The notes under the pieces are model-generated. The model was not told where the DNA came from. It did not search any database and saw nothing but the letters and a program-made list of their open reading frames with translations. Below, piece after piece: positions 1-64,000 of a stretch of DNA of 64,000 nucleotides. Positions within the stretch are counted from its first letter, which is position 1. Each line of letters begins with the position of its first letter. The position numbers and the translations under genes were made by a program. The DNA is from Candidatus Kapaibacterium sp. (GTDB taxonomy: Bacteria; Bacteroidota; Ignavibacteria; Kapaibacteriales; UBA2268): positions 66,235-130,234 of the forward strand of contig JBAYUQ010000001.1 of assembly GCA_041675005.1 (NCBI GenBank), given 5' to 3'.

Positions 1-111
1 AGTCGTCTTTCCTGACCTATAGTTGTCAAACTAATTCTAGCCGAACCCATTTGACTGCTACAAATATAGCAATAATTAATTAATTATTAACATATTTAGG
101 GAGTAAAAATT
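1..111 (+). promoter_or_regulatory. Conserved leader/promoter element, copy A (probably truncated by the window edge), upstream of cassette A.
   Basis: ~90% identical to 50286-50401 and 54076-54193 (motif agtcgtYtttcctgacctRtagttgtcaaactaattct...ccgaacMcatttgac...acaaatatagcaataatta...ttattaacatattt). Contains a TTGTCAAA/TTTGAC inverted repeat. TTTG and TAatTAtT boxes ~19 nt apart resemble a Bacteroidota-type -33/-7 promoter. Confidence 0.6.
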
Positions 112-1692
112 ATGAAAAAGTATATTATACTATTCATGCTTCTTTTAGGAGCAAGTAACCCACTTTATAATCAAATTGATTCTATTTGGATAGGGAATTC
201 GCCAGAGCCATGTATTACAACACACATAGATAATGATACTTGTTACAGGACGAGTGGTTGGGTAGGTCCAATGACAGATACTATTCGTGGTATTTATGGG
301 GATCCAAATTGTAATCCCAATTGTTACTTTGTAGTTGTGTATTATGAAAGATTTGATACACTTAATACTCAATGTTACGGTGAGGAATATAAAGAATACC
401 AAGATGATGAAGTACAGTCTTATTACCCTTTTATTTCAGGTATTTATTGGTATGGAGAAGACGATTGTTACGAATGTGAATCTGATAAATTGGAACTTTA
501 TTTTATTGAGAATTTTTATAAAGATGCAGAAGAGGAAATGCCAGGTATAATAAACAACTTATCGGTTTGTTATTTTGGTGGGATAAGAGTCCATTGCGAA
601 GGTATTGCAACACAATATTATACTATAGGAAAATGTTACGATAATGACGGTAAAGAATGTGATAAGGGTACTCAACGGTGTTGCACAAATAGAATAAATG
701 TAAATTCAGATGCAACAGATACATTAAATAGACAAGTGGATTCTATTACTTACTTCCCAGGTGGTAGTGGTCCTCTTCCCCCTTGCCCTGGTAGTTGCGA
801 AGATGGATGTGACCCCAAAAAGAAAAGCTTGTTAGCAGGGCTATCTACTTGCGCTATTCCTTGTAATGAGGGGCTATGGATAGCAGATTCATCTGAAACA
901 ATTACAATTGATTCATTGCTTACTGGTTGTAGTGGATGTACGATTAAAATTCATTATAGTTATCGAAATAACAATAATCCTTCTTGTCCAGACAATTACA
1001 AAGATGCACGGTTCGATTCTATTTCCTATGACTGTCTTGATAATAGCTGTATAGATCAACTAACCCCAGAGGAAATGGTTGCTTATGTGAATGAGTGGCT
1101 TTTAAAATATAGCATAGTAAATAATGTACCACTAGGTGGATGTAGAGATAATTATAGATTAGTGAATGCTCTCTGTGTTACTGACTTTGACACAATATCC
1201 CATACAGGATTGGGTGATTGTAACCCTTTATATAATGATCAGCTAGGATGTTGTTGGGGCAGATATTTAGTTTGTCAAGTAGCACCTAATGAATATACTG
1301 CGGTGAAAATAGATGGTTCTGAAATGATTGGTGATACTTGCGTTTGGTTTACTCGCCCTTGTATACCTATTTGTGATAACGTTTATAATAGTATAATGAG
1401 CGACCCTAATGATCCTTTTGGAGAGAATACTTTCGAGGACGTATATAGGGCAATGGAAACAATTGAAAAAGCAGAGAGCTATGTTGTCTCTTCAGTTAAT
1501 GAAGGGATAAATGTATATGATAAAATAGGAAGAGAAAGTAAGGTTCTTATATATGATTTATTTGGCAAGTTAGTCGGAAATGAGAATACACTCCCTATTA
1601 TGTATCAACACTTAGTTAAGGGTACGTACTTTATAACTGTAAAAGTAGGTAATAATGTTTTAAAAATCTATAAAATCTATATAGAAAAATGA
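112..1692 (+). CDS. Cys-rich secreted protein (~38 Cys) with a T9SS-like C-terminal sorting domain; cassette A, gene 1.
   Basis: N-terminal signal peptide. Dense Cys motifs; module GCSGCTIKIHYSYRNNNNPSCP is shared with the Cys-rich proteins at 43036, 54194 and (weakly) 50402. C-terminus ...IYDLFGKLV...GTYFITVKVGNNVLKIYKI is T9SS-CTD-like. Confidence 0.75.
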   Translation: MKKYIILFMLLLGASNPLYNQIDSIWIGNSPEPCITTHIDNDTCYRTSGWVGPMTDTIRGIYGDPNCNPNCYFVVVYYERFDTLNTQCYGEEYKEYQDDEVQSYYPFISGIYWYGEDDCYECESDKLELYFIENFYKDAEEEMPGIINNLSVCYFGGIRVHCEGIATQYYTIGKCYDNDGKECDKGTQRCCTNRINVNSDATDTLNRQVDSITYFPGGSGPLPPCPGSCEDGCDPKKKSLLAGLSTCAIPCNEGLWIADSSETITIDSLLTGCSGCTIKIHYSYRNNNNPSCPDNYKDARFDSISYDCLDNSCIDQLTPEEMVAYVNEWLLKYSIVNNVPLGGCRDNYRLVNALCVTDFDTISHTGLGDCNPLYNDQLGCCWGRYLVCQVAPNEYTAVKIDGSEMIGDTCVWFTRPCIPICDNVYNSIMSDPNDPFGENTFEDVYRAMETIEKAESYVVSSVNEGINVYDKIGRESKVLIYDLFGKLVGNENTLPIMYQHLVKGTYFITVKVGNNVLKIYKIYIEK

Positions 1693-3050
1693 AAACATCA
1701 TTAATAATAATAACATTTATGCTTCACTCATCACTTTTTTGTGGTGAGTGGACTAATTTAAGTAATCTAGGAACGAGTTTAGTAGCACCTAAAGTTGAAG
1801 CTGTTAATGATAATGTGATGATCTCTGGAAATGTTGGTGGGATTATCCCTCATGTATTCAAATCAACTGATAGAGGAGTGACCTGGGAAATTGCCTTAGA
1901 TGATTCTGTTAAAAGAGATGAGACTGGAAAAGTTATATATCATCCTAGAAGAATGAATGATTTTAAATATATGACTGAAGACCACGCTTTTATAATGAAT
2001 GAAGGGACTTTATATTGGTACACTTCTGATGGAGGGGACACTTGGTTTCAAGATAGTATTATAGATGGTTCAAAAGGTGGGGTAAATCGATACATAAATT
2101 TTAACTCTAAAGGATATGGTGTTACAAGTATTTATGACTTATACCTTACAAAAGATTGGGGTAAGACTTTTGAGACTATTGAAATAAAAAGTGAAACCGA
2201 TACTTTGATTAATAAATCAGTTTATGATGATTTAATAATTACAGATGATGGATTAATATTTGGAGCAGGATATTATATAGTAAAGCCATATCATGAAGAT
2301 AATAAACTATTCACTGTACTATCTAAAGACTTAGGTAAAACTTGGGAAGTTAGTTCTATTCTTGAGAAAAGAATGAATGCATACACCCAATTATCGAATG
2401 GAAATATAATTGCAGTTGGTTCAGAACAAACCAAACCAAACGCATCAACGTTCAAAGATATAATACAAATATCTACTGATGGAGGATATAGTTGGGAAGT
2501 TGTTTTAGATACTTTATCATCTCCTAGTAGTATATTATGGGATGTCGAATTTATCAATGACAATGATGGAATTACTTTTTCTCCGGGTTTCTCGAAGTTA
2601 TTAAGAACCTCAGATGGTGGTAGGACTTGGTACAGGGATTATGGAACTTATGATTTACCAGAATCACCTGAGGATTATGCTTATCTTCCGAATGGAGAAA
2701 TACTAGCAGTTGATAGAGCAGGAGAGGTCTCCAAATGGTCTGACCCAGTACTTAGTGTGGAAGATGATAGCAAGTTCAATACTGAACCAAGCATCAAACT
2801 TTATCCAAATCCATTATCAATAAACGAACCTTTAAATATAGAGTTCTTACCTCGTTATTTAGGACAAATAGAACTTTCAATAATAGATATAACAGGCAAA
2901 AAGTTAAGTTCATATACTTTAGATATAATAGGAAATAACAAACAAACATTAACCTATAAACCTGATAATGATCTAACTTCGGGTACATATTTCATCCAAA
3001 TCGGCTATAAGAACGGAATAGCTGAAAGACAAAAGTTTGTGGTGGAGTAA
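1689..3050 (+). CDS. Asp-box/BNR-repeat beta-propeller protein (Ycf48/sialidase-like fold) with a T9SS C-terminal domain; cassette A, gene 2.
   Basis: Six repeats of the STDRGVTWE / SDGGDTWF / TKDWGKTFE / SKDLGKTWE / STDGGYSWE / TSDGGRTWY type. C-terminal KLYPNPLS...GTYFIQIGYKNGIAERQKFVVE is a Por_Secre_tail. ATGA start/stop overlap with the upstream gene indicates translational coupling. Confidence 0.8.
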   Translation: MKTSLIIITFMLHSSLFCGEWTNLSNLGTSLVAPKVEAVNDNVMISGNVGGIIPHVFKSTDRGVTWEIALDDSVKRDETGKVIYHPRRMNDFKYMTEDHAFIMNEGTLYWYTSDGGDTWFQDSIIDGSKGGVNRYINFNSKGYGVTSIYDLYLTKDWGKTFETIEIKSETDTLINKSVYDDLIITDDGLIFGAGYYIVKPYHEDNKLFTVLSKDLGKTWEVSSILEKRMNAYTQLSNGNIIAVGSEQTKPNASTFKDIIQISTDGGYSWEVVLDTLSSPSSILWDVEFINDNDGITFSPGFSKLLRTSDGGRTWYRDYGTYDLPESPEDYAYLPNGEILAVDRAGEVSKWSDPVLSVEDDSKFNTEPSIKLYPNPLSINEPLNIEFLPRYLGQIELSIIDITGKKLSSYTLDIIGNNKQTLTYKPDNDLTSGTYFIQIGYKNGIAERQKFVVE

Positions 3051-3074
3051 CAAACTCCAACAAAATATAAACAC

Positions 3075-3101
3075 AAAAAAGCTCCCTCGGGAGCTTTTTT
3101 G
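3075..3101. terminator. Bidirectional rho-independent terminator between convergent genes.
   Basis: aaaaaaGCTCCCtcGGGAGCtttttt: GC stem flanked by an A-run and a T-run. Confidence 0.7.
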
Positions 3102-3106
3102 TTATT

Positions 3107-3913
3107 CTAAATCCCCAACTCCAACACAATAGGGCAGTGGTCTGAGCCGAGTTGCTTGGGCTGATGATAGGAGTTCTTCACTTGCATTAGCAAATCATTG
3201 CTCACGAAGTGATAGTCTATTCTCCATCCTACATTGTTTTCTCTTGCTCTGCCACGCGGTGACCACCAAGTGTAGTTATCGCCATCTTTGTTGAATAGTC
3301 GGAACGCATCCGAGTATCCCATAGCAAATATCTCATCTAGCTTCTCTCGCTCTTCGGGTAGAAATCCAGATGTTTTCTCGTTATCTTTTGGTCGTGCTAG
3401 ATCAATTTCTGTGTGTGCGGTATTATAATCGCCGCTTACTATTACTTTCCTACCGTCTTTTCTTCTTTCATTTGCCTTAGCGAATAGTGCATCGTAGAAC
3501 TCTAGTTTGTATTGAACACGTTCTGGTCCTTGCTGTCCATTCGGGAAATAAACATTGAAATATGAAATACCATCTATTCCGATTTCTATTACTCTACCTT
3601 CATTATCAAATTGCTCTACGTCTATACTATCGTTGATATACTCTGGCTCTTTTTTGCTGAATATACCGACTCCGCTGTATCCTTTCTTTATCTTGCAAGA
3701 TGAGAAATGTGAGTTATATCCTTCGGGTGCTAATAAATGTTCGAGTATCTGATCTTTCTCAGACTTAGTTTCTTGCATTAGCAGTAGATCTGGCTTTTCT
3801 TTTTCTACATATTCAAATAGGTCATTAATTTGTACTTTCTCGCCATATCTCAATTTGGGATTCTGTCCTGATATTGATCTATAACCGTTTATATTCCAAG
3901 ATACTATTTTCAT
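3107..3913 (-). CDS. xth: Exodeoxyribonuclease III (EEP-family AP endonuclease).
   Basis: N-terminal MKIVSWNINGYRS and C-terminal SDHCPIVLEL are hallmarks of ExoIII/APE1. Confidence 0.85.
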   Translation of the reverse strand: MKIVSWNINGYRSISGQNPKLRYGEKVQINDLFEYVEKEKPDLLLMQETKSEKDQILEHLLAPEGYNSHFSSCKIKKGYSGVGIFSKKEPEYINDSIDVEQFDNEGRVIEIGIDGISYFNVYFPNGQQGPERVQYKLEFYDALFAKANERRKDGRKVIVSGDYNTAHTEIDLARPKDNEKTSGFLPEEREKLDEIFAMGYSDAFRLFNKDGDNYTWWSPRGRARENNVGWRIDYHFVSNDLLMQVKNSYHQPKQLGSDHCPIVLELGI

Positions 3914-3922
3914 TCTTCTTCC

Positions 3923-4993
3923 TTATTTTATTATATCTTTATCATCATCTTCGGAGATTATACCGAGCTTTTTGGCTCTTTTCTCCCAATTTTTTCTTGC
4001 GAATTGCTGTAAATCTTCTGTAGAGTCATATTCATCCATTATCTCTACACCGAGCAATGTCTCAATTATATCTTCCATAGTTAATATACCAGAGAAGCCT
4101 TTGTATTCATCATATACAGCGGCTATATGCTCGTTGTTGTGGATGAATTGCTCATAAGCCGTAGGTAAAGTGTCATCAATTGAAATAAACCTAATAGGAC
4201 GCTTAAATTTCTCTAATTTGCTTTTCCCTTGTTTTGCTATTATATCGTTTATCAAGTCTTCTTTAATAACATAACCAGTTATATTTTCTACTGATTCTTT
4301 GTACAGCGGAATACGTGTAAAGTGTCTAAACTTCAAATTCTTGAAAAACTCAGTTGCTGTAGTATTCTCATCTTCTGACACTACTACCGTTCTTGGTGTC
4401 ATTATATCGTGTACGGTTATTTCGTCGAACCTGAGTAGGTTCTGTATGATTTGAGACTCTTCCTTGTCGAGTATCCCTTCTGTTTCGCCGAGCATAGTCA
4501 TCATGTGTATATCATAGCGACTGATTTCAGAGCCTTCTTTTTTAGTTTTGAATCTTTTAGTAATGAATGGAGCTAATACTACGAAAGGATATAAAACCCA
4601 TATCATTCCTTGAACAGTATAAGCTATAAATGGTGCAAATTTCTTCCAATATGCAGCCCCTATAGTTTTAGGAATAATTTCAGAAATAATAAGTATAATC
4701 AGCGTAAGTGCAATAGATATGACCGTTAAGTATTCGGCACCCCATATATGTTGGGCTTGCGCGCCAACTCCTGCCGCTCCGAAAGTGTTAGCAAATGTAT
4801 TCAATGTCAAAATGGCTGTTAGTGGTTTATCAACTTCGTCCTTGAACTTCTTTAATTTGAAGGCATAAGGACGGTTTTCCATCACTTCAGCACTGATGAA
4901 GCTATGAGTTGTACTTAGTAAAGCTGCCTCCAGAAATGAACAAAGGAAGGAAAAAAATACAGCTACGAATAAGTAAATTAGTAAGAGTTCCAT
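3923..4993 (-). CDS. HlyC/CorC-family membrane protein (DUF21/CNNM transmembrane region plus CBS pair and CorC_HlyC C-terminus).
   Basis: Four N-terminal TM helices followed by CBS-like region and conserved transporter-associated tail. Confidence 0.7.
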   Translation of the reverse strand: MELLLIYLFVAVFFSFLCSFLEAALLSTTHSFISAEVMENRPYAFKLKKFKDEVDKPLTAILTLNTFANTFGAAGVGAQAQHIWGAEYLTVISIALTLIILIISEIIPKTIGAAYWKKFAPFIAYTVQGMIWVLYPFVVLAPFITKRFKTKKEGSEISRYDIHMMTMLGETEGILDKEESQIIQNLLRFDEITVHDIMTPRTVVVSEDENTTATEFFKNLKFRHFTRIPLYKESVENITGYVIKEDLINDIIAKQGKSKLEKFKRPIRFISIDDTLPTAYEQFIHNNEHIAAVYDEYKGFSGILTMEDIIETLLGVEIMDEYDSTEDLQQFARKNWEKRAKKLGIISEDDDKDIIK

Positions 4994-5045
4994 ATATTTA
5001 GGATTAGTGGTATTAATTTTTTTGAAATATAATCAATACGATTAG

Positions 5046-7232
5046 ATGAACAAACCTATTTCTGATGATTTACCTTTGCAATTTATCAAAGGTATTGGCC
5101 CTAAACGTGCACAAGCGTTAGCAAAAGAAGATATTTATCATGTCATAGACCTTATAAATTATTTTCCACGAGATTATATAAATCGTGATTCTTCTTTTAC
5201 TCTTGCTTCATTGAGCAAAAAACTATTCTTCAGCTCAAATAATATATTTGACTATGAAGAGGATTTTAAAAATGTTGAATATTCATTTATTGTTGATGTT
5301 GTTGATAAATCGCTCCAGAATTTCAGAAATAGACGTAAATTATTCTCACTTTCCGTGAAAGATGATAGTGGTGGAACAGCAAAGATAAATTTTTGGGCGA
5401 ATGTTCATTTCTTTGAAAACACATATAAAGTTGGCGACAAATTATTAATAAGTGGGAAACCTGATAAGACGAAGTTTGGTATTTCATTTACACATCCTGA
5501 AATAGATAAGATAGATTTAGATGAGTTGAAGGAATTCAAAGAGGAAGGGATACTTCCACTTTATAAATTACCTACTTCATTTATCAAGGTTGGTATCCGT
5601 AATCGTGCTTTGAGGGATATGATTCGTCATTGCATCGACAAAAATTTAACTCAAATAAAAGAAACACTTGACAAAGAAATATTAGAACAAATAGACGCAC
5701 CTGATATACAAACAGCAACCGAGAATCTACATTTTCCAGCTAGTACAAACTTACTCAAATTATCGCAAAAGCGGTTCAAATTCGAAGAAATGCTTTTCTA
5801 TCAGCTGACTATACTTTCACAACAAGACAAATTCGTGAAAACCGAGAAAGCTGCACCTATGGGTAAATCACTAACACTAGCTAAGGAGACACTTGCGAGC
5901 TTTCCCTTTGAACTTACTGATGATCAGAAAAATGCTCTAAATATAATCTGGAAAAAGCTGAATTCTACTAAACCTATGAATGTGCTATTGCAAGGTGATG
6001 TAGGCTCGGGTAAGACGATAGTTGCGATTGTGTCAATGATGATGGCGGTGGAAAGTGGTCATCAGACATTACTAATGGCACCGACTGAGATATTAGCAAA
6101 GCAGCACTATAAAACTCTACAGAGTATTTTACCAGAGTCTATCAGAACAGAATTGCTTGTCGGTGGCCTTTCTGCTAAAGATAAAAAAGAAACTCTAGGT
6201 AAAATAGAATCAGGACTTACGAATATTATAATAGGTACTCATGCACTTTTCCAAGATAAAGTTGAGTATAATAATCTTGGATATGTAGTAATTGATGAGC
6301 AACATAGATTCGGTGTTGACCAACGTTCGTTACTTAAAGAACTAGGAAAGAAATCCGGTGATGAAAGTACAGTTCCGCACATGCTTTTGATGACTGCCAC
6401 ACCGATTCCTCGTACTTTAGCAATGACAAAATATACTGACTTGCAGATAATTTCTATAAAATCAAAGCCAAAAGACAGAAAGGAAATAGTTACTAAAGTT
6501 AGATTTGAAAGCGATTTACCAAAAATATATGAGTTTATTAGAACACAAGTGAAGAAGGGGAGGCAGGCATATATTGTTTACCCTTTGGTTGAGGAATCAG
6601 AGAAACTAGAATTGAAATCAGCTGTGGAACACTATGAATTGCTAAGTAAGCAAGTATTTCCTGAGTTGAGATGTGGTCTTCTCCATGGACAAATGCACTG
6701 GAAAGAGAAAGATGAAGTAATGAAAGATTTCTCAGATAATAAGTACGATGTGCTAATATCAACTACAGTTATAGAAGTTGGGATAGATGTACCTAATACG
6801 ACTGTTATGTTAATTGAGAATGCAGAGAGATTTGGGCTATCCCAATTGCACCAGCTACGTGGTCGTGTAGGTAGGGGAGAACATCAATCATATTGCATAT
6901 TAGTTGCATCGCAAAAGTACAAGCAATTATTTGTTAAAAATCTAACAGATATACCGACAGTAAAAAGACTTAACGCATTGGAATCTACAAGTGATGGATT
7001 TGAATTGTCTGAGATTGATCTTGAACTTCGGGGACCAGGTGATTTTCTAGGGACTAAGCAGTCAGGTATGCCTGAATTCAAATTTGTGGATATAGTAAAT
7101 GATAAAGACATAATAAACGATGCTAAACGCATCGCAGAGCAATTAATAGACTCTGGCCTACAAAACTATCCCAAAACGGCTAAAACGTACTCTATACATG
7201 AAAAAAAGGGTAATTATATTACTGTTGGTTAG
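5046..7232 (+). CDS. recG: ATP-dependent DNA helicase RecG.
   Basis: Wedge/OB N-terminal domain; Walker A GDVGSGKT; DEQHRFGV motif; C-terminal helicase motifs. Confidence 0.9.
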   Translation: MNKPISDDLPLQFIKGIGPKRAQALAKEDIYHVIDLINYFPRDYINRDSSFTLASLSKKLFFSSNNIFDYEEDFKNVEYSFIVDVVDKSLQNFRNRRKLFSLSVKDDSGGTAKINFWANVHFFENTYKVGDKLLISGKPDKTKFGISFTHPEIDKIDLDELKEFKEEGILPLYKLPTSFIKVGIRNRALRDMIRHCIDKNLTQIKETLDKEILEQIDAPDIQTATENLHFPASTNLLKLSQKRFKFEEMLFYQLTILSQQDKFVKTEKAAPMGKSLTLAKETLASFPFELTDDQKNALNIIWKKLNSTKPMNVLLQGDVGSGKTIVAIVSMMMAVESGHQTLLMAPTEILAKQHYKTLQSILPESIRTELLVGGLSAKDKKETLGKIESGLTNIIIGTHALFQDKVEYNNLGYVVIDEQHRFGVDQRSLLKELGKKSGDESTVPHMLLMTATPIPRTLAMTKYTDLQIISIKSKPKDRKEIVTKVRFESDLPKIYEFIRTQVKKGRQAYIVYPLVEESEKLELKSAVEHYELLSKQVFPELRCGLLHGQMHWKEKDEVMKDFSDNKYDVLISTTVIEVGIDVPNTTVMLIENAERFGLSQLHQLRGRVGRGEHQSYCILVASQKYKQLFVKNLTDIPTVKRLNALESTSDGFELSEIDLELRGPGDFLGTKQSGMPEFKFVDIVNDKDIINDAKRIAEQLIDSGLQNYPKTAKTYSIHEKKGNYITVG

Positions 7233-7608
7233 ACCTTTCATTTAACATCTCCATTGTTAAACCATGTGGTTTAGATCTTCCATTGCCATCCATATTGACA
7301 AATACTATTTTATCAATTGTAACAATAACTGTTTCAGTACCTTTGACTCTAACTAAACACTTCAAAGTTACGGAAGTCCTTCCTAATGAAATAAGCTCAC
7401 ATCCTATTTCTATTATATCTCCTCTGAATGCAGGGCTTACAAACTCTACTTCAGACATATACTTAGTAACGACTTTGTTGTTGTTTAGTTGACATATCAC
7501 AAATATAGACGCTTCTTCATCTATCCATTCCATCAGTACGCCACCCATCAATGCTCCTGAAGGACTCAAATCTGGTGGTTTTACGTGCTTTCTTGTATTG
7601 AATATCAT
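7219..7608 (-). CDS. Acyl-CoA thioesterase, hotdog fold (YciA-like), paralogue 1.
   Basis: ~55% identical to the adjacent ORF; conserved ...WIDEEA.IF...VTKYMSE..F..PA...DIIEIGCE... pattern. Confidence 0.75.
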   Translation of the reverse strand: MIFNTRKHVKPPDLSPSGALMGGVLMEWIDEEASIFVICQLNNNKVVTKYMSEVEFVSPAFRGDIIEIGCELISLGRTSVTLKCLVRVKGTETVIVTIDKIVFVNMDGNGRSKPHGLTMEMLNERSNQQ

Positions 7609-7989
7609 CTATACTTTATCCTTTATCATTTCCAAAGTTTTACCATGTGCTTTCGGTCTTCCATTCGAATCTACATGGACTAAAACAATCTCATCTATCT
7701 TGATAATAGTAGTTTTAGTGTCTTTTACTCTTACTTCGCAGTTAATAGTTATAGAAGTTCTACCTACTTTTACGGTTTCACATCCGATTTCAATAATATC
7801 ATTATTATATGCTGGATTAACAAAATTAATTTCTGACATATACTTTGTAACAATATGATTGTCAGATAGTTGGCACATAGCAAATATAGCCGCTTCTTCG
7901 TCTATCCATTTCAATAATTGCCCACCAAATAGTGTATTCGCTGGATTTAAGTCCGGAGGACTAACTAATTTTCTTGTTTTGAATATCAT
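7609..7989 (-). CDS. Acyl-CoA thioesterase, hotdog fold, paralogue 2 (tandem duplicate).
   Basis: See 7219-7608; the two genes abut head to tail. Confidence 0.75.
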   Translation of the reverse strand: MIFKTRKLVSPPDLNPANTLFGGQLLKWIDEEAAIFAMCQLSDNHIVTKYMSEINFVNPAYNNDIIEIGCETVKVGRTSITINCEVRVKDTKTTIIKIDEIVLVHVDSNGRPKAHGKTLEMIKDKV

Positions 7990-7993
7990 ATTT

Positions 7994-8353
7994 CTATTTC
8001 ACCCAATTTTTCCATTCATTTGGTTCATATCCACAAGTCACATTACGTTCGTATCTGACTATTGGTGTTCTGATTAGATTATTATTTGCTAATATTTCTT
8101 CTTTTATATCGAAAACCATGTATTCTAATCCTTTGTCTTTGTATGCTTTACCGTCAGTATCTAATAAGTTGTCAATTCCAATCTTATTTGAAATATTTTC
8201 AAATTCACCAGGGCTTAGTTCTTTCTCATTCAAATCTCTGAAGTGGGGTTCTATTCTTCTTTCCTTGAAGAATCGGATTGCTTTCTTAGTCTCACTGCAT
8301 TTTTTAGTACCCATTATCTGTATTACCACTAGCTTACCTCTTCTATTTTCCAA
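7994..8353 (-). CDS. ArsC/Spx/YffB-family thioredoxin-fold protein.
   Basis: 119 aa; ...KKCSETKKAIRFF... shows the N-terminal Cys in an ArsC-family context. Confidence 0.6.
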   Translation of the reverse strand: MENRRGKLVVIQIMGTKKCSETKKAIRFFKERRIEPHFRDLNEKELSPGEFENISNKIGIDNLLDTDGKAYKDKGLEYMVFDIKEEILANNNLIRTPIVRYERNVTCGYEPNEWKNWVK

Positions 8354-9333
8354 TTCAGCTTTTTCCCAGAATTAAATGGAACTACATTACCATACTTTTC
8401 AGGTATAGTATATTCTCCTCTGACTAAAGTAACTGTTTTATTATTATAAGATAAGCTGTAGTTTTTCATTGCATTGTCTGATACGAACTTCTGCAAATTA
8501 TCTAGTTTACCATTGCTTTCAAATATATCAGCTAAGTATTGTAGAGCGAAAGGAGATGTAAAACATCCAGCTGAACAATATGCTGATTCTTTCTTATCAA
8601 TCGGATGCGGAGCAGAATCACTACCAAACGAAAGTTTTGGGTGAGCAGATAATGCTGCATTAAGCAAAGCAGATTTATCTTCGGGTCTTTTTGCTATTGG
8701 TTTGCAGAAATTATGTGGCTGCATTAACCCACCTATTACATCATCTAACGTAATACATAGATGTTGTAATGTAACTGTTGCAAATAAGTTATCGTGTTTA
8801 TCTAATAGTTCAACAGCCGCAGCTGTAGTTATATGTTCCATCACAATCATCAGCTTTGGAAATTCAGATGCTAAGTGATCATAGATACCAAGGAACTCTT
8901 GTTCTCTATCCATCACGAATCCGTGTGTTTCACCATGAACTAAGAGTGGAATACCCAATTCTTCCATTATTCTGAATGTATCGAATGCATCTTCAATTTC
9001 CTTGATTCCTTCATCACTATTAGTTGTAGCACCAGCTGGATAGAGCTTAATTGCTCTTATTTTTCCTTTTACTGATTCCAAGAACTCACGACTATATTTC
9101 TTAAAGAAAATAGTCATAAATGGTGTGAAGTTATATCCTTTAACTGCATTATCTATTTCAGATATATAGTTATCTAATCGCTCGATATTATCTACAGGAG
9201 GGACTAAATTAGGCATTATAATACCACCAGAAAAAGTCTCAGCACTAAGAGGTGCAACTAAATCTAGCATCTCACCTTCACGAAAATGAATATGCATATC
9301 AAAAGGGTCTTTTATTATTATCCTATCTGTCAT
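8329..9333 (-). CDS. pyrC: Dihydroorotase, homodimeric class II type.
   Basis: DMHIHFREG metal-binding motif and ...PNLVPPV... match E. coli-type PyrC. Confidence 0.8.
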   Translation of the reverse strand: MTDRIIIKDPFDMHIHFREGEMLDLVAPLSAETFSGGIIMPNLVPPVDNIERLDNYISEIDNAVKGYNFTPFMTIFFKKYSREFLESVKGKIRAIKLYPAGATTNSDEGIKEIEDAFDTFRIMEELGIPLLVHGETHGFVMDREQEFLGIYDHLASEFPKLMIVMEHITTAAAVELLDKHDNLFATVTLQHLCITLDDVIGGLMQPHNFCKPIAKRPEDKSALLNAALSAHPKLSFGSDSAPHPIDKKESAYCSAGCFTSPFALQYLADIFESNGKLDNLQKFVSDNAMKNYSLSYNNKTVTLVRGEYTIPEKYGNVVPFNSGKKLNWKIEEVS

Positions 9334-10157
9334 ACTTTTATCAAATTATCATTTTTCTGAATTACAGCTTCTATTATACTAAAGTCCGAAAGTATATCTG
9401 GGCCATTACTAGTAATTGCTATATTATGCTCAAAATGAGCTGACATCTCTCTGTCTTTAGTTACTATTGTCCATTTATCTTCTAATTCTTCTACTTCATA
9501 AGTACCGACATTTATCATTGGTTCAATTGCTATAGTCATACCACGTTTTAGTACTCTTCCTCTACCTTGTTCGCCATAGTTTGGTACTTGGGGGTCTTCA
9601 TGTAGTTTTCGTCCTAAGCCATGCCCAACTAATGACCTAACAACACTGAAACCTCTATCTTCGCAATACTTCTGAATGGCGTATCCAATATCACCAACAT
9701 GATTTCCTATAACACATTGTGCAATTCCTTGGTATAAAGATTCTTTTGTTACTTCCATTAACTCAATTGTTTTAGGAGCAACTTCGCCAATTGCAAAAGT
9801 ATAGGCGTGATCACCATAATAACCATTTTTTAAAACTCCACAATCAACAGAGATTAAATCACCATTTTTAAGTGGTATATCTGAAGGTAATCCATGTACA
9901 ACTGCTTCATTAACGGAGGTTAGTAAAGTACTTGGACAGCCATACAAACCTAAAAATCCAGGATTTGCATCATTATCTCTGATGAATTGCTCAGCCATTG
10001 TATCCAGCTCCTTTGTTGTCATACCTTCTTTGATATGCTCTGCTACCAATGCAAGTGTTTTAGAAACCAGAGTTGCAGATTCACGCATTAACTCTATTTG
10101 TGATGGACTTTTATAATGTATCATTTTAATAACTCCAATTGTCTGAGTTTTAGTCAA
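9330..10157 (-). CDS. map: Methionine aminopeptidase type I.
   Basis: Pita-bread fold motifs: ...GYYGDHAYTF..., HGLGRKLHEDPQVPNY. Confidence 0.85.
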   Translation of the reverse strand: MTKTQTIGVIKMIHYKSPSQIELMRESATLVSKTLALVAEHIKEGMTTKELDTMAEQFIRDNDANPGFLGLYGCPSTLLTSVNEAVVHGLPSDIPLKNGDLISVDCGVLKNGYYGDHAYTFAIGEVAPKTIELMEVTKESLYQGIAQCVIGNHVGDIGYAIQKYCEDRGFSVVRSLVGHGLGRKLHEDPQVPNYGEQGRGRVLKRGMTIAIEPMINVGTYEVEELEDKWTIVTKDREMSAHFEHNIAITSNGPDILSDFSIIEAVIQKNDNLIKV

Positions 10158-10869
10158 GTAAGAAATTTATATTCGTATTATTATCGTATTCTTTTGCTTC
10201 TCTACCTTTTATGAAAACTCGTAAAGTTGGCTCACCAATAAGAGTTACATCATTATTTTCAATTTTCAAGATTGAACCTTCTCTTAGTCCAACAACTATA
10301 TTATCATTTTGAAAATGGTATTCGTTGATTCTAGTTTCCCTAGTTTCGCCTTTGTGAGTAGAATGTGGATCTGGATCTAAGTAATGAGGGTTAATATTGA
10401 AAGGAACAAACCCGAAAGCGTCAAATGATGGTGGATAGACTATAGGCATATCATTAGTAGTTTTGATACTCGGACCTGCTACATTCGAGCCAGCACTAGT
10501 ACCCATATACCTAAGCCCAGCTTTTACTTTTTGTTGGATTGGAGAAATTAATCCTTTCTCGTAAAGGGATTTGAGTAAAAGGAATGTATTTCCTCCACCT
10601 ATGAAAATCCCATCGCAATATTCAATAGCTTCTATTGGATTATCAAATTCTTCAATTCCTCTGATTTTCAAACCAGCATTTTCGAATCCTTTTTTTGCAA
10701 CTAAGCTATAATTCTCTAAGCTAACACCACCCGGTCTAGCATAAGAAATGAAAATTATATTTTTACACCCTGAGAAAAATTCAGCAATATCATCCTTGCA
10801 ATATTCCAAATATCCCATTGGATGTACAGTTGAGGAACTGCAAAGAAGTAAATTTAATTTATCAGTCAT
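10150..10869 (-). CDS. pepE: Dipeptidase E (S51 peptidase, alpha-aspartyl dipeptidase).
   Basis: 239 aa; S51 family layout with a GTSAGS serine-nucleophile region. Confidence 0.7.
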   Translation of the reverse strand: MTDKLNLLLCSSSTVHPMGYLEYCKDDIAEFFSGCKNIIFISYARPGGVSLENYSLVAKKGFENAGLKIRGIEEFDNPIEAIEYCDGIFIGGGNTFLLLKSLYEKGLISPIQQKVKAGLRYMGTSAGSNVAGPSIKTTNDMPIVYPPSFDAFGFVPFNINPHYLDPDPHSTHKGETRETRINEYHFQNDNIVVGLREGSILKIENNDVTLIGEPTLRVFIKGREAKEYDNNTNINFLLD

Positions 10870-10931
10870 TATTCTTTAATTTCATTTTCTATAATTTACA
10901 AAAATACGAAATTTGATACTCAAGTTATAAT

Positions 10932-11378
10932 ATGAGACAATTACCGAAGATAAATATTCCTATATCTGAACATAAATTTCAAGATTCTAAAATCTATGAT
11001 AAAGTCAGAAAGAAATATGTAGAATGCACACCAGAAGAGTGGGTGAGACAGAACCTAATCGATTTTCTTGCATCAGATTATGGTTATTTGCTTTCTAGAA
11101 TGCAAGTAGAAATAGGTTTCAAAATAAATGAGAAAGAATTCAGATTAGATATTATCTGCCACGATAAAAAAGGAAATCCCTATCTCATAGTGGAGTGCAA
11201 ATCGCCTGATATTAAACTCAATCAAGCTACTCTCAATCAGATAGGGATTTATAATATTGCCCAAAAAACTCAATTTCTTCTTGTTACTAACGGCTTGGAA
11301 TTTTTAGTTTTCCAAACCGATTATACTAGTAACAATATAACTCAAATCGACTATATACCTACTGCCCAGCAAATCTAG
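10932..11378 (+). CDS. Stand-alone type I restriction enzyme HsdR N-terminal-like domain protein (PD-(D/E)xK-like nuclease fold).
   Basis: ...EEWVRQNLIDFL...RLDIIC..KKGNPYLIVECKSP... matches HsdR_N-type domain signatures. No hsdM/hsdS nearby. Confidence 0.55.
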   Translation: MRQLPKINIPISEHKFQDSKIYDKVRKKYVECTPEEWVRQNLIDFLASDYGYLLSRMQVEIGFKINEKEFRLDIICHDKKGNPYLIVECKSPDIKLNQATLNQIGIYNIAQKTQFLLVTNGLEFLVFQTDYTSNNITQIDYIPTAQQI

Positions 11379-14300
11379 GGCGTTTGCCGAATATTGTGTA
11401 TTTCATTGCTGAACCTACACCATGACCTCTCGATCTAGATAATGCATATTTCTGTCTAACAGCAAACTGGATAGTGTACATAGTAGGTACAACTAATAGT
11501 GTCAAGAATGTAGAGAACGTCAATCCAAAGATAATCGCCCAAGACATAGGAGCCCAGAATACTGTATTATCAGAACCGAAAGAAATATTCGGCGCAAAAT
11601 CAGAGAACAGAGTTGCAAAGTTTATGTTAAAGCCTAATGCTAATGGAACTAATCCAAGCATTGTAGAACCAGCTGTTAATATTACTGGTTGCAATCTAAC
11701 GACACCACCATCTATTATTGAACTAGTTGGCTTCATACCTTCTTTCAATCTAATATCAGTGAAGTCGATTAGTAATATACCGTTATTAACTACGATTCCA
11801 GCCAGTGCTATAATACCCACGCCCGACATCACTATTACGAAGTCCATACCAGTAATAGCATAACCTAATAATACCCCAATCACACTGAATATAATAGTAG
11901 AGAATATCATTAGTGGCTTTATAGTAGAATTGAACATAGTTACTAAGATGAAGAACACTAATAACATTGATATTAAAAATGCTTTCATCAGGAATTCACC
12001 GGTTTCTTTCTGTTGTTCTTGCTCACCAGTTAGTTTTATCTCATATCCAGCAGGCAAGTTAAACTCTTTTGCTGTTTTTGTGATTTCTTGATTTATTTGG
12101 TTCGCATTGTATCCACTAAGTACATTAGAGCTTAGTGTAACTGTACGTTCTACATCTTTTCTATTGATACCACCAAAAGTATTTTGGAATTTGATATCAG
12201 CAAAAGCAGAAATAGGAACTTGACGGAAATCACCAGTTTTTTCTCTGAAAGTCAATTTGATATTCATAAGTTGGTCTATGTTCTGTCTGTATTCTTCTCT
12301 CAATCGCAACTGAACAGGATAATCATCATCAGCCGTTCTGTATTTAGTTACTTCAGTACCATATAGAGCAGTTCTAATCGCCGAACTAATCTGAGAAGTA
12401 GATAAACCTTCTTTATTTGCTTTTTCTCTATTTATCTCTACTAATATCTCAGGTTTGTTTAACTCCAAGTTTGACTGTAGATTCTCGATACCTTGTATAT
12501 TCAATGAGTCAACTAAAGTATATTTGAATTTTTTGGAGAAATCTACAAGTTTATCAAAGTCAGCACCACTTATCTCGATATTTATTGGTTTACCCGTAGG
12601 AGGTCCACCTTGTTCTTTATCAACTTGAATATCAACTCCTGCCATTTCTCCAATTCCTTTCCTGATTTTCTCCATGTATTCCCAAGTATTTTCACCATTT
12701 CTTTTTCCGAATTCCACGAAGGAAACAGTTACTTTACCTTTATTTGGTTTTACACTTCGGTCAGGATTCATAGGGTCACCAGCACCAACTCCTACATTCG
12801 AAATTACAGATGTAACAATCGGATTATTTTCACCAACTATATCAATTACTTTGTTTTCGACAATAGTAGTGATACTATCAGTAATTTCTGCTCTTGTACC
12901 CAGAGGTAATTCTAGATAAACCATCACATTATTAGGATCAGGATTAGGGAAGAACTCAACTTTAGGAGTCGCAACTGCAAAAATAAAAATACTCAATATA
13001 AGCGCAAAAAATACACCTATTAGAACTAGTGCTGGGCGTTTACCTTTTAATATATACGTTAAAGTAGATTTATATGTCTTAATTAACCAAGGCACAAATG
13101 TAGCTTGGAATTTTCTAATAATAATTGGAGTTAGGATAAATTTGTTAAACCAGAATAATACGATGGCAATCATAATCAAATTACCAAGCGTAGATACTCC
13201 ACTTAACGATAATAATAATCCCAAACCAAAAATACTAAATGTTGTTATATAAAATCCCATAGTTGGTTTTTTTGTCACTCCTTGTTTCATCGAGTCCATA
13301 AACTGAACTGCAAATACTGGGTTGATTATAAAAGCAACTATAAGAGAAGCAGTCAAAAGTATAATCAATACTGCAGGCAAGAAGAACATAAATTCACCCA
13401 TTATCCCAGGCCAGAAAAGTAGTGGGAAGAAAGGGGCTAAAGTTGTTAAAGTACCCGCTAGTACAGCTGAGAAAACCTCTGCAGATGCTGTATTAGCAGC
13501 TTCCTTTATTGGCATTCCTTCAGTAAAGTGGAGTCTATATGTATTCTCGACTACTACAATCGCATTATCGACGAGTATCCCTAATCCAAGTAGGAAGGAG
13601 AAAGTCACGATAATATTGAATGTAAAGTCTAATGGTGGAAGAACTATAAATGAAATAGCCGCCGATAATGGCACAGCTAACCCAACATAAACTGCATTAC
13701 TAACACCCATAAAGAACATAAGTACAACAGTTACTAGTATGAAACCGATAATAACTGAGTTAATTAGATCTGTAATAGCGACTCTTGTATTATCAGATAA
13801 ATCACCAGTTATTGTGACATTCAAATCATCAGGAAATACATTTTCTTTCATATCCGCTATAACAGCGTTTATCTCATCGGAAGCTTCGATTAGATTTTCT
13901 CCACTTCTTTTGATTACACTTAATGCTATTACAGGTTTTTTGTTCATTCTAGCAAAACTACTCCTTTCCTCATTAGTAAACTCAATAGTAGCTATATCAC
14001 GTAAATATATTTTATCGCTCTTGCTACTTGTTACTAATATGTTCCCAATCTCAGATACATCGTGGAATTCACCTATTACTCGGATTGCTCTTTCAAGTCT
14101 TCCGACGTCCAAATTACCACCACCGATATTGACATTTTCATCTTTGATAGCACTGTAAACATCGTTAAAAGATACATTAGCTGCTGTCATTCTATATAAA
14201 TCTAGATTGACTTGAACTTCTTTTTCTAATGCACCAATCATATCAGCACGAGTTATTTGAGTAAGACCTTCTATTCTGTCTTGCAAATCATCAGCATAAT

Positions 14301-14778
14301 TCTTCAAAATATCTAAGTTGTAATCACCAGATATATTAACTGTCATTATAGGCATTTCTGAAAAATCAATCTCTTGTACAATTGGATCTTGATCCAAATC
14401 TGTAGGTAAATCTTTCATTGCCATATCAACTTTATCAGCAATTCGTTGCTTTGCAACTGCTGGATCTATATCAGTATTGAACTCTACAGTAATAGCTGAG
14501 TAGTTCTGTACGGATTGACTGACTATCTTTTTCACACCAGAAACTGATTTCAATTGTTGTTCAATTGGTCTAGTTATTAGTGTCTCTATATCATCAGGAG
14601 AAGTCCCTTGGTATATTGTTTGTATGTAAATAGTTGGAATTACTATCTCAGGAAACTTCTCTTTAGGTAAGCCCATATAAGCTAGCAAACCTATAGCAAC
14701 TAAGATAAATGATAGAACAAAAATACTGACTCTATTATTTATCGCCCAGTTGGTGGGCTTAAAAATTGGATTAGACAT
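11359..14778 (-). CDS. RND (HAE1/AcrB-CzcA family) efflux permease.
   Basis: 1139 aa with 12 TM helices and two large periplasmic loops; co-operonic with MFP and TolC genes. Confidence 0.9.
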   Translation of the reverse strand: MSNPIFKPTNWAINNRVSIFVLSFILVAIGLLAYMGLPKEKFPEIVIPTIYIQTIYQGTSPDDIETLITRPIEQQLKSVSGVKKIVSQSVQNYSAITVEFNTDIDPAVAKQRIADKVDMAMKDLPTDLDQDPIVQEIDFSEMPIMTVNISGDYNLDILKNYADDLQDRIEGLTQITRADMIGALEKEVQVNLDLYRMTAANVSFNDVYSAIKDENVNIGGGNLDVGRLERAIRVIGEFHDVSEIGNILVTSSKSDKIYLRDIATIEFTNEERSSFARMNKKPVIALSVIKRSGENLIEASDEINAVIADMKENVFPDDLNVTITGDLSDNTRVAITDLINSVIIGFILVTVVLMFFMGVSNAVYVGLAVPLSAAISFIVLPPLDFTFNIIVTFSFLLGLGILVDNAIVVVENTYRLHFTEGMPIKEAANTASAEVFSAVLAGTLTTLAPFFPLLFWPGIMGEFMFFLPAVLIILLTASLIVAFIINPVFAVQFMDSMKQGVTKKPTMGFYITTFSIFGLGLLLSLSGVSTLGNLIMIAIVLFWFNKFILTPIIIRKFQATFVPWLIKTYKSTLTYILKGKRPALVLIGVFFALILSIFIFAVATPKVEFFPNPDPNNVMVYLELPLGTRAEITDSITTIVENKVIDIVGENNPIVTSVISNVGVGAGDPMNPDRSVKPNKGKVTVSFVEFGKRNGENTWEYMEKIRKGIGEMAGVDIQVDKEQGGPPTGKPINIEISGADFDKLVDFSKKFKYTLVDSLNIQGIENLQSNLELNKPEILVEINREKANKEGLSTSQISSAIRTALYGTEVTKYRTADDDYPVQLRLREEYRQNIDQLMNIKLTFREKTGDFRQVPISAFADIKFQNTFGGINRKDVERTVTLSSNVLSGYNANQINQEITKTAKEFNLPAGYEIKLTGEQEQQKETGEFLMKAFLISMLLVFFILVTMFNSTIKPLMIFSTIIFSVIGVLLGYAITGMDFVIVMSGVGIIALAGIVVNNGILLIDFTDIRLKEGMKPTSSIIDGGVVRLQPVILTAGSTMLGLVPLALGFNINFATLFSDFAPNISFGSDNTVFWAPMSWAIIFGLTFSTFLTLLVVPTMYTIQFAVRQKYALSRSRGHGVGSAMKYTIFGKRPRFAGQ

Positions 14779-14790
14779 GTATTTCTCTTA

Positions 14791-15933
14791 TTATTTCTGT
14801 TGACTTGTTTTTATTAAATCGCCTTCTCTTACGTTCTCATAACCTACTGAAATGATTTTGTCGTCTAGTTTCAAACCACCTATTATTTCAGTAACACCAT
14901 TATAAGTTTTCCCTTTGACAATGATTTTCTTAGCTGCTTCTAATTTTTGATTCTTATTTTTACTAGCTACTAATACATATTCAGTTGTACCTTCTTGTTG
15001 TATCAAGTTAGTTGGTAGAGTAATAGCGTCTTCAATCTCAGCAGTTTTGAATTTGACTGTTGCTAACATTGCAGGTTTTACTTTGCTATAGACTGATTTC
15101 GGTAAATCTACATATATACTTACAGTTCTATTAACTCTATCTATTGATTGAGAAATAGCACTTATTGTTAAATTCAAAGTATCAATTTCCAAATCAGGGA
15201 ATATTATATTAGCTTTATCACCTTTTTTCAATTTTCTAGCTACTGCTTCTGAAATGTCAGTTTTCACTTTTAGATTGCTTTCGCTCACTAAGTGGAATGC
15301 AGGTGCACTTGGTGACGCTGTTTCTCCCTCTTTGATATATATTTTATCAATTACCCCACTAAATGGAGCTGTGATACGCATATTTGATAACTCTTCGTTT
15401 AATATAGCGATTCTGTTTTCCATAGATTCTTTATCATTCTTAGCTTTTAAGAAATCTACTTCACTTCCTACATTTTTTTCCCAAACGCCTTTTTGTTTCT
15501 CAAATACAGTTTTGATAAACTCGTAACTATCTTTAGCTTCTTTTAGTCTTTTAAGTACCATTTGATTGTCTATTTGTGCTAATAATTGACCTTTAGAAAC
15601 TCTTTGACCTTCTTGTACTGATACGTTACTAACAACTCCCATTGCTTTGGGATTCATATTCACATCTTGGTCAGATTGCACTTCACCATAAACACTAGTA
15701 TAGTGAGAAAATGGATTTTTATTCAAATCCATAACTTCGACTGGTACTGTTTTTTCTACAGTTCCCAACTGCAAACGCAAATCTGCAATTTTTGTATCTA
15801 AATCAGCTCTTTCTGATTCTAGTTTCTTTAACCTTTCTTCGATTGATATTTCAGAGTTTGCACTTTCTGAACATGATACAGCAAATAATGAAATCGACAT
15901 TATCATTAGTACTATTATATTTTTTGCTTTCAC
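14791..15933 (-). CDS. RND efflux periplasmic adaptor (membrane fusion protein).
   Basis: Signal/lipobox region followed by coiled-coil and beta-barrel MFP domains; lies between the TolC and RND genes. Confidence 0.85.
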   Translation of the reverse strand: MKAKNIIVLMIMSISLFAVSCSESANSEISIEERLKKLESERADLDTKIADLRLQLGTVEKTVPVEVMDLNKNPFSHYTSVYGEVQSDQDVNMNPKAMGVVSNVSVQEGQRVSKGQLLAQIDNQMVLKRLKEAKDSYEFIKTVFEKQKGVWEKNVGSEVDFLKAKNDKESMENRIAILNEELSNMRITAPFSGVIDKIYIKEGETASPSAPAFHLVSESNLKVKTDISEAVARKLKKGDKANIIFPDLEIDTLNLTISAISQSIDRVNRTVSIYVDLPKSVYSKVKPAMLATVKFKTAEIEDAITLPTNLIQQEGTTEYVLVASKNKNQKLEAAKKIIVKGKTYNGVTEIIGGLKLDDKIISVGYENVREGDLIKTSQQK

Positions 15934-15956
15934 TTTATTTTAATCCTATTTATTAT

Positions 15957-17354
15957 TTATTTTGCTATTTTATATTTATCTGAATAATTGCCAAGTAGTT
16001 GGTCTAATTGTGCGTAAGATATAAGCAACTCAAACTTAGTTCTTAGGTTATTAATCTTAGCTGTTCTCAGTGCTAGATCCGAATCATTAATTTCTAAAAG
16101 AGAACCAATTCCTTCTTCATATCTGATTTTAGAAATATCATAACCTCTTTGTGCTTGACTTATATTTCTTGTATTAGCTTCTAGTTGTTTTTGAGAAGAT
16201 TGAATTCTCTTTACCAGATTTTTTACTTGCGATTTCAATGATAATTCTACTAACTCTGTTTGAGTTTTAGTCTTTTTCAAATCCAATTCAGCTTTCTCTA
16301 CTCTAGCATTTGTTTGTAAACCAGAGAACAAATTCATTTTGAATCTTAATCCTACTTGCGAAGTGCTTGCAGTTGGGAAGTTGAAATCATTTGATTGACC
16401 TTGCAAAGAGTAGTTCCCAAAAGCAGATAGAGTTGGCAAATATTCCGATTCGTAAACGGCGATAAAATCTTTGTTTACTTCTTCCTGCATATTAAGTGCA
16501 GATAACTGTGGATTGACTAATAGTATTTGGTCTTCTATTTCTTCTATTTTATACTCATCACTATAATCATCTTTGAATGAATTTAATTGGTCTGTTAAAT
16601 CAATTTTTACTTGAGGCTCCATACCCATTATAACTTTCAAGTTATTCTTTGCAGATTCATATTCATTTTCAGCTGATATTAATTGAGGTGCAAAGTTCTC
16701 CACTTGTACTTCTGCTCTTATCATATCATACTCTCCAATTAGCCCTTCATTGAAAAGTGTTTTGATATCTTTGAAGCTTGTTTCAGCATTAGTTTTACTT
16801 GCTTTTACCAATTCGTAAGACTCCTTTTGCAATAAAGCTTGCATATAAGCACTTTTGACGTTGAATACTAACTCATCTACCTTCACATTCATATTCAATT
16901 TAGCAGCATCATAATAATTGTCTGCTCCAGAAATTGAACGGAATACCGCCGAATTGAATATAGTTTGAGATACATCTATTCTTGCATCTATCGCATTGTC
17001 AGATGACGCCTTAATGAATCTACCTGCACCACCGGTGCTTCCATCCGGAGAAGGAAATAAGTCACCGGATATATAAAACTGCATTGGTTCCAAATATCGA
17101 GTGTAGTTAGCACTAAGGTCAACAGTAGGTAGTGCATGACCATAAGCTTCATCTACATCAGCTTCGGCTTTATTTACATCGTATATGGCACTTTTAAGTT
17201 GTTTGTTGTTTTCTAGTGCCAATTTGATAGCGTCATCTAGTGATACTTTTTCTTGTGCGAATGTATTTATAGTTGCGAACAACATAATTGCTAATAGAGC
17301 ATATAAGCTCTTCCCGTAATTCATTTTTCTTCCTTCGATTTTATTTTTTATCAT
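15957..17354 (-). CDS. TolC-family outer-membrane efflux protein.
   Basis: 465 aa; signal peptide; two OEP repeat halves. Confidence 0.85.
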   Translation of the reverse strand: MIKNKIEGRKMNYGKSLYALLAIMLFATINTFAQEKVSLDDAIKLALENNKQLKSAIYDVNKAEADVDEAYGHALPTVDLSANYTRYLEPMQFYISGDLFPSPDGSTGGAGRFIKASSDNAIDARIDVSQTIFNSAVFRSISGADNYYDAAKLNMNVKVDELVFNVKSAYMQALLQKESYELVKASKTNAETSFKDIKTLFNEGLIGEYDMIRAEVQVENFAPQLISAENEYESAKNNLKVIMGMEPQVKIDLTDQLNSFKDDYSDEYKIEEIEDQILLVNPQLSALNMQEEVNKDFIAVYESEYLPTLSAFGNYSLQGQSNDFNFPTASTSQVGLRFKMNLFSGLQTNARVEKAELDLKKTKTQTELVELSLKSQVKNLVKRIQSSQKQLEANTRNISQAQRGYDISKIRYEEGIGSLLEINDSDLALRTAKINNLRTKFELLISYAQLDQLLGNYSDKYKIAK

Positions 17355-17976
17355 TTTGTTCTTTCACTATTATTTTATTGTATTTAGTATATCCTTCACG
17401 GGAGAATACTCCTTCAAAAAATATCATACTCAAGTAATCGTACAATTCTTCCATAGAATGTTGGTTACTGTCAATTGCTATCGTAAACATGTGGTTCATC
17501 ATAGCATAATACATTTCAGAGACTATTTTTATTGGAATGTCTTTTCTAAAATAATTCTCTTCTAATCCTCTAGAGTAAAAATCTTCGAAGACTTTGACTA
17601 TACTTTCACGTCTAATCTCTTCAACTTTCATTGATAACTCTGGAGCATTTCTCTTTAAATCTTTCAAAAAAGCTATAGGCGCATTTGTTAAGTCTTTTGC
17701 GTTTCTATATCCTATCAATCGCATCTTCTCAAGAAAGTCTATGTCTAGATCATATATATCTTGGAACATATCTTTTTTCTCTGTCATACGACATTTCATT
17801 ACTTCCCAGAAAATCTCTTCTTTGCTGTTGAAGTATTGATAGATTGTTTTCTTGCTTACGCCAGCGGCTTTTGCCACTTCGTCAACTGTAACTTTTGTGT
17901 ATCCAAACTGCATAAATTCTCTTTGTGCAGCTTGTGATATCTTTTCTTTAGATGATATTGGTGTTTGTTTTGTCAT
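17341..17976 (-). CDS. TetR/AcrR-family transcriptional regulator, first gene of the efflux operon.
   Basis: N-terminal HTH ...VTVDEVAKAAGVSKKTIYQYF... Confidence 0.85.
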   Translation of the reverse strand: MTKQTPISSKEKISQAAQREFMQFGYTKVTVDEVAKAAGVSKKTIYQYFNSKEEIFWEVMKCRMTEKKDMFQDIYDLDIDFLEKMRLIGYRNAKDLTNAPIAFLKDLKRNAPELSMKVEEIRRESIVKVFEDFYSRGLEENYFRKDIPIKIVSEMYYAMMNHMFTIAIDSNQHSMEELYDYLSMIFFEGVFSREGYTKYNKIIVKEQNDKK

Positions 17977-18122
17977 TGTATGGAAACTTTTTACACTATA
18001 TTAGTTTATTATTATGCGAAATTATACTTCTTCAACGTTTAATACAACAAAAAAGTTTACTAGGAAACTGAAATTGTGTTATTAGTTTCTATACTCTTTT
18101 GTCCTTTATTATGTGATTCGGC

Positions 18123-20291
18123 TTAGATTAAGCCTGATAGTTTCCTGATAACCCACTCAGTAGCAAAACACATAAGCGAAATTATAAGAAATAGGGGTAG
18201 GTTCCAAAGTGCATAATCTTGCTTTTTGGAGATGAATTTTTCTTTGAAGTTTTCTTTTGCTTTTATTTCTTCAAAAAGTTTCGATATATTATTAGAGTAA
18301 AACTTGCCATCAGTTGCCTCAGAAATACTATTTAATAGGTTCTTATTCATAGTCAATTCCGAGTATTCTGGGTTCATTTCGCCGACTATAAACCTACCGG
18401 TGCTTTTACCCATCACATCTTTACCGATACTAGCTTGCCCTTCATAAGTGTAATCTCCTTTGGAAAGGTTTTCTAGCTTATAGTAGTACTGACCATTGCC
18501 AATATCTGAAAGCAATAGTTCTCGAGGTTTACCATTTTCACTTTTAACTGTAACTGCGATTTTAGCCTCATCTACAGGTAAGTAGCTATCATCATACAAT
18601 TGTGCTATGAACTCAACGGTTTCGCCTTCTGTATATGTACGTTTATTAGTTTTTAGCACAAATGAATCAAAGCTGTTATCAATACTTAACCAACGAACGC
18701 TATTATCCATCAATTGCGAATATAAATCAACTACATCTTTTCCCTTTGATAATTCCTCAGCATAGCCTTGTAGTTTCCATCTTTGTAGCCCGTAGCCCAA
18801 TACGAAGATTCCTCGCTTATTACCCAAAGTTCGTGAGACTATAAGCGGCTCATTCATTGCACTATTACCAAAAGTGTAGTTCATCAATATGTTTGCTTCT
18901 GGATTCGGTTTTATGAAAGTTTCGGTTTTGGAAATAGGGGGGAGGGCGTTCCATTTTTCTATATCACTTTTATCACCATTAACTCTTAGTATAGAGTTAC
19001 CAACTTCCTTAGCGTTCACACTTGGTAAAACTTCCATCTCATTTCTTCCTTCAGAAAGAACTGTGAAAGGTACATGTTCACCTAGTTTAGCTAGTTTCTT
19101 GTAATCGATATCGCTCGATGCTATGAATAGAAGTGGCTTACCTCTATCTAATTCTCGCTTTATTAGTTCCAAGTACTTCACATCAGTTGAAGCATTAGGA
19201 AACCCTACAAGTATTATTATCTCGGCATCTTGCAGGTCTTTCTGTTTGAAATCATCATAGAAGCTAGTCGCATTTTTCTGAACGTATTTGTGCAGTTCCT
19301 GATTCTTATTCTTAGTTAACTCTTTTACTAGGAAAGACACATCATAACTTGGTCGTCCACCGAATAGTGCTACGCTTTTTTTATTTTCTAATACTCTTAC
19401 TATATCTGATTTGCTATTATTAAGCTTTGTTATTTCTTCATCGAAGCTATCCACCGTGGCGTTTAGTTTATAGTTTCCAGGTTTATCAGGTGTAAATGAG
19501 AATTTCAGCTTATACCTAGTCTGATTCTTTACTAGTTTGACTTTCTCTTCACCTATTAACTTACCATTAGTAGTTACCTTTACGTTCACCTCTTTATCAT
19601 AAATACCATTAGCATCTAAATTAATAAATATAGGTGTTGGTGTATTAATATATGAGACTTCATTCGTTATCAAATCTGTGATTTTCAAATCCTTAGGGCT
19701 ATTAGTATCACCTATTCCAACTGAAAACACTGGTTTACCAAAGCTTTGAGCTGCATAGAATGGGTTTTCTCCAGCATTATATGCTCCATCAGTTAATAGT
19801 ACTACCGCTTGTATATTCGAAGTGTCTTGTCTGTACTCTAACTCGCGCATAGCTTTTGATATATCTGTGCGTTTTCCTTTACTTTTCAGTGTCGCCAGAC
19901 TATCGATGCTAAAATCATTTATATTATCATCGAAGGCAAAGAATATATCTTCTTCGTTAGCTTTATCTTGGATTTCTTTGATTATCTTATCGTAAACAGC
20001 TTTTCGATCTATACTTGCATCTTTTATTGATATGGATTCACTATCATCTATCAAGAATGCGATTTTGGGTTTTATCACTTCATCGAATGAATTAGTAACT
20101 ATCGGCTGGAAAATAGCGAATAGTAAAAGTAGCATACCTATAATCCTTAGAGTAAGCAAGGTGGCCCTCTTCACCCCTGATATTGGTGGGTTTGTGCTTC
20201 TATATGAATAGAAACTAACACCAATAATGAGTAAAGCCAATACTATAAATAATACCCAAGATCCACTAATCGCCAAACTATAAGAATTCAT
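18123..20291 (-). CDS. Membrane-anchored von Willebrand factor A domain protein (BatA-like N-terminus with a long extension and a C-terminal TM).
   Basis: N-terminal TM helices followed by a ...IAFLIDDSESIS...VVLLTDGAYN... VWA/MIDAS region; C-terminal hydrophobic helix. Confidence 0.6.
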   Translation of the reverse strand: MNSYSLAISGSWVLFIVLALLIIGVSFYSYRSTNPPISGVKRATLLTLRIIGMLLLLFAIFQPIVTNSFDEVIKPKIAFLIDDSESISIKDASIDRKAVYDKIIKEIQDKANEEDIFFAFDDNINDFSIDSLATLKSKGKRTDISKAMRELEYRQDTSNIQAVVLLTDGAYNAGENPFYAAQSFGKPVFSVGIGDTNSPKDLKITDLITNEVSYINTPTPIFINLDANGIYDKEVNVKVTTNGKLIGEEKVKLVKNQTRYKLKFSFTPDKPGNYKLNATVDSFDEEITKLNNSKSDIVRVLENKKSVALFGGRPSYDVSFLVKELTKNKNQELHKYVQKNATSFYDDFKQKDLQDAEIIILVGFPNASTDVKYLELIKRELDRGKPLLFIASSDIDYKKLAKLGEHVPFTVLSEGRNEMEVLPSVNAKEVGNSILRVNGDKSDIEKWNALPPISKTETFIKPNPEANILMNYTFGNSAMNEPLIVSRTLGNKRGIFVLGYGLQRWKLQGYAEELSKGKDVVDLYSQLMDNSVRWLSIDNSFDSFVLKTNKRTYTEGETVEFIAQLYDDSYLPVDEAKIAVTVKSENGKPRELLLSDIGNGQYYYKLENLSKGDYTYEGQASIGKDVMGKSTGRFIVGEMNPEYSELTMNKNLLNSISEATDGKFYSNNISKLFEEIKAKENFKEKFISKKQDYALWNLPLFLIISLMCFATEWVIRKLSGLI

Positions 20292-20421
20292 TAACTAATT
20301 CGTTTATTGCAAAATCATTAATACGAAGTAGCAATTTATAAAGTTTAATATCAGCAATAAAATAAAATATCGTGGAACTTTATTAATTTACATTTTTTAT
20401 AATAACAAAAACTAAAAAACT

Positions 20422-21141
20422 ATGGCATTAGAATATTACCAAGCCGAAGTATATAATATAATTCAAGAAACTCCAGCAGTTAGAAGATTTCAACTCCGAT
20501 TCAACGATTTAGACGTATTTGATTTCAAAGCAGGTCAATATGTTAAAGTTGATATGCCTCTGAATAGTACGAAAAATTATCGACAGTACTCTATTTCATC
20601 TGAACCAAAAGGCAATAATGAAATAGAACTCCTTATTGTATTAAAAGAAGGGGGAGACGGCACAGCTTATATGTTCAACGAAGTAAAAGTTGGTTCTATG
20701 CTTACGGTATCTCGTGCTTTAGGTAGATTTGTATTGCCTGATACTATTGACAGAGAAATCTGCTTTATCTGTACTGGCGTTGGACTTGCCCCATTCCGTT
20801 CTATGTACTTAGATGTACTTAACAAGAATATTCCCCACAAAGGAATGCACCTAATTTTCGGTACTCGTACTCGTGAAGATCTATGCTATGCAGAAGAGCT
20901 ATTTGGACTAGACAAAGAAGATAATAACTTCCACTACCATCCTGTTCTATCTCGTGAAGAAAGTGCTGATTGGACTGGCAGAAAGGGTTACTTACACCAA
21001 ATTTATAAAGAGTTATATGCAGAAAAGCCAGATGCTATATTCTACCTATGCGGTTGGGACGATATGATAAAAGAAGCCCGTGCGAACCTAATGGAAATTG
21101 GCTATGGCAGAAGGGATATCTTGTTTGAGAAGTATGACTAA
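20422..21141 (+). CDS. Ferredoxin-NADP reductase-like FAD/NAD(P)-binding oxidoreductase.
   Basis: RQYSISS FAD-binding motif and a GTGxAP-like NAD motif (CTGVGLAPFRSM). Confidence 0.7.
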   Translation: MALEYYQAEVYNIIQETPAVRRFQLRFNDLDVFDFKAGQYVKVDMPLNSTKNYRQYSISSEPKGNNEIELLIVLKEGGDGTAYMFNEVKVGSMLTVSRALGRFVLPDTIDREICFICTGVGLAPFRSMYLDVLNKNIPHKGMHLIFGTRTREDLCYAEELFGLDKEDNNFHYHPVLSREESADWTGRKGYLHQIYKELYAEKPDAIFYLCGWDDMIKEARANLMEIGYGRRDILFEKYD

Positions 21142-21195
21142 TAAAATCTAATCAAAAACTGGGTGTGTTTGTAAACACCCAGTTTACAATTATAA

Positions 21196-21876
21196 TCAAA
21201 TGGCCCGTTCTTCAATTTTCTTCACTCCTTTAATCAAGAGCCAAACTGTAAATGAAAATTCACCTAACACTCCTGCTACAATAACAAAGCTTTCTAAGAT
21301 TTCTTTATAATGAATATAGTTGTTTATAGCTATTTGTGCAGTACTATCTACAATATAACCAATACCTGAGAGTAGAATTAATAATCCCAATATTCTAGGA
21401 AATAATTCTGATTTATAAAGTAACTGACTTAATAGAATCAGATGAATGCCAAAGACTATAAGCCCGTAATTCCATATTATATTAAAATCTATAAAAGGCT
21501 GCATCGATAAATTCGAAGTCAAATCTCGGACATCATTAACTAGACTTATGTCGATTATACTTTTGAGTGCAAGAAAGAAAATACCAGCATTAATTATTCT
21601 TAAAATTGATGAAGTTAAGGCTAAATTTTTATTTATATTCTTGAATAATAAATATAGTGGCCATGAAAGTAAAAGGTCAATTACTACCATTATGAAAAAT
21701 GATAAGACACCATAATTATAAGTTTCAAAATTATTTGTTATGTTTTCAAAAGTACTAATTGCATCACCGGCAACAACCATATTCTCGAGAACATAAAAGT
21801 TTCCGAAAAACCCAGTAATAAATATTATTAAATAACCTAGACCTGTCAATCTTGCAATAGTTTTAATATTTTTCAT
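21196..21876 (-). CDS. Hypothetical polytopic membrane protein.
   Basis: ~6 predicted TM helices; no recognisable motif. Confidence 0.5.
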   Translation of the reverse strand: MKNIKTIARLTGLGYLIIFITGFFGNFYVLENMVVAGDAISTFENITNNFETYNYGVLSFFIMVVIDLLLSWPLYLLFKNINKNLALTSSILRIINAGIFFLALKSIIDISLVNDVRDLTSNLSMQPFIDFNIIWNYGLIVFGIHLILLSQLLYKSELFPRILGLLILLSGIGYIVDSTAQIAINNYIHYKEILESFVIVAGVLGEFSFTVWLLIKGVKKIEERAI

Positions 21877-21901
21877 TTTAATCTCTATTATCTTATATTT
21901 A

Positions 21902-22894
21902 TTAATGATTAGAAGTTATAACTACATTACCTTTCTTGTGACCTGTATCTATATAGGCGTGAGCCTGTGCAACTTTTTCTAGCGGGAATTGTCGATCAAT
22001 GACTGTCTTAAGCTTTCCCTCTTTGAAGATATCTATAAGTTGAAAAAGTAAATTTTTTAACTCATCTTTCTTTTTCATACCAGTTGCATCAAACCTTGCT
22101 TTTTTATTTCCTATTAAAGAAGTCAAAAACATTTGAAATAGTAAACTTAGCTTTAATACAGGTGAAATATATTTACCATTTTTTGAAAGAACTTTTTTTA
22201 CTTTTCCGAAAGAGCTTATCCCAATCGTATCGTATATTAAGTCATAATTAATTTCTCTATTTAGAAAATTTTCTTGTGAGTAATCTATTACAAAATCAGC
22301 ACCTAAAGATTTAACTAAACTAATATTCCTATTACTACTTACCCCTGTAACTTCTGCACCATAATACTTTGCTAACTGAACAGCAGAAGTACCTAAAGAG
22401 CCTGATGCACCGATGATTAGTACTCTTTGACCTGGTTGTATTTCCCCTACATTTTTCAAAAAATTTATTGAAGTAAGGTGTCCATCACTATAGGTTGCTG
22501 CTTCTTCAAAACTTAGATTTTGAGGTTTATGTATTATCACTTCGTCCATTGAAATAGTTATATACTCTGCATTAGCACTAAAATTTGTAGTAGATTCACC
22601 GAAGACTTCATCATTCTCCTCAAAGTTATTAACTTTAGCCCCTTTGCTAATTATTACTCCAGCAAATCCAGTTCCTGGTATGGTATGCTTTGGTTTAGTA
22701 ATACCTAAGAAAAATCGACCGAAATAAGGTTTTCCTCTTCTAATCATACTATCAGCACGAGTCGAAGAACTATAAAGCACTTTTACAAGTACTTCATTTT
22801 CCTTAGGAATTGGAAGGTCTACCTCTCCATATTTTATTTTATCTGGGGCCCCGTATCCAGTTAACACTGCTGCATTCATTTTTTTAGTTTCCAT
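21902..22894 (-). CDS. Zn-independent MDR-family NADPH:quinone oxidoreductase / alcohol dehydrogenase-like.
   Basis: GASGSLGTSAVQLAK Rossmann motif in an MDR family layout. Confidence 0.75.
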   Translation of the reverse strand: METKKMNAAVLTGYGAPDKIKYGEVDLPIPKENEVLVKVLYSSSTRADSMIRRGKPYFGRFFLGITKPKHTIPGTGFAGVIISKGAKVNNFEENDEVFGESTTNFSANAEYITISMDEVIIHKPQNLSFEEAATYSDGHLTSINFLKNVGEIQPGQRVLIIGASGSLGTSAVQLAKYYGAEVTGVSSNRNISLVKSLGADFVIDYSQENFLNREINYDLIYDTIGISSFGKVKKVLSKNGKYISPVLKLSLLFQMFLTSLIGNKKARFDATGMKKKDELKNLLFQLIDIFKEGKLKTVIDRQFPLEKVAQAHAYIDTGHKKGNVVITSNH

Positions 22895-23023
22895 TATAAA
22901 TCTCTTTTTTTAGTTTTACAATTAATAATTGATTCAAAACTAGTGCATGTTTCATCTGCAATCGTTCAGAAAAAATATTAATGAGTTCGAGATTATAATT
23001 TTGAACAAAAAAGTATGGAAACT

Positions 23024-24811
23024 CTATGTTTGACTTTTGATAAATTCACTAGGAGTAATACCAGTTTCTTTCTTGAAATAGGTATTAAAAGTAGTCTTGG
23101 AATTAAATCCACTTTCGAAAGCGAGTCCAATCAAGGAAATATGACTATTAGAAGTGTCTAATGCTAATGTTTTGAAATGAGAAATTCGGTAATGATTAAT
23201 AAATTCATTAAAATTTTTATTGAGTTTTTTGTTCAATAACCACGATAGTTGGTTAGGGTGTATCTCTATGAGTTCTGCAAGTAATCGAAGTGATAAATCG
23301 GGGTTTAGAAAAGGAGATTCTTGTTCGATAAATTCTTCCAATTTTTTAATAATTATTTTAGATGTAACTTCATCTATTAATTCAGGTTTACTTTTCTTTA
23401 CTTCTATTAATGAATATATATCTGGATAAATTAGTTTCTCAAATTGATAATATCTACTGTCATTTCTTAGATTTTTAGCTAATGGATCCGAGTAGCTAAT
23501 TAGAAAAATTGGGGACTGATTAGACAATGACTTTTCAAGTAAATTGAAAGCATCGTCGAAGCGATTTAAATTTATATATGATAGAAATAAATAGGAATGA
23601 GCTTGAATTGCAGATATAGACCTAGCATTTTCTTCTAAGTTGCTAAGTAGCTTATTCGACTTTTCTTTTTCTCCATCTATTATTCTAGCTAAACATTCTA
23701 TCCCGAGTTTATCATCAATTATGACTACTTCTTCAGGTAGTTCATTTATAAGTTGTAAAGCTCTCTTAGTTTCTCCTAAGCACAATAAGCTATAAGCTTT
23801 GACTGTAAATGCAGGGATATTCTTTGAATTAGTATTCAATAATTCGTCTAGTATAGTAATTGAGTTCTGGTAATCTCCATTCCGATAATTGAAAAATGCT
23901 TTATAGAACAAAGTCTCTTGATTAAGTGGGTCAAGATCTAATGCAAGGCTAAGGTGTTTAAGTGCATTTTTCATATCTCCTTTTAGAGTAAATAGAAATG
24001 ACAAGAATTGCTGTCCTTCAGGGTAATTATTTTTAATTTTAATAGCTTTATTTGCATGTTTGTAAGCAGTTACGAAATCACAATTCATAAAAAATGCAAT
24101 ATTTGCTAATAAATAATAAACTTCAGGATTATTAGAGTCTAATTCCAATGCTCTATTAGTATATTCAACTGTTTTCGCCCAAGCTACTTCAGCATTCATA
24201 AAACCAGTAGTACCTAAAAAGCTGTAAGCATCAGCTAAACCAATATGAGACTCAACGTGGTTCGGATCTAATAGCAGAGCTTGATTATATAAATTAATCG
24301 ATTTTTCAACATCTTCCGGATTCCATCTGTTAAAATAATAACGAGCCTCCAAAGACAGTTTATAGGTATCAATGCTATCTGTTTGAGCTTTAACTAAATG
24401 TTCAACTATTTCAATATGACCTATATTTTCCCTTAGCTTCTCAGCAATCTGGATGCTTATTTCATCTTGTATCTCAAAAATATTATCAAGATTTCGATCC
24501 CACCTATTAGACCAAAGATGAGTATCTTCAATAGCATTTATGATTTGAGAGGAAATCCTAACAGTATTCCCATTCACCCTTACGCTACCTTCTATGGCAA
24601 TATGAGCGTTTAGTTTTTTGGCAATTTCTTTTAAAGGTATTATTTTATTTTTGAAGTAAAAAGATGAAGTTCTAGATATTATATTTATCTCATTTAGTTT
24701 TGAAAGTGCGGAAATGATTTCTTCAGTTATACCATCACTAAAGTAGTCATTATCTTCATCAGATGACATGTTGACGAAAGGAAGGACTACAATTGTTAAT
24801 TTATTATTCAC
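23024..24811 (-). CDS. TPR-repeat protein with a C-terminal AraC-type HTH domain (regulator).
   Basis: C-terminal ...FINHYRISHFKTLAL...GFNSKTTFNTYFKKETGITPSEF matches an AraC HTH. Central TPR-like repeats; N-terminal VVLPFVNMSSDEDNDYFSDGITEE sensor-like motif. Confidence 0.7.
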   Translation of the reverse strand: MNNKLTIVVLPFVNMSSDEDNDYFSDGITEEIISALSKLNEINIISRTSSFYFKNKIIPLKEIAKKLNAHIAIEGSVRVNGNTVRISSQIINAIEDTHLWSNRWDRNLDNIFEIQDEISIQIAEKLRENIGHIEIVEHLVKAQTDSIDTYKLSLEARYYFNRWNPEDVEKSINLYNQALLLDPNHVESHIGLADAYSFLGTTGFMNAEVAWAKTVEYTNRALELDSNNPEVYYLLANIAFFMNCDFVTAYKHANKAIKIKNNYPEGQQFLSFLFTLKGDMKNALKHLSLALDLDPLNQETLFYKAFFNYRNGDYQNSITILDELLNTNSKNIPAFTVKAYSLLCLGETKRALQLINELPEEVVIIDDKLGIECLARIIDGEKEKSNKLLSNLEENARSISAIQAHSYLFLSYINLNRFDDAFNLLEKSLSNQSPIFLISYSDPLAKNLRNDSRYYQFEKLIYPDIYSLIEVKKSKPELIDEVTSKIIIKKLEEFIEQESPFLNPDLSLRLLAELIEIHPNQLSWLLNKKLNKNFNEFINHYRISHFKTLALDTSNSHISLIGLAFESGFNSKTTFNTYFKKETGITPSEFIKSQT

Positions 24812-24992
24812 TAAATTTATCTAAATAGTAATTTTATTGATTTTGAATTTAGAAACTAGATAACCAAATTACAAACTTCTATTTTTTATAACAAATGAGT
24901 TTTGATTGCGAACAAAGTTTTTGAAAAAATTATATTCATAAGTTCTATTTACTCTTAGAATTTAAGAAAGAGTTTATTAGTAACTTATTCTT

Positions 24993-25496
24993 CTATTTTC
25001 TATCCAAGGTCATTTCGAAAAATTGGCTCCAGTTTTCTCCTCTTTTGTACTCTCCTTTCTCATACCATTGGCCATTATCGTTAAGCCAAATAATATAACG
25101 TACACTCTCGGTCGGATACCAATAGAGTTTTTTATCAATTAACTCCGCCTTGAATTCTGCATTCTGACCACTTGGTAAAAATGACCTGAAAGTATAATTG
25201 TCTTCTGCTTTATTATAAGTTAAAATAGCTAATGCATTGTGCACTACTTTTCCATTAGCACTTCCCTTACCTTCTATTAGTATAGCTGTCGAATCTAATT
25301 TGAACTCAATTTCTTCAGTCTGATCAAAATTTGATTTTCCTTCTCTTCCTGCCATCCATCCAGTTCCTTCCCAATTACCAACCATAAAACTCAATTCAGA
25401 TATTTTTGATTTGGATAATGAGTCTGTTTCCGATGATTGAGAAAAAGATATATTGATGGAGAATACAATCATGAGAAATATAAGGTATACTTTCAT
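24993..25496 (-). CDS. Hypothetical secreted protein.
   Basis: Signal peptide; no recognised domain. Confidence 0.5.
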   Translation of the reverse strand: MKVYLIFLMIVFSINISFSQSSETDSLSKSKISELSFMVGNWEGTGWMAGREGKSNFDQTEEIEFKLDSTAILIEGKGSANGKVVHNALAILTYNKAEDNYTFRSFLPSGQNAEFKAELIDKKLYWYPTESVRYIIWLNDNGQWYEKGEYKRGENWSQFFEMTLDRK

Positions 25497-25546
25497 AATA
25501 TTTAAGTTCCAATGTTTTAAGAATAAAGTAATATAACAATATTCTA

Positions 25547-26155
25547 CTAATTCCCCAACGCTCTTTTCCTTTTAATCCGATAATATACCCCACCTAAGAC
25601 AAGCATTATCAAAGTAGTAAGTCCAAAGTTTAACTTAGCACAATTTTCGTTCTTTGCCTTCCATACACCTTCTTTATTCTGGATATCGATAGTGTGCTGA
25701 TTTTCATTACTAAGAACATATTTTTCTTTTGGGAAAATATCACTAAGAAATAGTACAGTTAGTTTGTTATTGGGAACATTTTGGAAAAAAGTATTTTTTA
25801 ATTTTATAGATTCTATTTTCTTTGGAATATCTATTGCTTCTACAATTAACTTTGTCTCATGACCAAGTATCACAAGTGGGTCTTTAAACTTGACTTCTTT
25901 TTCATTAATTTGAAAAGAGATATTCTTTCTAAAGTGATCTATTACTAATTCTTTGAATTCTTCAGGTGTTTTATATGCATCTTTAGAATAAGTATAATGT
26001 ATTTCGGTTTCGATTCCGGTCAATGCACCATTTAACTGAATTATATGTTTTCCATCATCCGTTTTAGAATATATAAGACTTGCTAATTCAGGTTGATGAG
26101 CATAAGTACTTATACTCATCAAGGCTAGTAATAATATGATTAGTTTCTTTTTCAT
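25547..26155 (-). CDS. Hypothetical protein with an N-terminal signal peptide and a C-terminal TM anchor.
   Basis: Hydrophobic N- and C-termini; basic RIKRKRALGN tail. Confidence 0.5.
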   Translation of the reverse strand: MKKKLIILLLALMSISTYAHQPELASLIYSKTDDGKHIIQLNGALTGIETEIHYTYSKDAYKTPEEFKELVIDHFRKNISFQINEKEVKFKDPLVILGHETKLIVEAIDIPKKIESIKLKNTFFQNVPNNKLTVLFLSDIFPKEKYVLSNENQHTIDIQNKEGVWKAKNENCAKLNFGLTTLIMLVLGGVYYRIKRKRALGN

Positions 26156-26160
26156 TTCTT

Positions 26161-27138
26161 TTACTGGGCGTAAACACCACGAAGGCCGTTAATAAAATTG
26201 TTGTTTCCTGCCTTGTCAACGTGATAATGATATCCTCTTACTTCGTCATAATGTCCACGTGCTTGGTCTAAATCTGTGTATTCTTTTCCTTCTGCATCTG
26301 TATTAGCAAACAGTCCGTAACCGTCTAGTGCATATCCAATCATTGGTGCATGTCCGTCACTTTGAGTGATTTTTGTTGACACACCAGTAGCTGCGTGATA
26401 GTGATAACCAGCTTGCAGATTTATATGTCCACCAGCATCATCGAACGGTGCTAATGTATATGCACCTAATATAGCATTAACCGGAGCAGGGGCATCAAAC
26501 CGAACGCCGTTGAAAGCTATACCTCTAACTGAAGGACCTGAAGACATTGGCCCAGGACCTCCGAATTCCTTAATAGAAGAAGCAGCTTTGGGAGTTACAG
26601 GTATATAATATGTTTCATTCATATCACCTAAGTATGATGGTAAACATTCAACACAATAGTTCTCATACTCTGCACCAACATTAGGGTTTGCTGCAGCTTC
26701 ACAATCTGCTTTTGACATAGTCTTAGTGATTTCACCTGTACTAATATCATACATCATCCAAGTATTGTCTTTGTAGAATGTAGATAGATTCTTAATAAAC
26801 TCACCATCTACATCATAAACTTCTCCACCTTCTAACCATATCCCACCAGCTGTGGCATCATCTGAAATATTAGTTGGACACCAAGGTCCCATAGTGTGGT
26901 CCGATGGGGTGTTATTCACTACTATTTTATAACAATCAGCAGTAGAACCATCAGAAAGAGTTCGAGAAACTATAGTAATTGGTTCTGCTAATCCGCCTGA
27001 AAGGAATAGATTTTTGTCAACATCAACAATTACATTGTAAGTAGGAGCTTCTGCACCGTTGTCATCACTACAAGCTACGAGCCCTAAAGCAGCAATGGCT
27101 AAACTCGAAAGTAAGATTATATAGATTGATTTTTTCAT
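26161..27138 (-). CDS. YHYH-domain lipoprotein.
   Basis: Lipobox LVACSDD; GYHYHAATG and RGYHYHVDKAG motifs. Confidence 0.7.
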   Translation of the reverse strand: MKKSIYIILLSSLAIAALGLVACSDDNGAEAPTYNVIVDVDKNLFLSGGLAEPITIVSRTLSDGSTADCYKIVVNNTPSDHTMGPWCPTNISDDATAGGIWLEGGEVYDVDGEFIKNLSTFYKDNTWMMYDISTGEITKTMSKADCEAAANPNVGAEYENYCVECLPSYLGDMNETYYIPVTPKAASSIKEFGGPGPMSSGPSVRGIAFNGVRFDAPAPVNAILGAYTLAPFDDAGGHINLQAGYHYHAATGVSTKITQSDGHAPMIGYALDGYGLFANTDAEGKEYTDLDQARGHYDEVRGYHYHVDKAGNNNFINGLRGVYAQ

Positions 27139-27232
27139 GTCTTTATACCGTGTTATTTATTAATTATTTATCTTTTATAGAGTTTAGACAGATGATTCAA
27201 GTAAATCCTTCGGTGAGAGTCTCTTTTAATTG

Positions 27233-28453
27233 TTACTCATAACGCAACGCAGTTATTGGGTCCAAAGCTGATGCTTTTCTAGCAGGATACCATCCGAAAA
27301 AGATACCAGTTAATGAGCAAACAACAAAAGAGATAACAATAGAATAAAAAGACACACTTGTTGGCCAATTCAAGAATTTCTCAATAAAAAGAGTTGCTCC
27401 TAGTCCTAACAATACTCCTAAGACCCCACCTGTAATACTTATGAGAATCGCTTCAATTAAAAACTGCATCAAAATGTCTGAGCCTTTCCCTCCTACTGCC
27501 ATACGTAGTCCAATTTCTCTAGTACGCTCTTTAACAGATACATACATGATATTCATAATACCGATACCACCAATTAACAAAGAAATACTTGCTATAGCTA
27601 CTAAAAGGAGTGTGAGCATTTCAGTTGTAGAGCTAGAAGTAGAAATAAGCTCATCCATTGAACGAACGTGAAAATCGTCATCTTCATTTTCGGCTAATTT
27701 ATGTTGTACTCGTAAAATCTCAGAGACTTCACTAACCGCATTTTTGGCTTCATCTTCACTAACAGCAGATGCTACTATTTCTCTTAAATAATCTATAGCT
27801 AAAATACGTTTCTGTACGGTAGTATAAGGAGCTATTACCAAATCGTCTTGGTCTTGCCCTGATGTGTTTTCACCTTTTTCTTCTAATACTCCAATAACTT
27901 TAAATGGAATGTTGTTAAATCGAATCATTTGTCCCAAAGGATCTGTTCCATCAGGAAATATATTATCTACAATGGTTTGACCAATTACAGCAACTTTACC
28001 AGCCGATTTTACATCAGATTCAGTAAACATACTTCCACTTTGTAAATCCCAGACTTTAATATTCAAATAGTCTGGATTAACACCATAAATAGTGGACGGC
28101 CAGTTCTTTGATCCATTAATAACTTGCCCTCCGCCATCAACAGAAGGCGTTACATAAGCTAATAATGTCGCTTTTTCTTTAATTGCTAGGTAATCTTTGA
28201 GCGTAAGTGATTGCTGCTCGGTTCTACTTCTTCTAACCCCACCCTGAAAGTCTGCTCCAGGTTTAACTGCAATCATATTAGAACCCATACTAGTAATTGA
28301 AGCTCGAATGCTTTCTTTTGAACCTTCGCCAATGGCTAACATGGCAATCACTGAGGCTACACCGATGATGATGCCTAGCATAGTTAGCAAAGTTCTTGTT
28401 TTATTTAGAACTATAGCTTTTGTTGCGATTTTAAATAAGTTTAATATTCTCAT
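27233..28453 (-). CDS. ABC transporter permease, FtsX/MacB family.
   Basis: MacB-like periplasmic domain plus four C-terminal TM helices (FtsX). Confidence 0.85.
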   Translation of the reverse strand: MRILNLFKIATKAIVLNKTRTLLTMLGIIIGVASVIAMLAIGEGSKESIRASITSMGSNMIAVKPGADFQGGVRRSRTEQQSLTLKDYLAIKEKATLLAYVTPSVDGGGQVINGSKNWPSTIYGVNPDYLNIKVWDLQSGSMFTESDVKSAGKVAVIGQTIVDNIFPDGTDPLGQMIRFNNIPFKVIGVLEEKGENTSGQDQDDLVIAPYTTVQKRILAIDYLREIVASAVSEDEAKNAVSEVSEILRVQHKLAENEDDDFHVRSMDELISTSSSTTEMLTLLLVAIASISLLIGGIGIMNIMYVSVKERTREIGLRMAVGGKGSDILMQFLIEAILISITGGVLGVLLGLGATLFIEKFLNWPTSVSFYSIVISFVVCSLTGIFFGWYPARKASALDPITALRYE

Positions 28454-28455
28454 AG

Positions 28456-29199
28456 TTAACTTTCTAGTTTAGGTAATTTTGCTAATTCTGTTGATGCAGA
28501 CTGTACATTTTGATTTTTATAATCTTGTATAATATTTCCATCTTTTAACATTATAGTTCTACTACTAAATGCTGCAATATCAGGTTCATGTGTTACAAAT
28601 GTAATGGTAATTCCTTGCTTGTTTAGATCTTGAAACAATGTCATAATCTCATAAGAATTTCGTGTATCTAAGTTTCCTGTGGCTTCATCCGCAAGTATCA
28701 TAACTGGATTATTAACTAACGATCTTGCTATTGCAATACGTTGTTGTTGCCCACCCGAAAGCTGTGAAGGTGTATGGTCCATTCTGTTACCTAAACCAAC
28801 CATCTCTAGTGCTTTAATAGCTCGTTCTCGTCTTTCTTTATTTGATACTTTACTGTTGTATACAAGTGGTAATTCAACGTTTTCAATTGCAGTTGTTCTT
28901 GCTAGTAAATTATATGATTGAAAAATAAAACCAATCTTTTCATTTCTAATTGTTGCTAACTCATTTTTACTTAAGTCTTTTATATTTACACCATCAATTT
29001 CGTATGTCCCAAATGTAGGTTGGTCTAAACATCCCAATATATTCAAAAGTGTACTTTTACCTGATCCACTAGATCCCATAATGGTTACAAACTCGCCTTC
29101 TTCTACGGCAAATGAGATACCTCTTAATGCATGAACCGTTTCGGTACCCATTGTAAACTCACGTTTTAAGTTTTCTATTCTAATTATTTCTTTACTCAT
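28456..29199 (-). CDS. ABC transporter ATP-binding protein (MacB/LolD type).
   Basis: Walker A GSSGSGKST; signature LSGGQQQR; Walker B ILADE. Confidence 0.9.
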   Translation of the reverse strand: MSKEIIRIENLKREFTMGTETVHALRGISFAVEEGEFVTIMGSSGSGKSTLLNILGCLDQPTFGTYEIDGVNIKDLSKNELATIRNEKIGFIFQSYNLLARTTAIENVELPLVYNSKVSNKERRERAIKALEMVGLGNRMDHTPSQLSGGQQQRIAIARSLVNNPVMILADEATGNLDTRNSYEIMTLFQDLNKQGITITFVTHEPDIAAFSSRTIMLKDGNIIQDYKNQNVQSASTELAKLPKLES

Positions 29200-29202
29200 G
29201 AT

Positions 29203-30405
29203 TTATATTCTATTAGGGCGTCCGCCTTGTTGCACAAATGGGCTTTCATTCGGTCCATCTTTATTGATTTCAGATTTATTGACACCTTTTAAGCTATAGA
29301 CTATTTTTTCACCCTTAGTAACGCCGCTTAGTATTTGAACATTAACACCATCACTAGCTCCAAGTATAACTGTTCTTGGTAGTATTGCACCATCTATATC
29401 TAATACCCATATTATGGAATTGTTATTAGATGATTCTTGACTGTTTGCAGTTAGTTTATGTTGTAAATTATAGGTTTTCAGAGTTTCAGTATCTGGTTTA
29501 AAATTAATGGCTTTGGCCTCCACAGTCAAAACATTATTTAACTCCAAGGTGAAAATAGAAATGGTGGCTGTTAAACCTGGCTTCAATTTTAAATCTGGAT
29601 TTTTAGTTGTAATAACGACAGTATATGTCACTACGTTTGAAGTGATTTTGGGATCTAATCTAACTTGAGATACGACTCCTTCGAAGGTTTCACCTATATA
29701 AGCATCCACTGTAAAGGTTACTCGTTGTCCCTCTTTCACTTGTCCTATGTCTGCTTCATCTACATTTGCTTCTACTTGCATTTCCTTTAAATCTTGTGCA
29801 ATAGTAAAAAGAGTTGGTGTGTTAAAACTAGCAGCTACCGTTTGACCTTCATCAATATCTTTTGACAAAATAACGCCATCAATTGGTGAGTAGATGTTGG
29901 CATAACTTAAATTCGTAATTGATCTTTGAAGGTCAGAGAATTGTTGTGTTACTGTATTTTTTGCAGTTTCATAATTAAAATTGGCAACATCAAAATCTGA
30001 TTTACTTATAAATTGATCATCATACAATGATTTCTGACGATTATAAATTATCTTCATATATTCCCTTTGGTTAATAGCATTGTCATAAGAAGCCTGCGCT
30101 TGAGAATATGCTGCCTTTAAATTAGTTTTATCCAACTCTGCTATTAACTGACCGGCCTTAACTACACTGTTATAATCTACATATATTTTTTTAACAACTC
30201 CAGAAACTTGTGTACCAACGTCAACTTGTTTAATCGGCTCAATCGTTCCGGTTGCAGTTACCATTGTTGTTACATTGGCTTTCTTTACTGCAATTGTTTT
30301 TGCTGATATTATAATTTCGTCACCGCCTTGTAAAAAGATGTATGCCACTACAGCAAGTGTAACAATTACTAGGAGAGCAATAACTATTTTCATTTTATTT
30401 TTCAT
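29203..30405 (-). CDS. Efflux periplasmic adaptor (MacA/HlyD family).
   Basis: N-terminal TM anchor followed by coiled-coil, lipoyl-like and beta-barrel domains; upstream of the ABC ATPase and permease genes. Confidence 0.8.
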   Translation of the reverse strand: MKNKMKIVIALLVIVTLAVVAYIFLQGGDEIIISAKTIAVKKANVTTMVTATGTIEPIKQVDVGTQVSGVVKKIYVDYNSVVKAGQLIAELDKTNLKAAYSQAQASYDNAINQREYMKIIYNRQKSLYDDQFISKSDFDVANFNYETAKNTVTQQFSDLQRSITNLSYANIYSPIDGVILSKDIDEGQTVAASFNTPTLFTIAQDLKEMQVEANVDEADIGQVKEGQRVTFTVDAYIGETFEGVVSQVRLDPKITSNVVTYTVVITTKNPDLKLKPGLTATISIFTLELNNVLTVEAKAINFKPDTETLKTYNLQHKLTANSQESSNNNSIIWVLDIDGAILPRTVILGASDGVNVQILSGVTKGEKIVYSLKGVNKSEINKDGPNESPFVQQGGRPNRI

Positions 30406-30661
30406 ACTTATTCTAATACATTGTAATTATAAATTATATAGTTTAGACAGATGATTCTGGTAAATCCTTCGGTGCGGGATGTTTTAATTATAAAGGATAG
30501 GGTAAGTAAAAGAGTGGGGGAGTTGAATACTTCTCTAATTCACTGAGTTGGGTTATGTTAGTTAGATTCAGTAAATATAGTTTTGAACTATCATAAGATT
30601 TAGAATTACATGTGAACCCAAGCTTTGCTGGTAATTTTTGTTTTAATTTGTATCATATAAT

Positions 30662-31285
30662 TTAAGGTAATGGCTTCTCCATCCTCCATAGTAAAGGCAA
30701 TTGCCAATCATATCTAACTGCTAATAATCGGAATACAACTACAGAAATAAGACAAATTATATCAATTGGTATTTGAGGAATATCAATTTTTTGTAGCAAG
30801 AAAAAAAGGCCTCCACCAAATATGCATGCAGTTGCATATATCTCTTTCTCAAATATAAGTGGGATGTTGTTTAATAATATATCCCTTATCACACCACCAA
30901 AACATGCTGTTATAGTTCCAAGTGCAATACAAATTACTGGATGTAGTTCAAGTGAGACCCCAGTTTGAACTCCAACTACTGTGAAAAATCCGAGACCTAT
31001 AGAGTCAAACAATAATAGAATTTTATGGAAGTTCTGTAATACTCTTGTGAATAATAAAGCCCCGATTGTGCTTATTATTACAACTAACCCTGAACTTAAA
31101 TCAAGCATCCATTTGACAGGGACTTCACCAATCAAAACATCTCGTAATGTCCCACCACCCATTGCCGTAACAAATGCTATTATAAAGATACCGAAAAGGT
31201 CTAATCTTTTTTCCATTGCAGCGAATGCTCCTGCTATACTAAAAGCAACAGTACCTGCAATTTCAATAATTCTGAGAGATTCCAT
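30662..31285 (-). CDS. UPF0126/TRIC-family membrane protein (YicG/YadS-like).
   Basis: Two internal repeats carrying the GTxxDVLxGE-type motif (MGGGTLRDVLIGE / CFGGVIRDILLNN). Confidence 0.7.
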   Translation of the reverse strand: MESLRIIEIAGTVAFSIAGAFAAMEKRLDLFGIFIIAFVTAMGGGTLRDVLIGEVPVKWMLDLSSGLVVIISTIGALLFTRVLQNFHKILLLFDSIGLGFFTVVGVQTGVSLELHPVICIALGTITACFGGVIRDILLNNIPLIFEKEIYATACIFGGGLFFLLQKIDIPQIPIDIICLISVVVFRLLAVRYDWQLPLLWRMEKPLP

Positions 31286-31374
31286 TTCTTATCATTTAGT
31301 TTATTTTAATTTACTAGATTATCTAACTTAAAAGTTTCATCATCACTCTTTCAACATCATATCAAAGCAAAATT

Positions 31375-32583
31375 TTATAAAAAACTATAAACGTTATAAC
31401 TAAGTAAAACGATTGTTAAGATAATACCAAAAACACTAATCACGGGTATATTCTTGATATTTAATGGTATTCGATAAGGTCGATTAATATCCTTTTCGTT
31501 TACTCTAAGAACTATAACAGAAAGGTTTACAACAATAAATGTAATGAAAATAAAAATAGTAGTTATAAGTGCGACAGTCTCAATATTACCGATTAATGCA
31601 AAGCATGAAGTAATTACCAAAATCAAAGTTAGAGCTATGACTGGGGTTCTTCTTTTGGGAGAAATATAGGAAAATAATTGCAAGAGTTTTGTTTCTTTAG
31701 ACATACCAAATAAAACTCTTGAACTTCCCATCATGTTTGATAAGATGGTGTTGGATGTGGCAAATAAAGCTATTACCGAGATAACTACAATTCCAACAGT
31801 CCCAAACTTTGTATTTGCAATATCGGCAAGTGGGCTGGCTGATTCTGCTAATTGCTGATAGGGGGTTACACTAACAGCACTTATTGTAACCAAAGTATAA
31901 AGTACGATAACAACAGCACTAGAGATAAACAATGCTTTTGGTATGGTCTTTTCGGGATTATTAGTTTCTTCTGCCAATTTTACAATTTCTTCAAATCCCA
32001 TATATGCAAAAAATGCAATAACAGAAGCAGTCAGTAACCCGTTCACTCCTTTTGGTGAAAGTTCTGTTAGATTTACATCCCTGATAGAAGGGAAGGCAAC
32101 GTAAATTATAAGTAATAAACCTGCGGCTTCAATTATTGTGAAAATTATATTCAGTGATGAGGATTGCTTAATACCTGAAATATTAACTAAAAACAATAAA
32201 ATAATAATTCCGAGTGATGCTAAAAGCATACTTATACCAGTGAGAGTATTTAAGTATCCGGCAAAGCCAAGTGAAACAGTAGCAGCGCTTATAATACCAT
32301 TGAATGAAATAATAATACCAAGAAACACACCCATCTTTTGCCCGAATGCCTTTTTTGCATATATGTACTCACCACCAGCTTTCGGAAATGCAGCACTTAA
32401 CTCAGCATAAGAGAAAGCTGTAAACAAAGCGGCAATTGAAGCTATTAAAAAAGCGAGCCAAGTTAAATTGCCAGCCATTCCTGCTACTTTACCGATTAGA
32501 GTATATATGCCTGCACCTAATATAGAACCCACCCCAAAAAAGACGCATTCTGCAAGTCCTAAGGTTCTTTTTAATTCTGTCAA
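31375..32583 (-). CDS. APC-family amino-acid permease.
   Basis: 402 aa; ~11-12 TM helices; GSILGAGIY N-terminal consensus. Confidence 0.8.
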   Translation of the reverse strand: MTELKRTLGLAECVFFGVGSILGAGIYTLIGKVAGMAGNLTWLAFLIASIAALFTAFSYAELSAAFPKAGGEYIYAKKAFGQKMGVFLGIIISFNGIISAATVSLGFAGYLNTLTGISMLLASLGIIILLFLVNISGIKQSSSLNIIFTIIEAAGLLLIIYVAFPSIRDVNLTELSPKGVNGLLTASVIAFFAYMGFEEIVKLAEETNNPEKTIPKALFISSAVVIVLYTLVTISAVSVTPYQQLAESASPLADIANTKFGTVGIVVISVIALFATSNTILSNMMGSSRVLFGMSKETKLLQLFSYISPKRRTPVIALTLILVITSCFALIGNIETVALITTIFIFITFIVVNLSVIVLRVNEKDINRPYRIPLNIKNIPVISVFGIILTIVLLSYNVYSFL

Positions 32584-32646
32584 TATTTTCCTGTAGTGAT
32601 GTGTGAGTTTGAATAGAGTATAATCCTAAAACTCGCTATTTAACTT

Positions 32647-33285
32647 TTATTCCTTCAAAACCATATCTATACACATAACAGCTGCTAGTATAAGAAGACG
32701 AACGGGGTCATTTTGGGGTACAGTTGGTTCTATCTCTAGCATATAGTTGTCGGCACTAGTGAACAACTCTCGACCTATCCCAGCCCATTTCTTAGCAACA
32801 TGAGCTAACTTGACTTCACCTTGACTGAAATCAAAATTCCAGCTTGTCCATTTCCCTTTGAGAGAGCAAACCACATTATCCGCAGCATCAAGCACATCGA
32901 ACTTCCCACCAATAGAGAAGAACTTCTGTTTGAAGCGGCCAAATAAGACATCATTCTCATCGAATACTTCCACGTTAGACAAGAAAATGGAAATACCTCG
33001 CTTTACGGTTAATACCTTTCTTCCATCAGCAGTTTTTATCTCTATATCGAATGGTGTTGCACGCTTATAGTCGGTAAATCTAAATATCTTGGTGAATATA
33101 CCGAGCTTTTCTTCTCTGCAAGTCATAATCATCTGCTGAGTATTCGGGTCGAATATATCGTAGTTATTCGCTGCTTTAAATATTCCTCTGTGTTCTTTGA
33201 CGAAGAATAAGTTTTTATTGAGTATTGGATTCATTGGGGTTCCTGTGTTAATTATTATCACATTTAATGGTAAAATAAAGCTCAA
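32647..33285 (-). CDS. Scramblase/LURP-one-related (tubby C-terminal-like) protein. The true start is probably the internal Met (MNPILNK...).
   Basis: Beta-barrel tubby-like pattern ...FDI...ADG..VLTVKRGISIF...; the annotated start may be over-extended. Confidence 0.5.
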   Translation of the reverse strand: MSFILPLNVIIINTGTPMNPILNKNLFFVKEHRGIFKAANNYDIFDPNTQQMIMTCREEKLGIFTKIFRFTDYKRATPFDIEIKTADGRKVLTVKRGISIFLSNVEVFDENDVLFGRFKQKFFSIGGKFDVLDAADNVVCSLKGKWTSWNFDFSQGEVKLAHVAKKWAGIGRELFTSADNYMLEIEPTVPQNDPVRLLILAAVMCIDMVLKE

Positions 33286-33319
33286 TTTACATAAAAATTG
33301 AGCTTTAATTGAGATATTT

Positions 33320-34306
33320 CTAATTCGGCAATGTAAATTGCTTCAGCCAATTCCAATTAACTTGTGCACCAATCATCCAATGATTTTTCCCGTTTGGATA
33401 TTGATGCGTCAGATCTTTTATATATGCGAAATTGAAATTATTTGTTGTATTGCCATCATTTGGTACAAATGTAGCATAGACTACTGTATTAGTATCTCCA
33501 GAAATAGTATAATTTGGATTCAAATCAAAGCTTTTTATATGAGTCTGAACTATCTTATATGGTTGGTATTCAGCTGATGATAATACTTTATCAAATTCTG
33601 ATAATGGAATAAATGGACCAGTATTCGCAGGACCATAATCTCCATTACCAATTTGAAATAATATTGGTAATTTTCTTACAGGATTACTCATTGTATCTAA
33701 ATCGAATAATGCACCACTTTCAACAATTGCAGCAATCTTATCACCCATAAGTATAGATAGTTTGACACACATTTGTCCTCCATTTGAGAATCCCACAAAA
33801 TAAATCCGTTTAGAATCTATAGTATATTCTTTACCAAGTTCATCAATAATCTGTCTTAGAAATTTGATATCATCGGGAGGAGTAACATTTGAACAGTATT
33901 CAAAAGAGCAAAATGGTATGCTATTCCATTTTGTAATCTTTTTTTGTCCATCTTCATCGAGAATACAATAATTCATGGATGAAGGAAATACGGAAATAAA
34001 ATTTTCTTTTTCACCCAACTCCTTCCAACCTGAGGTATTATAGAACCTTTCACCATCTCCACCAGTTCCATGGAGCATAAATACTACTGGAACATCCGAT
34101 TTACCGTCATAGCTTTCTGGTATGCTTACTATGTATTCTCGTTCAACGTCATCAACAATTGTGGTAAATTCATTTTTCCCGTTTTTGATAACTGGATCAA
34201 CAATTTCATCTTTTTTATTACAACCTATAAATACAAATGAAATTGTTAAAAATAGTAATAATTTTTTCATACAAATACCTTTATTTATAAAAAGTGAATA
34301 AGTCAA
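33320..34306 (-). CDS. Esterase/PHB-depolymerase-family lipoprotein (alpha/beta hydrolase). It probably starts at the internal ATG (MKKLLLFLTISFVFIGC).
   Basis: The track start is a TTG; 12 codons downstream there is an ATG with a classic lipoprotein signal. HGTGGDGERF oxyanion region; GFSNGG nucleophile elbow. Confidence 0.75.
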   Translation of the reverse strand: MTYSLFINKGICMKKLLLFLTISFVFIGCNKKDEIVDPVIKNGKNEFTTIVDDVEREYIVSIPESYDGKSDVPVVFMLHGTGGDGERFYNTSGWKELGEKENFISVFPSSMNYCILDEDGQKKITKWNSIPFCSFEYCSNVTPPDDIKFLRQIIDELGKEYTIDSKRIYFVGFSNGGQMCVKLSILMGDKIAAIVESGALFDLDTMSNPVRKLPILFQIGNGDYGPANTGPFIPLSEFDKVLSSAEYQPYKIVQTHIKSFDLNPNYTISGDTNTVVYATFVPNDGNTTNNFNFAYIKDLTHQYPNGKNHWMIGAQVNWNWLKQFTLPN

Positions 34307-34442
34307 ATTTATAATTTTTAGTATATATAATCAAGAAAAAAAAACAACCCTGTTACTACTAACTTCAAGGGGAAAAGGTGGATATAAGCGAAAAATAATT
34401 TCTAATTTATAATAATTGGGATTGCTTCATTGTTATTTACCA

Positions 34443-34790
34443 ATATAAAAAATACTCCATTTCTGATATCCTTATTGCTAATATCAAGCATTGTATATTT
34501 TGATAAACGAATTGACCATTGCTATTTATAATTGCAATGCTTCTAATCTCTTCTGAAGATTTTATTTCTATTATGCTACTTTTTGCAATTGGATTAGGAT
34601 ATACCTTGAACTTTTCATTCTGTTTTAAAACGCTTAATATTCCAGTAGTTGGATAGTATTCATCGGCACCTGCTGATAATGATCCATATTGTCTAACTTC
34701 TCCATCTATATCTGTTTGGGGAAAATCTGAAATGGTTGCTACTACAAAATTATATGCTCCATGTTTAGAGGTAATATGAAAATTGTAAGG
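34443..34790 (-). pseudogene. Remnant of a T9SS-cargo gene: only the C-terminal sorting-domain fragment remains, with no start codon or upstream body.
   Basis: Minus-strand translation ...GSLSAGADEYYPTTGILSVLKQNEKFKVYPNPIAKSSIIEIKSSEEIRSIAIINSNGQFVYQNIQ... then stop. No in-frame Met ORF of 60 codons or more in the ORF track. Coordinates approximate. Confidence 0.45.
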
Positions 34791-34987
34791 TTGTAAGGAT
34801 GATAAAGATAGATGAATGTAGGATATTATTCAAAATTACATTCTTTGTATTTGGTTTAGTTTTAGTAATTTCTTTTCCTCCTCAAAATATCACTTATTTG
34901 TAGCTCATTTGATTCACTTTTGTTGCTCAATTTACATAATATTTGAGCTTTATTTCAAATTATTTTGAGCTACAAATTAAAAATAAA

Positions 34988-35992
34988 TTAAGTGTTCTTC
35001 TTATTGGAAATGATAGAAGCTAATATAGAAATGATTAATACCGAACCAATTATAGCTAATGAGATGGTAGAATGAAAATGATAAAATGGCATTATCAGCA
35101 TTTTAACACCTATAAATGATAATATTACAGCTAAACCATAGTTGAGTTTGGAGAACATATCCATAGAATTTGCTAATAAGAAGTAAAGGGATCTAAGACC
35201 TAGAATTGCAAAAATATTAGAAGTGTATAGTATGAAAGGATCATCTGGTGCTATAGCAAATATAGCAGGGATGCTATCTACAGCAAATATTAGATCTGTC
35301 AATTCTATCACAGTAATTGCAACAAATAGAGGGGTTACCATTTTAATACCATTCTGAACCGTAAAAAATTTATCACCATCAAAATGCGCACTAACTTTAT
35401 AAAATTTATGTACAAGTTTGACTGCAAAATTGTTTGACATATCTTTTTCTTCTTCCATATCATGACTTCCCCAAGATTTTATTCCGGCGAGAATTAAGAA
35501 GAATCCAAAAATAGTTAATACCAAATTAATCTGTCTAATGTCACCTTGTGAATCTAAGCCTAAAAATGGTGCATTGACATAAGTTAGTTTTATTAATTCG
35601 ACACCTGCAAAGATAAAAATAGCTCTAAATACCAAGGCACCAATAACTCCCCAAAAGAGGACCTTGTGTTGGTATTTTTTAGGTATTTGGAAGAATTTGA
35701 AAACTAATATAAAGACGAAAAGATTATCGACCGAAAGTGCTTTTTCTATCCAATATGCAGCTTGAAATCGTGAAAAATTGTCTGTTGTCCCTTGTGGATG
35801 GTCTAATAGATAATATATAACACCGCTAAAAACCATGGATAATGAAATCCATACTAATGACCAAATGAGTGCTTCTTTATTTCTGACTTCGTGCGCCTTT
35901 TTATTAAAGACACCTAAATCGAGTAACAGCATGAAAAAAATGATTATTACGAATCCGGCAAGAATGCCAGGGTGGTTGAAGAGATGATCCAT
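34988..35992 (-). CDS. TerC-family integral membrane protein.
   Basis: 334 aa, multiple TM helices, TerC-like conserved charged residues. Confidence 0.7.
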   Translation of the reverse strand: MDHLFNHPGILAGFVIIIFFMLLLDLGVFNKKAHEVRNKEALIWSLVWISLSMVFSGVIYYLLDHPQGTTDNFSRFQAAYWIEKALSVDNLFVFILVFKFFQIPKKYQHKVLFWGVIGALVFRAIFIFAGVELIKLTYVNAPFLGLDSQGDIRQINLVLTIFGFFLILAGIKSWGSHDMEEEKDMSNNFAVKLVHKFYKVSAHFDGDKFFTVQNGIKMVTPLFVAITVIELTDLIFAVDSIPAIFAIAPDDPFILYTSNIFAILGLRSLYFLLANSMDMFSKLNYGLAVILSFIGVKMLIMPFYHFHSTISLAIIGSVLIISILASIISNKKNT

Positions 35993-36195
35993 TCTGTATT
36001 ATTTTTAAGCCTATAACTGAAATTTTCAGTTTATTTTGTTGGTAATAATTTATTTAAAGGAATTCAAATAATTTGATTTGATGAAATTTATAAATATAAT
36101 TTCTTATTAATTAAGCTTTTTAATCTGTATCTCATTTGATCCACTTTTGTAATACAAATTACACAAAAAATGAGTTTTATTTCAAATAAATTTTG

Positions 36196-36232
36196 GCTTC
36201 AAAAAAAAAGACTACCTTGTGAGTAGTCTTCC
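36196..36232 (-). terminator. Rho-independent terminator downstream of clpP.
   Basis: Minus strand: GGAAGACTACtcacaagGTAGTCTTTTTTTTT. Confidence 0.75.
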
Positions 36233-36256
36233 TAAATATTCAAATGATAATAAATC

Positions 36257-36814
36257 CTATACCATCTTGTCAATCATCTTGTCAACGATTCCGTAAGCTA
36301 CTGATTCTTCAGCTGACATCCAGAAATCACGATTGAAATCAGCCATAATCTTATCAAAAGATTGACCACAATTATCGGCTAATATCTGAGCACTTTGCTC
36401 TTTTGTTTTGATTATCTCATTCATCTGTATTTCCATATCTGCTGATTTACCTCTGGCACCACCGCTTGGCTGGTGTATCATTACTCTAGCGTGTGGCAAT
36501 ACGAATCTTCTACCTTTTTCACCAGCTGATAGCAATATAGACCCCATTGAAGCTGCTAATCCAGTTGCTATAGTCGATACAGGGCTTGAAATCGCTTTCA
36601 TAGTGTCATATATAGCAAATCCAGCAGTTACGTATCCACCAGGGCTGTTGATTATCAGTTGTATCTCTTTACCCGGCTCTTCCATTTCTAAGTATAGCAA
36701 TCTATCTATTATGTGCTTAGCCGAATCATCATCTACTTCACTCCATAGGAATATCTTGCGGTCAGCTAATATTTTACTGTCTATTTTATCTTGTACTTTT
36801 TGGTTGTTGCTCAT
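36257..36814 (-). CDS. clpP: ATP-dependent Clp protease proteolytic subunit.
   Basis: ...INSPGGYVTAGFAIYDTM... and ...ASMGSILL... (catalytic Ser); His in ...MIHQP... Confidence 0.9.
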   Translation of the reverse strand: MSNNQKVQDKIDSKILADRKIFLWSEVDDDSAKHIIDRLLYLEMEEPGKEIQLIINSPGGYVTAGFAIYDTMKAISSPVSTIATGLAASMGSILLSAGEKGRRFVLPHARVMIHQPSGGARGKSADMEIQMNEIIKTKEQSAQILADNCGQSFDKIMADFNRDFWMSAEESVAYGIVDKMIDKMV

Positions 36815-36911
36815 TTTTCTAGTTTTTATGATTTTTAAAAATATAATTTACGAATTAACTCATTAAATACTGACAACTAATATTTTTAGTGTTTTTTGTG
36901 GGGAAGTATCA

Positions 36912-37337
36912 TCACTCATCAATATTCATAATATCAATATACTCTTTCAATTCTAATGCCCTTGATTTTATTAACTTCAGCTTATCCAAAGCTGCCATTA
37001 AAATATACATCGTTCCGACTTTAGATAGATATATCTCATTAATTAGCTTAAATTCATTCTCTTTATAGACTAACCAATATTGATGAGATTTTTTTAAATA
37101 GTTTTTTTTATCATCATCTAATTTAGAAATTAATTCATTGTAATTTTTGTTTAACTCTAATTTCCAGCTGTCCGTAGCAATATATACACAATCCAACATT
37201 GCTTGAGTAGAGTAGTTACTATCTAAATCCAAGCATATTTTCATTTCAGCTTCAATTGGATGAATTATTTCAGTAGAATCTTGCGAAATGGCTGGGATAT
37301 AAATAAGAAGAAATAAGAGTATAATATTTTTCATCAT
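36912..37337 (-). CDS. Secreted DUF1311/LprI-like protein.
   Basis: Signal peptide; ...C.D....QAML.C......W...LN..Y... pattern. Confidence 0.5.
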   Translation of the reverse strand: MMKNIILLFLLIYIPAISQDSTEIIHPIEAEMKICLDLDSNYSTQAMLDCVYIATDSWKLELNKNYNELISKLDDDKKNYLKKSHQYWLVYKENEFKLINEIYLSKVGTMYILMAALDKLKLIKSRALELKEYIDIMNIDE

Positions 37338-37987
37338 TCCTCAATAGGGTCGTAATTTTTATAAAACGGAAAACCTTCTTCTTGAATCGAATCAAATTTT
37401 GAGAAAGACACTTCACCATTCCTGTCATAAATAGTTAACCCTCGTTCAAATCCATTAATATCTATCGATGCTAATTCAATTAGTGTATCTACTTCAAGAG
37501 ATAGAAAGTACTGAGTTGTGCCTCCATGAAAAGCCCATCCTGTATAATTATCAAATTCAACATTGTATTTCAAGTTAGGGTAATCACTTGAGTTTTTTAT
37601 ATGAATGAAGTTGTTTGAAACTGAATCGAAAACAAAAAGTTCTCTTAATTCATTTGCTCCTTTAGCAGCTAAAAATGGTACATAACTGAAATCCAAAAAA
37701 CCGTCAGAATTAAAATCTTCAAGCTTTGGGAAATTTATATGGGTCTGGTTTCTTTCAGATTCAAACCTAAACACCTCCTCCCAATAATTTATTTCTTTTT
37801 TTAAAAAAATAATTTTTACCCAATGATCTTTATCTGGTTTTAATCCATATCTTAAAAATTCAACTTTAAAAGAAAGATTTTGATTTATTGATATACTATC
37901 AACAAATGATTCAAAAATCTTCTCATCTTGAGTAAAACTTGTTGAATAAAGGGCTATTAATATGAGTATTGTTAAAGCAAATCGCAT
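37334..37987 (-). CDS. Hypothetical secreted protein.
   Basis: Signal peptide; no recognised domain; 4-nt overlap with the downstream gene. Confidence 0.5.
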   Translation of the reverse strand: MRFALTILILIALYSTSFTQDEKIFESFVDSISINQNLSFKVEFLRYGLKPDKDHWVKIIFLKKEINYWEEVFRFESERNQTHINFPKLEDFNSDGFLDFSYVPFLAAKGANELRELFVFDSVSNNFIHIKNSSDYPNLKYNVEFDNYTGWAFHGGTTQYFLSLEVDTLIELASIDINGFERGLTIYDRNGEVSFSKFDSIQEEGFPFYKNYDPIEE

Positions 37988-38068
37988 AAGTTTTATTTCA
38001 AATATACAAAAAAAAAGACCATTCTCTCGAATAGCCTTTTTCCAATTTCAATAATAATCAGAATAATC

Positions 38069-40189
38069 TTAATAGTTAAGTAATTCTAATAGTATATCAT
38101 ATACCTTGTCTTCTGATGGTAATACATCATTCTCGTAGTTCGGGTGATAAGGAATATGCGAATCTTTGGCAGTTAATTTCTTAACAGGTGCATCCAAATA
38201 CTCGAAGCACTGGTCAGAGATTTCTGATATTATATTACCAGAAACGCTCGTAGTCATAGTATCTTCGTGTACTACTAATGCTCTATTAGTTTTCTTAACT
38301 GATTCACATACAGCTTCCACATCCCAAGGAACGATAGTCCTAAGATCGATAATCTCAACAGTTTTACCTGTCTCTTTTTCTATTCTCTTTACAGCATTAA
38401 CACTGTCTTTTACTCCCATACCGTAAGTGATGATAGTAGCGTCGTTTCCTTCTTTTACTATTCTCGCTTTACCGAAAGGTAATAAGTAGTTTTCATCAGG
38501 TTCTACAGTCTTTGCGAACGGTAATCTGTACATACCTTTGTGTTCACAGAAGATAACAGGGTCTTGCAATCTACAAGCAGTTTTCAATAGACCTTTCGCA
38601 TCTGCCGCATTCGATGGATAAGCTATAAGCAATCCAGGAATGTGAGAGAATATTGATTCTATATTTTGTGAGTGACATAGACCACCGTGTATATATCCAC
38701 CAACAGCAACTCTAGTTACAACAGCAGCAGAGAAACCACCGTTTGAACGGAATCTCATTGCCGATACTTCATTTTTGTATTGCATGAATGCTGGCCAGAT
38801 ATAGTCACCGAATTGAATCTCGATTACTGGTTTCCAACCTTTGACAGCCATACCAACAGCAGTACCTACTATAGATGCTTCAGCTAATGGAGAGTTGAAT
38901 ACTCTTTCAGTTCCAAATGCATCGCTTAGCCCTCTAGTAGCAGTGAATACACCACCTTTACCATCTTCTACGTCTTCGCCATAGATTACCATTTTATCAT
39001 TTAGTGCCATTTCTTCGTGCAATGCGTGATTAATAGCATCTACTAATACAGCTTCGTTCTCACCAGTTGGCTCACTTGTAGCATAAGGCAAATCACGAGT
39101 ACTCAAATCAGCGAAGTTTTCTTTAATTGAGTCAGCTGGATCTGGATCTTCTTGTTCCAAAGCCCAATCTGCTGCTTCAAATAATTCTTTTTTAACATCA
39201 GCCCACATTTTATCAATTTCTTTTTGTGTAGCTATTTTGTCTTTTATCAACTGTGCAGATAGTATTTTGATACAGTCTTTATCATCAGATTCTTTCTCCA
39301 ATTCATCCATATCACGATATTTTCTTTGATCATCAGAAGAAGAGTGAGATAATAATCTAACTACATCTGCATGTATCAAAGCAGGTCCTTTGCCAGCTCT
39401 CATCCATTCGATAGCTTCTTCAGCAGCTTTCACAGATTCAAAATAATCTGTTCCATCTACTCTGATTTTTTTCAAGTTTTCATATTTATCGAAAGCATCA
39501 GAGATGTCGCCACCCATTGTTTGATCTTTCTTTCTTACCGAGATAGCGTATTTGTTATCTTGGATACAGAATAGTACAGGTAACTTAGCTCTATTTGCCC
39601 AGTTCACAGCTTCGTAGAACTCACCTTGTGAAGTAGTTCCTTCACCTGATGCAACATATACGAACTGATCGCCACCTTCTTTCTTGATTGCAAGCGCAGT
39701 ACCAGTAGCGTTTAGGAACTGAGTACCTGTAGGTGAAGATTGAGTTGGGAAGTTTAATCTTGGATTACCAAAGTGACCCGGCATCTGACGGCCGCCAGTT
39801 GCTGGACAATCTTTCTTAGCAAATGCAAGTAGGAAATACTCATTCATAGTCATTCCTTTTGCATAAGTGATAGCCATATCACGATAGTATGTCCAACCCC
39901 AATCGTCTTCTCTCATACGAAGACCAATTGCAGTTTGGATACATTCGTGACCACTAACTCCGATGTGGAAGAATGATTTACCTTGCTTTACGAATCCTAA
40001 GTGTATGTTGTCTGTTGTTCTTGCTGTAATCATATTACGCAAGGCACCCATCAAATGAGCTTTATCCATTTTCATATTTTTTGAAGTTGCTACCTTTTTA
40101 GTAGCAGTCTTTTTAGCTGTCGTTGCTTTCGATTTAGTGCTTTTCGTTTTGACTGAAGCTTTTTTTGTGCTATTTTTTTTAGCCGCCAT
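38069..40189 (-). CDS. 2-oxoacid (branched-chain/pyruvate-type) dehydrogenase E1 component, fused alpha+beta subunits, with an N-terminal Lys/Ala/Thr-rich basic tail.
   Basis: TPP-binding E1-alpha region (...GEGTTSQGEF...) followed by a transketolase-like beta region and C-terminal domain. The first ~40 aa (AAKKNSTKKASVKTKSTKSKATTAKKTATKKVATSK) are low-complexity and basic. Confidence 0.8.
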   Translation of the reverse strand: MAAKKNSTKKASVKTKSTKSKATTAKKTATKKVATSKNMKMDKAHLMGALRNMITARTTDNIHLGFVKQGKSFFHIGVSGHECIQTAIGLRMREDDWGWTYYRDMAITYAKGMTMNEYFLLAFAKKDCPATGGRQMPGHFGNPRLNFPTQSSPTGTQFLNATGTALAIKKEGGDQFVYVASGEGTTSQGEFYEAVNWANRAKLPVLFCIQDNKYAISVRKKDQTMGGDISDAFDKYENLKKIRVDGTDYFESVKAAEEAIEWMRAGKGPALIHADVVRLLSHSSSDDQRKYRDMDELEKESDDKDCIKILSAQLIKDKIATQKEIDKMWADVKKELFEAADWALEQEDPDPADSIKENFADLSTRDLPYATSEPTGENEAVLVDAINHALHEEMALNDKMVIYGEDVEDGKGGVFTATRGLSDAFGTERVFNSPLAEASIVGTAVGMAVKGWKPVIEIQFGDYIWPAFMQYKNEVSAMRFRSNGGFSAAVVTRVAVGGYIHGGLCHSQNIESIFSHIPGLLIAYPSNAADAKGLLKTACRLQDPVIFCEHKGMYRLPFAKTVEPDENYLLPFGKARIVKEGNDATIITYGMGVKDSVNAVKRIEKETGKTVEIIDLRTIVPWDVEAVCESVKKTNRALVVHEDTMTTSVSGNIISEISDQCFEYLDAPVKKLTAKDSHIPYHPNYENDVLPSEDKVYDILLELLNY

Positions 40190-40294
40190 GCTTTACTCAC
40201 CAAATTTTAATTAATATTTTTCTTATTCTTGTTTTATACAATTTCACAATTTACAATTTTAACATCTCAATTAAAAAATCTTATTTGTTAATTT

Positions 40295-41383
40295 ATGATT
40301 AAACTTTACGGTAACCAAAAAATTTACAACTTGCTAACTAACGCAAGTACCAATAATTCTATTGCATCGACATATCTTTTTTATGGGCCTAAGGGCGTAG
40401 GAAAGGAAGCTGTTGCACTAAAATTTGCATCTATTGTTAACCAAATTGATGAATCAAGGTGGCTTAACTCCTCTAATATCACTTATCTTCATAAAACTCC
40501 TGCTAATAAGTCAACTAAGAAAGCAGAGAACTTTTATGATAATTTTCCGAATGATGTAGTGGAGAATATAAAAGAGGAATTAGAAAAAAAACAATCTAAT
40601 CCTTATTATAGCATTGAGATAGCTAATGCTTCACAGATTAGGATAGATTCTATTCGTATTCTAAGAAAAAAGTTATCGACATCAAGTTCAAGTGGTAGGC
40701 GATTTGTAATAGTTTCTGATGCTGATACTATGAATCCAGCTGCTGCTAACTCTTTTTTGAAGACATTAGAAGAACCAAACCCCGATACTACGATAATTTT
40801 AATAGCTGATAATATCAACTCAATGCTACCTACAATTCTTTCAAGGGCACAGAAATTGAAATTTGCACCTTTGACAAATGAAGAATTGAATGAGTATTTG
40901 GCAGATAATTATCCAGAACTGACTGAAGAGAAAAGAAGTATAATTACTTCTTTTTCTCAAGGGTCAATTAGTAATGCAATTGATTTTATAGACCAAGATA
41001 TTAGTCTTTTGGTTGAGGCTACTATTAATTTGCTTCGAGCATCATTGCAAAAATCTGGTTATCGTATATTATTATCAGAAAGAGTGGGTGAGTTAACTAA
41101 GTTAAGAGATAAGAATCTAATAATAACAGCTCTAAAGCTTTTGCAACGGTGGCTACAAGATGCACTACATCTGAGCAATGGCGAAGATAAACTAATAGTG
41201 AACATTAGCACTATTGACTCAATTAGGAAGTTCGCTAATTATTACGACAAAGCTAATTATTTCAAAGCGTTCGATTATATCGAACAGGCAATAGTAAAGG
41301 TTAACCGAAACGTAAGTTCCGACCTTTTGCTTATAGACTTATTCTTGAAATTGAGGAATGAATTCCTAGGGTCAAAGCTCTAG
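40295..41383 (+). CDS. holB: DNA polymerase III delta-prime subunit.
   Basis: AAA+ layout; YLFYGPKGVGKEAVALKFA; SRAQ sensor motif. Confidence 0.75.
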   Translation: MIKLYGNQKIYNLLTNASTNNSIASTYLFYGPKGVGKEAVALKFASIVNQIDESRWLNSSNITYLHKTPANKSTKKAENFYDNFPNDVVENIKEELEKKQSNPYYSIEIANASQIRIDSIRILRKKLSTSSSSGRRFVIVSDADTMNPAAANSFLKTLEEPNPDTTIILIADNINSMLPTILSRAQKLKFAPLTNEELNEYLADNYPELTEEKRSIITSFSQGSISNAIDFIDQDISLLVEATINLLRASLQKSGYRILLSERVGELTKLRDKNLIITALKLLQRWLQDALHLSNGEDKLIVNISTIDSIRKFANYYDKANYFKAFDYIEQAIVKVNRNVSSDLLLIDLFLKLRNEFLGSKL

Positions 41384-41613
41384 TCTTTGCTGTCTGGGCT
41401 TCCAGATTTCTTTACATAATCAGTTTCGTAGAATCCGGTGCCTTTTAGCATAACACCTATTCCGGTGCCAATTTTTCTACGTATTTTCTTAGGTTTGTTA
41501 GCATCGAAACCCTTCACATCTTCTGGCCAAAACTCTAAAGCATTTGAGTTAATACCTTGGATGTATTCGAACTCCTCACCAGTCTCGTCACATATATAAA
41601 CATAAGTAGGCAT
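41380..41613 (-). CDS. FmdB-like small protein (degenerate zinc ribbon).
   Basis: N-terminus MPTYVY.CDE.G.EFE resembles FmdB/CxxC_CxxC_SSSS proteins, but only one Cys is retained. Confidence 0.45.
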   Translation of the reverse strand: MPTYVYICDETGEEFEYIQGINSNALEFWPEDVKGFDANKPKKIRRKIGTGIGVMLKGTGFYETDYVKKSGSPDSKD

Positions 41614-41679
41614 ATCAAAACAATTCAGATAATTAATAAAAATACAGTTACAATAATAAGTAAAATCCGTCTATCAATA

Positions 41680-42675
41680 TTAATATTGTAAGAAACCGAC
41701 TTTCTTATACACTTTAGATAACGTTTTAAAGGCAACTTTATTAGCTTGCTCATCACCCTTTTTTAAGATATTAGTAAGTAATTCCTTGTCTTCTCTGTAT
41801 CGTTTGAACTCCTCACGAATCGGCTGTATGTAAGAAGCCACTGCTTCTGCGACATCAGATTTGAATTTTCCATAACCCTCACCCTCGTACTCGGCTACTA
41901 TTTCTTTCGAGCTTTTGCCAGTAGAAACTGATAGAAGAGTAATCAGGTTTTCAATCCCTTCTTTACCTTTTCCGGTAGTAACTTCACTTCCAGAATCTGT
42001 TACAGAACGCTTTATTTTACGAACGATAGTATCATTATCATCTGTGAGGAAAATAACAGCATTTTGATTGGGGTCAGATTTAGACATTTTTGCTGTTGGC
42101 TCTTGCAAACTCATTATCCTAGCTCCAATCTCAGGAATATATGGCTCAGGTATCACAAAAGTTTCCGAATAGTGATGATTGAACCTCTGAGCTAGATTGC
42201 GTGTCAGCTCCAAATGCTGCTTTTGGTCGTCTCCAACTGGTACTGCATCTGCCTGATATAGTAATATATCGCACGCCATAAGAATAGGATATGAGAATAG
42301 TCCTACGTTCACATTGTCTGGCTTTTTCTTTGATTTATCTTTGAATTGAGTCATTCGCTCTGCTTCACCCATACCTGTAAATGAGCTCATAACCCACGCT
42401 AATTGTGCGTGAGCTGGTACATGCGATTGAGTGAACATAACAGAAGTTTCTGGGTCAATACCGCAAGCCAAGAACATAGCCGCTGTGTCCAAAGTCCACG
42501 AACGAAGATTAGCTGGCTCTTGCTTTTGGGTAATAGCGTGCAAATCCGCAATCATAAAAAACGATTCGAACTCCGTTTGCATTTTCTTCCAGTTGGAAAG
42601 TGCCCCAGTCAGATGACCGATAGTCAGCACACCCGATGGCTGTATTCCGCTTAGTATTCTCTTTTTCTCAGACAT
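41680..42675 (-). CDS. trpS: Tryptophan--tRNA ligase.
   Basis: Class I aaRS; HIGH-like TIGHLTGAL and KMSKS motifs. Confidence 0.9.
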   Translation of the reverse strand: MSEKKRILSGIQPSGVLTIGHLTGALSNWKKMQTEFESFFMIADLHAITQKQEPANLRSWTLDTAAMFLACGIDPETSVMFTQSHVPAHAQLAWVMSSFTGMGEAERMTQFKDKSKKKPDNVNVGLFSYPILMACDILLYQADAVPVGDDQKQHLELTRNLAQRFNHHYSETFVIPEPYIPEIGARIMSLQEPTAKMSKSDPNQNAVIFLTDDNDTIVRKIKRSVTDSGSEVTTGKGKEGIENLITLLSVSTGKSSKEIVAEYEGEGYGKFKSDVAEAVASYIQPIREEFKRYREDKELLTNILKKGDEQANKVAFKTLSKVYKKVGFLQY

Positions 42676-42897
42676 ATTTTTTCTTGTTTTGGATTTCTAA
42701 TAATCCGAAAATTAATCATTTTTGGGGGAATATTTATAGAATTGAATATATTTCTTAACGAGAAATAGTAACAAAATATTAATAATATTAAATTAAATTC
42801 GGCAAAATGAAAAAATAATTAGGTTATTTCATTATTTTTTTTTTTAGTTTCAATTAAATTTTTATTTTAAATCAGAAATTAGTGGGAAAAAATAATA

Positions 42898-43035
42898 AAG
42901 GTCAGAAAAAACTTCGTGGGTAATTCCTGACCTGTATTTATCATCTAAAATTGCACACCTCAAATGATATTTACAAATTTAATGAATTATCCTCAAACAA
43001 TTAAATAAATATTAATTTTTATAGGAATTTCAGAA
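42898..43035 (+). promoter_or_regulatory. Degenerate copy of the cassette leader element upstream of cassette B.
   Basis: ggtcagaaaaaac...cctgacctgta retains the GTCAG/CTGAC inverted repeat and the ttatagg box; the central part has diverged. Confidence 0.4.
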
Positions 43036-44016
43036 ATGAAAAAAATTACAAACATATTGATTGCTCTTGGAGTAACACTATTCCTTCTGACAGTTGGGAT
43101 GAAAAGCGAGGCGGAGGCACAAACACCGCATTGTGATGGTGATCCATGTGTGAATGCTTCTGCTTGTGGTTCTTGGATTCAAGCACCAGATTTACCCATC
43201 CCATTAGACCCAAATTGCCCTTCTTGTATTATGACAATTCGTTACAAATACAGGGATAACTCTGGGTGTAATAATCCATGTCCTAATGCACCTAAATTTG
43301 AATTCCAAATAGATTATGTAGTAACAGATGGTTCTTGCTTTTATCCTTGCAATGGAAACCCTGCTCAGTATAGTTTTAGTCAGATGGATAAATTATATAT
43401 GGAAGCAGTATTTCAGTTAATTAAAAAATATTCATTACCATTTATAACTGTTCCACCGAATCCACCTTTAGGGTGTGGACCTGTTATTCCGAACTTTAAA
43501 GGGACTTCATGTAAAAAGCAATATATTGCTCCTGACGGAAATGTATATATTTTGACTTGTTTTCTAACTGAATGTTGCGTTCAAAATCTTCAATTCTGTG
43601 TAGATATAAACGGTAAAGAGACTATGACTAAGGCTAATATTTATTCGCCGCCTGATAATTGTGGTACTGATCCCGATGGTTTAAGTTGTACTTATTCATG
43701 TGACTGGGAATGGGAAGAATCATTAGTACCAAAAGAAGTGAAAGCACTTCCAAATAATATTTATGATAATTATAAAGTAGATTATACTATTGACCCAAGT
43801 AATTTGAATATAAAATTAGAAGGAGAATTAAATGGGAAGCTTTCTCTAAATATCTTTAGCACTGAAGGTGTTAGTAATATTTATGAAGTATTCAACGTAA
43901 ATGAGACAAGTTTTGAAATTAACTTAGATAATAATTTTACCAATGGTGCTTATTATATGGCTTTCAGTCTCAACGGTGAATTAATTAAAGTTGAAAGTTT
44001 CATGATAGTAAAATAA
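43036..44016 (+). CDS. Cys-rich secreted protein with a T9SS-like CTD; cassette B, gene 1.
   Basis: Signal peptide. NCPSCIMTIRYKYRDNSGCNNPCP and TECCVQNLQFCVDING modules are homologous to the 112-1692 protein. C-terminal ...LSLNIFSTEGVSNIYEV...GAYYMAFSLNGELIKV. Confidence 0.75.
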   Translation: MKKITNILIALGVTLFLLTVGMKSEAEAQTPHCDGDPCVNASACGSWIQAPDLPIPLDPNCPSCIMTIRYKYRDNSGCNNPCPNAPKFEFQIDYVVTDGSCFYPCNGNPAQYSFSQMDKLYMEAVFQLIKKYSLPFITVPPNPPLGCGPVIPNFKGTSCKKQYIAPDGNVYILTCFLTECCVQNLQFCVDINGKETMTKANIYSPPDNCGTDPDGLSCTYSCDWEWEESLVPKEVKALPNNIYDNYKVDYTIDPSNLNIKLEGELNGKLSLNIFSTEGVSNIYEVFNVNETSFEINLDNNFTNGAYYMAFSLNGELIKVESFMIVK

Positions 44017-44034
44017 CAATTCTGAGGTTTTGAT

Positions 44035-45486
44035 ATGATTAAGTATATATTACTATTATTACTAGCAAATAGCTCAGTATTCTCTGTTGATTTTAATAAA
44101 TATGATTTTACTCCATTATTGGTAAAGGAGGGATTTATATTAGAGCAAATCGAAACAAATAGTACTGGTAACATTATTGTATCTGGATATAATAAAATAG
44201 GCGATGATCCTCAAACTCATATTTTTAATAATGTGGTATTGAAATCAATTGATAAGGGATTAAATTGGACTATTATTTATTTAGATTCCAATGAAACTTT
44301 ACCCAAATCTGAAAGGAGTTTCTACAATGTTGAAGAATTGAAGTATTTGGATAACGGTAATATATTACTTTTTTCTCATACAGGGTATATTTTACAATCG
44401 TTTGACGATGGTGAGACTTGGATAAGAGATTCATTAGGTGTGTTCAAAACTCCAGTACAGGTCGAATTTATTGATAGTGAAAATGGTATTGCACTATTTT
44501 TTAAATCTTATGATAAGAAACTTACTACAGAACTATACTTGACAAACGATGGTGGAATGAATTGGAACGAATTAAATGTTCCAGTAAACGCTTTACTTGA
44601 ATATGAAACAGAATTAAGAATAGGGGAGTTCTATTCTTTCGGTGAAGGTACTATTTCATTTTTTATGGTTGATCGTCATTACGAAAATGATTCATTGATT
44701 GAATCAACGAATTACTTAATCAGTTCTCCTAATTATGGTACAACTTGGGAAAAGGAGATATTTAATTTGCCTGTGGAACGTTCAAGAATAAAGTTTTTAG
44801 ATGATAAGTATATTATTCTATTTGGTATTTTGCAATCCAAAACTCATTTTGACAATTTAGGAAATCCTTTTGGTCACGATATTGTTTTGGAGAGCTTCGA
44901 TAGAGGGACTTCTTGGGATACACTTTTAATTAATTTAGATACTAATGTTAATTCTAGTATACAAGGTAGTCTTGAGTATGTTGATGAAAAATATTTATTA
45001 TTCAGGGGGGCAAACTCTGGCATAAGTATTTTTGACAGAGGAAACAAAGGTATTATAGCCCTTTACCCAAATAATATCTTAGAATTAAGAGAACAGTACA
45101 ATTATCAGAATAGCTACGATTATATAAGATTTGGAGATAAAATACTAGTTACTGGTGGTGGTGGTTATCTTTTTTATGTTGACTACAAAAGTCCGATAAC
45201 TTCGGTAGAAGATTTGTTTAGTCAGTCTGAATTAGAGATTTATCCAAACCCAGTTTCTCGTAGTCAATCTATTAATTTAAAATTAGCCCCAGTAGCATGG
45301 GGTATTTCTACAATTTCTATTATTGATATGAATGGTAGAACTATTTCCTCTTTTGATAGGAACTTAACTTCTATTTCAGAGACTTTAGAAATCAATCCAA
45401 ATAATAGTTTGACTTCGGGTCTGTATTTTGTCCAGATTGAATATCCAAACGGATTTGTCGATAGACAGAAGTTTATCGTCAATTGA
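44035..45486 (+). CDS. Asp-box/BNR beta-propeller protein with a T9SS CTD; cassette B, gene 2.
   Basis: SIDKGLNWT, SFDDGETWI, TNDGGMNWN, SPNYGTTWE, SFDRGTSWD; C-terminal EIYPNPVS...GLYFVQIEYPNGFVDRQKFIVN. Confidence 0.8.
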   Translation: MIKYILLLLLANSSVFSVDFNKYDFTPLLVKEGFILEQIETNSTGNIIVSGYNKIGDDPQTHIFNNVVLKSIDKGLNWTIIYLDSNETLPKSERSFYNVEELKYLDNGNILLFSHTGYILQSFDDGETWIRDSLGVFKTPVQVEFIDSENGIALFFKSYDKKLTTELYLTNDGGMNWNELNVPVNALLEYETELRIGEFYSFGEGTISFFMVDRHYENDSLIESTNYLISSPNYGTTWEKEIFNLPVERSRIKFLDDKYIILFGILQSKTHFDNLGNPFGHDIVLESFDRGTSWDTLLINLDTNVNSSIQGSLEYVDEKYLLFRGANSGISIFDRGNKGIIALYPNNILELREQYNYQNSYDYIRFGDKILVTGGGGYLFYVDYKSPITSVEDLFSQSELEIYPNPVSRSQSINLKLAPVAWGISTISIIDMNGRTISSFDRNLTSISETLEINPNNSLTSGLYFVQIEYPNGFVDRQKFIVN

Positions 45487-45501
45487 TATGTAATACTTAT
45501 G

Positions 45502-45526
45502 AAAGGAGCTTCGGCTCCTTTTTCAT
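45502..45526 (+). terminator. Rho-independent terminator of cassette B.
   Basis: gAAAGGAGCttcgGCTCCTTTTTc. Confidence 0.7.
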
Positions 45527-45537
45527 TTATAGCCCAA

Positions 45538-48036
45538 CTACATCACCGAGCTGGCATCTACGTTTATGTTTATTCGCAAATCGCCATGACCACTGAGCTT
45601 AGTATAGAACTCAACGCAGCCCCACACATATTTCCGCATTACTTTACCCGTTGGGTCTAGTAGTTTGTTGTTTTTTATTACTATTATTTTTCTGTACTTC
45701 TTGCGTACTTTTTTAATAACTGGGTCTGTCGGTGGTAGTATATCTAGTTCTGGTTTATCTTTGGGGAAAGTCTTATAGAGTGCCATCGCCTGTCTTTCTA
45801 GCTGTGCATAATCAGAGGATATCATCTCGATTACCACTAACCTAGAAAATGGGGGATAGCTAAGATCTTCTCTGTGTTGCAACTCCTCGCCGAGAAAATC
45901 TAGATTTAACAACTGCTTGATTGATTTGATAGCGTAGTTATTCGGTACTGTTGTTTGTAGAATTACTTTACTCTCGGAGTTCTTGCTTCTACCAGCTCTA
46001 CCTGCTACCTGATTTATTAGTTGGTATGTCTTTTCTGCGGCTCTTATATCACTCATAAATAAATCCACATCAGCATTCAATATTCCTACTAACCCAATAG
46101 TAGAGAAATCCAACCCTTTGGCTATCATCTGCGTACCTACTAGTATATCTATCCCACCATCGGTGAATTTCTGTAATATTTGTCTTTGCTTATTCTTATT
46201 AGTCACCGTATCCGAATCATATCGTACTACGGTTACTTTATCACCCAATATCTCATTTATCTCATCTTCTACTTGCTGAGTGCCAAGACCTATTTTCATC
46301 ACATCATCTGCACCACAGCCTTTGCAATGTTCAGAATACTCTTCTTTCTGACCGCAATAGTGGCATATCATCATATTACTATGGCTGTGATAAGTCATTG
46401 CTATATCACAATCATCACAAAGCGGTATATGAGCACAGCTCTGACATTGAACGAAACTGGAATGACCACGCCTATTTTGGAAGAGCATTACTTTTCTCCC
46501 TTCTGCAAGTGTAGATTTTATCTGCTCTATAAGCCCATAAGAGAACGAGCCGTGCATTCCACCCGATTTGCGCGCATTTAGTAAGTCAACTAATTCAATA
46601 GCTGGTAGCTTGTGCGAATCAGCTCTTTCCGTCATCTGGAAATAACCGTACTTTCCTTGCTTGGCATTATAGTAAGTCTCCAGCGAAGGAGTCGCCGACC
46701 CGAATAGCACAGGGCAATCTAGTATATGCCCTCTTACTGTTGCCAAATCCCTTGCATTGTATCGAGGAGCGGGGGAGTCTTGCTTGTAACTTTGGTCATG
46801 TTCCTCATCTACTATTATCAGCCCAATGTTTTTCATAGGGGAGAAGATAGTCGAGCGTGGGCCTATTACAATGTCATATTCGCCGTTGGCTATCTGTTGC
46901 CATAGTTCATAACGTTCATTCTTGTTCAGCTTACTATGAATAGTACACACTCGCCCTGGGAACGAGAGCTTGAACCTATCCGTCAGCTGTGGGGTTAGTG
47001 ATATTTCTGGCAGGAGCATAACCACTTGCTTACCTTTACTAATTACATCTCTGATTAAGTGCATATATATCAGAGTTTTCCCACTACCTGTTATACCGTG
47101 AATTAGGATATTCTTTTTTCCTGTGGCTATCTCTTGTCTGATATTGGTCAATAGTTCTTTTTGGAAGTCCGCTAACTCTAGCTGCAATTCAACTTTTGAG
47201 CTTAGCTCTGATAATTCATCTGTTACTCTGCTGACTTCTATCTCAACTTTTTCTATTAAACCTTTCTTTTCCAAGGCAGTAATAGCAGCAGAAGAAATAT
47301 TATAATCGTTAATTAGCAATTGCTGCAATATTGGCTCACTAGTCTCTATATAGTGATTGCAAATAGTGTCAAACGCTTCCAATTGCTTTGCCGATCTAGA
47401 AAAGTACTCTTTCCCTATTCGGTGTATATACTTGTCGTCTATTCCTTCTGTTTTAGTTGGTCGAACAGCTACCATCATTTTCGGCTTATGTTCTTCTCTC
47501 ATCTCATAGCTTATATCTATGAATCCCGAATCTCGGAACTCTAAGTATTGCTTGTAACTATAAGTAAACGCGAATTTGTTTTTCAAAGTGCTGAGTGCGA
47601 TATAATCATCTGACTCAGTGAGTAGATTGATAAGTTCTTCTCTTTTTTTGGAACTCTGTTTAAACTTTGTCAGTTCATTTTCGTTATATACGTCAGACAG
47701 TTTGACGAAAACTTCTTCTTGTGGGAAAGTCTTAGGTGGGAATGCCGCCATGAAAACTTCACCAAGTGAGCATAAGTAATAGTCAGCAGTCCATTGGCAT
47801 AATTTCAAGAAACCTAAATCGGCAATCGGTTCTTTGTCAACTACATCTGATATTTCCTTCAGCTTAATGTCTGGTTTATCTTTAGTTACATTGACTACTA
47901 ACCCAGTTATAATCTTGTTGGAGAAATTAACGATTACACGCTTTCCTATCATATCTGAGCCGAAACGCTCTGGTATGAGGTAAGAGTATATTTGGTTTAC
48001 ACGTAATGGTACAGATACTTCTGCTACTAGTGGCAT
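45538..48036 (-). CDS. priA: Primosomal protein N' (replication restart helicase).
   Basis: Walker A GITGSGKT; DEEH box; Cys-rich zinc-binding insertion CQSCAHIPLCDDCD...CHYCG...CKGCG. Confidence 0.9.
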   Translation of the reverse strand: MPLVAEVSVPLRVNQIYSYLIPERFGSDMIGKRVIVNFSNKIITGLVVNVTKDKPDIKLKEISDVVDKEPIADLGFLKLCQWTADYYLCSLGEVFMAAFPPKTFPQEEVFVKLSDVYNENELTKFKQSSKKREELINLLTESDDYIALSTLKNKFAFTYSYKQYLEFRDSGFIDISYEMREEHKPKMMVAVRPTKTEGIDDKYIHRIGKEYFSRSAKQLEAFDTICNHYIETSEPILQQLLINDYNISSAAITALEKKGLIEKVEIEVSRVTDELSELSSKVELQLELADFQKELLTNIRQEIATGKKNILIHGITGSGKTLIYMHLIRDVISKGKQVVMLLPEISLTPQLTDRFKLSFPGRVCTIHSKLNKNERYELWQQIANGEYDIVIGPRSTIFSPMKNIGLIIVDEEHDQSYKQDSPAPRYNARDLATVRGHILDCPVLFGSATPSLETYYNAKQGKYGYFQMTERADSHKLPAIELVDLLNARKSGGMHGSFSYGLIEQIKSTLAEGRKVMLFQNRRGHSSFVQCQSCAHIPLCDDCDIAMTYHSHSNMMICHYCGQKEEYSEHCKGCGADDVMKIGLGTQQVEDEINEILGDKVTVVRYDSDTVTNKNKQRQILQKFTDGGIDILVGTQMIAKGLDFSTIGLVGILNADVDLFMSDIRAAEKTYQLINQVAGRAGRSKNSESKVILQTTVPNNYAIKSIKQLLNLDFLGEELQHREDLSYPPFSRLVVIEMISSDYAQLERQAMALYKTFPKDKPELDILPPTDPVIKKVRKKYRKIIVIKNNKLLDPTGKVMRKYVWGCVEFYTKLSGHGDLRININVDASSVM

Positions 48037-48096
48037 AATCGAATTTTTGTAATTGTATTAGGTTTCAAATGTAATATAATCTAATTAGAATAAAGA

Positions 48097-49248
48097 GTGG
48101 AATATATGAAAAAACAATACATAATCTTATTTGTCAGTCTAGTTATGCTTTTTGCAATAAAAAGCGAAAGCATTGCACAAAATGACATAGCAAGTTCTCG
48201 TCAAAATGCGATAACTCGAGCAATAGAGAAAGCTAGTCCTGCCATTGTAGGTATAAACGTAACAGAAGTAAGGCAGGTACTATATCGTAATCCTTATGGA
48301 GGTACTTTATTCGAGAGATTTTTTGGTAAGCAAAGAGATAGAGTACGTGAGTATGAAGTAAAAGGACTCGGTTCGGGGTTTATCATCTCTCCTGACGGAT
48401 ATATCCTAACTAATAACCACGTAGCTGGCAATGCAAAGAAAGTAGTTATCACAACCACTGACGGCAAGAGATACGATGCCGAAATTATAGGCACAGACCC
48501 AGCTACCGATATTGCTTTGCTAAAGATAAAATCTGATGATAAACTACCATATATACAATTCGCAAATTCCGATGATTTGATAATAGGTGAATGGGCTATT
48601 GCACTAGGTAACCCATTTGGACTATTCGATATAAATGCAAAACCGACTGTAACAGTTGGAGTTATATCTAATAAAGGCGTGAACTTCCTAGAGGAGCAAG
48701 ACAAACGGTTAACTGTTTACAAAGATATGATTCAGACCGACGCAGCAATAAGCTCGGGTAACTCTGGTGGACCTTTGGTGAATGCCGAAGGGAAGGCAAT
48801 AGGTATGAATACAATGATTTTTTCAACAGCTCAATCTCAATCGGGTTCAGGTAGTATAGGAATTGGGTTTTCCATTCCTATCAACAGAGTTAGCCAAATA
48901 GTTGAGTTGATAAAATCAAAGAAGGTTATTAACCGCAATGTTTTCTTAGGACTAGAAATACAAGAAATTGACGACAAGGTGATATCTTATCTAAACTTAC
49001 CAGACATAAGAGGAGTAGTTATATACTCTACACAAAACAACGGTCCAGCGAATAGAGCAGGGTTAGAACCCGGTGATGTGATACTTACAATCAATGGTCG
49101 GAAAGTGATGAGAGAAGATGATTACTATATTGAAATATATGATAGCATGGTCGGAGATACTATGGAATTTCAAATCCTGCGTGGAGATAAGGAAAAAACT
49201 ATTAAATTGCAGTTAGAAGAACCCCAACAAAACAGAAGATATAGATAG
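48097..49248 (+). CDS. HtrA/DegP-family trypsin-like serine protease with a PDZ domain.
   Basis: Catalytic motifs TNNHV, D.ALLK and GNSGGPL; C-terminal PDZ. Confidence 0.85.
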
Positions 49249-50009
49249 TGGAAGAAGGCAAATCAGTTCTATCAGCACAAGGACTAATCAAAATCTATGG
49301 CAAACGAACAGTTGTCAAAGGGATAGACATAGAAGTAAAGCAAGGTGAAATAGTCGGTCTGCTTGGTCCCAACGGAGCTGGTAAGACTACAGCCTTCTAT
49401 ATGATAGTTGGTATGGTTCGACCGAATAAGGGTATAGTACGAATAGATGATAAAAAGATTACCCGTAAGGCGATGTACCAACGCGCTAGAATGGGTATTA
49501 GTTATCTGCCACAAGAGCCATCTATATTCCGTAAGCTATCAGTTGAAGATAATATAAAAGCTGTACTCCAGCTACAAAAAGGACTCAGCCGAAAGCAAGT
49601 AAAGGAAAAGTTAGAACAGCTCCTTGAAGATTTTAAAATTGCTCGTGTGCGTAAGAGTAAGGGGTATATGCTTTCGGGAGGGGAGAGACGCCGTTGCGAG
49701 ATAGCCCGAACGCTAGCATCAGACCCCAAATTCATTCTCTTAGATGAGCCATTCGCAGGAATTGACCCTATTTCAGTAGAAGATATTATGGATATTATCT
49801 TTGCTCTTAAAAACAAGGGAATTGGAATACTAATCACCGATCACAACGTCCACGAAACTCTGTCAATCACTGATAGAGCTTACATTCTAATAGACGGCAG
49901 TCTATTCACGAGCGGAAAATCCGAAGAAGTAGCTGCTAATCCTGATGTCCTCAAGTTTTACCTCGGCGAGAATTTCCGCTTGGAAAGATACGTACCTAAA
50001 GACCTATAA
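49248..50009 (+). CDS. lptB: LPS export ABC transporter ATP-binding protein.
   Basis: Walker [10 protein letters not shown]; signature LSGGERRR; Walker B ILLDEP; GTG start overlapping the htrA stop. Confidence 0.85.
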
Positions 50010-50130
50010 GCAATAAGTAAATTCGCCACTTTTGCCTACTTTGTTACTAATTCAACTCCCCCTTAACTCTAGTTATAACATTTATATACAATTGTTGATA
50101 AAAGCTGCTTGTTTTTTAAAATAAATTTGG

Positions 50131-50145
50131 ATTTTATTTTATTTT
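50131..50145. repeat. (ATTTT)3 pentanucleotide tract in the cassette C upstream region.
   Basis: ggATTTTATTTTATTTTaaac; the homologous position in the duplicate copy (53896-53935) carries 8 units. Confidence 0.8.
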
Positions 50146-50278
50146 AAACTTGATACAAATGAAATTAATCAATATTTGTAAACTGTTCTATAAAATGAAT
50201 TACAAATGAATCCAACAACAAAGCACCACTCATCTGGAGGCAAAAAGTGGTTTTCAAATTCTAGTAGATATAAAAAAA

Positions 50279-50401
50279 GTCAGAAAAAACGAAAGTCGTT
50301 TTTCCTGACCTGTAGTTGTCAAACTAATTCTGACCGAACACATTTGACAGTCACAAATATAGCAATAATTATTTATTATTAACATATTTATAGGTAAGCA
50401 A
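50279..50401 (+). promoter_or_regulatory. Conserved leader/promoter element, copy C.
   Basis: 13-bp imperfect inverted repeat GTCAGAAAAAACG-aaagt-CGTTTTTCCTGAC (50279-50309); TTGTCAAA-N19-TTTGACAG inverted repeat; putative -33 TTTG and -7 TAatTAtT boxes; ends at the ATG. Confidence 0.6.
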
Positions 50402-51001
50402 ATGAAAACTCTAAAATTTATCTTATTAAGCGTAGTTGTTTTTATTATAACTATTAATTTCTCTAATGCCGCTCCTTGTCCTTTAGGACAAAGTACTGTT
50501 TATAAGACTTTCCTAATAACTTACAACGGTGTATCTTGTTGGGTTGAAGCACAAATCTGTGCCGATTGTGATATTACTGGAAGTAATGTATATTTAGCAG
50601 TGAACGACATAAAAAAACCAAGTTACCCAGGAATTCCAACAGCCATAATTTATCAACAAGTTGCTGCTCAGTTATCTGAGAATGTATTTGAAATCTGTCA
50701 AATTGAACCTTGTAGTTCTCCTACAACTTCAAAAGTTTACGTAAAAACACCAGTTTGTGTGAAAAAATCTGCTGTTATGGAATTTGGAAACCTTTATATT
50801 TATATTATACCTTGTGATTGGAGTGCATACTATGAAGTTTATACACAAACTTGTTTTGATCCAATTTTGGATGACTATATAACAACACCAGTTGGTGTAG
50901 AAAAGTTTGGAACACCAAGTTGTACTGCGTTAGCCGAACCAGGCGATCCAGCTATAGATAACGTTACAGATTGCTACCAACAAGACTGTTTTCAAGATTA
51001 A
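50402..51001 (+). CDS. Small Cys-rich secreted protein (no CTD); cassette C, gene 1.
   Basis: Signal peptide (..SNA/AP); 14 Cys; C-x2-E-x3-C-x2-C and P.IP...I..Q...Q.S modules shared with the 54194-54838 protein. Confidence 0.7.
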   Translation: MKTLKFILLSVVVFIITINFSNAAPCPLGQSTVYKTFLITYNGVSCWVEAQICADCDITGSNVYLAVNDIKKPSYPGIPTAIIYQQVAAQLSENVFEICQIEPCSSPTTSKVYVKTPVCVKKSAVMEFGNLYIYIIPCDWSAYYEVYTQTCFDPILDDYITTPVGVEKFGTPSCTALAEPGDPAIDNVTDCYQQDCFQD

Positions 51002-51014
51002 TAATAATAGAAAT

Positions 51015-53444
51015 ATGAAATACATTTTAATTCTTATAGCTTTAAGTACTAACCTTATAGCACAGCAATTCAATATAACCCCTTTGAGTATTAATTTCAA
51101 TGGGGTTATATCTATTGATGATAATATAGTTATTTATGGTGATAACGGTTATTATTATTTCTCTCAAGATGGAGCAAATAATTGGGAACAAAGACTGTTG
51201 CTTGAGCAAAAGAACATTCGCAAAATACAAGAGAATAATGGCGTACTTTATGGTATTTTGGAAGATGGTTATCTGATCAAATCAACTAACAAAGGGTTAG
51301 ATTGGAGGATAACGAAATTTGAAAATGATACTAGTATGAAATTTGTTACTATGGATGTAAATGATAAAAATGTATATGTCCGAGGCATAGACGAAATTTT
51401 AAAATTTGACTTAGATTTTAACTTAGTTAAAAGATATAAAAATTCAATTCTAAACTATTATGGGCCATCCCTAATCTTCACTTATGATGTGAATTTAATA
51501 AACAAATTCATACAGTATTATAATGGTTATTTAGTTGTTCCTCTACAAAATGAAAATTATCTGATTTTAAACGATGAATTAGAATATATTAAGGAAGTCT
51601 ATCTCATTGATTCTTTAGATGCGATTGATGACCCAGATGCTAGATTGATAGATATGATTGTATATGGTGATGAATTATTAGTCACTCTTGATGGTCCCAT
51701 TAAAAGTGGATTAGACTATTTTATAATAAATGAAACAAATCTACTCGGGAAGTGGGATGAAATAGTTCTTAGTAAAGATAGAAAAAGACTTTTATTTAGT
51801 AGCTTTAAAAATGAACTTTATACTTTAGAATTTAGTGTTGAAACTAATGAAGAAGATGTTGGAAGTACTTGGAGATTTAAGGCAAGTGTTAGTAAATATA
51901 GATTACGAAAATATAATAAAGTTACTAATGATTTTGATTCAATCGGGGAATGGTTTGATTCATTTTTTGTTCTTGGTTTAACTAGAGTTACAGAAAATGG
52001 ATACTCGCCTATTTATACAAATAAACCAAATATAACATCGGATTCAACTGTATTAGTAGTTGGTGATAAAAAAACTATTCTTACCTCACAATATGGTAAA
52101 AACTGGAATTTATTCTCTTATATTGAAGGAACTCCTAGTCAGATATTTAATGATAACGTCTATTTGAATAAAGGTATTTACGCTTCTACGACGAAAGACG
52201 GTGGACTATCAAGCACAAATAGGCGAATAGTAGATACTACTGATTGTCATTATTGCAAATTCACTAATTTTCATCAATCATTTATCAGCCCCAATGGAAA
52301 TGGTTTTCTTTATGGAAGTCCAATTTATGACACTTGGGCTAATATTGGATTTACCAAAGATAGTGGCAATACTTTTGAATTTTCATACAATACTGATTTC
52401 TATTTTAGAACTTTCAAATTTGCAACAAACTTTGCTGAATTAGGAGACGAGTATTGTACAATCCATAATCGAAAAACAACCGCTTCTAACCCTTTGCTTA
52501 GCAGTATGTGGGTTACGTATGCATATTACTTCAATAAAGATGATTTCAGTGATTATAGGATGGAAGTATTAGATACTAACGAATATAGATACTATTACTT
52601 ATTTACTCAAAGTGCGGATTATTATCAACAAGTTAGATATAACTTCGAACAACTTCACCCTAAAGATCAGTTTTTAGAGATAAGGACTACAACTGATGCT
52701 GGTAAGAGTTGGACTTCTTTTCATAAGATTCAGAATTATTCGGAGAATTTTAAGTTTTATGAGCATAACAAAGATAGTTTATTTATTACTAGCTATGGAT
52801 ACACAAGTTATGGGGATTTTGATTATACTAATAGAGTGTATCTTTATGACAGAACGAGAGATGTAGTCGATACCTTATTTAGTGAAGACGAGGTAAATAG
52901 AAAAAATCTGCAACTTGTTTTCTTTGATAATCATTTTTATATAATGGGTGATAGCATACTCAAAGTAGGTAATAAAACTCTAACAGAATGGTCTGATGTA
53001 CAGAATTGGCCAACTCAGAACCCATCATTTGAAGAAGTCTTATCGAATGGAAATGTAATTCTAACTAAATACAAAGATGATACTAGAAAGTCAAAGGATT
53101 TCTATTTAGATAATTATTATAAGATAGTAGCTGATAAAACTACAGATGTCGAAATTACAACTGTTGCGCTTAGAACTTATGAAGCATATCCAAATCCAAC
53201 TACTGGGAAAGTATTTGCTGAGATATATTGGCAATCTGGTTTTGATATATTTGAATCTATCAAAGGTGTTTATGATATATCAGGTAATCTGGTTTCAACA
53301 AGGGAGCAAATCGCATTGACAAAATCCCATAACTATTCTGGATTATTAGAATGGGATAGTAGCTCACATCCGTCCGGGATTTATTTCATTGTAATTAAAC
53401 ATGGGAACAATAAACAATCGATTCCATTTGTGGTGGTTGAATAA
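51015..53444 (+). CDS. Large Asp-box/BNR beta-propeller protein with a T9SS CTD; cassette C, gene 2.
   Basis: SQDGANNWE, STNKGLDWR, TTDAGKSWT, TKDSGNTFE; C-terminal AYPNPTTGKV...GIYFIVIKHGNNKQSIPFVVVE. Confidence 0.8.
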   Translation: MKYILILIALSTNLIAQQFNITPLSINFNGVISIDDNIVIYGDNGYYYFSQDGANNWEQRLLLEQKNIRKIQENNGVLYGILEDGYLIKSTNKGLDWRITKFENDTSMKFVTMDVNDKNVYVRGIDEILKFDLDFNLVKRYKNSILNYYGPSLIFTYDVNLINKFIQYYNGYLVVPLQNENYLILNDELEYIKEVYLIDSLDAIDDPDARLIDMIVYGDELLVTLDGPIKSGLDYFIINETNLLGKWDEIVLSKDRKRLLFSSFKNELYTLEFSVETNEEDVGSTWRFKASVSKYRLRKYNKVTNDFDSIGEWFDSFFVLGLTRVTENGYSPIYTNKPNITSDSTVLVVGDKKTILTSQYGKNWNLFSYIEGTPSQIFNDNVYLNKGIYASTTKDGGLSSTNRRIVDTTDCHYCKFTNFHQSFISPNGNGFLYGSPIYDTWANIGFTKDSGNTFEFSYNTDFYFRTFKFATNFAELGDEYCTIHNRKTTASNPLLSSMWVTYAYYFNKDDFSDYRMEVLDTNEYRYYYLFTQSADYYQQVRYNFEQLHPKDQFLEIRTTTDAGKSWTSFHKIQNYSENFKFYEHNKDSLFITSYGYTSYGDFDYTNRVYLYDRTRDVVDTLFSEDEVNRKNLQLVFFDNHFYIMGDSILKVGNKTLTEWSDVQNWPTQNPSFEEVLSNGNVILTKYKDDTRKSKDFYLDNYYKIVADKTTDVEITTVALRTYEAYPNPTTGKVFAEIYWQSGFDIFESIKGVYDISGNLVSTREQIALTKSHNYSGLLEWDSSSHPSGIYFIVIKHGNNKQSIPFVVVE

Positions 53445-53455
53445 AAATAAATCTA

Positions 53456-53481
53456 AAGGAGCCAACTCGGCTCCTTTTTTC
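53456..53481 (+). terminator. Rho-independent terminator of cassette C.
   Basis: AAAGGAGCCaactCGGCTCCTTTTTT. Confidence 0.75.
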
Positions 53482-53608
53482 TATTTATTCTCCTCTTACA
53501 ATAACTAACTTAATAACAAGTTTATACACCAATCATTATTTGTTTGCAATTGCTTCTTTTTGATAGTAATTTTGCAACTACCTAAAAAGATAATATTTGG
53601 AGATTAAT

Positions 53609-53773
53609 ATGCCATTCGTTCCAGCATCGGACAAAGATAGAGCATATATACTAATAGACGGCAGTCTATTCACTAGCGGAAAATCCGAAGAAGTGGCTGC
53701 TAATCCTGATGTCCTCAAGTTTTACCTCGGTGAGAATTTCCGCTTAGAAAGATACGTCCCGAAAGACCTATAA
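53609..53773 (+). pseudogene. Chimeric 54-codon ORF marking the tandem-duplication junction: gcvPA codons 1-11 fused in frame to the last ~43 codons of lptB.
   Basis: Translation MPFVPASDKDR|[43 protein letters not shown]. The first part matches 57183..., the second matches 49879-50009. The junction lies at the shared GATAGAG microhomology. Confidence 0.85.
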
Positions 53774-53895
53774 TCAACAAGTGAACTTGTTCCCTTGTTC
53801 CAATATTGTCACCCTCCCTATACATTTCTAACTCTAGTTATAACACTGCGATAAAAATGTTAATAAAAAACGCTTGTTTTTAATAAATAATTTGG

Positions 53896-53935
53896 ATTTT
53901 ATTTTATTTTATTTTATTTTATTTTATTTTATTTT
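53896..53935. repeat. (ATTTT)8 pentanucleotide microsatellite in the cassette D upstream region.
   Basis: Eight tandem ATTTT units, versus three at the homologous position 50131-50145. Confidence 0.85.
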
Positions 53936-54068
53936 AAATTTGATACAAATGAAATTAATCAATATTTGTAAACTGTTCTATAAAATGAATTACAAATGAA
54001 TCCATCAAAAAAGCACCACTTAACTGGAGACAAAAAGTGGTTTTCAAATTCTAGTAGATATAAAAAAA

Positions 54069-54193
54069 GTCAGAAAAAACGAAAGTCGTTTTTCCTGACC
54101 TGTAGTTGTCAAACTAATTCTTGCCGAACACATTTGACAGTTACAAATATAGCAATAATTATTTATTATTAACATATTTTGTGGAGTTAAAAA
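54069..54193 (+). promoter_or_regulatory. Conserved leader/promoter element, copy D.
   Basis: Near-identical to 50279-50401, including the GTCAGAAAAAACG/CGTTTTTCCTGAC hairpin (54069-54099). Confidence 0.6.
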
Positions 54194-54838
54194 ATGAAAG
54201 CAACAATTAACAATTTGATTTTTTTAAGTATAACAATATTCGTTGCCAAAAGCATTAATATTGAAGCCAAACCTATTTGTACCAAACCATGGGTAAATAT
54301 CGTAGATACAGTTACAGTTGACGGATGTGATTATGAAATAGATTTATGTGTATACTGTGCATTCGCTTATCCAGGGAAAGTTAAAATTAATTATTATAGA
54401 AATATTAGTGGATGTACACCTACCATACCACCTAATCAAATAACAAATCAAATTATATCTCAAATCTCAACGTATGCCTATTTTTGGTTTGATTATTGTC
54501 AATTCAATTTACCCCCGTGTTCAGGTTCACTGCGTAAAAAAATAGAATGGGATATTTATATATGTTGGAAGGCTAAATTAGTAATTAAAGGTGCGACCCC
54601 ACATGATGATGTCTACCTCCATTTACCTTGTGAAGATAATGATACCTTCTGTCGTGTTACTTATTCTTATTGTGTAGATGAGTTTGCCGTTGTTCATCAT
54701 AATGTTTCTGGATACTTAGGCTATAATTTTGATCCTTCATGTACACTGGAAGGTTCAGCAGTATTCCCTTTACCACCATCCGCTATGGTTGGAGATGAGA
54801 CAGCATGTTACGTTTTACACACGGTATGTAACCCATAG
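54194..54838 (+). CDS. Small Cys-rich secreted protein (no CTD); cassette D, gene 1.
   Basis: Signal peptide; 20 Cys; CVYCAFAYPGKVKINYYRNISGC matches the CxxC-x3-I-x-Y-x-YR-N module of the 112 and 43036 proteins. Confidence 0.7.
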   Translation: MKATINNLIFLSITIFVAKSINIEAKPICTKPWVNIVDTVTVDGCDYEIDLCVYCAFAYPGKVKINYYRNISGCTPTIPPNQITNQIISQISTYAYFWFDYCQFNLPPCSGSLRKKIEWDIYICWKAKLVIKGATPHDDVYLHLPCEDNDTFCRVTYSYCVDEFAVVHHNVSGYLGYNFDPSCTLEGSAVFPLPPSAMVGDETACYVLHTVCNP

Positions 54839-54844
54839 AATAAT

Positions 54845-57001
54845 ATGTATAAATTTCTTATAGTATTAATTTTCATAATCCCTTTTGCATCAAATGCCAA
54901 TATTTGGACTAAGGCGGATGGGCCATTTGGTTATGCTATGTCGTACAATATTTTCAATTATGATAATAATCTATATTCATCTAGTCAATCTAATGGTTTA
55001 TCAGTATATAAATTAGATAATAAAGAATGGACACGATTAGATACTGGTTTCTTTTCTGGCAAAGGATTAATACATTATTTTGATCAAAAAGAAAACGTAG
55101 TACTTACTTCTACTGATTCAGGTATTTATTTGTCCTATAATTATGGAAAGGACTGGAAGCATTTTGATACATTAGGTGGTTTTGATAGATTTCATTTTGT
55201 CACCATTGTTGACGAAACAATATTTTTACAATCCAACCAATTCAGAAGTTTGTATAAACTTGAAAAGGGTTCTGAGACTTTAGAAAAAATATATGCTAAT
55301 GAACAAAAAACAGACTCTATATTTGCTGATGTTATTATAACGAATGATAACTATATTTTTGCTGCTGACCCTGTTAAACATTATGATGTTCAAGATAAAG
55401 AAGGGACATTATATATATCAAGTGACAAAGGAGAAAGTTGGAAACTATCTGAAACAATGAATAAAAAAATCAAGAATTTATTATTTCATGAGGATATATT
55501 ATTAGCCTTTACTGAAGAAGATGGATTATTTAGGTCAACCGACTACGGAAAAAGTTGGACTACTGATACAAATTTAGTAATTAAATCAAATAAAGTAGCT
55601 TCCTATAAGAATTTGATTTTTTCATGTGAGAACGAAATACAAATTTCTACTGATAACGGAATCAGTTGGAAAGTTCAAAACAATGGTTTAAAGTCAATTG
55701 CTTGTAGGGATATTCGTATAGTAAATGATACATTATATTACTTTACAAATCAAAGAATAATATATTATTTCGATTATGAAAATAAATTGTGGATAAGAAA
55801 TACTCCAATTACTGATGACGTGTCTCAAGAGTTTATTTCAGCAGAAAATGATACTCTATTCACAACAGGATCATATACGATAAACTATTCGATTGATAAT
55901 GGATTAACTTGGAGTATATATAGTGATAGTTTGTATTACAATTTTACAAACATTGGAAGAATATATAAGCAAGATAGTGTAATATTTGCCTTAAATCGCC
56001 TTAATTCTTTACTCTTAATCTCGATTGATTATGGACAATCTTGGAGATTTGAAACTTTAGGAAAATCTGAAAATCAACCTTGGATAGGCGATGTATTGCT
56101 AATGGACAATCGAATACTCCTCTTTACAAAGTTTGGTAATTTTTATTCTGAAGATGTTGGTTTAAATTGGGTTGAGTATGAAGGGGAAGTACTAGATAAG
56201 GATGTGAAAGTAAGAAGATATTATAGACTAAGTAATTCCAAAATAATTGTTTATAGTGAGGTAGGGCTTTATCTAACCTATAATAATGGATTAACTTGGG
56301 TCTATGAAAAAGCTGACGAAGAAGTAATGACCCACTACTATACTTACAGAGAAGATAATAATTTATATACAATGGACTTTCTTGAATTTGATCAAATATA
56401 TAAATCTACTAACTTAGGACGTACTTGGGTTGATTTAGAAATAAATATAGAATCTGGTTTAAGGTGGGCTAGTATAATACCATATAATGGTAATTTAATA
56501 TTGTTAACTAGTACTGGAGTTTTTGTTTCTGATAATGAAGGAAAAGAATGGACAAAATATGAGATTAATTTATTTACTCCTGACCAAAAGGAACTTTATT
56601 TCTATAGTGGGTTAATTGTTGATGAGTGTTTAGTATTAACCTCTGCTTATGGTAATTGGCGAGCGAAACTCTCCGATCTTGGAGTTGAAGTAAAGTCTTC
56701 CGTCGAATCAGAAATAGAGCGAAACTATCTATATACTTATCCACCATACCCTAACCCAGCAAAATCAGAGGTAAAGGTTCTGTTTTATTGGGATATAAAC
56801 TTACCAATGACGACAGACGACATTAGCATATATGATATAACTGGTAAGAAAATAGATGCGATTGATAAGATTAGCTTAGTTAAGCAAGAGAGTCATTATG
56901 GCAACCTAATCTGGGATTGCTCTACAGCTCAGCCGGGTATATACCTAATCAACATAAAACATGGCACAGAAGAGAAAACCGTGAAAGTGGTGGTGGAGTA
57001 G
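54845..57001 (+). CDS. Asp-box/BNR beta-propeller protein with a T9SS CTD; cassette D, gene 2.
   Basis: Ten Asp-box-like repeats (SYNYGKDWK, SSDKGESWK, STDYGKSWT, STDNGISWK, SIDNGLTWS, SIDYGQSWR, SEDVGLNWV, TYNNGLTWV, STNLGRTWV, SDNEGKEWT); C-terminal YPPYPNPAKSEV...GIYLINIKHGTEEKTVKVVVE. Confidence 0.8.
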   Translation: MYKFLIVLIFIIPFASNANIWTKADGPFGYAMSYNIFNYDNNLYSSSQSNGLSVYKLDNKEWTRLDTGFFSGKGLIHYFDQKENVVLTSTDSGIYLSYNYGKDWKHFDTLGGFDRFHFVTIVDETIFLQSNQFRSLYKLEKGSETLEKIYANEQKTDSIFADVIITNDNYIFAADPVKHYDVQDKEGTLYISSDKGESWKLSETMNKKIKNLLFHEDILLAFTEEDGLFRSTDYGKSWTTDTNLVIKSNKVASYKNLIFSCENEIQISTDNGISWKVQNNGLKSIACRDIRIVNDTLYYFTNQRIIYYFDYENKLWIRNTPITDDVSQEFISAENDTLFTTGSYTINYSIDNGLTWSIYSDSLYYNFTNIGRIYKQDSVIFALNRLNSLLLISIDYGQSWRFETLGKSENQPWIGDVLLMDNRILLFTKFGNFYSEDVGLNWVEYEGEVLDKDVKVRRYYRLSNSKIIVYSEVGLYLTYNNGLTWVYEKADEEVMTHYYTYREDNNLYTMDFLEFDQIYKSTNLGRTWVDLEINIESGLRWASIIPYNGNLILLTSTGVFVSDNEGKEWTKYEINLFTPDQKELYFYSGLIVDECLVLTSAYGNWRAKLSDLGVEVKSSVESEIERNYLYTYPPYPNPAKSEVKVLFYWDINLPMTTDDISIYDITGKKIDAIDKISLVKQESHYGNLIWDCSTAQPGIYLINIKHGTEEKTVKVVVE

Positions 57002-57027
57002 GAATTCCCAATCACAAAGTAAAAACA

Positions 57028-57054
57028 AAAGGAGCCAACTTGGCTCCTTTTTTC
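57028..57054 (+). terminator. Rho-independent terminator of cassette D.
   Basis: AAAAGGAGCCaactTGGCTCCTTTTTT; one-base difference from the cassette C terminator. Confidence 0.75.
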
Positions 57055-57182
57055 TATTTATACCCATCTTACAATAACTAACTTAATAACAAGTTTATAC
57101 ACCAATCATTATTTGTTTGCAATTACATCTTTTTGATAGTAATTTTGCAACTACCTAAAAAGATAATATTTGGAGATTAAAA

Positions 57183-58520
57183 ATGCCTTTCGTTCCAGCA
57201 TCGGACAAAGATAGAGAATATATGCTAAGTAAAATTGGCGTACAAAATTTTGAACAATTAATAGAAAACATCCCATCTGAAGTACGTTACAGAGGTGGTA
57301 TGGATTTCCCAGAGCAGCTTTCGGAGTACGAAGTAACTCGTCTTATGCTCTCTTATTCTAATATGAATAACTCTGCTTCTTCGCATATCTGCTTTATGGG
57401 CGGTGGTGCTTATGAAAGATATATCCCTTCTATCGTAGGTGATACTATCAACAGAGCTGAGTTTCGTACAGCATATACGCCTTACCAAGCAGAAGTATCG
57501 CAAGGTACTTTGCAGGCTATGTATGAGTTCCAAACTATGATTTGTGAGCTATATGGTATGGATGTTGCCAATGCTTCTATGTATGATGGTGGTACTGCAC
57601 TTGCAGAGGCAGTTCTTATGTCAACAGCAATCAACCGTAAAACAGAATTTGTTTATGTTGGTACTATCAACCCTAACTACAAAGATGTAGTAAAAACAAT
57701 CACACAAGGTAGAAAGTTCACTTATCTAGATGCAGTTGCTGCAGATGGAACTACTGATTTCGAAAAGTTGAAATCGTTACTAAGTGATAAAACTTCTGCT
57801 GTAGTAGTTCAACAACCTAATTTCTTGGGTTCAATTGAAGATGTACGTGAAATAGAGAAATTAGCACATGCTAATGGAAGTTTATTTATAGTTGCTGCCG
57901 ATCCATTCTCAGTTGGTGTATTAGAAGCACCGGGTAACTACAATGCAGATATAGTTATCGCTGAAGGGCAACCTTTAGGTATCCCACTTAGTTATGGTGG
58001 TCCTTACCTAGGTATATTCGCTTGTAAACAAGAATTTGTACGTAAGATTCCTGGACGTTTAGCAGGTGTTACTTCTGATTTAGATGGTAAACGTGGTTTT
58101 GTATTAACTTTACAAACTCGTGAACAGCAAATCAAACGTGAGAAAGCTACATCTAATATCTGTACTAACCAAGGTCTTTTCATGTTAGCGGCCACTGTTT
58201 ATTTGGAAACAATGGGAAAAGCTGGTGTGAAGGAAGTTGCTGAGCAATCATTCCATAAAGCACATTACCTAGCTGAGAGAATTACGGAATTAGATGGTTA
58301 CGAATTATTCAACGATAAGCCATTCGTATTCGAATTTGCTGTTAATGTACCCGGAGATATAGAAGTTCTATTAGATCAAGCAAATGAAGCAGGTTTCTTA
58401 GCTGGTATAAATGTTTCTAAACATGTAAATAGTCCTAACACACTACTTATAACAGTTACTGAAACTAGAACTAAAAAAGAAATGGATGATTTCGTTGATT
58501 TCTTGAAGCAATTCAAATAA
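57183..58520 (+). CDS. gcvPA: Glycine dehydrogenase (decarboxylating) subunit 1 (split P-protein, N-terminal half).
   Basis: 445 aa; ...TAYTPYQAEVSQGTLQAMYEFQTMI... conserved glycine cleavage P-protein region; no gcvPB adjacent. Confidence 0.85.
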   Translation: MPFVPASDKDREYMLSKIGVQNFEQLIENIPSEVRYRGGMDFPEQLSEYEVTRLMLSYSNMNNSASSHICFMGGGAYERYIPSIVGDTINRAEFRTAYTPYQAEVSQGTLQAMYEFQTMICELYGMDVANASMYDGGTALAEAVLMSTAINRKTEFVYVGTINPNYKDVVKTITQGRKFTYLDAVAADGTTDFEKLKSLLSDKTSAVVVQQPNFLGSIEDVREIEKLAHANGSLFIVAADPFSVGVLEAPGNYNADIVIAEGQPLGIPLSYGGPYLGIFACKQEFVRKIPGRLAGVTSDLDGKRGFVLTLQTREQQIKREKATSNICTNQGLFMLAATVYLETMGKAGVKEVAEQSFHKAHYLAERITELDGYELFNDKPFVFEFAVNVPGDIEVLLDQANEAGFLAGINVSKHVNSPNTLLITVTETRTKKEMDDFVDFLKQFK

Positions 58521-58534
58521 AAATAACGAAATAA

Positions 58535-58870
58535 ATGACTGAAGATAACAAACAGAAATTACACGAAAACCCCGTCAAAAGACATCTTGTCGTAGGCGGG
58601 GTTATTTTATTTGTAATTCTGATATTCTATCTTTTCACAGATTATGGAGCTATTAACAAATACTCCTACATTACTAAAGAAAGTGACCTATCTGAGAAAG
58701 CTGAAAAACTCCGTTCTGAAATTGATTCACTGAAAAAATTAGAAGTACAGATGAAAAAAGATACTTTAGAAATAGAGCGTCTTGCCCGTGAAAAATACGG
58801 TATGATCAAACCCAGAGAAAAAGTTATATTCATCAAGAAAAAGAAGAATGATGAAGAATCTGGGGATTGA
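58535..58870 (+). CDS. ftsB: Septum formation initiator (FtsB/DivIC family).
   Basis: Single N-terminal TM followed by a coiled coil ending ...EKYGMIKPREKVIFIKK. Confidence 0.65.
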   Translation: MTEDNKQKLHENPVKRHLVVGGVILFVILIFYLFTDYGAINKYSYITKESDLSEKAEKLRSEIDSLKKLEVQMKKDTLEIERLAREKYGMIKPREKVIFIKKKKNDEESGD

Positions 58871-59759
58871 TATAGGTGGCTCATTTATCAAATTCGGCAT
58901 AGCTGAAGATAATAGTCTCATCCACAATACTGAAATCCAAAATAATGCTAATAGCTTATCGGAATTCGAATCTAAAGTAAAGACTACAATCAATGACCTG
59001 ACAAATAGATTTTCTCCTGAATCGATTGGTATAGGATTCCCAGGAACAATAAACTCAGCAGGTATCGTTATTTCAGCTCCTAATATGACTTATTGGGAAG
59101 GTAACAATATAATTGAAATCTTCGGAAAGTTATCTGATTTACCTCTTTATTACCAGAATGATGCCTATCTAGCCGGCTACGCAGAAGCTAAGCTCAATGA
59201 ACTAGGTGAATACTACTTCGTTACCTTAGGTACCGGAATAGGCAGTGTATTGATTAAAGATAAATCATTGGTTACCTCTACTAGTGGTAGTTCAGGTGAG
59301 TTAGGGCATATAATCATCAACTACCAAGCAAAGGGAGATGATTATCGAACAGGCATATTCGAGAACTATTTTAATGCAAATGAATTCGTAGTAAAAGCCA
59401 AGTCAGATTTAAAAAATTTCCCTAACTCAATGCTTCGTTCTCTGGACTCATTTTCTGTAAGAGAAATATCGGATGCAGTGAATATTGGCGATGATCTTGC
59501 AATTATAAATTTTATGGAAATGGGTAAATTATTAGGAATTGGGCTAAGCTCTGCTGCTAATTTAACTGGAATTCCTATATTTGTGATTGGTGGAGGTATT
59601 AGTCAAGTAAATAATCTTCTTTTCGATACGGCAATGAGCGAAATGAAGAAACGAGTAATTCCCGAGTTAAAAGACAAAGTAAGTATAATTAAATCAAAAT
59701 TGCAAAATGAAGCAGGCATATTAGGTGCGGCTTTATTCGCAAAGGAAAATATGAAATGA
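58848..59759 (+). CDS. ROK-family sugar kinase (glucokinase-like).
   Basis: N-terminal [14 protein letters not shown] ATPase motif; ROK glycine-rich segments. Confidence 0.75.
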
Positions 59760-60136
59760 CAAAAGAAATAATAGAAACACCGCATGCTCCAGCTCCAGTA
59801 GGACCATATTCGCAAGCTGTAAAAGCTTCAGGTTCTATGTTGTTTATATCTGGACAGATTCCATTCGATACTAAAGGAAATATGGTAGGTGAGACTGTAG
59901 CCGAGCAAACTCAAAAAGTAATAGAGAATATAAAAGCTATTCTTGCATCACAAGGATTAAGTCTAAATAATGTAGTCAAAACTACAGTACTGATGACTGA
60001 CCTAGGCAAATTCGGGGAGATGAATGAGACTTATAATACTTATTTCCACGAATCAAAGCCAGCAAGAGCTACATTTGAAGTCAGCCGATTACCAAAAGAT
60101 GTTCAAATTGAAATAGAAGCTATCGCAGTATGTTAA
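59756..60136 (+). CDS. ridA: RidA/YjgF-family reactive-intermediate deaminase.
   Basis: 126 aa; ...[12 protein letters not shown].....LFISGQIP...; C-terminal ...RATFEV..LP....EIE. Confidence 0.85.
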
Positions 60137-60729
60137 AATCGCTAATCATATCGATTGCTTTTTTAACTATTACAAATATCAATTATGCTCAAGATAGTAC
60201 TATAGCCGTTCAATCAGAGATTAAAACGGCACCTCATTCCGATAATAACTATATGAGCAAATCCCCAAGCGAGGCACTTTGGAAATCTATTATTCCAGGA
60301 TGGGGTCAGTATTATAATGAAGAGTATTGGAAAGCTCCAATTTTGTTTGGTACTGCTGTTGGGTTGGGTGGTCTTATCTATTATTATAATAGCGAATTCA
60401 ATAGCTATAGAGACGAATTAGAAGCCGCTACGAGGACAGGCACGAAAATCCCAATTGACAATCCTGATAACCTCAGTGATACTTATTACCCAATAAAGAA
60501 AAGTGTACTCACAGATTTACAAATAAGACAACTTAAAGCTAATAAAGAGTTGAATAGAGATAATAGAGATATGATGGCTTTCTACTTGCTTGGAGTATAT
60601 GTTATATCAGCCGTAGATGCTTATGTGGGTGCTCATCTTTATGATTTCAATGTAGATGATGAGTTGTCTTACAAAATGAACGTGAACAAGTTCGGATACC
60701 CCGAATTTGCACTTAGCTATTCCTTTTAA
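60130..60729 (+). CDS. DUF5683-domain protein (Bacteroidota-type).
   Basis: Signal peptide; S..PGWGQ.YN..YWKAP.....GL... motif. Confidence 0.6.
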
Positions 60730-63538
60730 CTACAACTATCGTCATATCATCAAATTGCTCCATTTCACCAGTGAAGCTTTGTACTCTACGTAGTATGTTA
60801 TTCTTAATTTCATCAGCTGATTGGCTACTATATATACTAAGCATTCTGATTATTTCCTTTTCATCGAACTCATTTCCACCACTATCTCTGGTCTCCAAAA
60901 TACCATCTGTGATGAATAATAATACATCACCAGGATTGAAATCAATTACTACTTCTTCTAATATATCAGAAAATTTAGCTCCGTTGCCGAATCCAAGCAT
61001 TATGCCATTTGGTTTAAGGTTTTCTACTCGATCTTCTTTACTATTGTAAAAATAAAGTGGTAAGTGCCCAGCTCTTGAGATTGTCACAGTTTGAGTATCT
61101 AAATCAATAAATGCACTTGTAGCTGTAACAAAAGACCTATTGTCCATACTATCGCTTATAAGGGTATTGGTTCTGACTAATAGTTCTTTGGGCTTCAAAT
61201 CAAATTCGTGAAGTGTACGCATTATACCTTGAATCTTGGACATATATAATGCCGCCGAAGTTCCTTTCCCGCTTACGTCACCTATTACTATTGTTACTGC
61301 GTTAGATTTACCATTCAAATAATCATAAAAATCTCCACCTACTTCTAGTGCTGGTATAGATACACCAGCTATATCAAGTCCGGAAATATCTGGTGTTTTG
61401 ATAGGAAGCGAAGCTAATTGGATACCACGTGCAATCTCTAATTCGTGTCTGAATCTCTCTTGTTTAGCCAAATCTTCATAAAGCAATGAGTTCTCTATAG
61501 CTACAGACGCTTGACCCGAAATAGCTGATAAGAATAGTAAATCATCATTATGATAAGCCGTTTCAGAAAGTTTCTCACCAACGAATATTATCCCGATTAA
61601 GTCATCTTTCGACCAAATAGGCGTTAAGTATTGGAACTTGAATTCACGGAGTACTATCCTCTGTGCATCTGGCAAATAATCAACTGGAACACTATCCGAA
61701 TAGTTCTTTAAACTCATGTGCAGCTTTCCATTAACAGCAGAGATATATTCTGTTAATGTATCATCATTGAATCCAGCAAACCTCTGTGATACTAAATGGC
61801 CGTCTTTGAAAAGTAGTAAACCAGCTCTTTTAGTTTGTATCATATCTAGCAACCTATTCAAAAAGAATTTGCTGAATTGGTCAGGATTAAAACTCTTTGA
61901 ATTGAGCTTGCTAAATTCTTTTGCAGCTTGTCTAAAATCTGATTTAGATCTATAGAATTTATGATTAATTTTCTCTTGTATTACTTTTGCAACGTTCCAT
62001 AATAATATAGCAATTGACATAGAAAGTAAGACTATCAATATCTTCTCATAAAGGTCATGCATTTCAGGGCTTAATGGGTTTTTAAGAACTTCAATAGATG
62101 TACCAGAGAAATGTAGATTTGGTATTTCCCATTGTATTGAGGAAAGTAAGTATATAAACAATATTACTACTGATGTGTAAACCAAATAAAGCCCTGAGCT
62201 TACTAGTAAATACTGGTAATTTCTTTTTAATCTGATATTTAAGTCAAATACCCTGTACAACCCTACCGAGACCATATAAGAAACAGGGATTAGAAGCAGA
62301 GAACCGTAGATTAGCTCTCTGAGTTTGAAATAACCAAATTGGAAAAGTATAGATTGTACAACTATCACAAAGAAAACTAGAGTATAAGTAAACCGAATTA
62401 ATCTACCCTTTTTCCAATCCTTTTTGTTTATTGATTTTCTATGGATTAGATTCGTTAGGAATATGAATATAGCCATTATAATCAAAAATATGAGGAACAA
62501 GGAGTTAGAAATAAATTCTAATGTCCTAATATCAATCAAATTAATCCAAAATTCATAGTAGATACCCACTTGGAATAGAAAAAACACCCCCGCAATAACA
62601 TAAGGAGTAATAATAGTATATTTATTCTCGGTTAACCCTACCAAATGTCGTGGAAAGTATTTCAAACTATGTAGAATCAGTGGGATAGATACGAACATTG
62701 CAAAATTTGCAAAATTGAGTAAAAAATGATCGAATACATTATCAATAGAACTCAGCCCAACTATCCCGAGAGTAGATACTAATCCAAACATAACTAGTGA
62801 TAGCGAAGTAATCCTAGCTCCTCTTATTCTCGGACGCTTGATACCAATTATCTCACCTAGAAATATCAGAAACATACCACAAATCATCATTAATAATTGC
62901 GATAGATTTATACCAAATTTGGGCAAAGTAAGATGCTTATTGAATACTTTTCCATTTCGGTTTATCAGATATTCTATGTTGCTGCCGGAACGACTACTTT
63001 TTATAATTCGGTCTGCTTGCTGCACACTGGTGAATGTCTGACCATTGATTTCTAATACTATATCACCACTTCTCAAACCAGCTCTATCTGAAACTCCTTC
63101 AGGGAAAACATAAGTTATAATAACTGATGATTTTAGATTTTCTAGGTAAAAGTTATCTAAATCACTAGAGGGAATTCTTATTGTTTGAACTTCTTGACTA
63201 TTGAAATTTGCTATTTCTAAAGATATACTACTCTCAGCATTCTTTCTTTTTTCTAATATATCGTATTGGTTAGTTACACTATCCAATGAAATATTATCGA
63301 TAGCAACTATAAAGCTGCCTACGAATGCTGTATCATAGTATTTACGTTTGCTGTAATCATCGAATTCGCCCTTGAGTTTTGATATATAAATATCTGAAGG
63401 AGGGGAAATAAATAAATTCTCATCACTAACTGTGGTAGCCAGTTTTACAAAATAGAATGTCCCCAGTAAAACGAAGCAAAAGCTTAGTACTGATATGAAA
63501 ATCTGATAGTAAATTGGATTCTTATCCCAATAGCTCAC
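60713..63538 (-). CDS. Multidomain PP2C (SpoIIE/RsbU-type) serine phosphatase: N-terminal TM, PDZ, polytopic membrane region, GAF and PP2C domains.
   Basis: PDZ motif ...GLRSGDIVLEING...; ~8 TM helices; GAF region; C-terminal ...GDVSGKG..AAL... / ..TDGILE... phosphatase motifs. Confidence 0.75.
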   Translation of the reverse strand: MSYWDKNPIYYQIFISVLSFCFVLLGTFYFVKLATTVSDENLFISPPSDIYISKLKGEFDDYSKRKYYDTAFVGSFIVAIDNISLDSVTNQYDILEKRKNAESSISLEIANFNSQEVQTIRIPSSDLDNFYLENLKSSVIITYVFPEGVSDRAGLRSGDIVLEINGQTFTSVQQADRIIKSSRSGSNIEYLINRNGKVFNKHLTLPKFGINLSQLLMMICGMFLIFLGEIIGIKRPRIRGARITSLSLVMFGLVSTLGIVGLSSIDNVFDHFLLNFANFAMFVSIPLILHSLKYFPRHLVGLTENKYTIITPYVIAGVFFLFQVGIYYEFWINLIDIRTLEFISNSLFLIFLIIMAIFIFLTNLIHRKSINKKDWKKGRLIRFTYTLVFFVIVVQSILFQFGYFKLRELIYGSLLLIPVSYMVSVGLYRVFDLNIRLKRNYQYLLVSSGLYLVYTSVVILFIYLLSSIQWEIPNLHFSGTSIEVLKNPLSPEMHDLYEKILIVLLSMSIAILLWNVAKVIQEKINHKFYRSKSDFRQAAKEFSKLNSKSFNPDQFSKFFLNRLLDMIQTKRAGLLLFKDGHLVSQRFAGFNDDTLTEYISAVNGKLHMSLKNYSDSVPVDYLPDAQRIVLREFKFQYLTPIWSKDDLIGIIFVGEKLSETAYHNDDLLFLSAISGQASVAIENSLLYEDLAKQERFRHELEIARGIQLASLPIKTPDISGLDIAGVSIPALEVGGDFYDYLNGKSNAVTIVIGDVSGKGTSAALYMSKIQGIMRTLHEFDLKPKELLVRTNTLISDSMDNRSFVTATSAFIDLDTQTVTISRAGHLPLYFYNSKEDRVENLKPNGIMLGFGNGAKFSDILEEVVIDFNPGDVLLFITDGILETRDSGGNEFDEKEIIRMLSIYSSQSADEIKNNILRRVQSFTGEMEQFDDMTIVVVKRNS

Positions 63539-63779
63539 TTTTATTATGCTGTTCAGTGATTATAATCTTAACAATTTAATCAAAAAAAATTAATTATTGA
63601 ATAGAAGTAGGGAATGATTAATCTATTAAATTTTGAATGTTCAATATAAATTCATTATTTTATCAAAATGCAAAGAAATATTATCATATTTTTTATTTTT
63701 ATAACCACTCTTTTTGTTGCCCATAGTCAATTAGAAAAGGATTTATGTTCTGAAATATTTAAATTCAATAAGGTGAAGT

Positions 63780-64000
63780 GATGACTATAACTGAACCAGA
63801 ATCCGCTATGGAGTATCCTATAAGTTTGCGATGCAATGGCGATTCAACTATGCTAACTCTATATGATAATTGTGTAGAATGTATAAAAGCTCTAGGACTA
63901 AAAGCTACATATTACGGAAGAGAAGCTGGTGGTAAAACATTAGCACTTTATGAAACAGATCCTCCTATAAATGATGCAACTGGAATGTACTCATGTCAAG
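63780..64000 (+). CDS. Hypothetical protein, 5' partial at the window edge.
   Basis: Open frame running to the window end; no recognised motif. Confidence 0.3.

Follow-up and report, generated by a model that had tools for sequence, protein, structure and literature searches.

Paired genes for Cys-rich proteins and T9SS cargo as a candidate recombining module in Kapaibacterium-like Bacteroidota

Why do genes for Cys-rich secreted proteins stand directly before genes for T9SS cargo at four loci of a Kapaibacterium-like bacterium, and what might such pairs make? We analysed the whole 64-kb stretch of DNA that holds them (the window) and found four operon-like two-gene units, cassettes A to D, with all eight open reading frames (ORFs) exactly where the preliminary description had placed them (Table 1). 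In each cassette a signal-peptide protein with 5.5-6.5% Cys is encoded first and a protein with a type A T9SS CTD follows, at intergenic distances of -4 to +18 nt (A -4, with an ATGA overlap; B 18; C 13; D 6). By inspection, all eight proteins start with a hydrophobic N-terminal segment. Among the six-frame ORFs of at least 100 aa in the 64 kb, the eight cassette ORFs were the only ones with at least 4% Cys or at least three Asp-boxes, and the four downstream genes were the only ones matched by the CTD HMMs. The proposed division into A/B and C/D sub-types, by size of the Cys-rich partner, presence of a CTD on it and propeller length, was correct. We rejected the reading that a Cys-rich ORF is the split-off N-terminus of a propeller gene, because each propeller ORF has its own hydrophobic leader and because the two-ORF layout is kept in relatives.

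Table 1. Positions of cassette genes, upstream elements and flanking features in the 64-kb window
Feature	Position	Strand	Description
Element, cassette A	1..68	-	Cut by window start; 5' hairpin plus half of terminator hairpin; TAnnTTTG box, + strand CAAATATA 61-68
A_cys	112..1692	+	526 aa, 32 Cys; signal peptide, two tandem Cys-rich domains, type A CTD-like C-terminus
A_prop	1689..3050	+	453 aa; signal peptide, ~seven-bladed BNR/Asp-box propeller, 6 Asp-boxes, type A T9SS CTD
Element, cassette B	42892..42981	-	TAAATTTG box (+ strand 42974-42981), hairpin, terminator hairpin, U-run
B_cys	43036..44016	+	326 aa, 18 Cys; conserved leader MKKITNILIALGVTLFLLTVGMKSEAEAQ, one Cys-rich domain, type A CTD
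B_prop	44035..45486	+	483 aa; Asp-box propeller (5 boxes), type A CTD
Terminator-like hairpin 3' of cassette B	45501..45522	+	
3' end of lptB-like ABC ATPase gene	49872..50021	+	Left end of duplicated unit; 92% identical to 53636-53785
(ATTTT)3.2 tract upstream of cassette C	50131..50146	+	
Element, cassette C	50270..50361	-	TATATTTG box (+ strand 50354-50361), covarying hairpin, 16-bp terminator hairpin, U-run
C_cys	50402..51001	+	199 aa, 12 Cys; signal peptide, one Cys-rich domain, without CTD
C_prop	51015..53444	+	809 aa; type A CTD cargo, N-terminal ~700 aa without assigned fold, 3 Asp-boxes
Bidirectional terminator-like hairpin 3' of cassette C	53455..53477	.	Within duplicated 3' flank 53449-53607
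Chimeric pseudo-ORF at duplication junction	53609..53773	+	First 11 codons gcvPA-like, last 43 codons lptB; repeats D4, D8
(ATTTT)8.2 tract upstream of cassette D	53896..53936	+	3.2 copies at same position before C
Element, cassette D	54060..54151	-	CM R1 100.7 bits; terminator scan 54101-54067(-)
D_cys	54194..54838	+	214 aa, 14 Cys; signal peptide, one Cys-rich domain, without CTD; conserved C-terminus CY-x-x-HT-x-CNP
D_prop	54845..57001	+	718 aa; 10 Asp-boxes at ~42-aa spacing, type A CTD
Bidirectional terminator-like hairpin 3' of cassette D	57027..57051	.	

The T9SS tail ascribed to the downstream proteins was borne out in all four, which score 29.6-40.4 bits with PF18962 and 29.4-41.7 bits with TIGR04183, above the curated cut-offs (27 and 23, respectively). 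Counts of the strict Asp-box pattern S/T-x-D/N-x-G-x-x-W/F/Y were 6, 5, 3 and 10 in A_prop to D_prop, with ~0.1 expected from shuffles, and the repeats suggest that D_prop is probably a double propeller. An Asp-box propeller had been claimed for every cassette; this held for A, B and D and was not borne out for C_prop, which has three boxes only and shares nothing beyond the CTD with D-type and other downstream proteins. Pfam recognised the CTD of C_prop and nothing else, so that by its sequence this protein resembles a propeller weakly and is not demonstrably an Asp-box propeller. Identity was 27% over 434 aa (E 1e-28) for A_prop and B_prop, 34%, confined to the CTD, for C_prop and D_prop, 28% over 110 aa for A_cys and B_cys and 27% over 73 aa for C_cys and D_cys, values equal to or lower than the ~25-35% first reported. 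Orthologues of D_prop in L008 and L019 are 48-57% identical, and the best solved relative of A_prop by sequence is Ycf48 (E 1.5e-7). In the source contig, porU (Peptidase_C25) and porV adjoin cassette A directly upstream, an adjacency also seen in L008 and L028.

Profile comparison joined all four Cys-rich partners, and the paralogous family of two-gene cassettes is real. The A/B-type and C/D-type profiles matched each other at 96.9% (E 2e-10, hhalign), and C_cys matched the D family at 96.2% over its full length (hhalign) and the A5 HMM at 6e-51. In A_cys the A8 HMM found two domains (i-E 2.6e-8 and 2.4e-23), placed in tandem at residues ~1-231 and 250-445; residues 255-526 matched at 98.1% (hhalign) and the N-terminal half at 74.8%, and the PF18962 score of this protein was 20.2 bits, under the cut-off (27). 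Judged by these profiles, the Cys-rich proteins of all four cassettes are one superfamily. Their relatives amount to ~45 clusters of 290-350 aa among 1.84 billion representatives. Nearly all invariant columns are Cys, from which we predict a rigid scaffold whose surfaces vary. The Cys-rich proteins matched no family in Pfam, NCBIfam or PADLOC, that is, no well-known domain, and no solved fold. The AF2 model of D_cys was confident (pLDDT 80.6, pTM 0.74), with three strands, a long helix and five strands, and had no fold match in the PDB. Together, sequences and model point to a previously undescribed superfamily of putatively secreted, disulfide-rich alpha/beta proteins.

Comparative genomics showed that relatives keep the two genes together as a unit. 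In every case with downstream sequence (~24 cassettes in at least 10 MAGs), as in four of four in the window, the Cys-rich gene is followed by a CTD-cargo gene. We found such pairs in L003, L004 (two), L005, L008, L009 (two), L010, L012, L013, L014 (three in tandem), L016, L019 and L028 (two), at different chromosomal sites (at least three unrelated) and in different MAGs. The paired genes overlap or stand at most a few tens of nt apart in the relatives, and start-stop overlaps like ATGA recur (A, L003, L012). Furthermore, the partner types co-vary, propellers of the A, B and D types each being paired with Cys-rich genes of the matching type. Two propeller genes are present in L012, and L013 has an additional small CTD protein; in L009 (L009a) and L013 the CTD partner lacks Asp-boxes and is not recognisable as a propeller. 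The operonic linkage had been called strict. It is very strong but not strict, as the upstream element stands directly before an A-type propeller in L025, with the Cys-rich gene missing, and one Cys-rich ORF is truncated in L028; these exceptions indicate that the propeller can exist alone. A literature search found no paper describing such a pairing, in agreement with the claim that this is not a described system.

A conserved element of ~80 nt lies upstream of each cassette. The 64 kb contain exactly four copies, each 42-65 nt before the Cys-rich ATG. Of the 18 copies that could be evaluated in public genomes and metagenomes, 17 stand ahead of a Cys-rich ORF. Read on the minus strand, the element has a TAnnTTTG promoter box (a -7 consensus; PMC7366714), a covarying hairpin and an intrinsic terminator. 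With CM R1 the elements of cassettes A, B and C scored 48.6 bits at 1-57(-), incomplete at the 3' end, 75.2 bits at 42892-42970(-) and 98.7 bits, respectively; a complete copy of the A element lies at L030:9866-9946, and repeat family D2 comprises 1-109, 50294-50402 and 54084-54192. An independent scan called the minus-strand terminators, that of cassette C at 50311-50277(-). The MFE was -30.4 kcal/mol (z -6.05) for the full A-element copy, -31.5 kcal/mol (z -7.2) for the C element and, for the B element, -27.0 kcal/mol (z -6.0) on the minus strand compared with -12.7 (z -1.6) on the plus strand. Overall, z-scores ranged from -6 to -7 for the minus strand and from -1.6 to -3.8 for the plus strand; the consensus fold had -16.2 and -6.4 kcal/mol, respectively. 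In the alignment 91.8% of cells are paired, compared with at most 57.8% in slid controls, five of the eight pairs of helix 1 covary, and the frequent G-U pairs are valid on the minus strand only. These features suggest that the element is a putative, divergently transcribed small RNA. Its complementarity to the cassette translation-initiation regions was no greater than in shuffled controls.

Cassettes C and D lie inside a tandem duplication, the flanks of which are 85-95% identical and the coding units of which have no detectable DNA similarity. A blastn block pairs 49872-50389 with 53636-54179 (84.6% identical); 53921-54179 and 50131-50389 are 97% identical, and the 3' flanks 53449-53607 and 57022-57180 are 95% identical. 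The duplication junction is marked by a gcvPA'-'lptB chimera, the translation of which reads MPFVPASDKDR up to the junction and ends in PKDL*. The same chromosomal sites carry different cassette types in related genomes, and homology breaks at start and stop codons. Between the window and L008 it ends 11 nt into A_cys and returns 25 nt past the A_prop stop, and L008 has a D-type cassette at this site; between the window and L009 it starts at the B_prop stop and reaches as far as the ATG of C_cys. In L032 lptB is not followed by a cassette, and the site has only a remnant of a CTD end. The element, the duplication and the replacement of whole units are additions to the preliminary description. 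Such swaps of whole units between strains point to a fast-diversifying extracellular module. The possible roles proposed earlier were receptor and ligand, effector and inhibitor, or variable surface antigen; the replacement pattern favours, at the level of sequence, a variable, co-evolving pair. The dN/dS of cassette genes was 0.18-0.23, compared with 0.03-0.05 for priA, htrA and lptB. Gene-wide cassette values far under 1 do not demonstrate positive selection, so the case for diversifying selection is made by allele replacement only.

The element could also be read as something other than an RNA gene, namely a DNA-level site (an attC-like recombination site or an operator) or a stretch of a long, structured 5' UTR, which we hold to be possible but doubtful. 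It is an imperfect inverted repeat standing at cassette boundaries in tandem arrays, and integron attC sites bear a superficial likeness to such repeats. In addition, a further ~130 nt upstream are conserved in C, D, L008 and L009 and could hold a plus-strand promoter, which would place the element in the 5' UTR. However, the genes called up to 10 kb away from cassettes A, B and C include no integrase or recombinase family, and the duplication junction falls in the coding sequences of lptB and gcvPA rather than at the element. Only the minus strand agrees with the G-U pairs, the U-run and the TAnnTTTG box, and the sequence is conserved beyond its structure (80% mean column identity).

For the proteins, it is unlikely in our judgement that the Cys-rich partner is a periplasmic cognate chaperone, export adaptor or inhibitor of the propeller and is left out of the final surface structure. 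The C/D-type proteins, with a Sec leader and without a CTD, would be periplasmic by default, tight coupling and matched types suit a cognate helper, and the L025 propeller persists without its partner. The T9SS also offers a precedent for cargo genes that cluster with a cognate accessory gene: type B CTD cargo with PorP/SprF (PMC10202324; PMC9143113). Against this, the A/B-type Cys-rich proteins, with a type A CTD of their own, are cargo and yet homologous to the C/D type, and one would not expect a helper to keep pace with its client in diversifying or to duplicate its domain, as in A_cys. The propellers have no enzyme signature that would need inhibition (BNR_2 under cut-off, no RIP motif by inspection), and the best match is Ycf48-like. 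Whole-unit replacement, tandem arrays, gain and loss and raised dN/dS are typical population signatures of polymorphic toxin-immunity and kin-discrimination loci, and disulfide-rich scaffolds with variable surfaces are common among secreted toxins and ligands. The cassettes might on these grounds encode a toxin or ligand and its protective or receptor protein, kept diverse by arms races between strains, for competition or self-recognition; A_prop even has a weak match to Pfam Tli3 (T6SS immunity; 28.9 bits). We give this only a slim chance, as that match spans just 40 residues, a single Asp-box blade, neither partner has a recognisable toxin domain, and a Foldseek search with the D_cys model found no structural match among known toxins (best hits at TM <=0.16). 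Classical immunity proteins, moreover, stay where the toxin acts in the producer, whereas both cassette partners are predicted to be exported. As remarked earlier, these bacteria commonly have Asp-box CTD proteins in several copies, and one ancestral duplicated segment could have given all copies, so that co-occurrence would be historical and the element a shared promoter/terminator region of a fast-evolving T9SS/periplasmic family co-duplicated with propeller genes. The pairing exceptions agree with such a lack of functional coupling, but it appears highly improbable: the pair has persisted despite divergence to 25% identity or less and through shifts of architecture (CTDs gained or lost, a duplicated domain, one propeller or two), and the breadth of sites and MAGs, the constancy of the downstream CTD gene and the recurrent start-stop overlaps speak for coupling.

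We consider the chances about even that the four loci are a lineage-specific, recombining module of Kapaibacterium-like Bacteroidota that makes co-evolving extracellular protein pairs. The module would consist of the ~80-nt element, the Cys-rich gene and a tightly coupled gene for type A CTD cargo, usually a BNR/Asp-box beta-propeller. Both proteins would pass the inner membrane by Sec, and the Cys-rich protein would be oxidised and fold in the periplasm. The propeller would then cross the outer membrane by the T9SS and be handed to PorV/PorU, and the A/B-type Cys-rich protein, with its own CTD, would take the same route. At or beyond the cell surface both products may work jointly as a cognate pair; the CTD-less C/D-type protein may bind the propeller before export or stay periplasmic. 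A surface location of the C/D-type protein is the weakest step, because it has no CTD and the T9SS review (PMC10202324) contains no description of a CTD-less partner exported along with cargo. Diversification would proceed as cassettes are duplicated in tandem, lost, or replaced as whole two-gene units between conserved flanks, which would fit selection, negative frequency-dependent or diversifying, on an exposed surface for recognition, adhesion or defence. The cassettes would thereby represent a variant of T9SS cargo systems.

We found that all eight open reading frames (ORFs) of the preliminary description lie where it had placed them, forming four gene pairs, cassettes A to D, with gaps of -4, 18, 13 and 6 nt between the two members, respectively. 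The upstream protein of each pair (A_cys to D_cys) contains 5.5-6.5% cysteine, compared with 0-0.6% in the downstream protein (A_prop to D_prop), and on inspection a basic residue and then a hydrophobic stretch were seen at the N-terminus of all eight translations. [quoted passage not shown] The adjacency in four of four cases is not a chance pattern. The T9SS sorting tails described for the downstream proteins were confirmed, all four scoring above the curated thresholds of PF18962 and TIGR04183, and porU (Peptidase_C25, 1338 aa) and porV (PF19572) were found immediately before cassette A on the source contig, a metagenome-assembled sequence of 580 kb (ENA ERZ27247358 k141_1852216). An origin of the pairs from split genes or sequencing errors was ruled out, because the propeller ORFs have a leader of their own and two ORFs are kept in relatives. 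The finding is real and not previously described: we found no paper on pairs of Cys-rich and propeller T9SS proteins, in agreement with the initial statement that this is not a described system, and literature searches returned nothing on a Cys-rich partner family for T9SS propellers or on T9SS cargo in Kapabacteria.

Positions in the window of the four cassettes, their upstream elements and the duplicated blocks around cassettes C and D
Feature	Position	Remark
Cassette A	112-3050	
Cassette B	43036-45486	
Cassette C	50402-53444	
Cassette D	54194-57001	
Upstream element of A	1-57	cut by window edge; covariance model CM R1
Upstream element of B	42892-42970	CM R1
Upstream element of C	50270-50350	CM R1
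Upstream element of D	54060-54140	CM R1
Duplicated block	49872-50389 and 53636-54179	84.6% overall, sub-blocks 92% and 97%
Duplicated block	53449-53607 and 57022-57180	95%
Duplicated block	53606-53654 and 57180-57228	92%

The window also holds an 87-nt intergenic repeat, unrelated to the cassettes, in three copies (33251-33337, 34896-34982 and 36123-36209; 63-77% identity) with a GCTCAA...TTGAGC hairpin. A 51-nt repeat (27165-27215 and 30424-30474; 86% identity) is located a short distance upstream of two genes on the minus strand and may be a shared leader or regulatory motif.

The pair is kept as a unit in relatives, which answers the comparative-genomics check proposed in the preliminary description. 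In the contexts of homologue and element finds that we inspected, a CTD-cargo gene comes immediately after every Cys-rich gene for which downstream sequence exists; these loci, from related genomes and metagenomes, are L003, L004, L005, L008, L009 (two pairs), L010, L012, L013, L014, L016, L019 and L028 (two in tandem). The metagenome-assembled genomes (MAGs) concerned are labelled Kapaibacterium, Ignavibacteria(e/ota), Chlorobiota or Bacteroidota bacterium, and Kapaibacterium itself is classified in the Bacteroidota, family Kapaibacteriaceae. Cassettes also occur in series, as a B-type pair followed by a D-type pair in L004 and as three tandem cassettes (B+D+D) in L014. Partner types co-vary: A-type Cys-rich proteins sit with A-type propellers, those of L012 and L025 being 45-84% identical to A_prop, and B goes with B in L003 and L004 and D with D in L005, L008 and L019. 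The linkage, originally called strict, is very strong but has exceptions. In L025 (9333-9445 region, minus strand of the locus) the upstream element stands directly before an A-type propeller gene and the Cys-rich gene is absent. Other variants are a truncated Cys-rich ORF in L028, two propeller genes behind one A-type Cys-rich gene in L012, a three-gene form in L013, where a further CTD protein of 191 aa is present, and a CTD partner lacking Asp-boxes in L009a and L013. Beside the D-type cassette of L005, on the opposite strand, there is a pair in reverse order (10855-12993, minus), in which a 243-aa protein poor in cysteine comes after a Por_Secre_tail protein of 436 aa.

Pairwise BLAST similarity among the Cys-rich proteins A to D is marginal. 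In searches of 5.8 billion proteins, B_cys had only 7 relatives (word-indexed search) and the C/D family 15 members including the window's own two (profile search), all of them unannotated; D_cys carries the NCBI label 'MAG: hypothetical protein WC121_00530'. When the B-family profile was run in a full HMMER scan against 1.84 billion cluster representatives, it gave 56 matches, about 45 of which are 290-350 aa long with 14-19 cysteines and a CTD-like end. When deeper profiles were aligned, the A/B-type and C/D-type families matched at 96.9% probability (E 2e-10) over 163 columns, C_cys aligned over its full length with the D family at 96.2%, and A_cys comprised two tandem copies of the domain followed by a CTD. 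The invariant columns of these families are almost all cysteines. At the level of sequence, the four Cys-rich partners form one new superfamily. The HMM search that had been suggested for them matched no Pfam model in the Cys-rich region of any of 31 family members. Por_Secre_tail was found at the C-terminus of 21 of the 31, and the CHU_C matches of six distant members are CTD cross-matches. The CTD reported for the A/B-type partners proved to be a type A CTD; the C/D type has none. For D_cys, 14 sequences yielded a confident AlphaFold2 model (pLDDT 80.6, pTM 0.74), in which three strands precede a helix of 20 residues and five more strands follow it. The model of B_cys, because of its low confidence (pLDDT 61.8), is usable for the CTD sandwich only. 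The Cys-rich domain is a new protein family, with neither a family annotation nor a detectable structural relative.

A putative Sec leader, xxNILVALGVTLFLLTVGMKSEAEAQ (window 43036-43122), is near-invariant in B-type, D-type and other Cys-rich proteins, and occurs also in L005, L008, L009, L010, L016, L019 and L028, which come from different MAGs; the mature domains behind it are just 25-50% identical. Signal peptides are not usually conserved to this degree, which suggests that the leader has a dedicated role in targeting. Recent gene conversion as its source was ruled out by synonymous differences between the copies.

The downstream proteins had all been described as Asp-box propellers, and this was borne out for three of them. 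Strict Asp-box motifs number 6 in A_prop, 5 in B_prop and 10 in D_prop, spaced by 40-60 aa, against about 0.1 expected, and on these counts A, B and D are clear Asp-box repeat proteins; C_prop, with 3 motifs, does not bear out the claim. PF02012 (Pfam BNR) matched A_prop (32 bits) and D_prop (42.8 bits). Over 434 aa, B_prop shows 27% identity to A_prop, and the profile of the D-type propellers matched that of the A/B type at 98.3%. For C_prop there was no BNR match, and its homology to the other three is limited to the CTD, the N-terminal 700 residues matching none of them. We assign the downstream genes to the type A CTD cargo class, with Asp-box repeats in three of the four; the type B CTD (PF13585) was matched by no protein of the window.

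Several known families were considered for the propellers. A_prop and B_prop match Ycf48 and Sortilin-Vps10 models over one to three blades only, and D_prop matches SorCS2 weakly. PF15902 reached 35.6 bits with A_prop (cut-off 33), spanning only model positions 4-112 of 446, and stayed under the cut-off with B_prop; a sortilin/Vps10 identity was ruled out by this partial coverage and by the lack of any Pfam match in the Cys-rich proteins. Sialidases (GH33), for which a PF13088/BNR_2 match and an F/Y-RIP motif with an arginine triad would be expected, were rejected: A_prop scored 20.8 bits at a cut-off of 31.4 and the other propellers had no match, and no RIP motif was seen in A_prop on inspection of its translation. 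The F510_1955 glycosylhydrolase model (NF045728) was also rejected, with 111.3 bits for D_prop over 5 repeated partial stretches (cut-off 175) and <=21 bits for A_prop, B_prop and C_prop. At L010:2407-3837, a B-type Cys-rich protein has a partner whose CTD shares 43-49% identity with D-type CTDs and whose N-terminal part is unrelated; the gene looks mosaic, with the CTD as recombination anchor.

Cassettes C and D lie inside a tandem duplication of ~3.78 kb, the junction of which is a chimeric ORF (53609-53773) made of the first 11 gcvPA-like codons and the last 43 lptB codons. The two coding units have no detectable DNA similarity, and their proteins are ~26% identical or unrelated. With flanks near-identical and coding units dissimilar, point mutation is insufficient, and by this comparison either the C or the D unit must have been replaced after the duplication. 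Between the window and L008, the flanks of which are 82% identical, homology stops 11 nt into A_cys and is back 25 nt past the A_prop stop. The porU-porV-proximal site held by A in the window carries a D-type cassette in L008 and two cassettes in L028. Compared with L009 (87%), homology extends from just past the B_prop stop to the C_cys ATG. In L032 (16968-17080) no cassette follows lptB, and the last ~17 codons of a D-type CTD (...INIKHGTEEKAVKVVIE*) stand directly after the lptB stop; this remnant looks like the scar of a cassette deletion. We also compared the B cassette with its L032 orthologue (10001-12445). Its dN/dS of 0.18-0.23 is five times that of the adjacent priA, htrA and lptB (0.03-0.05), and its dS of 0.29-0.41 is under theirs (0.60-1.25). 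The lower dS suggests that the B cassette was shared more recently than its surroundings, which fits recent lateral exchange.

A conserved sequence is common to the regions before all four cassettes. Within the window its short core pattern is confined to the four sites before the cassettes, and a longer gapped pattern identified 12 true loci in GTDB species genomes and 3 in JGI metagenomes; five matches in unrelated coding sequence (1 genome, 4 metagenome) were set aside as chance. We aligned eighteen distinct copies and considered both strands. The element ends 30-68 nt before the Cys-rich ORF in 17 of 18 evaluable copies. The consensus fold on the strand opposite the cassette has -16.2 kcal/mol and consists of two hairpins and then a U-run, compared with -6.4 on the cassette strand, and single-sequence MFE values are -27 to -31.5 kcal/mol (z -6.0 to -7.2) for the minus strand and -12.7 to -19.7 kcal/mol (z -1.6 to -3.8) for the plus strand. 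In the named structure 91.8% of cells pair, versus <=57.8% with slid partners. Double changes (GC to AU, UA to CG, AU to UA), coming from only two or three sequence lineages, were found at 5 of the 8 pairs of the first helix, and many G-U pairs of the second helix become A-C mismatches if read on the other strand. An independent consensus scan also picked out the second hairpin, calling it a terminator on the minus strand (50311-50277 and 54101-54067). On the same strand, TAnnTTTG stands 5-6 bases upstream of the first hairpin in 17/18 copies, its TTTG imposed by the search pattern and its TA not; primary promoters of Bacteroidota have this motif as their -7 consensus (PMC7366714). The covariance model CM R1 (81 positions, 24 pairs) found exactly four copies in the window and, in L014 and L028, further copies ahead of the additional cassettes of the tandem arrays.

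We read the element as a putative ~80-nt RNA gene transcribed away from the cassette, to which the minus-strand fold, terminator and promoter-like box point. A DNA site or a 5' UTR structure is the lesser possibility and, in our view, doubtful. Rfam gave zero matches at gathering thresholds over the whole window and at E <=1 over 50020-50420, and the putative RNA was no more complementary to the translation-initiation regions of cassette genes than shuffled controls were (z -1.75 to +2.2). A 54-codon small ORF across the element of C and D was dismissed by inspection on account of a stop codon in L008. An integron-like attC reading was also ruled out, as no integrase is near and the duplication junction lies elsewhere; genes within 10 kb of cassettes A-C included no integrase or recombinase families.

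Further features were seen close to the element. An (ATTTT)n tract stands at matching positions upstream of C (50131-50146, 3.2 copies) and D (53896-53936, 8.2 copies), with (AATTT)n at that position in related loci, and this simple repeat, which adjoins a putative plus-strand promoter (AATCAATATTTGTAAAC), may be phase-variable. A second conserved hairpin, ACCACT...AGTGGT (~50225-50251 and ~54015-54041), precedes the element by about 25 nt and is also present in L008 and L009, with a loop that reads GGAGG on the plus strand and CCUCC, anti-Shine-Dalgarno-like, on the minus strand.

Capsule, O-antigen and variable surface protein loci are hypervariable and are replaced between conserved flanks. 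The cassettes are similar in their 82-87% identical housekeeping flanks with abrupt loss of homology exactly over the unit, in the alternative unit types at one site, and in tandem duplication and loss. They differ from such loci in having two genes only, proteins that are not glycan synthesis enzymes, and a conserved RNA-like element of their own. Sortilin combines a ten-bladed Asp-box propeller with a disulfide-rich, Cys-rich 10CC module. Like sortilin/Vps10 and Ycf48 (seven blades), the proteins described here have Asp-box repeats, one per blade; unlike in sortilin, the Cys-rich module is a separate polypeptide encoded upstream and not a C-terminal domain.

Proteins with a type A CTD leave the cell through the T9SS, with PorV and PorU taking part in their processing, and T9SS substrates have been described with a Sec leader and then a CTD (PMC10202324). 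The cassettes resemble this class in that a type A CTD stands at the end of the four downstream proteins and of the Cys-rich proteins of the A/B type, hydrophobic leader and CTD come in that order, and porU and porV adjoin cassette A. However, type A cargo is described as single genes, whereas here it is coupled to an upstream gene of the Cys-rich family, with a dedicated upstream element common to the copies and exchange of both genes. The nearest conceptual precedent for a cargo/cognate-partner gene pair is type B CTD cargo, which is clustered with a cognate, co-diversifying PorP/SprF partner gene needed for cargo fate (PMC10202324, PMC9143113, PMC12618676). In that system, exemplified by SprB/SprF, the partner is an outer-membrane beta-barrel and the cargo CTD is of type B (PF13585). 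Here the CTD is of type A, gene order and partner fold differ, and the partner is predicted to be a soluble ~190-aa disulfide-rich alpha/beta domain without PorP similarity, sometimes with its own CTD. Membership was ruled out, as PF13585 is absent from the window and the partners have no Pfam match. For the element, the closest likeness is to the PUL-associated, cis-antisense DonS-type RNAs of Bacteroides, repressive divergent RNAs of 78-128 nt beside the first gene of many paralogous surface-protein operons of Bacteroidota (PMC7366714). The putative RNA would likewise be ~80 nt, divergent and present once per cassette, with a -7 box and a terminator, but the associated operons are T9SS cargo pairs and not susC/susD loci, and no sequence or Rfam relation to DonS was found.

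The conserved module thus has three parts, the element, the Cys-rich gene and the CTD-cargo gene, with matched types and unit-wise exchange. Both products would act as a cognate pair outside the cytoplasm. In the A/B cassettes each partner would be exported via its own CTD; in the C/D cassettes the CTD-less partner would join the propeller before export, or act in the periplasm. We found no description of T9SS export of a CTD-less protein riding on its partner's CTD in a review of the system (PMC10202324). A rigid scaffold defined by cysteines with variable surfaces, co-variation with propeller type and allele replacement together suggest a cognate extracellular pair with an exposed recognition surface under diversifying selection, a reading to which we give an even chance.

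The Cys-rich protein could instead be a periplasmic helper or inhibitor of the propeller, which would suit the CTD-less C/D type and sit less easily with the CTD of the A/B type; we regard this as unlikely. A competition or self-recognition pair, for which replacement between strains would also be expected, appears quite improbable. None of the eight proteins matches a PADLOC HMM of known anti-phage defence systems at E <=0.01. The propeller of L025 would be at home with two functionally uncoupled genes, an explanation that the pairing seen in relatives and the matched partner types make very hard to sustain. Building on a cognate extracellular pair, one could picture an extracellular two-component system of Kapaibacterium-like Bacteroidota not recognised before, a new-fold seven-disulfide protein in obligate complex with a T9SS propeller, with CTD-riding export, its own divergent small RNA and cassette exchange. 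Such a system would constitute a new class of variable surface module, serving recognition or defence; we offer this only tentatively and lean against it as a whole.

If the cognate pairs are true, type A CTD cargo would have in the Cys-rich proteins its first dedicated family of partners, parallel to the PorP/SprF rule for type B cargo, and the CTD-less C/D type provides a natural test of T9SS export of protein complexes. In Bacteroides PULs, each paralogous surface operon can have a small RNA of its own, and the ~80-nt element, if it is an RNA, would extend this idea to T9SS cargo. The replacement of whole units between flanks that stay conserved shows these loci to be under strong selection at the level of strains, in a lineage that is uncultured and widespread in the environment, with phages, predators and neighbouring cells as candidate selective agents.

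Follow-up and report, generated by a model that had tools for sequence, protein, structure and literature searches.

The window, a stretch of 64,000 nucleotides from contig JBAYUQ010000001.1 of an uncultured Candidatus Kapaibacterium, carries lptB and gcvPA on the same strand, and between them two cassettes of secreted-protein genes, here called C and D, separated by a short chimeric ORF. The features of the locus are as follows:

49248-50009, plus strand: lptB, the resident and intact gene (LPS export ABC ATPase; Pfam ABC_tran; MFA7325121.1, named LPS export ABC transporter ATP-binding protein in GenBank)
49872-50389, plus strand: upstream repeat block, copy 1 (blastn self-match to 53636-54179)
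50402-53444, plus strand: cassette C, with a small gene (50402-51001; 199-aa Cys-rich secreted protein) and a large gene (51015-53444; 809-aa protein with a T9SS type A C-terminal sorting domain, Por_Secre_tail/TIGR04183)
53449-53608, plus strand: trailer, copy 1 (94% identical to 57022-57182)
53609-53773, plus strand: chimeric ORF (54 aa), gcvPA codons 1-11 fused to lptB codons 211-253
53636-53642, plus strand: breakpoint microhomology GATAGAG, 7 nt exact in both parents by direct reading of the sequence
53636-54179, plus strand: upstream repeat block, copy 2 (blastn self-match to 49872-50389)
54194-57001, plus strand: cassette D, with a small gene (54194-54838; 214-aa Cys-rich secreted protein) and a large gene (54845-57001; 718-aa BNR/F510_1955-like protein with a T9SS C-terminal domain)
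57022-57182, plus strand: trailer, copy 2 (terminator at 57027-57051 and gcvPA promoter region), preceding the intact gcvPA
57183-58520, plus strand: gcvPA, intact (glycine dehydrogenase subunit 1; Pfam GDC-P, E 9e-129)

The Por_Secre_tail and TIGR04183 scores were 31.0 and 29.4 bits for the large protein of cassette C and 40.4 and 35.5 bits for that of cassette D, above the curated cut-offs of 27 and 23 in both cases, and porU-porV lie on the same contig, upstream of cassette A. The small proteins of C and D are only 27% identical over 73 aa, and between the large ones similarity is confined to the T9SS C-terminal domain (34% over 99 aa). When the proteins of the locus were clustered at 90% identity all were singletons except that of gcvPA, and cassette D had no relative at ≥90% identity in a collection of 15 billion proteins.

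The preliminary description of this DNA proposed that segment 49879-53643 had been copied in tandem to give 53644-57216. A blastn self-comparison reproduced the two colinear blocks around the junction that this proposal implies: 49872-50389 matched 53636-54179 (85% with gaps, E 3e-152), and 53449-53649 matched 57022-57223 (94%, E 1.5e-85), a block that reaches 53654 and 57228 when taken to its limits. The units are not copies along their whole length, however, as a tandem duplication would have them. Only these flanks of 518 nt and 206 nt match, and the ~3-kb interiors (50390-53448 and 54180-57021) showed no detectable nucleotide similarity. The longest exact repeats between the two units measure 91 nt, in the upstream blocks, and 58 nt. 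Divergence is also heterogeneous across the shared blocks, since copies 1 and 2 are 93.2% identical in the lptB tail, 66% in the segment just after the lptB stop (ig1) and 96.5% in the leader (66% versus 96.5%, Fisher P 4e-15). This pattern tracks functional constraint rather than one age. What stood of the tandem-duplication reading was the head-to-tail short-homology join, the colinear flanks and the single cassette found in relatives (see below); that one unit was copied from the other did not stand.

Copy 1 of the upstream block runs from the lptB tail through a fast-evolving 3′ flank, a promoter-like module (TAAATTTG) and (ATTTT)3 to a leader of ~260 nt. Copy 2 has the same order: an 'lptB fragment (the "cp2" allele) is followed by a 3′ flank that has diverged, then by the promoter-like module and (ATTTT)8, and last by the leader. 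In trailer copy 1 the terminator scan placed the hairpin of the large cassette gene at 53455-53477, and the gcvPA upstream region follows (TTACAATAACTAACTTAATAAC..., a -7-like TAATTTTG and the RBS GGAG); L002-L006, L087, L132 and L169, which, like all L-numbered loci here, were used for comparison, share a conserved sequence from TACAATAAC to the ATG. The Rfam scan of the whole window at the gathering threshold gave zero matches, and an E-value scan restricted to 53400-54250 yielded a MicX match at chance level and nothing else. A strict hairpin pattern for the leader, searched in 168 loci, matched only contigs of this strain itself. Two leader ORFs, one of 58 aa on the plus strand (50206-50382 / 53996-54172) and one of 43 aa on the minus strand, were rejected as genes: the few inter-copy differences were mostly non-synonymous, and the terminator hairpin lies inside the second.

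The 54 codons of the chimeric ORF, annotated in GenBank as hypothetical protein WC121_00525 (MFA7325124.1), encode MPFVPASDKDR, identical to the gcvPA N-terminus at 57183, followed by the 43 C-terminal residues of lptB (49878-50009) with zero amino-acid differences. Translation and comparison with the parents thus agree with the in-frame fusion originally described. The gcvPA promoter and RBS stand in front of the ORF, and frame, promoter and RBS are intact; a TTG at 53597 is an alternative start. The join (53636-53642) falls on GATAGAG, which is present in lptB at 49872-49878 and in gcvPA at 57210-57216. Because this motif has the same codon phase in both parents (GAT AGA = D R), the fusion was automatically in frame. 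The similar bases reported to follow the motif were also found: between the lptB allele of the fragment and gcvPA, 17 of 19 positions match (53636-53654). The three sequences at the breakpoint read GATAGAGCATATATACTAA in the chimera, GATAGAGAATATATGCTAA in gcvPA and GATAGAGCTTACATTCTAA in the resident lptB. The junction is novel and head to tail, with distal sequence (gcvPA') joined to proximal sequence ('lptB) of the same region, and the short identity in both parents is that of a short-homology duplication. We conclude that the ORF at 53609-53773 has no gene role of its own and marks, as a scar of recombination, the join of two different secreted-protein cassettes.

The same site was compared in relatives. 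Four relatives retain the lptB-gcvPA linkage, and each holds one cassette between the two genes, as is seen in L002, L087 and L132; none of the four has the chimera. At least five cassette types occur across the relatives:

L002: a small Cys-rich protein and a 521-aa protein
L087 and L132: one 550-aa gene in reverse orientation
L004: a C-like cassette, whose large gene (88% nt identity to the large gene of C) lies directly upstream of gcvPA
L003: a distantly D-like cassette
L005: three small genes
L169: an L002-type cassette

The divergence of the C-like gene of L004 is the same as that of gcvPA itself, which is 86-90% identical in nucleotides to its relatives; the resident lptB is 90% identical to that of L002. 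In all relatives the variable DNA ends on the right at a precise point, directly in front of TACAATAACTAACTTAATAAC. In this Candidatus Kapaibacterium lineage the lptB-gcvPA spacer is best read as a hypervariable site from which T9SS-secreted proteins are expressed, and which would be bounded on the left by the conserved promoter/leader module and on the right by the conserved terminator and gcvPA promoter.

The lptB fragment of the chimera, lptB codons 211-253, was compared with its counterpart, the last 43 codons of the resident gene (49878-50009; the "cp1" allele). The two are 93.2% identical (9 of 132 positions differ; 92% over the 150-nt block). The codons that mark the cp2 allele of the fragment are, in order, GCA TAT ATA at the join, ACT, GTG, GGT, TTA and GTC CCG. 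All nine differences are synonymous and none is non-synonymous (P about 1.6e-6 under neutral decay), and without the three nearest the join the count is six of six (P 1.4e-4). Eight of the nine states of the fragment occur in the functional lptB of L002, L086, L087 or L132. The TAT ATA beside the join is among the states native to the lptB of other lineages (L086, L087 and L132), hence it came from the donor allele, and heteroduplex mismatch repair was rejected as its source. These comparisons indicate that the fragment is a foreign allele and not the resident one. Since all differences are synonymous and eight of nine states are found in other lineages, the ~7% divergence predates the join, and it appears to have built up while both were working lptB alleles in different lineages. 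It is consequently uninformative on the age of the join, and the earlier view that ~90% identity makes the event not very recent has to be given up. A fragment without post-join decay fits a recent event rather than an old one.

Taken together, the locus probably arose by the stacking, head to tail, of two alleles (C and D) of the hypervariable T9SS-cargo site, through one illegitimate microhomology join and homologous recombination in the conserved flanks. The illegitimate step can be read in the sequence, where gcvPA codon 11 is joined to codon 210/211 of a non-resident lptB allele at GATAGAG; the second requirement of the stack would be the homologous exchange. The two simplest routes can be outlined. 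In the first, a C-allele strain would take up D-allele DNA, with a homology anchor in or near gcvPA and the other end joined by microhomology (homology-facilitated illegitimate recombination, HFIR). In the second, the join would arise in a D-allele strain, either as a true tandem duplication or as an excised circle, and the unit of join plus D would then enter a C-allele chromosome via a crossover in the ~200-nt trailer. The homology for an HFIR anchor is present in the trailer, in gcvPA and downstream, the 7-bp exact identity lies within the 3-10 bp of its illegitimate joints, and the inserted DNA is foreign to the recipient both in its lptB allele and in D, which has no counterpart in relatives (the L003 cassette is distantly D-like). 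The trailer and gcvPA' on the junction side are identical to L004, a C-like haplotype, up to the breakpoint; against this, only a few trailer polymorphisms link that side to the C haplotype, and several lineages share them. Sliding-window identity against L002-L005, L087 and L169 showed no change of affinity along trailer-gcvPA-divIC-ROK and located no homologous crossover point in gcvPA or downstream. A dip in identity at 57500-57800 is uninformative as a crossover mark, as it is common to all genome pairs and not specific to the window. Exact-protein look-ups with the large and small proteins of D, the large protein of C and the chimera, together with a cluster look-up, found no D-only haplotype (lptB[cp2]-D-gcvPA) in genomes or contigs, so the donor is inferred and not seen. 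The matches listed by a metagenome scan with the chimera as query were lptB tails of the usual kind (residues 7-54), and a further chimera was not among them; this negative is weak, as L083, a contig that carries the chimera (see below), was not listed either. As a consequence of the stack, the second gcvPA promoter and RBS would drive the 54-aa peptide, read towards cassette D, and the direct repeats of ~0.5 kb and ~0.2 kb would permit RecA-type loss of either cassette, or amplification.

The stacking of two alleles was weighed against an in-place tandem duplication, produced by microhomology recombination between sister chromosomes and followed by replacement of one cassette and part of its flanks by homologous recombination with DNA of the other allele. 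A head-to-tail arrangement with 7 nt of microhomology is what duplication join points classically show, and a flank-mediated swap is plausible because relatives hold different cassettes between the same flanks. An identical chimeric protein and junction are present on JGI contig Ga0378408_0456867 (L083), from landfill leachate well LW3. There the order is large D gene, trailer, junction and, further on, small D gene, with an lptB tail and leader of copy-1 type after the first 90 nt. The succession from the large D gene through trailer, junction and leader to the small D gene is the expected product of a D-D duplication, and it is not predicted by the simple stacking model. However, L083 has zero private SNPs and switches between window-type segments at shared stretches of 35-58 nt. 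The contig could represent a D-J-D variant, or the assembler could have followed a path along those stretches. Against a later replacement speaks the position of the allelic differences, which on either side come closer than 30 nt to the breakpoint. The closest one on the gcvPA' side is CCA/CCT, 27 nt from the join (the 3′ half of the trailer matches L004), and on the lptB side GCA TAT ATA lies directly at it; either replacement would thus need a crossover in <30 nt of homology beside the junction. Two events would be needed where one suffices. We regard this explanation as unlikely, though it keeps a real chance.

A broader proposal is that the lptB-gcvPA spacer is a dedicated, integrase-free stacking site for T9SS-cargo cassettes, whose array is actively expanding, contracting and exchanging units in the landfill population. 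Each cassette would have the shared promoter, the pentanucleotide repeat, a leader with a putative antisense sRNA (candidate on the minus strand at 50268-50348 and 54058-54138) and a shared terminator; L083 would be a real amplification product or an excised circle, and the fusion a portable "linker" that lets a whole unit move between strains by homologous recombination alone. We hold this to be doubtful.

An ancient duplication, both units of which diverged in place while purifying selection kept the chimera as a functional 54-aa peptide, would account for the zero non-synonymous against nine synonymous differences and for the intact frame, promoter and RBS. It is very improbable: the synonymous divergence of the tail amounts to only ~0.2-0.3 per site, yet nucleotide similarity is absent between the cassettes and their proteins are ≤27% identical. 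Cassette C matches its L004 counterpart at 88%, a value it shares with core genes, and so is not evolving fast; the chimera is missing from all four relatives that keep the locus linked; and the variant states of the fragment are common to the lptB of other lineages. Site-specific cassette capture, integron-like or at an att site, in which a recombinase inserts cassettes upstream of gcvPA and the scar is a by-product, agrees with the precise right boundary before TACAATAACTAACTTAATAAC in all relatives and with the 24-29-nt direct repeat of TACAATAACTAACTTAATAAC that flanks the inserted gene in L087 and L132. Yet the Pfam lists, which cover 10 kb to each side, contain no integrase or recombinase gene, and the repeat blocks consist of ordinary flanking sequence, hundreds of nt long. 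In the window two coding sequences are joined internally at a 7-nt microhomology and not at the conserved 22-mer TTACAATAACTAACTTAATAAC, which lies 120 nt upstream of the C/D fusion boundary and occurs twice in the window, each time in a trailer. We give capture of this kind very little credence.

Finally, the contig comes from a short-read MEGAHIT metagenome assembly with a final k of 141, both cassettes are flanked by repeats of 0.2-0.5 kb, and the L083 mosaic shows that assemblers struggle at this locus. Nonetheless, that an assembler stitched two strain haplotypes (lptB-C-gcvPA and lptB-D-gcvPA) in tandem is scarcely conceivable, because the gcvPA'-'lptB join is novel sequence at which the parents share at most 7 exact bases, too few for any de Bruijn graph with k≥21 to create it, the exact repeats between the copies (≤91 nt) are shorter than the final k, and a JGI assembly made from another data set contains the very same join (the ENA, NCBI, JGI and Logan data are possibly not independent samples). 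The Logan unitigs of C and D (SRR6484325) end exactly k-1 bases inside the shared leader end, which also speaks for a true junction. The junction is real.

These results present, base by base in an uncultured bacterium, a junction that shows how an accessory locus can gain a second allele instead of exchanging one for another, and suggest that an apparent tandem duplication from one microhomology join is really a stack of two haplotypes. They also carry a methodological caution: the identity between a gene fragment and the resident gene cannot date a rearrangement if the fragment may come from another strain, and it is the pattern of synonymous and non-synonymous differences that exposes the foreign origin. 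The event belongs to well-known classes of illegitimate recombination and is clear but mechanistically ordinary. The hypervariable T9SS-cargo site with its conserved leader may merit separate study; the event alone opens no new question.

Among known systems, HFIR of foreign DNA (Prudhomme et al. 2002 and Meier & Wackernagel 2003, as cited in PMC6382021) has as its signature joints at 3-10 bp of microhomology together with a homologous anchor (PMC6382021, citing de Vries & Wackernagel 2002). As there, foreign (allelic) DNA would have been added here beside homology, with one end at a microhomology of that length and a net insertion of several kb. The present case differs in that the organism is an uncultured Kapaibacterium, in that the anchor crossover and the route of DNA uptake are hypothetical, and in that the DNA called "foreign" belongs to the same locus as a different allele, which makes the product resemble a tandem duplication. 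Duplication joins at 0-5 bp of identity are documented in Acinetobacter (PMC9997567), and illegitimate short-homology join points characterize the amplification of the cat region in Acinetobacter baylyi (Reams & Neidle, as summarised in PMC9997567). The Kapaibacterium locus shares with that amplification the head-to-tail novel join (gcvPA codon 11, downstream, to lptB codon 210, upstream), the very short identity (7 nt here versus 0-5 nt there) and direct repeats that allow further amplification or loss. It differs in that the units are not copies, their 3-kb interiors being unrelated, in that the piece of the upstream gene at the join comes from a non-resident allele, and in that the event is fixed in a natural population and was not selected in the laboratory.

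The site resembles integron arrays in that small cassettes of unrelated content follow one another in a single orientation at a constant place in the chromosome, with a shared promoter-type module upstream. Unlike integrons, it lacks both an integrase (Pfam lists, 10 kb on either side) and attC-type sites, every cassette comes with a promoter and leader of its own, and the C/D boundary is a fusion of two housekeeping-gene fragments (gcvPA'-'lptB) and not a conserved recombination site. Capsule and O-antigen loci are hypervariable between conserved flanking genes and are exchanged by flanking homologous recombination. The Kapaibacterium site is like them in its unrelated gene content between the same flanks across strains and in flanks far better conserved than the interior, but its units are much smaller (2-3.5 kb, with one to three genes), they encode T9SS cargo, and here two alleles are stacked rather than one being replaced.

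The window derives from a 580-kb MEGAHIT contig (ENA ERZ27247358, k141_1852216), and the proteins of the locus are deposited in GenBank as MFA7325121-27 (locus tags ~WC121_00525, Candidatus Kapaibacterium sp. MAG). The local gene order is priA (minus strand), htrA, lptB, cassette C, a chimeric ORF, cassette D, gcvPA, a divIC-like gene and ROK. The elements concerned are:

50402-53444, cassette C (C_small, Cys-rich, and C_big, T9SS)
53449-53608, trailer before the chimeric ORF (terminator and gcvPA upstream region)
53609-53773, chimeric ORF
54194-57001, cassette D (D_small and D_big, likewise)
57022-57182, trailer before intact gcvPA

The chimeric ORF retains the RBS and upstream region of gcvPA, and encodes MPFVPASDKDR and then the C-terminal 43 residues of lptB without a change. 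The motif GATAGAG is present in lptB (49872), in gcvPA (57210) and at the join (53636), and its codon phase is identical in both parents (GAT AGA, Asp-Arg), so that an in-frame fusion is automatic. With this 54-aa reading, and GATAGAG in both parents and at the join, the gcvPA'-'lptB fusion of the preliminary description was borne out. A blastn self-comparison also recovered the two colinear blocks it had proposed, 49872-50389 with 53636-54179 (copies 1 and 2; E 3e-152) and 53449-53649 with 57022-57223 (E 1.5e-85).

Since the parents have at most 7 exact bases in common at the join, it cannot arise from two haplotypes in any de Bruijn graph with k≥21. Exact identity between the units runs to at most 91 nt in the leader and 58 nt in the trailer, both shorter than the final k of 141. 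Among the data sets that carry the join or the cassettes (ENA, GenBank, JGI and Logan), which are not necessarily independent samples, the identical 54-aa protein and the join were found on JGI contig Ga0378408_0456867 (L083; IMG 3300037067), from leachate well LW3 of a Southern Ontario landfill according to a landfill-virome preprint. In the Logan unitigs of SRR6484325, cassettes C and D lie on separate unitigs (L168 and L171, respectively), each with its first base exactly 30 nt into the final stretch that the two leaders share, which is the offset expected at k=31 if the same leader end precedes both cassettes in that data set.

Contig L083 (positions 1-1409) has zero private SNPs relative to the window and is a mosaic of its segments: the 3′ end of D_big with the 5′ half of the D trailer, a junction-type 3′ trailer half, the join with the first 90 nt of the lptB fragment, the lptB tail, the flank after the lptB stop and the leader, all of copy-1 type, and then D_small. 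Each of the three segment switches falls within a shared stretch (58, 35 and 36 nt). An unequal crossover of one trailer with the other would produce exactly the first switch (D-join-D amplification or excised circle); the later ones are predicted by no simple event. The sequence of L083 confirms the join; its arrangement would be either a real structural variant of the landfill population (D-join-D array or circle) or an assembly path through the 35-58-nt shared stretches.

The preliminary description had interpreted the locus as a tandem duplication. Its observation held and its interpretation is supported in part: the microhomology join and the colinear flanks stand, but the units are not copies of each other. 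No nucleotide similarity between the 3-kb interiors (50390-53448 and 54180-57021) was detectable in the blastn self-comparison. The small proteins (199 aa in C, 214 aa in D) belong to a distant Cys-rich family, have N-termini resembling signal peptides and share 27% identity over a 73-residue stretch. Both large proteins (C, 809 aa; D, 718 aa) carry Por_Secre_tail/TIGR04183 domains and are alignable in this T9SS C-terminal domain only; D_big additionally has BNR/F510_1955-like repeats. Between copies 1 and 2, identity is 93.2% for the lptB tail, 66% for the 120 nt that follow its stop codon and 96.5% for the 259-nt leader (flank versus leader, Fisher P = 4e-15), and the trailers are 94.4% identical. 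This unevenness argues for divergence under normal functional constraints, not for decay of one copy from a single date.

The last ~300 nt of D_big (56696-57001, the T9SS C-terminal domain) share 86-88% DNA identity with L002 2689-2990 and L003 1245-1543, the ends of otherwise unrelated cassette genes; the L002 counterpart belongs to a different locus, the priA-side cassette. The coding region of the sorting domain seems to form a shared module, which could serve as a recombination substrate.

Compared with the resident lptB tail, the fragment has nine substitutions, all synonymous (synonymous sites, 22.7%; P = 1.6e-6); when the three differences beside the join are excluded, 6/6 are synonymous (P = 1.4e-4). 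At 8/9 positions its base is present in the functional lptB of L002, L086, L087 or L132, and the TAT ATA codons adjoining the join are among these states, which argues that the fragment derives from a working lptB of another lineage. Its distance from the resident lptB is ~60% of that between the window and L002. The ~7% divergence of a foreign allele is older than the join, so that the earlier dating (~90% identity, hence an event not very recent) does not hold; the lack of non-synonymous change or frame damage instead argues for a recent join. The microhomology of this allele to gcvPA extends to 17/19 positions (GATAGAGCATATATACTAA versus GATAGAGAATATATGCTAA). As judged from the sequence, one illegitimate join at a 7-nt microhomology connects gcvPA codon 11 to a non-resident lptB allele.

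Relatives were gathered by a gcvPA scan of 185,579 species genomes and a metagenome scan with the chimera as query. The full lptB-gcvPA interval, or the DNA preceding gcvPA, contains:

L002 (HGW-Ignavibacteriae-4; core genes ~90% identical at the nucleotide level), promoter module containing (ATTTT)7, one small Cys-rich protein, one 521-aa T9SS protein, trailer
L169 (Logan SRR28814934, 93% nt identity), cassette of L002 type
L087 and L132 (metagenome contigs), single 550-aa T9SS-type protein gene, reverse orientation
L004 (contig starting inside the cassette), C-like large gene immediately before trailer and gcvPA
L003 (genome contig), large protein upstream of gcvPA, merely 35% identical to D
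L005 (genome contig), the promoter module again, here with (ATTAA)n, then three small genes

The C-like gene of L004 is 88% identical to C at the nucleotide level, equal to the divergence of its gcvPA. As the preliminary description had anticipated, one cassette separates lptB and gcvPA in L002, L087 and L132. Neither the chimera nor a double cassette is present in any of these close relatives (L002-L005, L087, L132, L169), and in all of them the variable DNA has a precise right-hand limit just before TACAATAACTAACTTAATAAC, where the conserved region upstream of gcvPA begins. In the more distant L006-L009, lptB was not found within 10 kb of gcvPA. The single, differing cassettes and the fixed right border mark the spacer, on sequence comparison, as a hypervariable expression site with single occupancy in this clade, to which the window strain, with two stacked alleles, is the exception. 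On both sides of the inserted gene of L087/L132, CCTTACAATAACTAACTTAATAA, with which the conserved gcvPA upstream region begins, stands as a 24-29-nt direct repeat (10190-10218, 12350-12380), which might represent an att-like site or a scar left by an earlier event.

The leader block of C and D recurs upstream of cassette A, and a diverged form precedes cassette B. Cassette A (526-aa and 453-aa BNR/T9SS proteins) lies directly downstream of the T9SS machinery genes porU (Peptidase_C25, 1338 aa) and porV; this region spans L084 2081-7297, which precedes the window, and 112-3050 of the window. The promoter module and leader contain:

50131-50145, 53896-53935, L084 ~7720-7750, L002 7640-7680 and L005 57-105, pentanucleotide repeat directly 3′ of a TAnnTTTG-type box
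50268-50361 and 54058-54151, minus strand, candidate sRNA of ~80 nt shortly before the first gene of each cassette
1-75 (truncated at the window edge; complete at L084 7860-7992) and 42900-42990, minus strand, further copies of the candidate

ATTTT is present in 3 copies before C, 8 before D, 6 before A and 7 in L002, with (ATTAA)n at the corresponding place in L005; D and A have a second TAnnTTTG box 3′ of the repeat, which looks like a contingency (phase-variation) repeat. The minus strand of the leader looks like an ~80-nt divergent or antisense small RNA, with a conserved TA(T/A)ATTTG -7-like box, a 16-bp intrinsic terminator with a U tract, four compensatory pairs in the cassette-B hairpin and a fold z of -6.4 (plus strand, -1.5); no Rfam family matched it. 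Such an RNA would lie antisense to the long leader at the 5′ end of the cassette mRNA. At L087 3150-3352 the same promoter and first 100 leader nt are fused straight to the RBS/ATG of a 759-aa BNR protein, and the window leaders retain an RBS remnant (GGAGG, then GTG and a 5-codon ORF, ~50236-50265), so that the hairpin/sRNA half looks like a later insertion between promoter and genes. Between porV and the cassette-A leader (L084 7380-7560) there are at least two copies of hairpin-forming repeats, GTAGAGACGTAT...ATACGTCTC, possibly REP-like. Two intergenic direct-repeat families, of 87 nt (33251-33337, 34896-34982, 36123-36209; three copies, 63-77% identity) and 51 nt (27165-27215, 30424-30474; 86%), are unrelated to the chimeric junction.

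The duplicated gcvPA upstream region carries a Bacteroidota-type -7-like box, TAATTTTG, and a GGAG RBS, and a terminator scan found no plus-strand terminator between the chimeric ORF and cassette D. From this region, expression of the 54-aa peptide and transcription towards cassette D would be expected; nothing points to a function of the peptide. The direct repeats of 0.5 kb and 0.2 kb would permit loss of C-plus-join or join-plus-D, restoring either single-allele state.

We infer the following route to the position of the join between C and D. DNA of a D-allele strain would have been acquired by a C-allele chromosome, one end being settled through homology with gcvPA, its vicinity or the trailer, and the other joined at the microhomology, i.e., by homology-facilitated illegitimate recombination. 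This one-step model needs no further assumption. Equivalently, a true duplication or an excised circle in a D-allele strain could have given rise to the join, the join-plus-D unit then entering the C chromosome via a crossover in the ~200-nt trailer. The 3′ half of the junction-side trailer and gcvPA' are identical to the C-like haplotype L004 up to the breakpoint, and to its right the sequence is non-resident from the first codon, which favours stacking of two haplotypes. A duplication followed by replacement of one cassette contains the same microhomology join, which the preliminary description had recognized, but needs a crossover <30 nt from it on either side, and we regard this course as rather unlikely; the stacking of two alleles via inter-haplotype recombination is the reading we consider probable.

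The event is an instance of known recombination processes. PMC6382021 includes homology-facilitated illegitimate recombination with 3-10-bp joints in Acinetobacter, S. pneumoniae and P. stutzeri, and duplication joins at 0-5 bp are among those on record in PMC9997567. The instructive twist here is that the apparent duplication would be two stacked alleles, and that the identity of the fragment gives the wrong date.

Follow-up and report, generated by a model that had tools for sequence, protein, structure and literature searches.

A conserved 'leader' in front of T9SS cargo cassettes of Candidatus Kapaibacterium is a candidate small RNA gene on the opposite strand

We analyzed a 64-kb stretch of DNA (hereafter, the window) that is part of a 580-kb metagenome-assembled contig (ENA ERZ27247358), labelled at NCBI as Candidatus Kapaibacterium sp., Ignavibacteriota. 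The window contains four two-gene cassettes, A (112-3050), B (43036-45486), C (50402-53444) and D (54194-57001). Each encodes a Cys-rich secreted protein followed by a BNR/beta-propeller protein with a terminal type IX secretion (T9SS) sorting domain. Cassette A adjoins the downstream side of porU-porV. The cassette proteins are distant kin that share ~27% mutual identity, most pairs only across short patches. No SusC/TonB-dependent receptor domains were found among the genes downstream of the element described below. Cassettes C and D have the following gene content.

50402-53444, plus strand: cassette C, with C1, a 199-aa Cys-rich secreted protein (50402-51001), and C2, an 809-aa protein with a T9SS C-terminal sorting domain (51015-53444)
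54194-57001, plus strand: cassette D, with D1, 214 aa (54194-54838), and D2, a 718-aa BNR-repeat protein with a T9SS sorting domain (54845-57001)

All four cassettes are preceded by a copy of the same repeat, which we refer to as the element: copy A at 1-68 (cut by the window edge), copy B at 42888-42990, copy C at 50266-50366 and copy D at 54056-54156. A 27-mer, CCTGACCTGTAGTTGTCAAACTAATTC, occurs with at most one mismatch at 11-37, 50304-50330 and 54094-54120, where the chance expectation is 0. Copies A, C and D are 87-98% identical (C and D, 97.6% over 125 nt; C and A, 89.8% over 98 nt when gapped and 76% ungapped), and copy B is ~68% identical to C. We built a covariance model from 12 copies and used a 16-copy alignment for the pair counts given below. 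A search of the 64-kb window with this model (filters off) returned exactly the four copies, copy C matching at 50266-50366 on the minus strand with 110.9 bits. An uncut version of copy A, in locus L003 (9862-9962), scored 101.5 bits with the model.

An earlier reading of the window, made from the letters alone (the sequence-only reading), had described three close copies of a leader-like element and a degenerate version at 42898-42950. The three close copies are present, together with a fourth, diverged one; copy B is not degenerate but a complete diverged member that spans 42888-42990 (89 bits, E 4e-20). The same reading had the identity reach the start codon. The copies are indeed similar, but their identity ends 12-15 nt before the ATG, and the ribosome-binding regions differ. 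For C and D the similarity also reaches far upstream (50131-50389 and 53921-54179, 97%) and resumes farther back (49872-50021 and 53636-53785, 92%), where it includes a duplicated piece of the upstream ABC-ATPase gene.

Both inverted repeats that had been noticed in the element are present. The element is best read on the minus strand, as a small RNA gene of ~80 bases with a promoter box, a stem-loop and a terminator. On that strand, the order in every copy is a TAnnTTTG box (exact or near-exact), a stem-loop of 7-8 bp, a hairpin of 13-16 bp and a run of 6-8 U. This architecture is kept in 16 copies from at least nine Ignavibacteriota/Kapaibacterium assemblies. The predicted parts in the window are given below; we infer the ends of the copy C RNA from the sequence.

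50272-50351, minus strand: predicted small RNA of copy C, ~78-80 nt, from just past the -7 box (TSS region) to the end of the U-run
50354-50361, minus strand: -7 box of copy C, TATATTTG, an exact TAnnTTTG
50317-50349, minus strand: stem-loop 1 of copy C, UGUCAAAU...GUUUGACA, apical part variable
50277-50311, minus strand: predicted intrinsic terminator of copy C, 16 pairs and a loop of 3, with the U-run at 50272-50278 and the tail TTTTTATATC
50362-50401, no strand assigned: AT-rich spacer that separates the C1 start codon from the small-RNA -7 box
54062-54141, minus strand: predicted small RNA of copy D (covariance model, 113.8 bits), with the -7 box at 54144-54151, stem-loop 1 at 54107-54139 and the terminator at 54067-54101
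42893-42971, minus strand: predicted small RNA of copy B, the diverged type (covariance model, 89.1 bits, E 4e-20), with the -7 box TAAATTTG at 42974-42981, stem-loop 1 at 42940-42968 and the terminator at 42900-42932
1-68, minus strand: copy A, cut by the window edge, with the 3' arm of the terminator, stem-loop 1 at 24-56 and the -7 box at 61-68

We examined the three parts in turn, starting with the box. On the minus strand, TATATTTG runs from 50361 to 50354, from 54151 to 54144 and from 68 to 61, and the copy B box TAAATTTG runs from 42981 to 42974. The primary sigma factor of Bacteroidota has TAnnTTTG as its -7 box (PMC7366714), and the RpoD motif of Chlorobi, a sister group, is likewise of the Flavobacterium type (bioRxiv 10.1101/172254). 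All four window copies and the majority of the 16 aligned ones have the exact motif, and its distance from stem-loop 1 is constant. Of the 16, 15 preserve the TTTG core, the exception being TTGG in L075a; the deviant boxes are TATATTGG in L075a and TTTATTTG in L070b. No unpaired block of the element is better conserved than the box, whose columns average 93% identity. Intergenic exact TAnnTTTG motifs in this genome lie in the sense direction 11-40 nt before the start codon (8 out of 35 upstream regions), and the same positional peak (10-40 nt, sense) was found in 80 upstream regions of related genomes. The only antisense motifs near start codons that are not owed to a divergent gene are those of the four cassette copies. 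By inspection of the minus strand for a -33 TTG/TTTG element 17-23 nt from the -7 box, we found no TTG in the A/C/D type, and a spacing of 16 nt in B. This is a weak point of the promoter assignment, although the -33 element is often undetectable (PMC7366714). On the plus strand, there is no exact TAnnTTTG within 200 nt upstream of any of the four cassettes. Two other motifs were considered and rejected: a plus-strand sigma-70-type promoter (TTGACA-17-AATTAT), whose 'TTGACA' is a covarying arm of stem 1 and is absent from the B types, and an ECF-like GAAC motif, which sits in a variable loop and is not conserved (L007).

The sequence-only reading had found no U-run behind one of the inverted repeats and had set aside a terminator. 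This holds for the plus strand, which has no U-run and does not qualify as an intrinsic terminator. It fails on the minus strand, where the A7 at 50272-50278 is a U-run; a terminator scan called a terminator there from 50311 to 50277. The first 9 nt of the tail contain 6-8 U in all complete copies (14 out of 14), and the 3' hairpin with its U-run is, on the minus strand, like a textbook intrinsic terminator. It closes no protein-coding gene, and the sole unit available to it is the ~80-nt unit that starts from the conserved box. Because the plus strand has A·C mismatches and no U-run, transcription in the sense of the cassette can pass the hairpin.

Folding also distinguishes the strands. On the minus strand, nine full copies fold into one two-hairpin shape with a U-tail at -21 to -31.5 kcal/mol (z -3.5 to -6.6), compared with -12.6 to -20.7 kcal/mol (z -0.3 to -3.9) on the plus strand. 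Copy C reaches -31.5 to -33.4 kcal/mol (z about -6) on the minus strand. Its stem-loop 1 alone gives -12.4 kcal/mol (z -3.2) on the minus strand vs -6.6 kcal/mol (z -0.8) on the plus strand, and the values for stem-loop 1 of copy B are -10.8 and -1.3 kcal/mol, respectively. The plus-strand stem-loop 1 does not differ from shuffled sequences (z -0.8 and -0.65). For the copy C terminator hairpin alone, the energies are -19.1 kcal/mol (minus) vs -13.3 kcal/mol (plus).

The pairs themselves vary as expected of an RNA read from the minus strand. In that reading, the core stems of the 16 aligned copies comprise 215 Watson-Crick, 36 G·U, 1 A·C and 9 other cells. The positions at which both inverted repeats look 'imperfect' are A·C mismatches on the plus strand and G·U wobbles on the minus strand. 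This asymmetry would arise neither from a palindrome in DNA nor from an RNA of the plus strand. The plus-strand structured leader proposed in the sequence-only reading is thus disfavoured by 36 G·U cells against 1 A·C, and the box and the U-tailed terminator are also on the minus strand. Standard pairs fill 88-90% of the cells (88.2% in the 16-sequence alignment) vs 38-49% when the partners are slid (38.7-49.3%). Between 9 and 11 pairs are altered on both sides (11 in the 16-sequence alignment). The covariation score for the same alignment is 0.256 vs 0.133 after shuffling, and none of 500 shuffles scored as high. RNAalifold predicted the same two hairpins independently.

In stem-loop 1, 5 out of 8 basal pairs switch on both sides between types and pairing is kept: GUCAAAU/GUUUGAC in A, C and D, AUCAUUU/AGAUGAU in the window copy B and ACCAUUU/AGAUGGU in L070 and L075b. 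Its loop length is variable, with arm spacings of about 15, 16, 19 and 21 nt. The terminator changes from A-U to G-C in L074 and from A-U to G·U in several lineages. The linker and 5' terminator arm, UACAGGUCAGGAA, are nearly invariant in all types. The number of independent covariation events is modest (~8), because the sequences represent two main types and a few subtypes. The proposal that the element holds an RNA structure is nonetheless borne out by compensatory pairs above the controls, and comparing the copies by covariance model and folding, as had been suggested, gave a shared two-hairpin structure with compensatory changes. In the A/C/D type, the reiterated TGAC/GTCA half-sites that had been singled out are nothing more than the two stems' arms, and the B type lacks them in stem 1. 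An outer 4-bp helix (columns 16-19/59-62) appeared in single-sequence predictions and was dropped, as it overlaps the promoter and shows no compensatory change. We also rejected two open reading frames. A minus-strand ORF of 25-30 codons (MCSVRISL...) is present in C, D, A and L007, but its frame is broken in L005 and the B types lack its start codon, and a plus-strand ORF of 66 codons through the element in C and D meets an early stop in A and L005.

We searched for relatives of the element in other genomes. When species-representative genomes were scanned for the pattern, three further Ignavibacteriota MAGs proved to contain the hairpin. A first metagenome pattern scan gave 0 matches; a second gave 40 loci, among which only L029 is real (a decayed copy from the JGI metagenome collection). 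Three pattern matches on viral contigs were discarded, as the covariance model confirmed none of them. Further copies were gathered via homologs of the cassette proteins and then their contigs. The model matched before each of the cassettes newly fetched via a D1-family first gene (L071/72, L074, L075 twice, and L076-79), and the second L075 copy fronts an unrelated T9SS pair of 548 and 1212 aa. Each of these elements is divergent from the first ORF of a T9SS cargo operon, which it precedes by 40-55 nt. About 20 out of 20 copies share this distance and one orientation, which is the same for all copies in all assemblies. The view that the element goes with the cassette family, and not with one duplication, therefore holds across genomes too. 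One ortholog of cassette B (L067/L068, 88% protein identity) is without the element, so the element is not indispensable to the cassette. In 371 kb of unrelated loci, the covariance model found nothing credible beyond the known L029 copy; the sole other match is weak (28.6 bits, E 5e-4, in L009, a Deltaproteobacteria MAG). Short-read contigs of several assemblies break off within the element, as expected of a multicopy repeat.

Dispersal at unrelated loci, which would have spoken for a MITE, was not seen: in the window, the fetched cassette loci and the 371 kb of unrelated loci, copies were found only before T9SS cargo operons, in a single orientation. Tests for a MITE or REP found no flanking TIR or TSD. 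An inverton test for inverted repeats of 15-30 bp bracketing a promoter found only the two hairpins and low-complexity AT-rich repeats. The whole window has 0 matches to Rfam 15 at the gathering threshold, and three permissive Rfam scans of the elements gave only sub-threshold chance matches. The element matches no described RNA family.

The sequences on either side of the predicted small RNA gene are conserved in part. The spacer contains the upstream part of the small-RNA promoter and the Shine-Dalgarno-like AGGTAAG of the cassette. In the A/C/D types, it holds a conserved block, AATAATTA..TTAAC/ATATTT, and the identity of C and D stops at 50389. The other side is occupied by a longer conserved region.

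50100-50271, plus strand: upstream module of the A/C/D-type element, conserved in seven loci from five assemblies, and also in L071, L074 and L076

This module contains (ATTTT)3 at 50131-50145, ATTTGTAAA and two occurrences of TACAAATGAA, and at 50236-50264 a GGAGG-containing hairpin or 5-codon mini-ORF. Judging from its sequence, the module probably houses the promoter or leader of the cassette. In the B-type and L070b copies, the long A/C/D upstream module is missing. The (ATTTT)n tract upstream of the element is of variable length.

We assessed the conservation of the element by comparing the window with related loci. The A1 orthologs of the window and L005 are 80% identical as proteins and 54% at four-fold sites, and the element is ~87% identical. 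In L074, porU-porV and the genes downstream of them share 82-84% identity with the window, and ordinary intergenic DNA is unalignable; the module can be aligned, with 74% identity overall. These comparisons show the element to be much better conserved than synonymous sites, the signature of purifying selection. The cassettes at porU-porV in the two genomes are unrelated, A-type in the window vs D-like in L074.

The similarity of C and D belongs to a tandem duplication of 3.76 kb, the junction of which is as follows.

53449-53785, plus strand: tandem-duplication junction of two fused copies; 53449-53640 duplicates the cassette terminator, the promoter of gcvP and the ~30 nt with which gcvP begins, and 53636-53785 duplicates the final 150 nt of the ABC-ATPase gene

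The flanks of C and D are 92-97% identical and their coding cassettes are unrelated, and therefore each repeat unit holds its own 'allele' of a replaceable cassette. The signal peptide is mosaic as well: MKK.TNILVALGVTLFLLTVGMKSEAEA is common to B1, L010 and several D1-family proteins, and the proteins that share it differ in their mature parts or in their element types. Coding cassettes are exchanged between loci and between genomes, and the module remains in place.

On balance, we consider it rather likely that the conserved 'leader' is a small RNA gene of ~75-80 nt on the opposite strand and a probable antisense repressor of the cassette leader. The two parts of this reading differ in strength: an independent small RNA gene on the opposite strand is highly probable, and its action by antisense repression of the leader is a tentative proposal, with a chance somewhat under one half. 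In the proposed mechanism, transcription from the primary-sigma -7 box (TAnnTTTG, 50361 to 50354 in copy C) would begin a few bases ahead of stem-loop 1, and the hairpin with its U-run (50311 to 50272) would stop the small RNA. The portable 5' module consists of the predicted small RNA gene and, in most copies, the conserved region of ~150-250 nt, within which the cassette mRNA would begin. An mRNA that starts there would have a long 5' leader fully complementary to the small RNA. Repression of the cassette by the cis-encoded antisense RNA could then proceed through RNA duplex formation, processing or head-on transcriptional interference. Given the 87-98% identity of A, C and D, each small RNA could act on the leaders of the other cassettes, and the diverged B type may form a separate specificity group. 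We favour the cis-antisense role because the upstream region of 150-250 nt, the natural seat of a cassette promoter or leader, travels with the element, and because the terminator is unidirectional, so that transcription of the plus strand could continue past it.

The same small RNA gene could also be arranged divergently. The cassette promoter could lie in the AT-rich spacer of 40-55 nt, back to back with that of the small RNA, and the two transcripts would then not overlap; the small RNA would have other targets in trans, or its promoter and that of the cassette would be rivals for polymerase. We regard this arrangement as less likely, although a divergent trans-acting small RNA is a serious alternative because no exact plus-strand -7 box lies within the 200 nt upstream of the cassettes. 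The position of the other TAnnTTTG boxes, 11-40 nt from the ATG, implies short 5' UTRs here, and the AT-rich spacer offers weak TA-rich -7-like strings and, in the A/C/D types, a TTTG 19 nt upstream of TAATTATT. The arrangement would also suit the B-type and L070b copies with their missing long upstream module, and the near-invariant UACAGGUCAGGAA is what a seed or a protein-binding site might look like. However, the spacer has no good plus-strand -7 box, and the small RNA shows no significant complementarity to the eight cassette translation-initiation regions (|z| <= 2.3). The small RNA gene would, moreover, sever the co-travelling upstream module from the cassette promoter.

The remaining explanations dispense with an opposite-strand RNA gene. 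A structured 5' leader on the plus strand, that is, a cis-regulatory RNA or attenuator in the cassette mRNA, would account for the position of the element directly upstream of the ORF. The hairpins do form partly on the plus strand (the terminator arm at -13.3 kcal/mol), and the upstream hairpin or mini-ORF with its Shine-Dalgarno-like GGAGG suggests that this strand may be transcribed. This explanation is nevertheless very unlikely: plus-strand stem-loop 1 is no better than shuffles, 36 minus-strand G·U cells become A·C on the plus strand with only 1 in the reverse sense, there is no plus-strand U-run and no match to an Rfam cis-regulatory family, and the best-conserved unpaired block is the minus-strand box. 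That the inverted repeats are DNA operators of a dimeric transcription factor co-regulating the cassettes is, in our estimate, highly improbable. Several cassettes share the element, and the palindromic TGTCAAA...TTTGACA is near the promoter region; a shared regulator binding site had also been suggested. Yet both arms change jointly between types that coexist in one genome, the spacing of the arms ranges over about 15-21 nt, and the bias of G·U over A·C is of an RNA type that a DNA palindrome would not produce. As the arms covary and their spacing varies, an RNA stem fits and a dimeric protein site does not. We give an equally small chance to a selfish or structural repeat with no RNA function, whether MITE/REP-like or a homology arm that duplication and gene conversion left behind. 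Such a repeat would be multicopy and would end short-read contigs, and it would suit the exchange of cassettes between conserved flanks and the 97% identity of C and D, which is due to the recent 3.76-kb tandem duplication. It is at odds with the lack of terminal inverted repeats and target-site duplications, with the constant orientation and distance of ~20 out of 20 copies before T9SS cargo operons, with the near-absence of matches in 371 kb of unrelated loci (one weak match of 28.6 bits in the Deltaproteobacteria MAG, besides L029), and with conservation across genomes far above that of synonymous sites, accompanied by compensatory changes.

The antisense reading can be extended, at a probability we put well below that of the divergent arrangement. 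The module would act as an 'expression socket' for interchangeable T9SS cargo cassettes, in which near-identical antisense RNAs cross-repress the leaders of sister cassettes and the module doubles as a homology arm for cassette swapping between loci and strains. Together with the hypervariable (ATTTT)n tract and the mini-ORF, this might give variant-like or mutually exclusive expression of the surface and secreted proteins of Kapaibacteria. A comparable layout is found in variable surface-protein gene families such as the vlp/vsp loci of mycoplasmas, where a conserved upstream region and signal peptide are joined to a highly divergent mature coding part. The likeness includes an upstream simple-sequence tract of variable length. 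Unlike in vlp/vsp, the conserved block here holds a predicted opposite-strand RNA gene, and the cassettes are two-gene T9SS operons.

We compared the element with two known groups of small RNAs. According to the summary of Cao et al. 2016 in PMC7366714, DonS are PUL-associated cis-antisense small RNAs of Bacteroides that are divergent to susC genes, with members of 78-128 nt, one per operon, and reported repression of the cognate operon. The element resembles DonS in being a predicted short RNA, one per operon, from the opposite strand next to the 5' end of the first gene in paralogous surface or secretion operons, in a host of the same superphylum and with the same promoter type. It differs in its host phylum (Ignavibacteriota/Kapaibacterium) and in its association with T9SS cargo pairs instead of susC/susD PULs. 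Cognate repression is reported for DonS, whereas overlap with the mRNA and repression are only proposed here.

FopS is a 14-member paralogous small RNA family of Bacteroides thetaiotaomicron with canonical promoters (PMC11697453). Its members are about 65-70 nt long, have a sigma-ABfr-type promoter and a terminator hairpin, and regulate the first gene of many surface-protein operons; they act in trans through a single-stranded 5' seed that pairs beside the target start codon (PMC11697453). The element is like FopS in its multiple copies, size, promoter type and terminator hairpin, and it heads surface or secretion operons here. Unlike in FopS, the 5' part of the element RNA sits in stem-loop 1 in the minus-strand fold, and FopS-type seed pairing was not detected, the duplexes with the eight cassette initiation regions having energies no better than those with shuffled targets. 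Most FopS genes do not lie beside their targets, whereas the element always adjoins a cassette. The element is a member of neither DonS nor FopS: there are no PULs and no FopS-like seed pairing, and no sequence relationship has emerged. By analogy, it is best read as a new multicopy family among the operon-associated small RNAs of the Bacteroidota-Chlorobi-Ignavibacteriota group, and as a functional analogue of DonS and FopS.

The shared module explains why unrelated coding cassettes have a common 5' region, and why assemblies break there. It reveals the design of these loci, in which conserved regulatory flanks surround replaceable two-gene cassettes. To our knowledge, RNA regulators are essentially unknown in the Ignavibacteriota and Kapaibacteria, which are uncultured or barely cultured, and we know of none for T9SS cargo genes. 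The operon-associated antisense RNAs that we are aware of come mainly from gut Bacteroides. With its clear structure, strand-specific covariation and strict linkage to T9SS cargo, this candidate small RNA family provides a testable entry point, for which a covariance model and a predicted promoter and terminator are in place. Even if it were no more than an ordinary operon-associated antisense RNA, it would still be a new family in that class.

We compared the locus running from porU-porV to recG in the window with its ortholog in another assembly, L074, and compared the N-termini of first-gene products.

Window 1-3075 and L074 5692-9258: orthologous porU-porV ... recG locus
Window 43036-43120, L010 582-665 (another locus) and proteins P0002-P0004: common signal peptide MKK.TNILVALGVTLFLLTVGMKSEAEA

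The genes flanking the cassette at this locus are 82-84% identical between the two genomes. Between them lies the A cassette (526 + 453 aa) in the window genome and a D-like cassette (209 + 718 aa) in L074, and no alignment of these two cassettes was possible. Unalignable cassettes inside flanks of this similarity argue that cassettes get replaced between conserved flanks. Unrelated mature proteins (B1, the first gene product of cassette B, versus the D1 family) start with the same signal peptide, which occurs with either type of the upstream element (the predicted small RNA gene heading the cassettes, of A/C/D or diverged B type). This mosaicism places the recombination breakpoints inside the leader and signal-peptide region.

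Further observations concern cassettes and elements outside the window.

L067 8527-9007 and 15975-16607, and L068: B cassette without the element in a closely related genome
L029 5504-5608: decayed copy of the element
L070 1754-1870 and 4362-4478: tandem cassettes with diverged B-type elements

In the genome represented by L067 and L068, B2 (the second gene of cassette B) is 88% identical to its window counterpart. The element is absent from this B cassette, mutS takes the place of trpS upstream, and the ABC-ATPase gene is not followed by C/D cassettes. Elsewhere on the contig this genome does carry the element, ahead of a D-like cassette (L072). The L029 copy is cut off inside stem-loop 1 and joined to an ORF fragment, so the first cassette gene is broken. 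L070 holds two cassettes in tandem, each with one diverged B-type element; only about 45 nt separate the second element from the stop codon that ends the first cassette, and this gap holds no plus-strand terminator.

Cassettes C and D, which are unrelated, occupy the two units of a 3.76-kb tandem duplication.

Window 53449-53785: junction of the 3.76-kb tandem repeat
Window 53455-53477 and 57027-57051: bidirectional terminator, a perfect hairpin AAAAGGAGCC...GGCTCCTTTT flanked by T-runs on both sides

Two copied stretches are fused at the junction: one carries the cassette terminator together with the gcvP promoter and the initial ~30 nt of gcvP, the other the final 150 nt of the ABC-ATPase gene. 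The hairpin that ends both cassettes belongs to this duplicated 3' flank.

We identified two further features in the conserved upstream module that accompanies A/C/D-type elements.

Window 50131-50145 and 53896-53935, L003 ~9706-9735, L071 ~9729-9753, L076 ~9685-9715: pentanucleotide microsatellite
Window 50236-50264 and 54026-54054, plus strand: mini-ORF with GGAGG

The microsatellite lies some 250 nt ahead of the cassette's ATG and comprises (ATTTT)3 in C, (ATTTT)8 in D and about 6 units in A; in L076 it is (AATTT)n. Because unit number varies among paralogs and among genomes, the repeat is a candidate slipped-strand (phase-variation) tract. The mini-ORF consists of GGAGG, a gap of 6-10 nt, a GTG/ATG start and 4-5 codons (VFKF, VSKF, VLIF, VSQI, VSTI, VSHI and similar peptides), with its stop at a conserved position directly ahead of a hairpin. 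Of 11 A/C/D-type upstream modules, 10 contain it; the B types lack it. A small hairpin (CACCAC/GUGGUG) is built from the same bases and covaries in A (CACUA/UAGUG). The mini-ORF or hairpin could be a plus-strand leader peptide or an attenuator, or could reflect chance.

Regarding the cargo, D2 (window 54845-57001) matches NCBIfam NF045728, 'F510_1955 family glycosylhydrolase', at 111 bits, a strong yet sub-threshold score (cutoff 175), which hints that the second cassette genes encode BNR-propeller glycoside-hydrolase-like T9SS cargo.

Follow-up and report, generated by a model that had tools for sequence, protein, structure and literature searches.

The interval between lptB and gcvPA was analysed in a 64,000-nucleotide stretch of DNA (the window), taken from a MEGAHIT metagenome contig of an uncultured Candidatus Kapaibacterium. 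The interval is occupied by two very different two-gene cassettes for predicted secreted proteins, C followed by D, arranged in tandem. Its features are as follows:

49248–50009, plus strand: lptB (LPS export ABC ATPase; TIGR04406, E 3.5e-111), the left core flank; its last 138 nt (49872–50009) form the left end of repeat copy 1
50010–50401, plus strand: upstream module copy 1, 5′ of cassette C (from alignments; 97% identical to copy 2 over 259 nt)
50268–50363, minus strand: candidate sRNA gene, copy C (terminator scan, folding and covariance model match)
50402–51001, plus strand: cassette C gene 1, a 199-aa 14-Cys family protein, predicted to be secreted, with a signal peptide (family-profile match)
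51015–53444, plus strand: second gene of cassette C, whose 809-aa product resembles a beta-propeller and bears a C-terminal sorting domain for T9SS (Por_Secre_tail, E 3.2e-7)
53449–53608, plus strand: downstream flank copy 1, comprising the cassette terminator (53455–53477) and a duplicated gcvPA promoter/leader (BLASTN, terminator scan), with the gcvPA promoter motif TTTG-N20-TAATTTTG at 53543–53574
53609–53773, plus strand: recombination scar, a 54-aa in-frame chimeric ORF (from the sequence; same ORF in JGI contig L096)
53774–54193, plus strand: upstream module copy 2, 5′ of cassette D, holding (ATTTT)8 at 53896–53935
54058–54153, minus strand: candidate sRNA gene, copy D, with its terminator at 54101–54067 (covariance model, 117.2 bits)
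54194–54838, plus strand: cassette D gene 1, a 214-aa predicted secreted protein of the 14-Cys family
54845–57001, plus strand: second gene of cassette D, whose 718-aa product is a beta-propeller of the BNR/Asp-box type carrying a T9SS sorting domain (BNR, E 1.6e-11; Por_Secre_tail, E 3.6e-10)
57022–57182, plus strand: downstream flank copy 2, comprising a terminator (57027–57051) and the working gcvPA promoter/leader
57183–58520, plus strand: gcvPA (glycine dehydrogenase subunit 1; NF001696, E 2.7e-178), the right core flank; its first 46 nt (57183–57228) are repeated at 53609–53654

Domain searches detected no recombinase, transposase or toxin/immunity domains in the cassettes or their immediate neighbours. 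Rfam gave no match in the region (E<=1) or in the whole window (gathering threshold), indicating that there is no glycine riboswitch 5′ of gcvPA and no known RNA in the upstream module.

BLASTN comparison of unit 1 with unit 2 returned two matching blocks, 49872–50389 vs. 53636–54179 (84.6% over 544 columns, including a 25-nt microsatellite indel) and 53449–53654 vs. 57022–57228 (93.7% over 207 columns); it found no DNA match and no common segment between the coding parts of cassettes C and D. In a sliding-window plot (100-column windows) identity was 94–97% in the flanks and 26–51% in the interior, the latter range being noise for DNA of 31% GC, and nucleotide identity between the enclosed genes was ~40%. 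The steps are sharp, falling ~12 nt 5′ of each ATG (50389/54179) and directly after each stop codon (53449/57022). Within the upstream block, a repeat search found 50131–50389 and 53921–54179 to be 97% identical, and the stretch 3′ of the lptB stop codon (50010–50130) is just 56–73% identical between copies. An earlier note on this DNA had described similar flanks around strongly diverged coding regions, and the non-uniform identity bears this out. The flanking repeats that it reported are real; the limits it gave were slightly too narrow, since the repeats extend into lptB (49872–50009 = 53636–53773) and gcvPA.

At the protein level, the two Cys-rich proteins share 27% identity over 73 aa (E 5e-4), and the propellers can be aligned in their last ~100 aa alone, corresponding to the T9SS sorting domain (34%). 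The closest relatives of the cassettes lie in other genomes: C is 88% identical at the nucleotide level to its counterpart in L005 and D is 54% identical at the amino acid level to that in L085, vs. 27% between C and D. The two units are not mutually closest along their whole length, as a simple in-situ tandem duplication would have left them.

In the scar between the cassettes, the start of gcvPA (~13 codons) continues in frame into the end of lptB (~43 codons). The two meet inside a 19-nt microhomology, GATAGAGCATATATACTAA (53636–53654), that relates gcvPA codons 10–15 to lptB; written as GATAGAG(C/A)ATATAT(A/G)CTAA, 17 of its 19 nt are common to gcvPA and the donor lptB. A microhomology junction beside a homologous anchor is the arrangement produced by homology-facilitated illegitimate recombination, and here unit 2 has the homologous gcvPA flank at its opposite end. 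The lptB 3′ fragment contained in the scar (138 nt, 53636–53773) differs from the native lptB 3′ end at 9 positions, every one of them synonymous (dS 0.38, dN 0); for comparison, dS between the window genome and its relatives L003–L005 is 0.47–0.60. The restriction of these differences to synonymous sites indicates that the two units diverged in separate genomes and that one was imported. Sliding identity to L003, L004 and L005 revealed no clear import boundary in gcvPA or lptB, and no donor genome for the imported unit was found. The same 54-aa chimeric ORF is present in an independent JGI assembly (contig L096), in which the order differs (D propeller end, junction, C-type module, D start); either the repeats have truly recombined in this mosaic, or the assembler switched at identical stretches of 35–57 nt.

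In related genomes (L003, L004, L005, L006 and L085), lptB and/or gcvPA likewise border a variable segment, with one different cassette per slot. The L005 slot holds a single C-type cassette whose propeller adjoins gcvPA and is 88% identical at the nucleotide level, the same as its flank. D-family pairs occupy the slots of L004 and L085, a third type of Cys-rich and T9SS pair that of L003, and unrelated small ORFs that of L006. The flank variant GCT is common to the C flank and L005 (and L006), and ACA to the D flank and L004 (and L003), a tracking of cassette type that is based on ~3 sites. Neither cassette is a diverged copy of the other; the conserved flanks mark a slot in which whole cassettes are exchanged between the same core sequences, in keeping with the replacement by other family members that the earlier note had entertained. 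Many such members exist, and were counted as 237 cluster representatives. The variation seen is between lineages, a strain-to-strain exchange of cassettes rather than variation within a clone. With its fixed position between core genes, non-orthologous content, mostly synonymous substitutions at the boundaries and predicted exposed or secreted products, the locus appears to behave like a replacement/additive flexible genomic island.

The interpretation in the earlier note started from the premise that the flanks evolve neutrally, and this premise is not supported: both the gcvPA leader and the upstream module are conserved beyond synonymous sites or cassette coding DNA. The two downstream flank copies are 92.9% identical, which is no higher than the identity of each to the L003 and L004 orthologues (92–93%), and the gcvPA leader is 92–93% identical across species-level relatives with a synonymous dS of ~0.5. 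In L086 and L088 the core of the upstream module is 90–95% identical beside cassettes whose coding DNA is 65% identical. The resemblance of the flanks comes from their nature as conserved core and regulatory DNA and not from a recent duplication, and we propose that the upstream module is a regulatory element common to the whole family and kept by strong purifying selection.

The earlier note had also put forward strong diversifying selection; such selection acting after a duplication is rejected by the C propeller and its L005 orthologue, which give a dN/dS of 0.15 (dN 0.068, dS 0.45), the dS being similar to the gcvPA value. Within a cassette type, purifying selection is ordinary, and there is no acceleration. 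In the D family, propeller bodies and Cys-rich proteins change fast (dN 0.39–0.9) and the sorting domain is 89–92% identical. A recombination mosaic was considered as the origin of this conserved domain and rejected: its dS of 0.85–1.07 is not below that of gcvPA, so that conservation by selection, and not recent exchange, accounts for it.

The first gene of cassette C matched a 14-Cys family profile built without C (E 4.3e-31) and had no Pfam or NCBIfam match. The family is defined by 11 invariant and 3 near-invariant cysteines, and its confidently predicted fold matches no solved structure. By profile comparison, the C and D Cys-rich proteins appear to be anciently diverged members of one large family, and this predicted secreted family, paired with T9SS propellers, appears to be new. 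The first genes of cassettes A and B (see below) were considered as members; their products are Cys-rich and are not detectable members of the family. Both propellers carry the T9SS sorting domain (PF18962/TIGR04183) above cut-off and signal peptides visible in the sequence, and PorU (Peptidase_C25) and PorV are encoded next to cassette A, so that sorting domain, signal peptide and machinery, the attributes of T9SS type A cargo, occur together in this genome. The cassettes most likely specify secreted or cell-surface proteins that are kept diverse among strains.

The upstream module (~330–430 nt) lies 5′ of each cassette and occurs at at least 4 places in the genome. It consists of an (ATTTT)n tract, which is (ATTTT)3 at 50131–50145 in copy 1, a distal hairpin region and a proximal, ultra-conserved core of ~110 nt. 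Two further copies of the core lie elsewhere in the window:

1–109, plus strand: copy A of the upstream core, truncated where the window begins, 5′ of the pair 112–1692 / 1689–3050 and 3′ of porU-porV
42890–42983, minus strand: diverged copy B of the candidate sRNA/upstream core, 5′ of the analogous pair 43036–44016 / 44035–45486 by priA (covariance model, 86.3 bits)

Judged from folding and terminator scans, the module probably encodes a divergently transcribed sRNA of ~80 nt with an intrinsic terminator. On the minus strand, the candidate comprises a TATATTTG box, a 5′ hairpin (GUCAAA...UUUGAC) and a 16-bp Rho-independent terminator with a U-run; 16-pair stems followed by T-runs, as in intrinsic terminators, lie on this strand at 50311–50277 (C) and 54101–54067 (D). 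Copy C folds with a minimum free energy of -31.5 kcal/mol (z -6.26). In an alignment of only 8 sequences, 95.6% of cells were paired and 4 pairs showed double changes, all from copy B; A-to-G variants correspond to G-U on the minus strand and to C-A on the plus strand. A covariance model scored copy C at 113.8 bits, with D and B as listed, and revealed no additional copy among 80 gcvPA neighbourhoods from relatives. A metagenome scan with a first hairpin pattern gave no match, and one with a second pattern recovered two loci, L093 and L094. The TAnnTTTG box is kept in all module copies (TATATTTG, TAAATTTG, TAAGTTTG) and is not clearly enriched 5′ of window genes. The Bacteroidetes-type -33/-7 promoter motif matched 9 times in the window vs. 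3.2 expected. Since the -7 box is no commoner 5′ of genes in the sense than in the antisense direction (1.67 vs. 2.34 per kb), this motif carries little weight.

The distal half of the module is 97% identical between C and D and ~70% identical to copy A, which could reflect gene conversion between the neighbouring C and D modules. The (ATTTT)8 tract at 53896–53935 is the sole perfect microsatellite in the window. The number of units is 3, 6 or 8 among the module copies, ~8 in L003 and 4 in L093, with (ATGTT)6 in L094; the sole same-locus comparison is 3 units in L096, a mosaic contig, vs. 8 in the window. The tract lies ~250 nt from the ATG. A multi-copy sRNA transcribed away from the cassettes and accompanied by a variable tract might couple, or make mutually exclusive, the expression of T9SS cargo cassettes, a speculation to which we give little credence. 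If it were true, RNA-based regulatory variation of the surface, involving the 14-Cys family, would be superimposed on the exchange of cassettes between strains. Literature searches on Kapabacteria and T9SS, and on T9SS and small RNAs, returned nothing relevant.

We consider it likely that a flexible lptB-gcvPA slot gained its second cassette by import from a sister lineage, and that the repeated flanks are core and regulatory DNA. The slot would hold two anciently diverged versions of a cassette in which a ~200-aa 14-Cys protein is followed by a T9SS-exported beta-propeller. A whole lptB′-cassette-gcvPA′ segment from a sister lineage ~6–7% diverged would have been added beside the resident cassette, carrying along core DNA (the lptB 3′ end, and the gcvPA promoter/leader and first codons). 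For this addition, one conserved flank would have paired homologously and the 19-nt microhomology would have been the site of an illegitimate join, either by homology-facilitated illegitimate recombination or by integration of a circularised segment; an equivalent outcome would follow from a microhomology tandem duplication and subsequent homologous replacement of one unit by foreign DNA. The junction, the synonymous-only lptB differences, the different cassettes in this slot of relatives, the constraint on the flanks and the purifying selection within a cassette type are observed, whereas the import route, the choice of immigrant unit and the function of the cassettes are inferred.

The model of the earlier note, in which an in-situ tandem duplication was followed by overwriting of one copy through intragenomic gene conversion, with the upstream module and the terminator as anchors, is unlikely. 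A microhomology tandem duplication would leave exactly such a junction, the multi-copy upstream module is usable as a 5′ anchor, the C and D modules (97%) are more alike than other parts of the flanks, and L096 may show conversion tracts between repeats. Yet the model leaves unexplained a 6–7% difference in the lptB fragment and gcvPA leader, which lie outside any cassette, as well as the exclusively synonymous nature of the lptB changes. Moreover, the 3′ anchor (terminator and gcvPA leader) is peculiar to the lptB-gcvPA slot, there is no second copy of C or D in the window, and the same cassette types occupy the orthologous slot of other genomes. Another explanation is that C and D are true duplicates driven apart by extreme diversifying selection while their flanks stayed unchanged. 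The rapid change of D-family propeller bodies and Cys-rich proteins around a stable sorting domain speaks for it, but C and D each have distinct relatives in other genomes, which places their split before these lineages. There is also no residual DNA similarity across 3 kb, proteins this different would call for far more flank divergence than a dS of 0.38, and C evolves under constraint with a dS equal to that of housekeeping genes; we regard this explanation as extremely improbable.

A contingency or antigenic-variation locus fed by silent donors, as the earlier note had envisaged, is not supported: both cassettes have a full promoter module, start codons and terminators, no coding segments are shared between C and D, no recombinase lies nearby, and there are no silent donor cassettes. 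Programmed antigenic or phase variation, with cassette expression switched through (ATTTT)n or through recombination between the flanking repeats, is quite improbable. It draws on the variable number of (ATTTT)n units and on products that are secreted or surface proteins; against it stand the distance of the tract from the ATG, the failure to demonstrate length variation within a population cleanly, and the absence of truncated donors, an invertase or inverted repeats flanking a promoter. Stitching of alleles from two co-existing strains into a series during assembly is very improbable, even though the source is a metagenome contig, Logan assemblies of one run split each cassette into its own contig of 2.7–3.2 kb at the repeats, and L096 shows a different path through the repeats to be possible. 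Stitched alleles cannot create the unique gcvPA′-′lptB fusion, which is present in two assemblies, and the flank copies differ at enough sites to be separated at k=141.

In gene-conversion systems of antigenic variation such as Neisseria pilE/pilS, Borrelia vlsE and Anaplasma msp2, variable secreted or surface proteins have conserved ends and a variable middle, and several family members are present per genome, features that resemble the cassettes described here. Those systems use a single expression site and silent, promoterless donors, and generate segmental mosaics. The present locus, in contrast, has no lone expression site with silent donors, no segmental mosaics of C and D, and no sign of within-clone switching. 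Its propellers are like T9SS type A cargo in sorting domain and signal peptide, and porU and porV lie just 5′ of cassette A; they differ from described cargo in their consistent pairing with an upstream 14-Cys protein and a preceding conserved non-coding module.

Clonal frames exchange replacement flexible genomic islands through homologous recombination (Lopez-Perez, Martin-Cuadrado and Rodriguez-Valera 2014, PMC4033161). The lptB-gcvPA slot shares with these islands its fixed position between core genes, strain-specific genes for exposed or secreted structures, and mostly synonymous boundary substitutions (9/9 in the lptB fragment). It differs in that a unit has been added rather than swapped, leaving both versions and the scar, and in being tiny, a single two-gene cassette of ~3 kb with its own conserved regulatory module. 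The effector-immunity arrays of the Vibrio cholerae T6SS and the Rhs/CDI orphan modules arise through homology-facilitated illegitimate recombination (Kirchberger et al. 2017, PMC5361080). As in those arrays, a module would have been acquired through one conserved anchor and one illegitimate join with the older module retained, giving a heterogeneous tandem array beyond the reach of duplication alone. Here, however, no toxin/immunity domains were detected, the export route is T9SS, both modules are complete with promoters so that the older one is not orphaned, and the anchor is housekeeping DNA rather than the constant part of an effector gene.

The locus illustrates a general trap, in that identical flanks around unrelated genes need not imply a recent duplication if the flanks are functional, and cassettes of this kind break short-read assemblies at their conserved flanks. 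It would be an unusually clean record of a hypervariable slot gaining a second allele, with a microhomology scar and a synonymous-only donor footprint, and it comes from a poorly known phylum-level group, the Kapaibacteria. It also brings to light a large uncharacterised family of putative 14-Cys secreted proteins consistently paired with T9SS propellers, and a candidate T9SS-cargo-associated sRNA that is absent from Rfam.

The window derives from a 580-kb metagenome contig (ENA ERZ27247358, k141_1852216). Between lptB and gcvPA it carries two tandem two-gene cassettes, units C and D, with the following features:

Features of the lptB-gcvPA interval
49248-50009, lptB, left neighbour of the cassettes
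50402-51001, unit C gene 1, 199-aa protein
51015-53444, unit C gene 2, 809-aa protein
53609-53773, chimeric gcvPA'-lptB' ORF, in frame, 54 aa
54194-54838, unit D gene 1, 214-aa protein
54845-57001, unit D gene 2, 718-aa protein
57183-58520, gcvPA, right neighbour of the cassettes

The 199-aa and 214-aa proteins are cysteine-rich, carry signal peptides and have no match among Pfam or NCBIfam models. The 809-aa and 718-aa proteins are BNR/Sortilin-like propellers with a terminal T9SS sorting domain. Secretion or surface display of the cassette proteins is a supported prediction.

The earlier note described similar flanks around unlike coding parts in C and D, and this was borne out by BLASTN, a sliding-window plot and protein alignment. 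When one unit was compared with the other by BLASTN, a left match (49872-50389 vs. 53636-54179) and a right match (53449-53654 vs. 57022-57228) were obtained, with none outside the flanks. In the sliding-window identity plot, which had been suggested as a check, identity ran at 94-97% over the flanks and fell to the noise level of 26-51% in the 3 kb of coding sequence, with sharp steps ~12 nt upstream of each ATG and immediately 3' of each stop codon. The Cys-rich proteins share 27% identity across 73 residues, and the propellers are alignable in the sorting domain only.

The repeat between the units extends past non-coding DNA into lptB and gcvPA coding sequence. The left flank of D starts with the final 138 nt of lptB, and the right flank of C takes in the promoter and leader of gcvPA and ends 46 nt into the gene. 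These fragments join at 53636-53654 (GATAGAGCATATATACTAA), where 17 of 19 positions match gcvPA (GATAGAGAATATATGCTAA) before the sequence continues as lptB. The chimeric ORF is the scar left where the right and left borders of one lptB'-cassette-gcvPA' segment were joined illegitimately through microhomology. An assembly artefact is ruled out, as stitching two strains together could not produce the chimeric ORF, which is also present in an independent JGI contig (L096, 3300037067). Positions 1-1409 of that contig contain the same junction with the pieces in another order. The end of the D propeller is followed by a right flank that starts as D-type and finishes as C-type; past the junction come an lptB fragment whose sequence changes over to that of the native gene, an upstream module of the C type with 3 repeat units, and the start of D. 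Each switch falls within an identical stretch of 35-57 nt. This order reflects either an assembly chimera or recombination among the repeats in the population, as a real recombinant or a circle.

Compared with the 3' end of native lptB, the lptB fragment has 9 differences, all of which (9/9) are synonymous third-position changes (dS 0.38, dN 0). A dead fragment decaying in place would gain mostly non-synonymous changes; the differences therefore accumulated while both copies were working lptB genes in separate genomes. Their divergence nears the dS of 0.47-0.60 between this genome and species-level relatives (L003-L005). The two gcvPA leader copies are 92.9% identical to each other and equally close (92-93% each) to the orthologous leader in L003/L004. 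A small leader variant block follows the cassette, reading GCT with C here and with the C type in L005, and ACA with D here and with the D-family gene in L004.

Close relatives were gathered by searching genomes with GcvPA. In the lptB-gcvPA slot, L005 has a C-type propeller immediately before gcvPA (88% nucleotide identity, equal to that of its flank), D-family pairs occupy it in L004 and L085, a third pair (Cys-rich plus T9SS) in L003, and three small, unrelated ORFs in L006. A second variable slot adjoins priA and holds pair B in the window (43036-45486) and a D-family pair in L003 (1-3010); one side conserves only 147 nt (42973-43119, ~60 nt of upstream sequence plus signal-peptide codons), and priA forms the other. 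Because differing pairs lie between the same conserved borders in relatives, whole cassettes have been exchanged between borders at the level of lineages. Cassette replacement through conserved flanks, as the earlier note proposed, holds in this sense and does not extend to programmed antigenic variation: tests for the defining features of such loci turned up no silent donors, no segmental mosaics and no recombinase nearby. Strong diversifying selection after duplication was the other proposal, and it is rejected by the C propeller, whose dN/dS ratio against its L005 orthologue is 0.15 (dS 0.45, dN 0.068), resembling housekeeping genes. Propeller bodies and Cys-rich proteins of the D family diverge widely (24-54% identity), and the final 105 residues are 89-92% identical with a dS of 0.85-1.07. 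Since this dS is not lowered, the terminal conservation results from selection, and recent exchange is rejected as its cause.

The non-coding flanks of C and D are similar because both have a function. On the right, the flank consists of the gcvPA promoter and leader, 92-97% conserved among relatives. Leader plus the first ~300 coding nt (57094-57470, in which no riboswitch was found) are 94-97% identical to L003/L004, and the remainder of the gene 80-92%. On the left it is a module of ~330-430 nt with further copies upstream of pair A, which itself follows porU-porV, and in other metagenomes; a diverged copy precedes pair B. Over the proximal ~110 nt of the module, identity remains 90-95% beside cassettes with only 65% coding DNA identity (L086, L088). 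Contigs of other assemblies repeatedly stop 44-124 nt upstream of the Cys-rich gene, as expected of a multi-copy repeat.

Elements of the upstream module
50131-50145, (ATTTT)n tract, copy C, 3 units
53896-53935, (ATTTT)n tract, copy D, 8 units, sole perfect microsatellite in the window
L083 ~9700, (ATTTT)n tract, copy A, 6 units
L003 7640-7690, (ATTTT)n tract, ~8 units
L094 ~4730-4770, (ATGTT)6 in place of (ATTTT)n
53774-53800, L093 5245-5270 and L094 ~4885-4860, palindrome
50268-50363, 54058-54153, 42890-42983 and 1-70, minus strand, candidate small RNA
L083 9864-9959, minus strand, and L094 4519-4613, plus strand, candidate small RNA

A pentanucleotide repeat is retained even where its unit has changed (L094). 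The 5' end of the module is marked by a near-perfect palindrome, AACAAG(G/T)GAAC-TT-GTTCCCTTGTT, which in copy 2 lies immediately 3' of the lptB stop codon.

On the minus strand, the module core has, in order, a TAnnTTTG box, then a 5' hairpin and, beyond a short linker, an intrinsic terminator with a 16-bp stem and a U-run. It is likely, but unproven, that the module encodes a divergently transcribed small RNA. The candidate, about 80-90 nt long and on the strand opposite each cassette, folds into a single dominant structure with an energy of -31.5 kcal/mol (z -6.26) and has no Rfam match. Across eight copies pairing is retained at 95.6% of positions, with double changes at four pairs, every one from copy B; A-to-G variants give G-U pairs on the minus strand only. 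Alternatively, the core might be a bidirectional terminator plus a palindromic operator. In L094 the candidate small RNA also precedes T9SS cargo of another kind, namely an SprB/Ig-like protein.

Two other repeats were seen in the window. An 87-nt intergenic repeat (33251-33337, 34896-34982 and 36123-36209; 63-77% identical) has inverted repeats inside (TTTGTAGCTCA...TGAGCTACAAA). A 51-nt repeat (27165-27215 and 30424-30474; 86% identical), with no Rfam match, lies immediately upstream of two minus-strand genes and may be their shared leader.

A profile search with the Cys-rich proteins recovered 237 cluster representatives, almost all of 195-225 aa. In an alignment of 61 sequences with a mean identity of 28%, 11 cysteines are invariant and 3 nearly so, and 0/61 sequences match Pfam. 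The C protein clearly belongs to this family (E 4e-31 against a profile that excluded it); the products of gene 1 in pairs A and B fall outside it. In other contexts too, family members form pairs with T9SS propellers of ~720 aa, for example beside recJ in L099.

In our analysis, the C-D locus best fits a replacement-type flexible genomic island. In such islands, homologous recombination lets strains swap the genes that encode exposed structures, and the borders gain mostly synonymous substitutions (PMC4033161). There exchange replaces genes, whereas at the C-D locus it was additive. Additive exchange would fit an insertion process put forward for the heterogeneous effector-immunity arrays of the T6SS and for Rhs/CDI orphan modules, which relies on homology in one flank plus an illegitimate join and keeps the older module (PMC5361080); the new unit at the C-D locus would have entered in this way, with the older module retained. 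A possible alternative route to the same product is a tandem duplication in which one unit was later replaced by homologous recombination. Much of the explanation lies in conserved functional flanks around two old alleles, united by inter-lineage recombination, which is more ordinary than the earlier note proposed. The scar between C and D is unusually informative, and two new leads emerge, the 14-Cys protein family and the putative small RNA.
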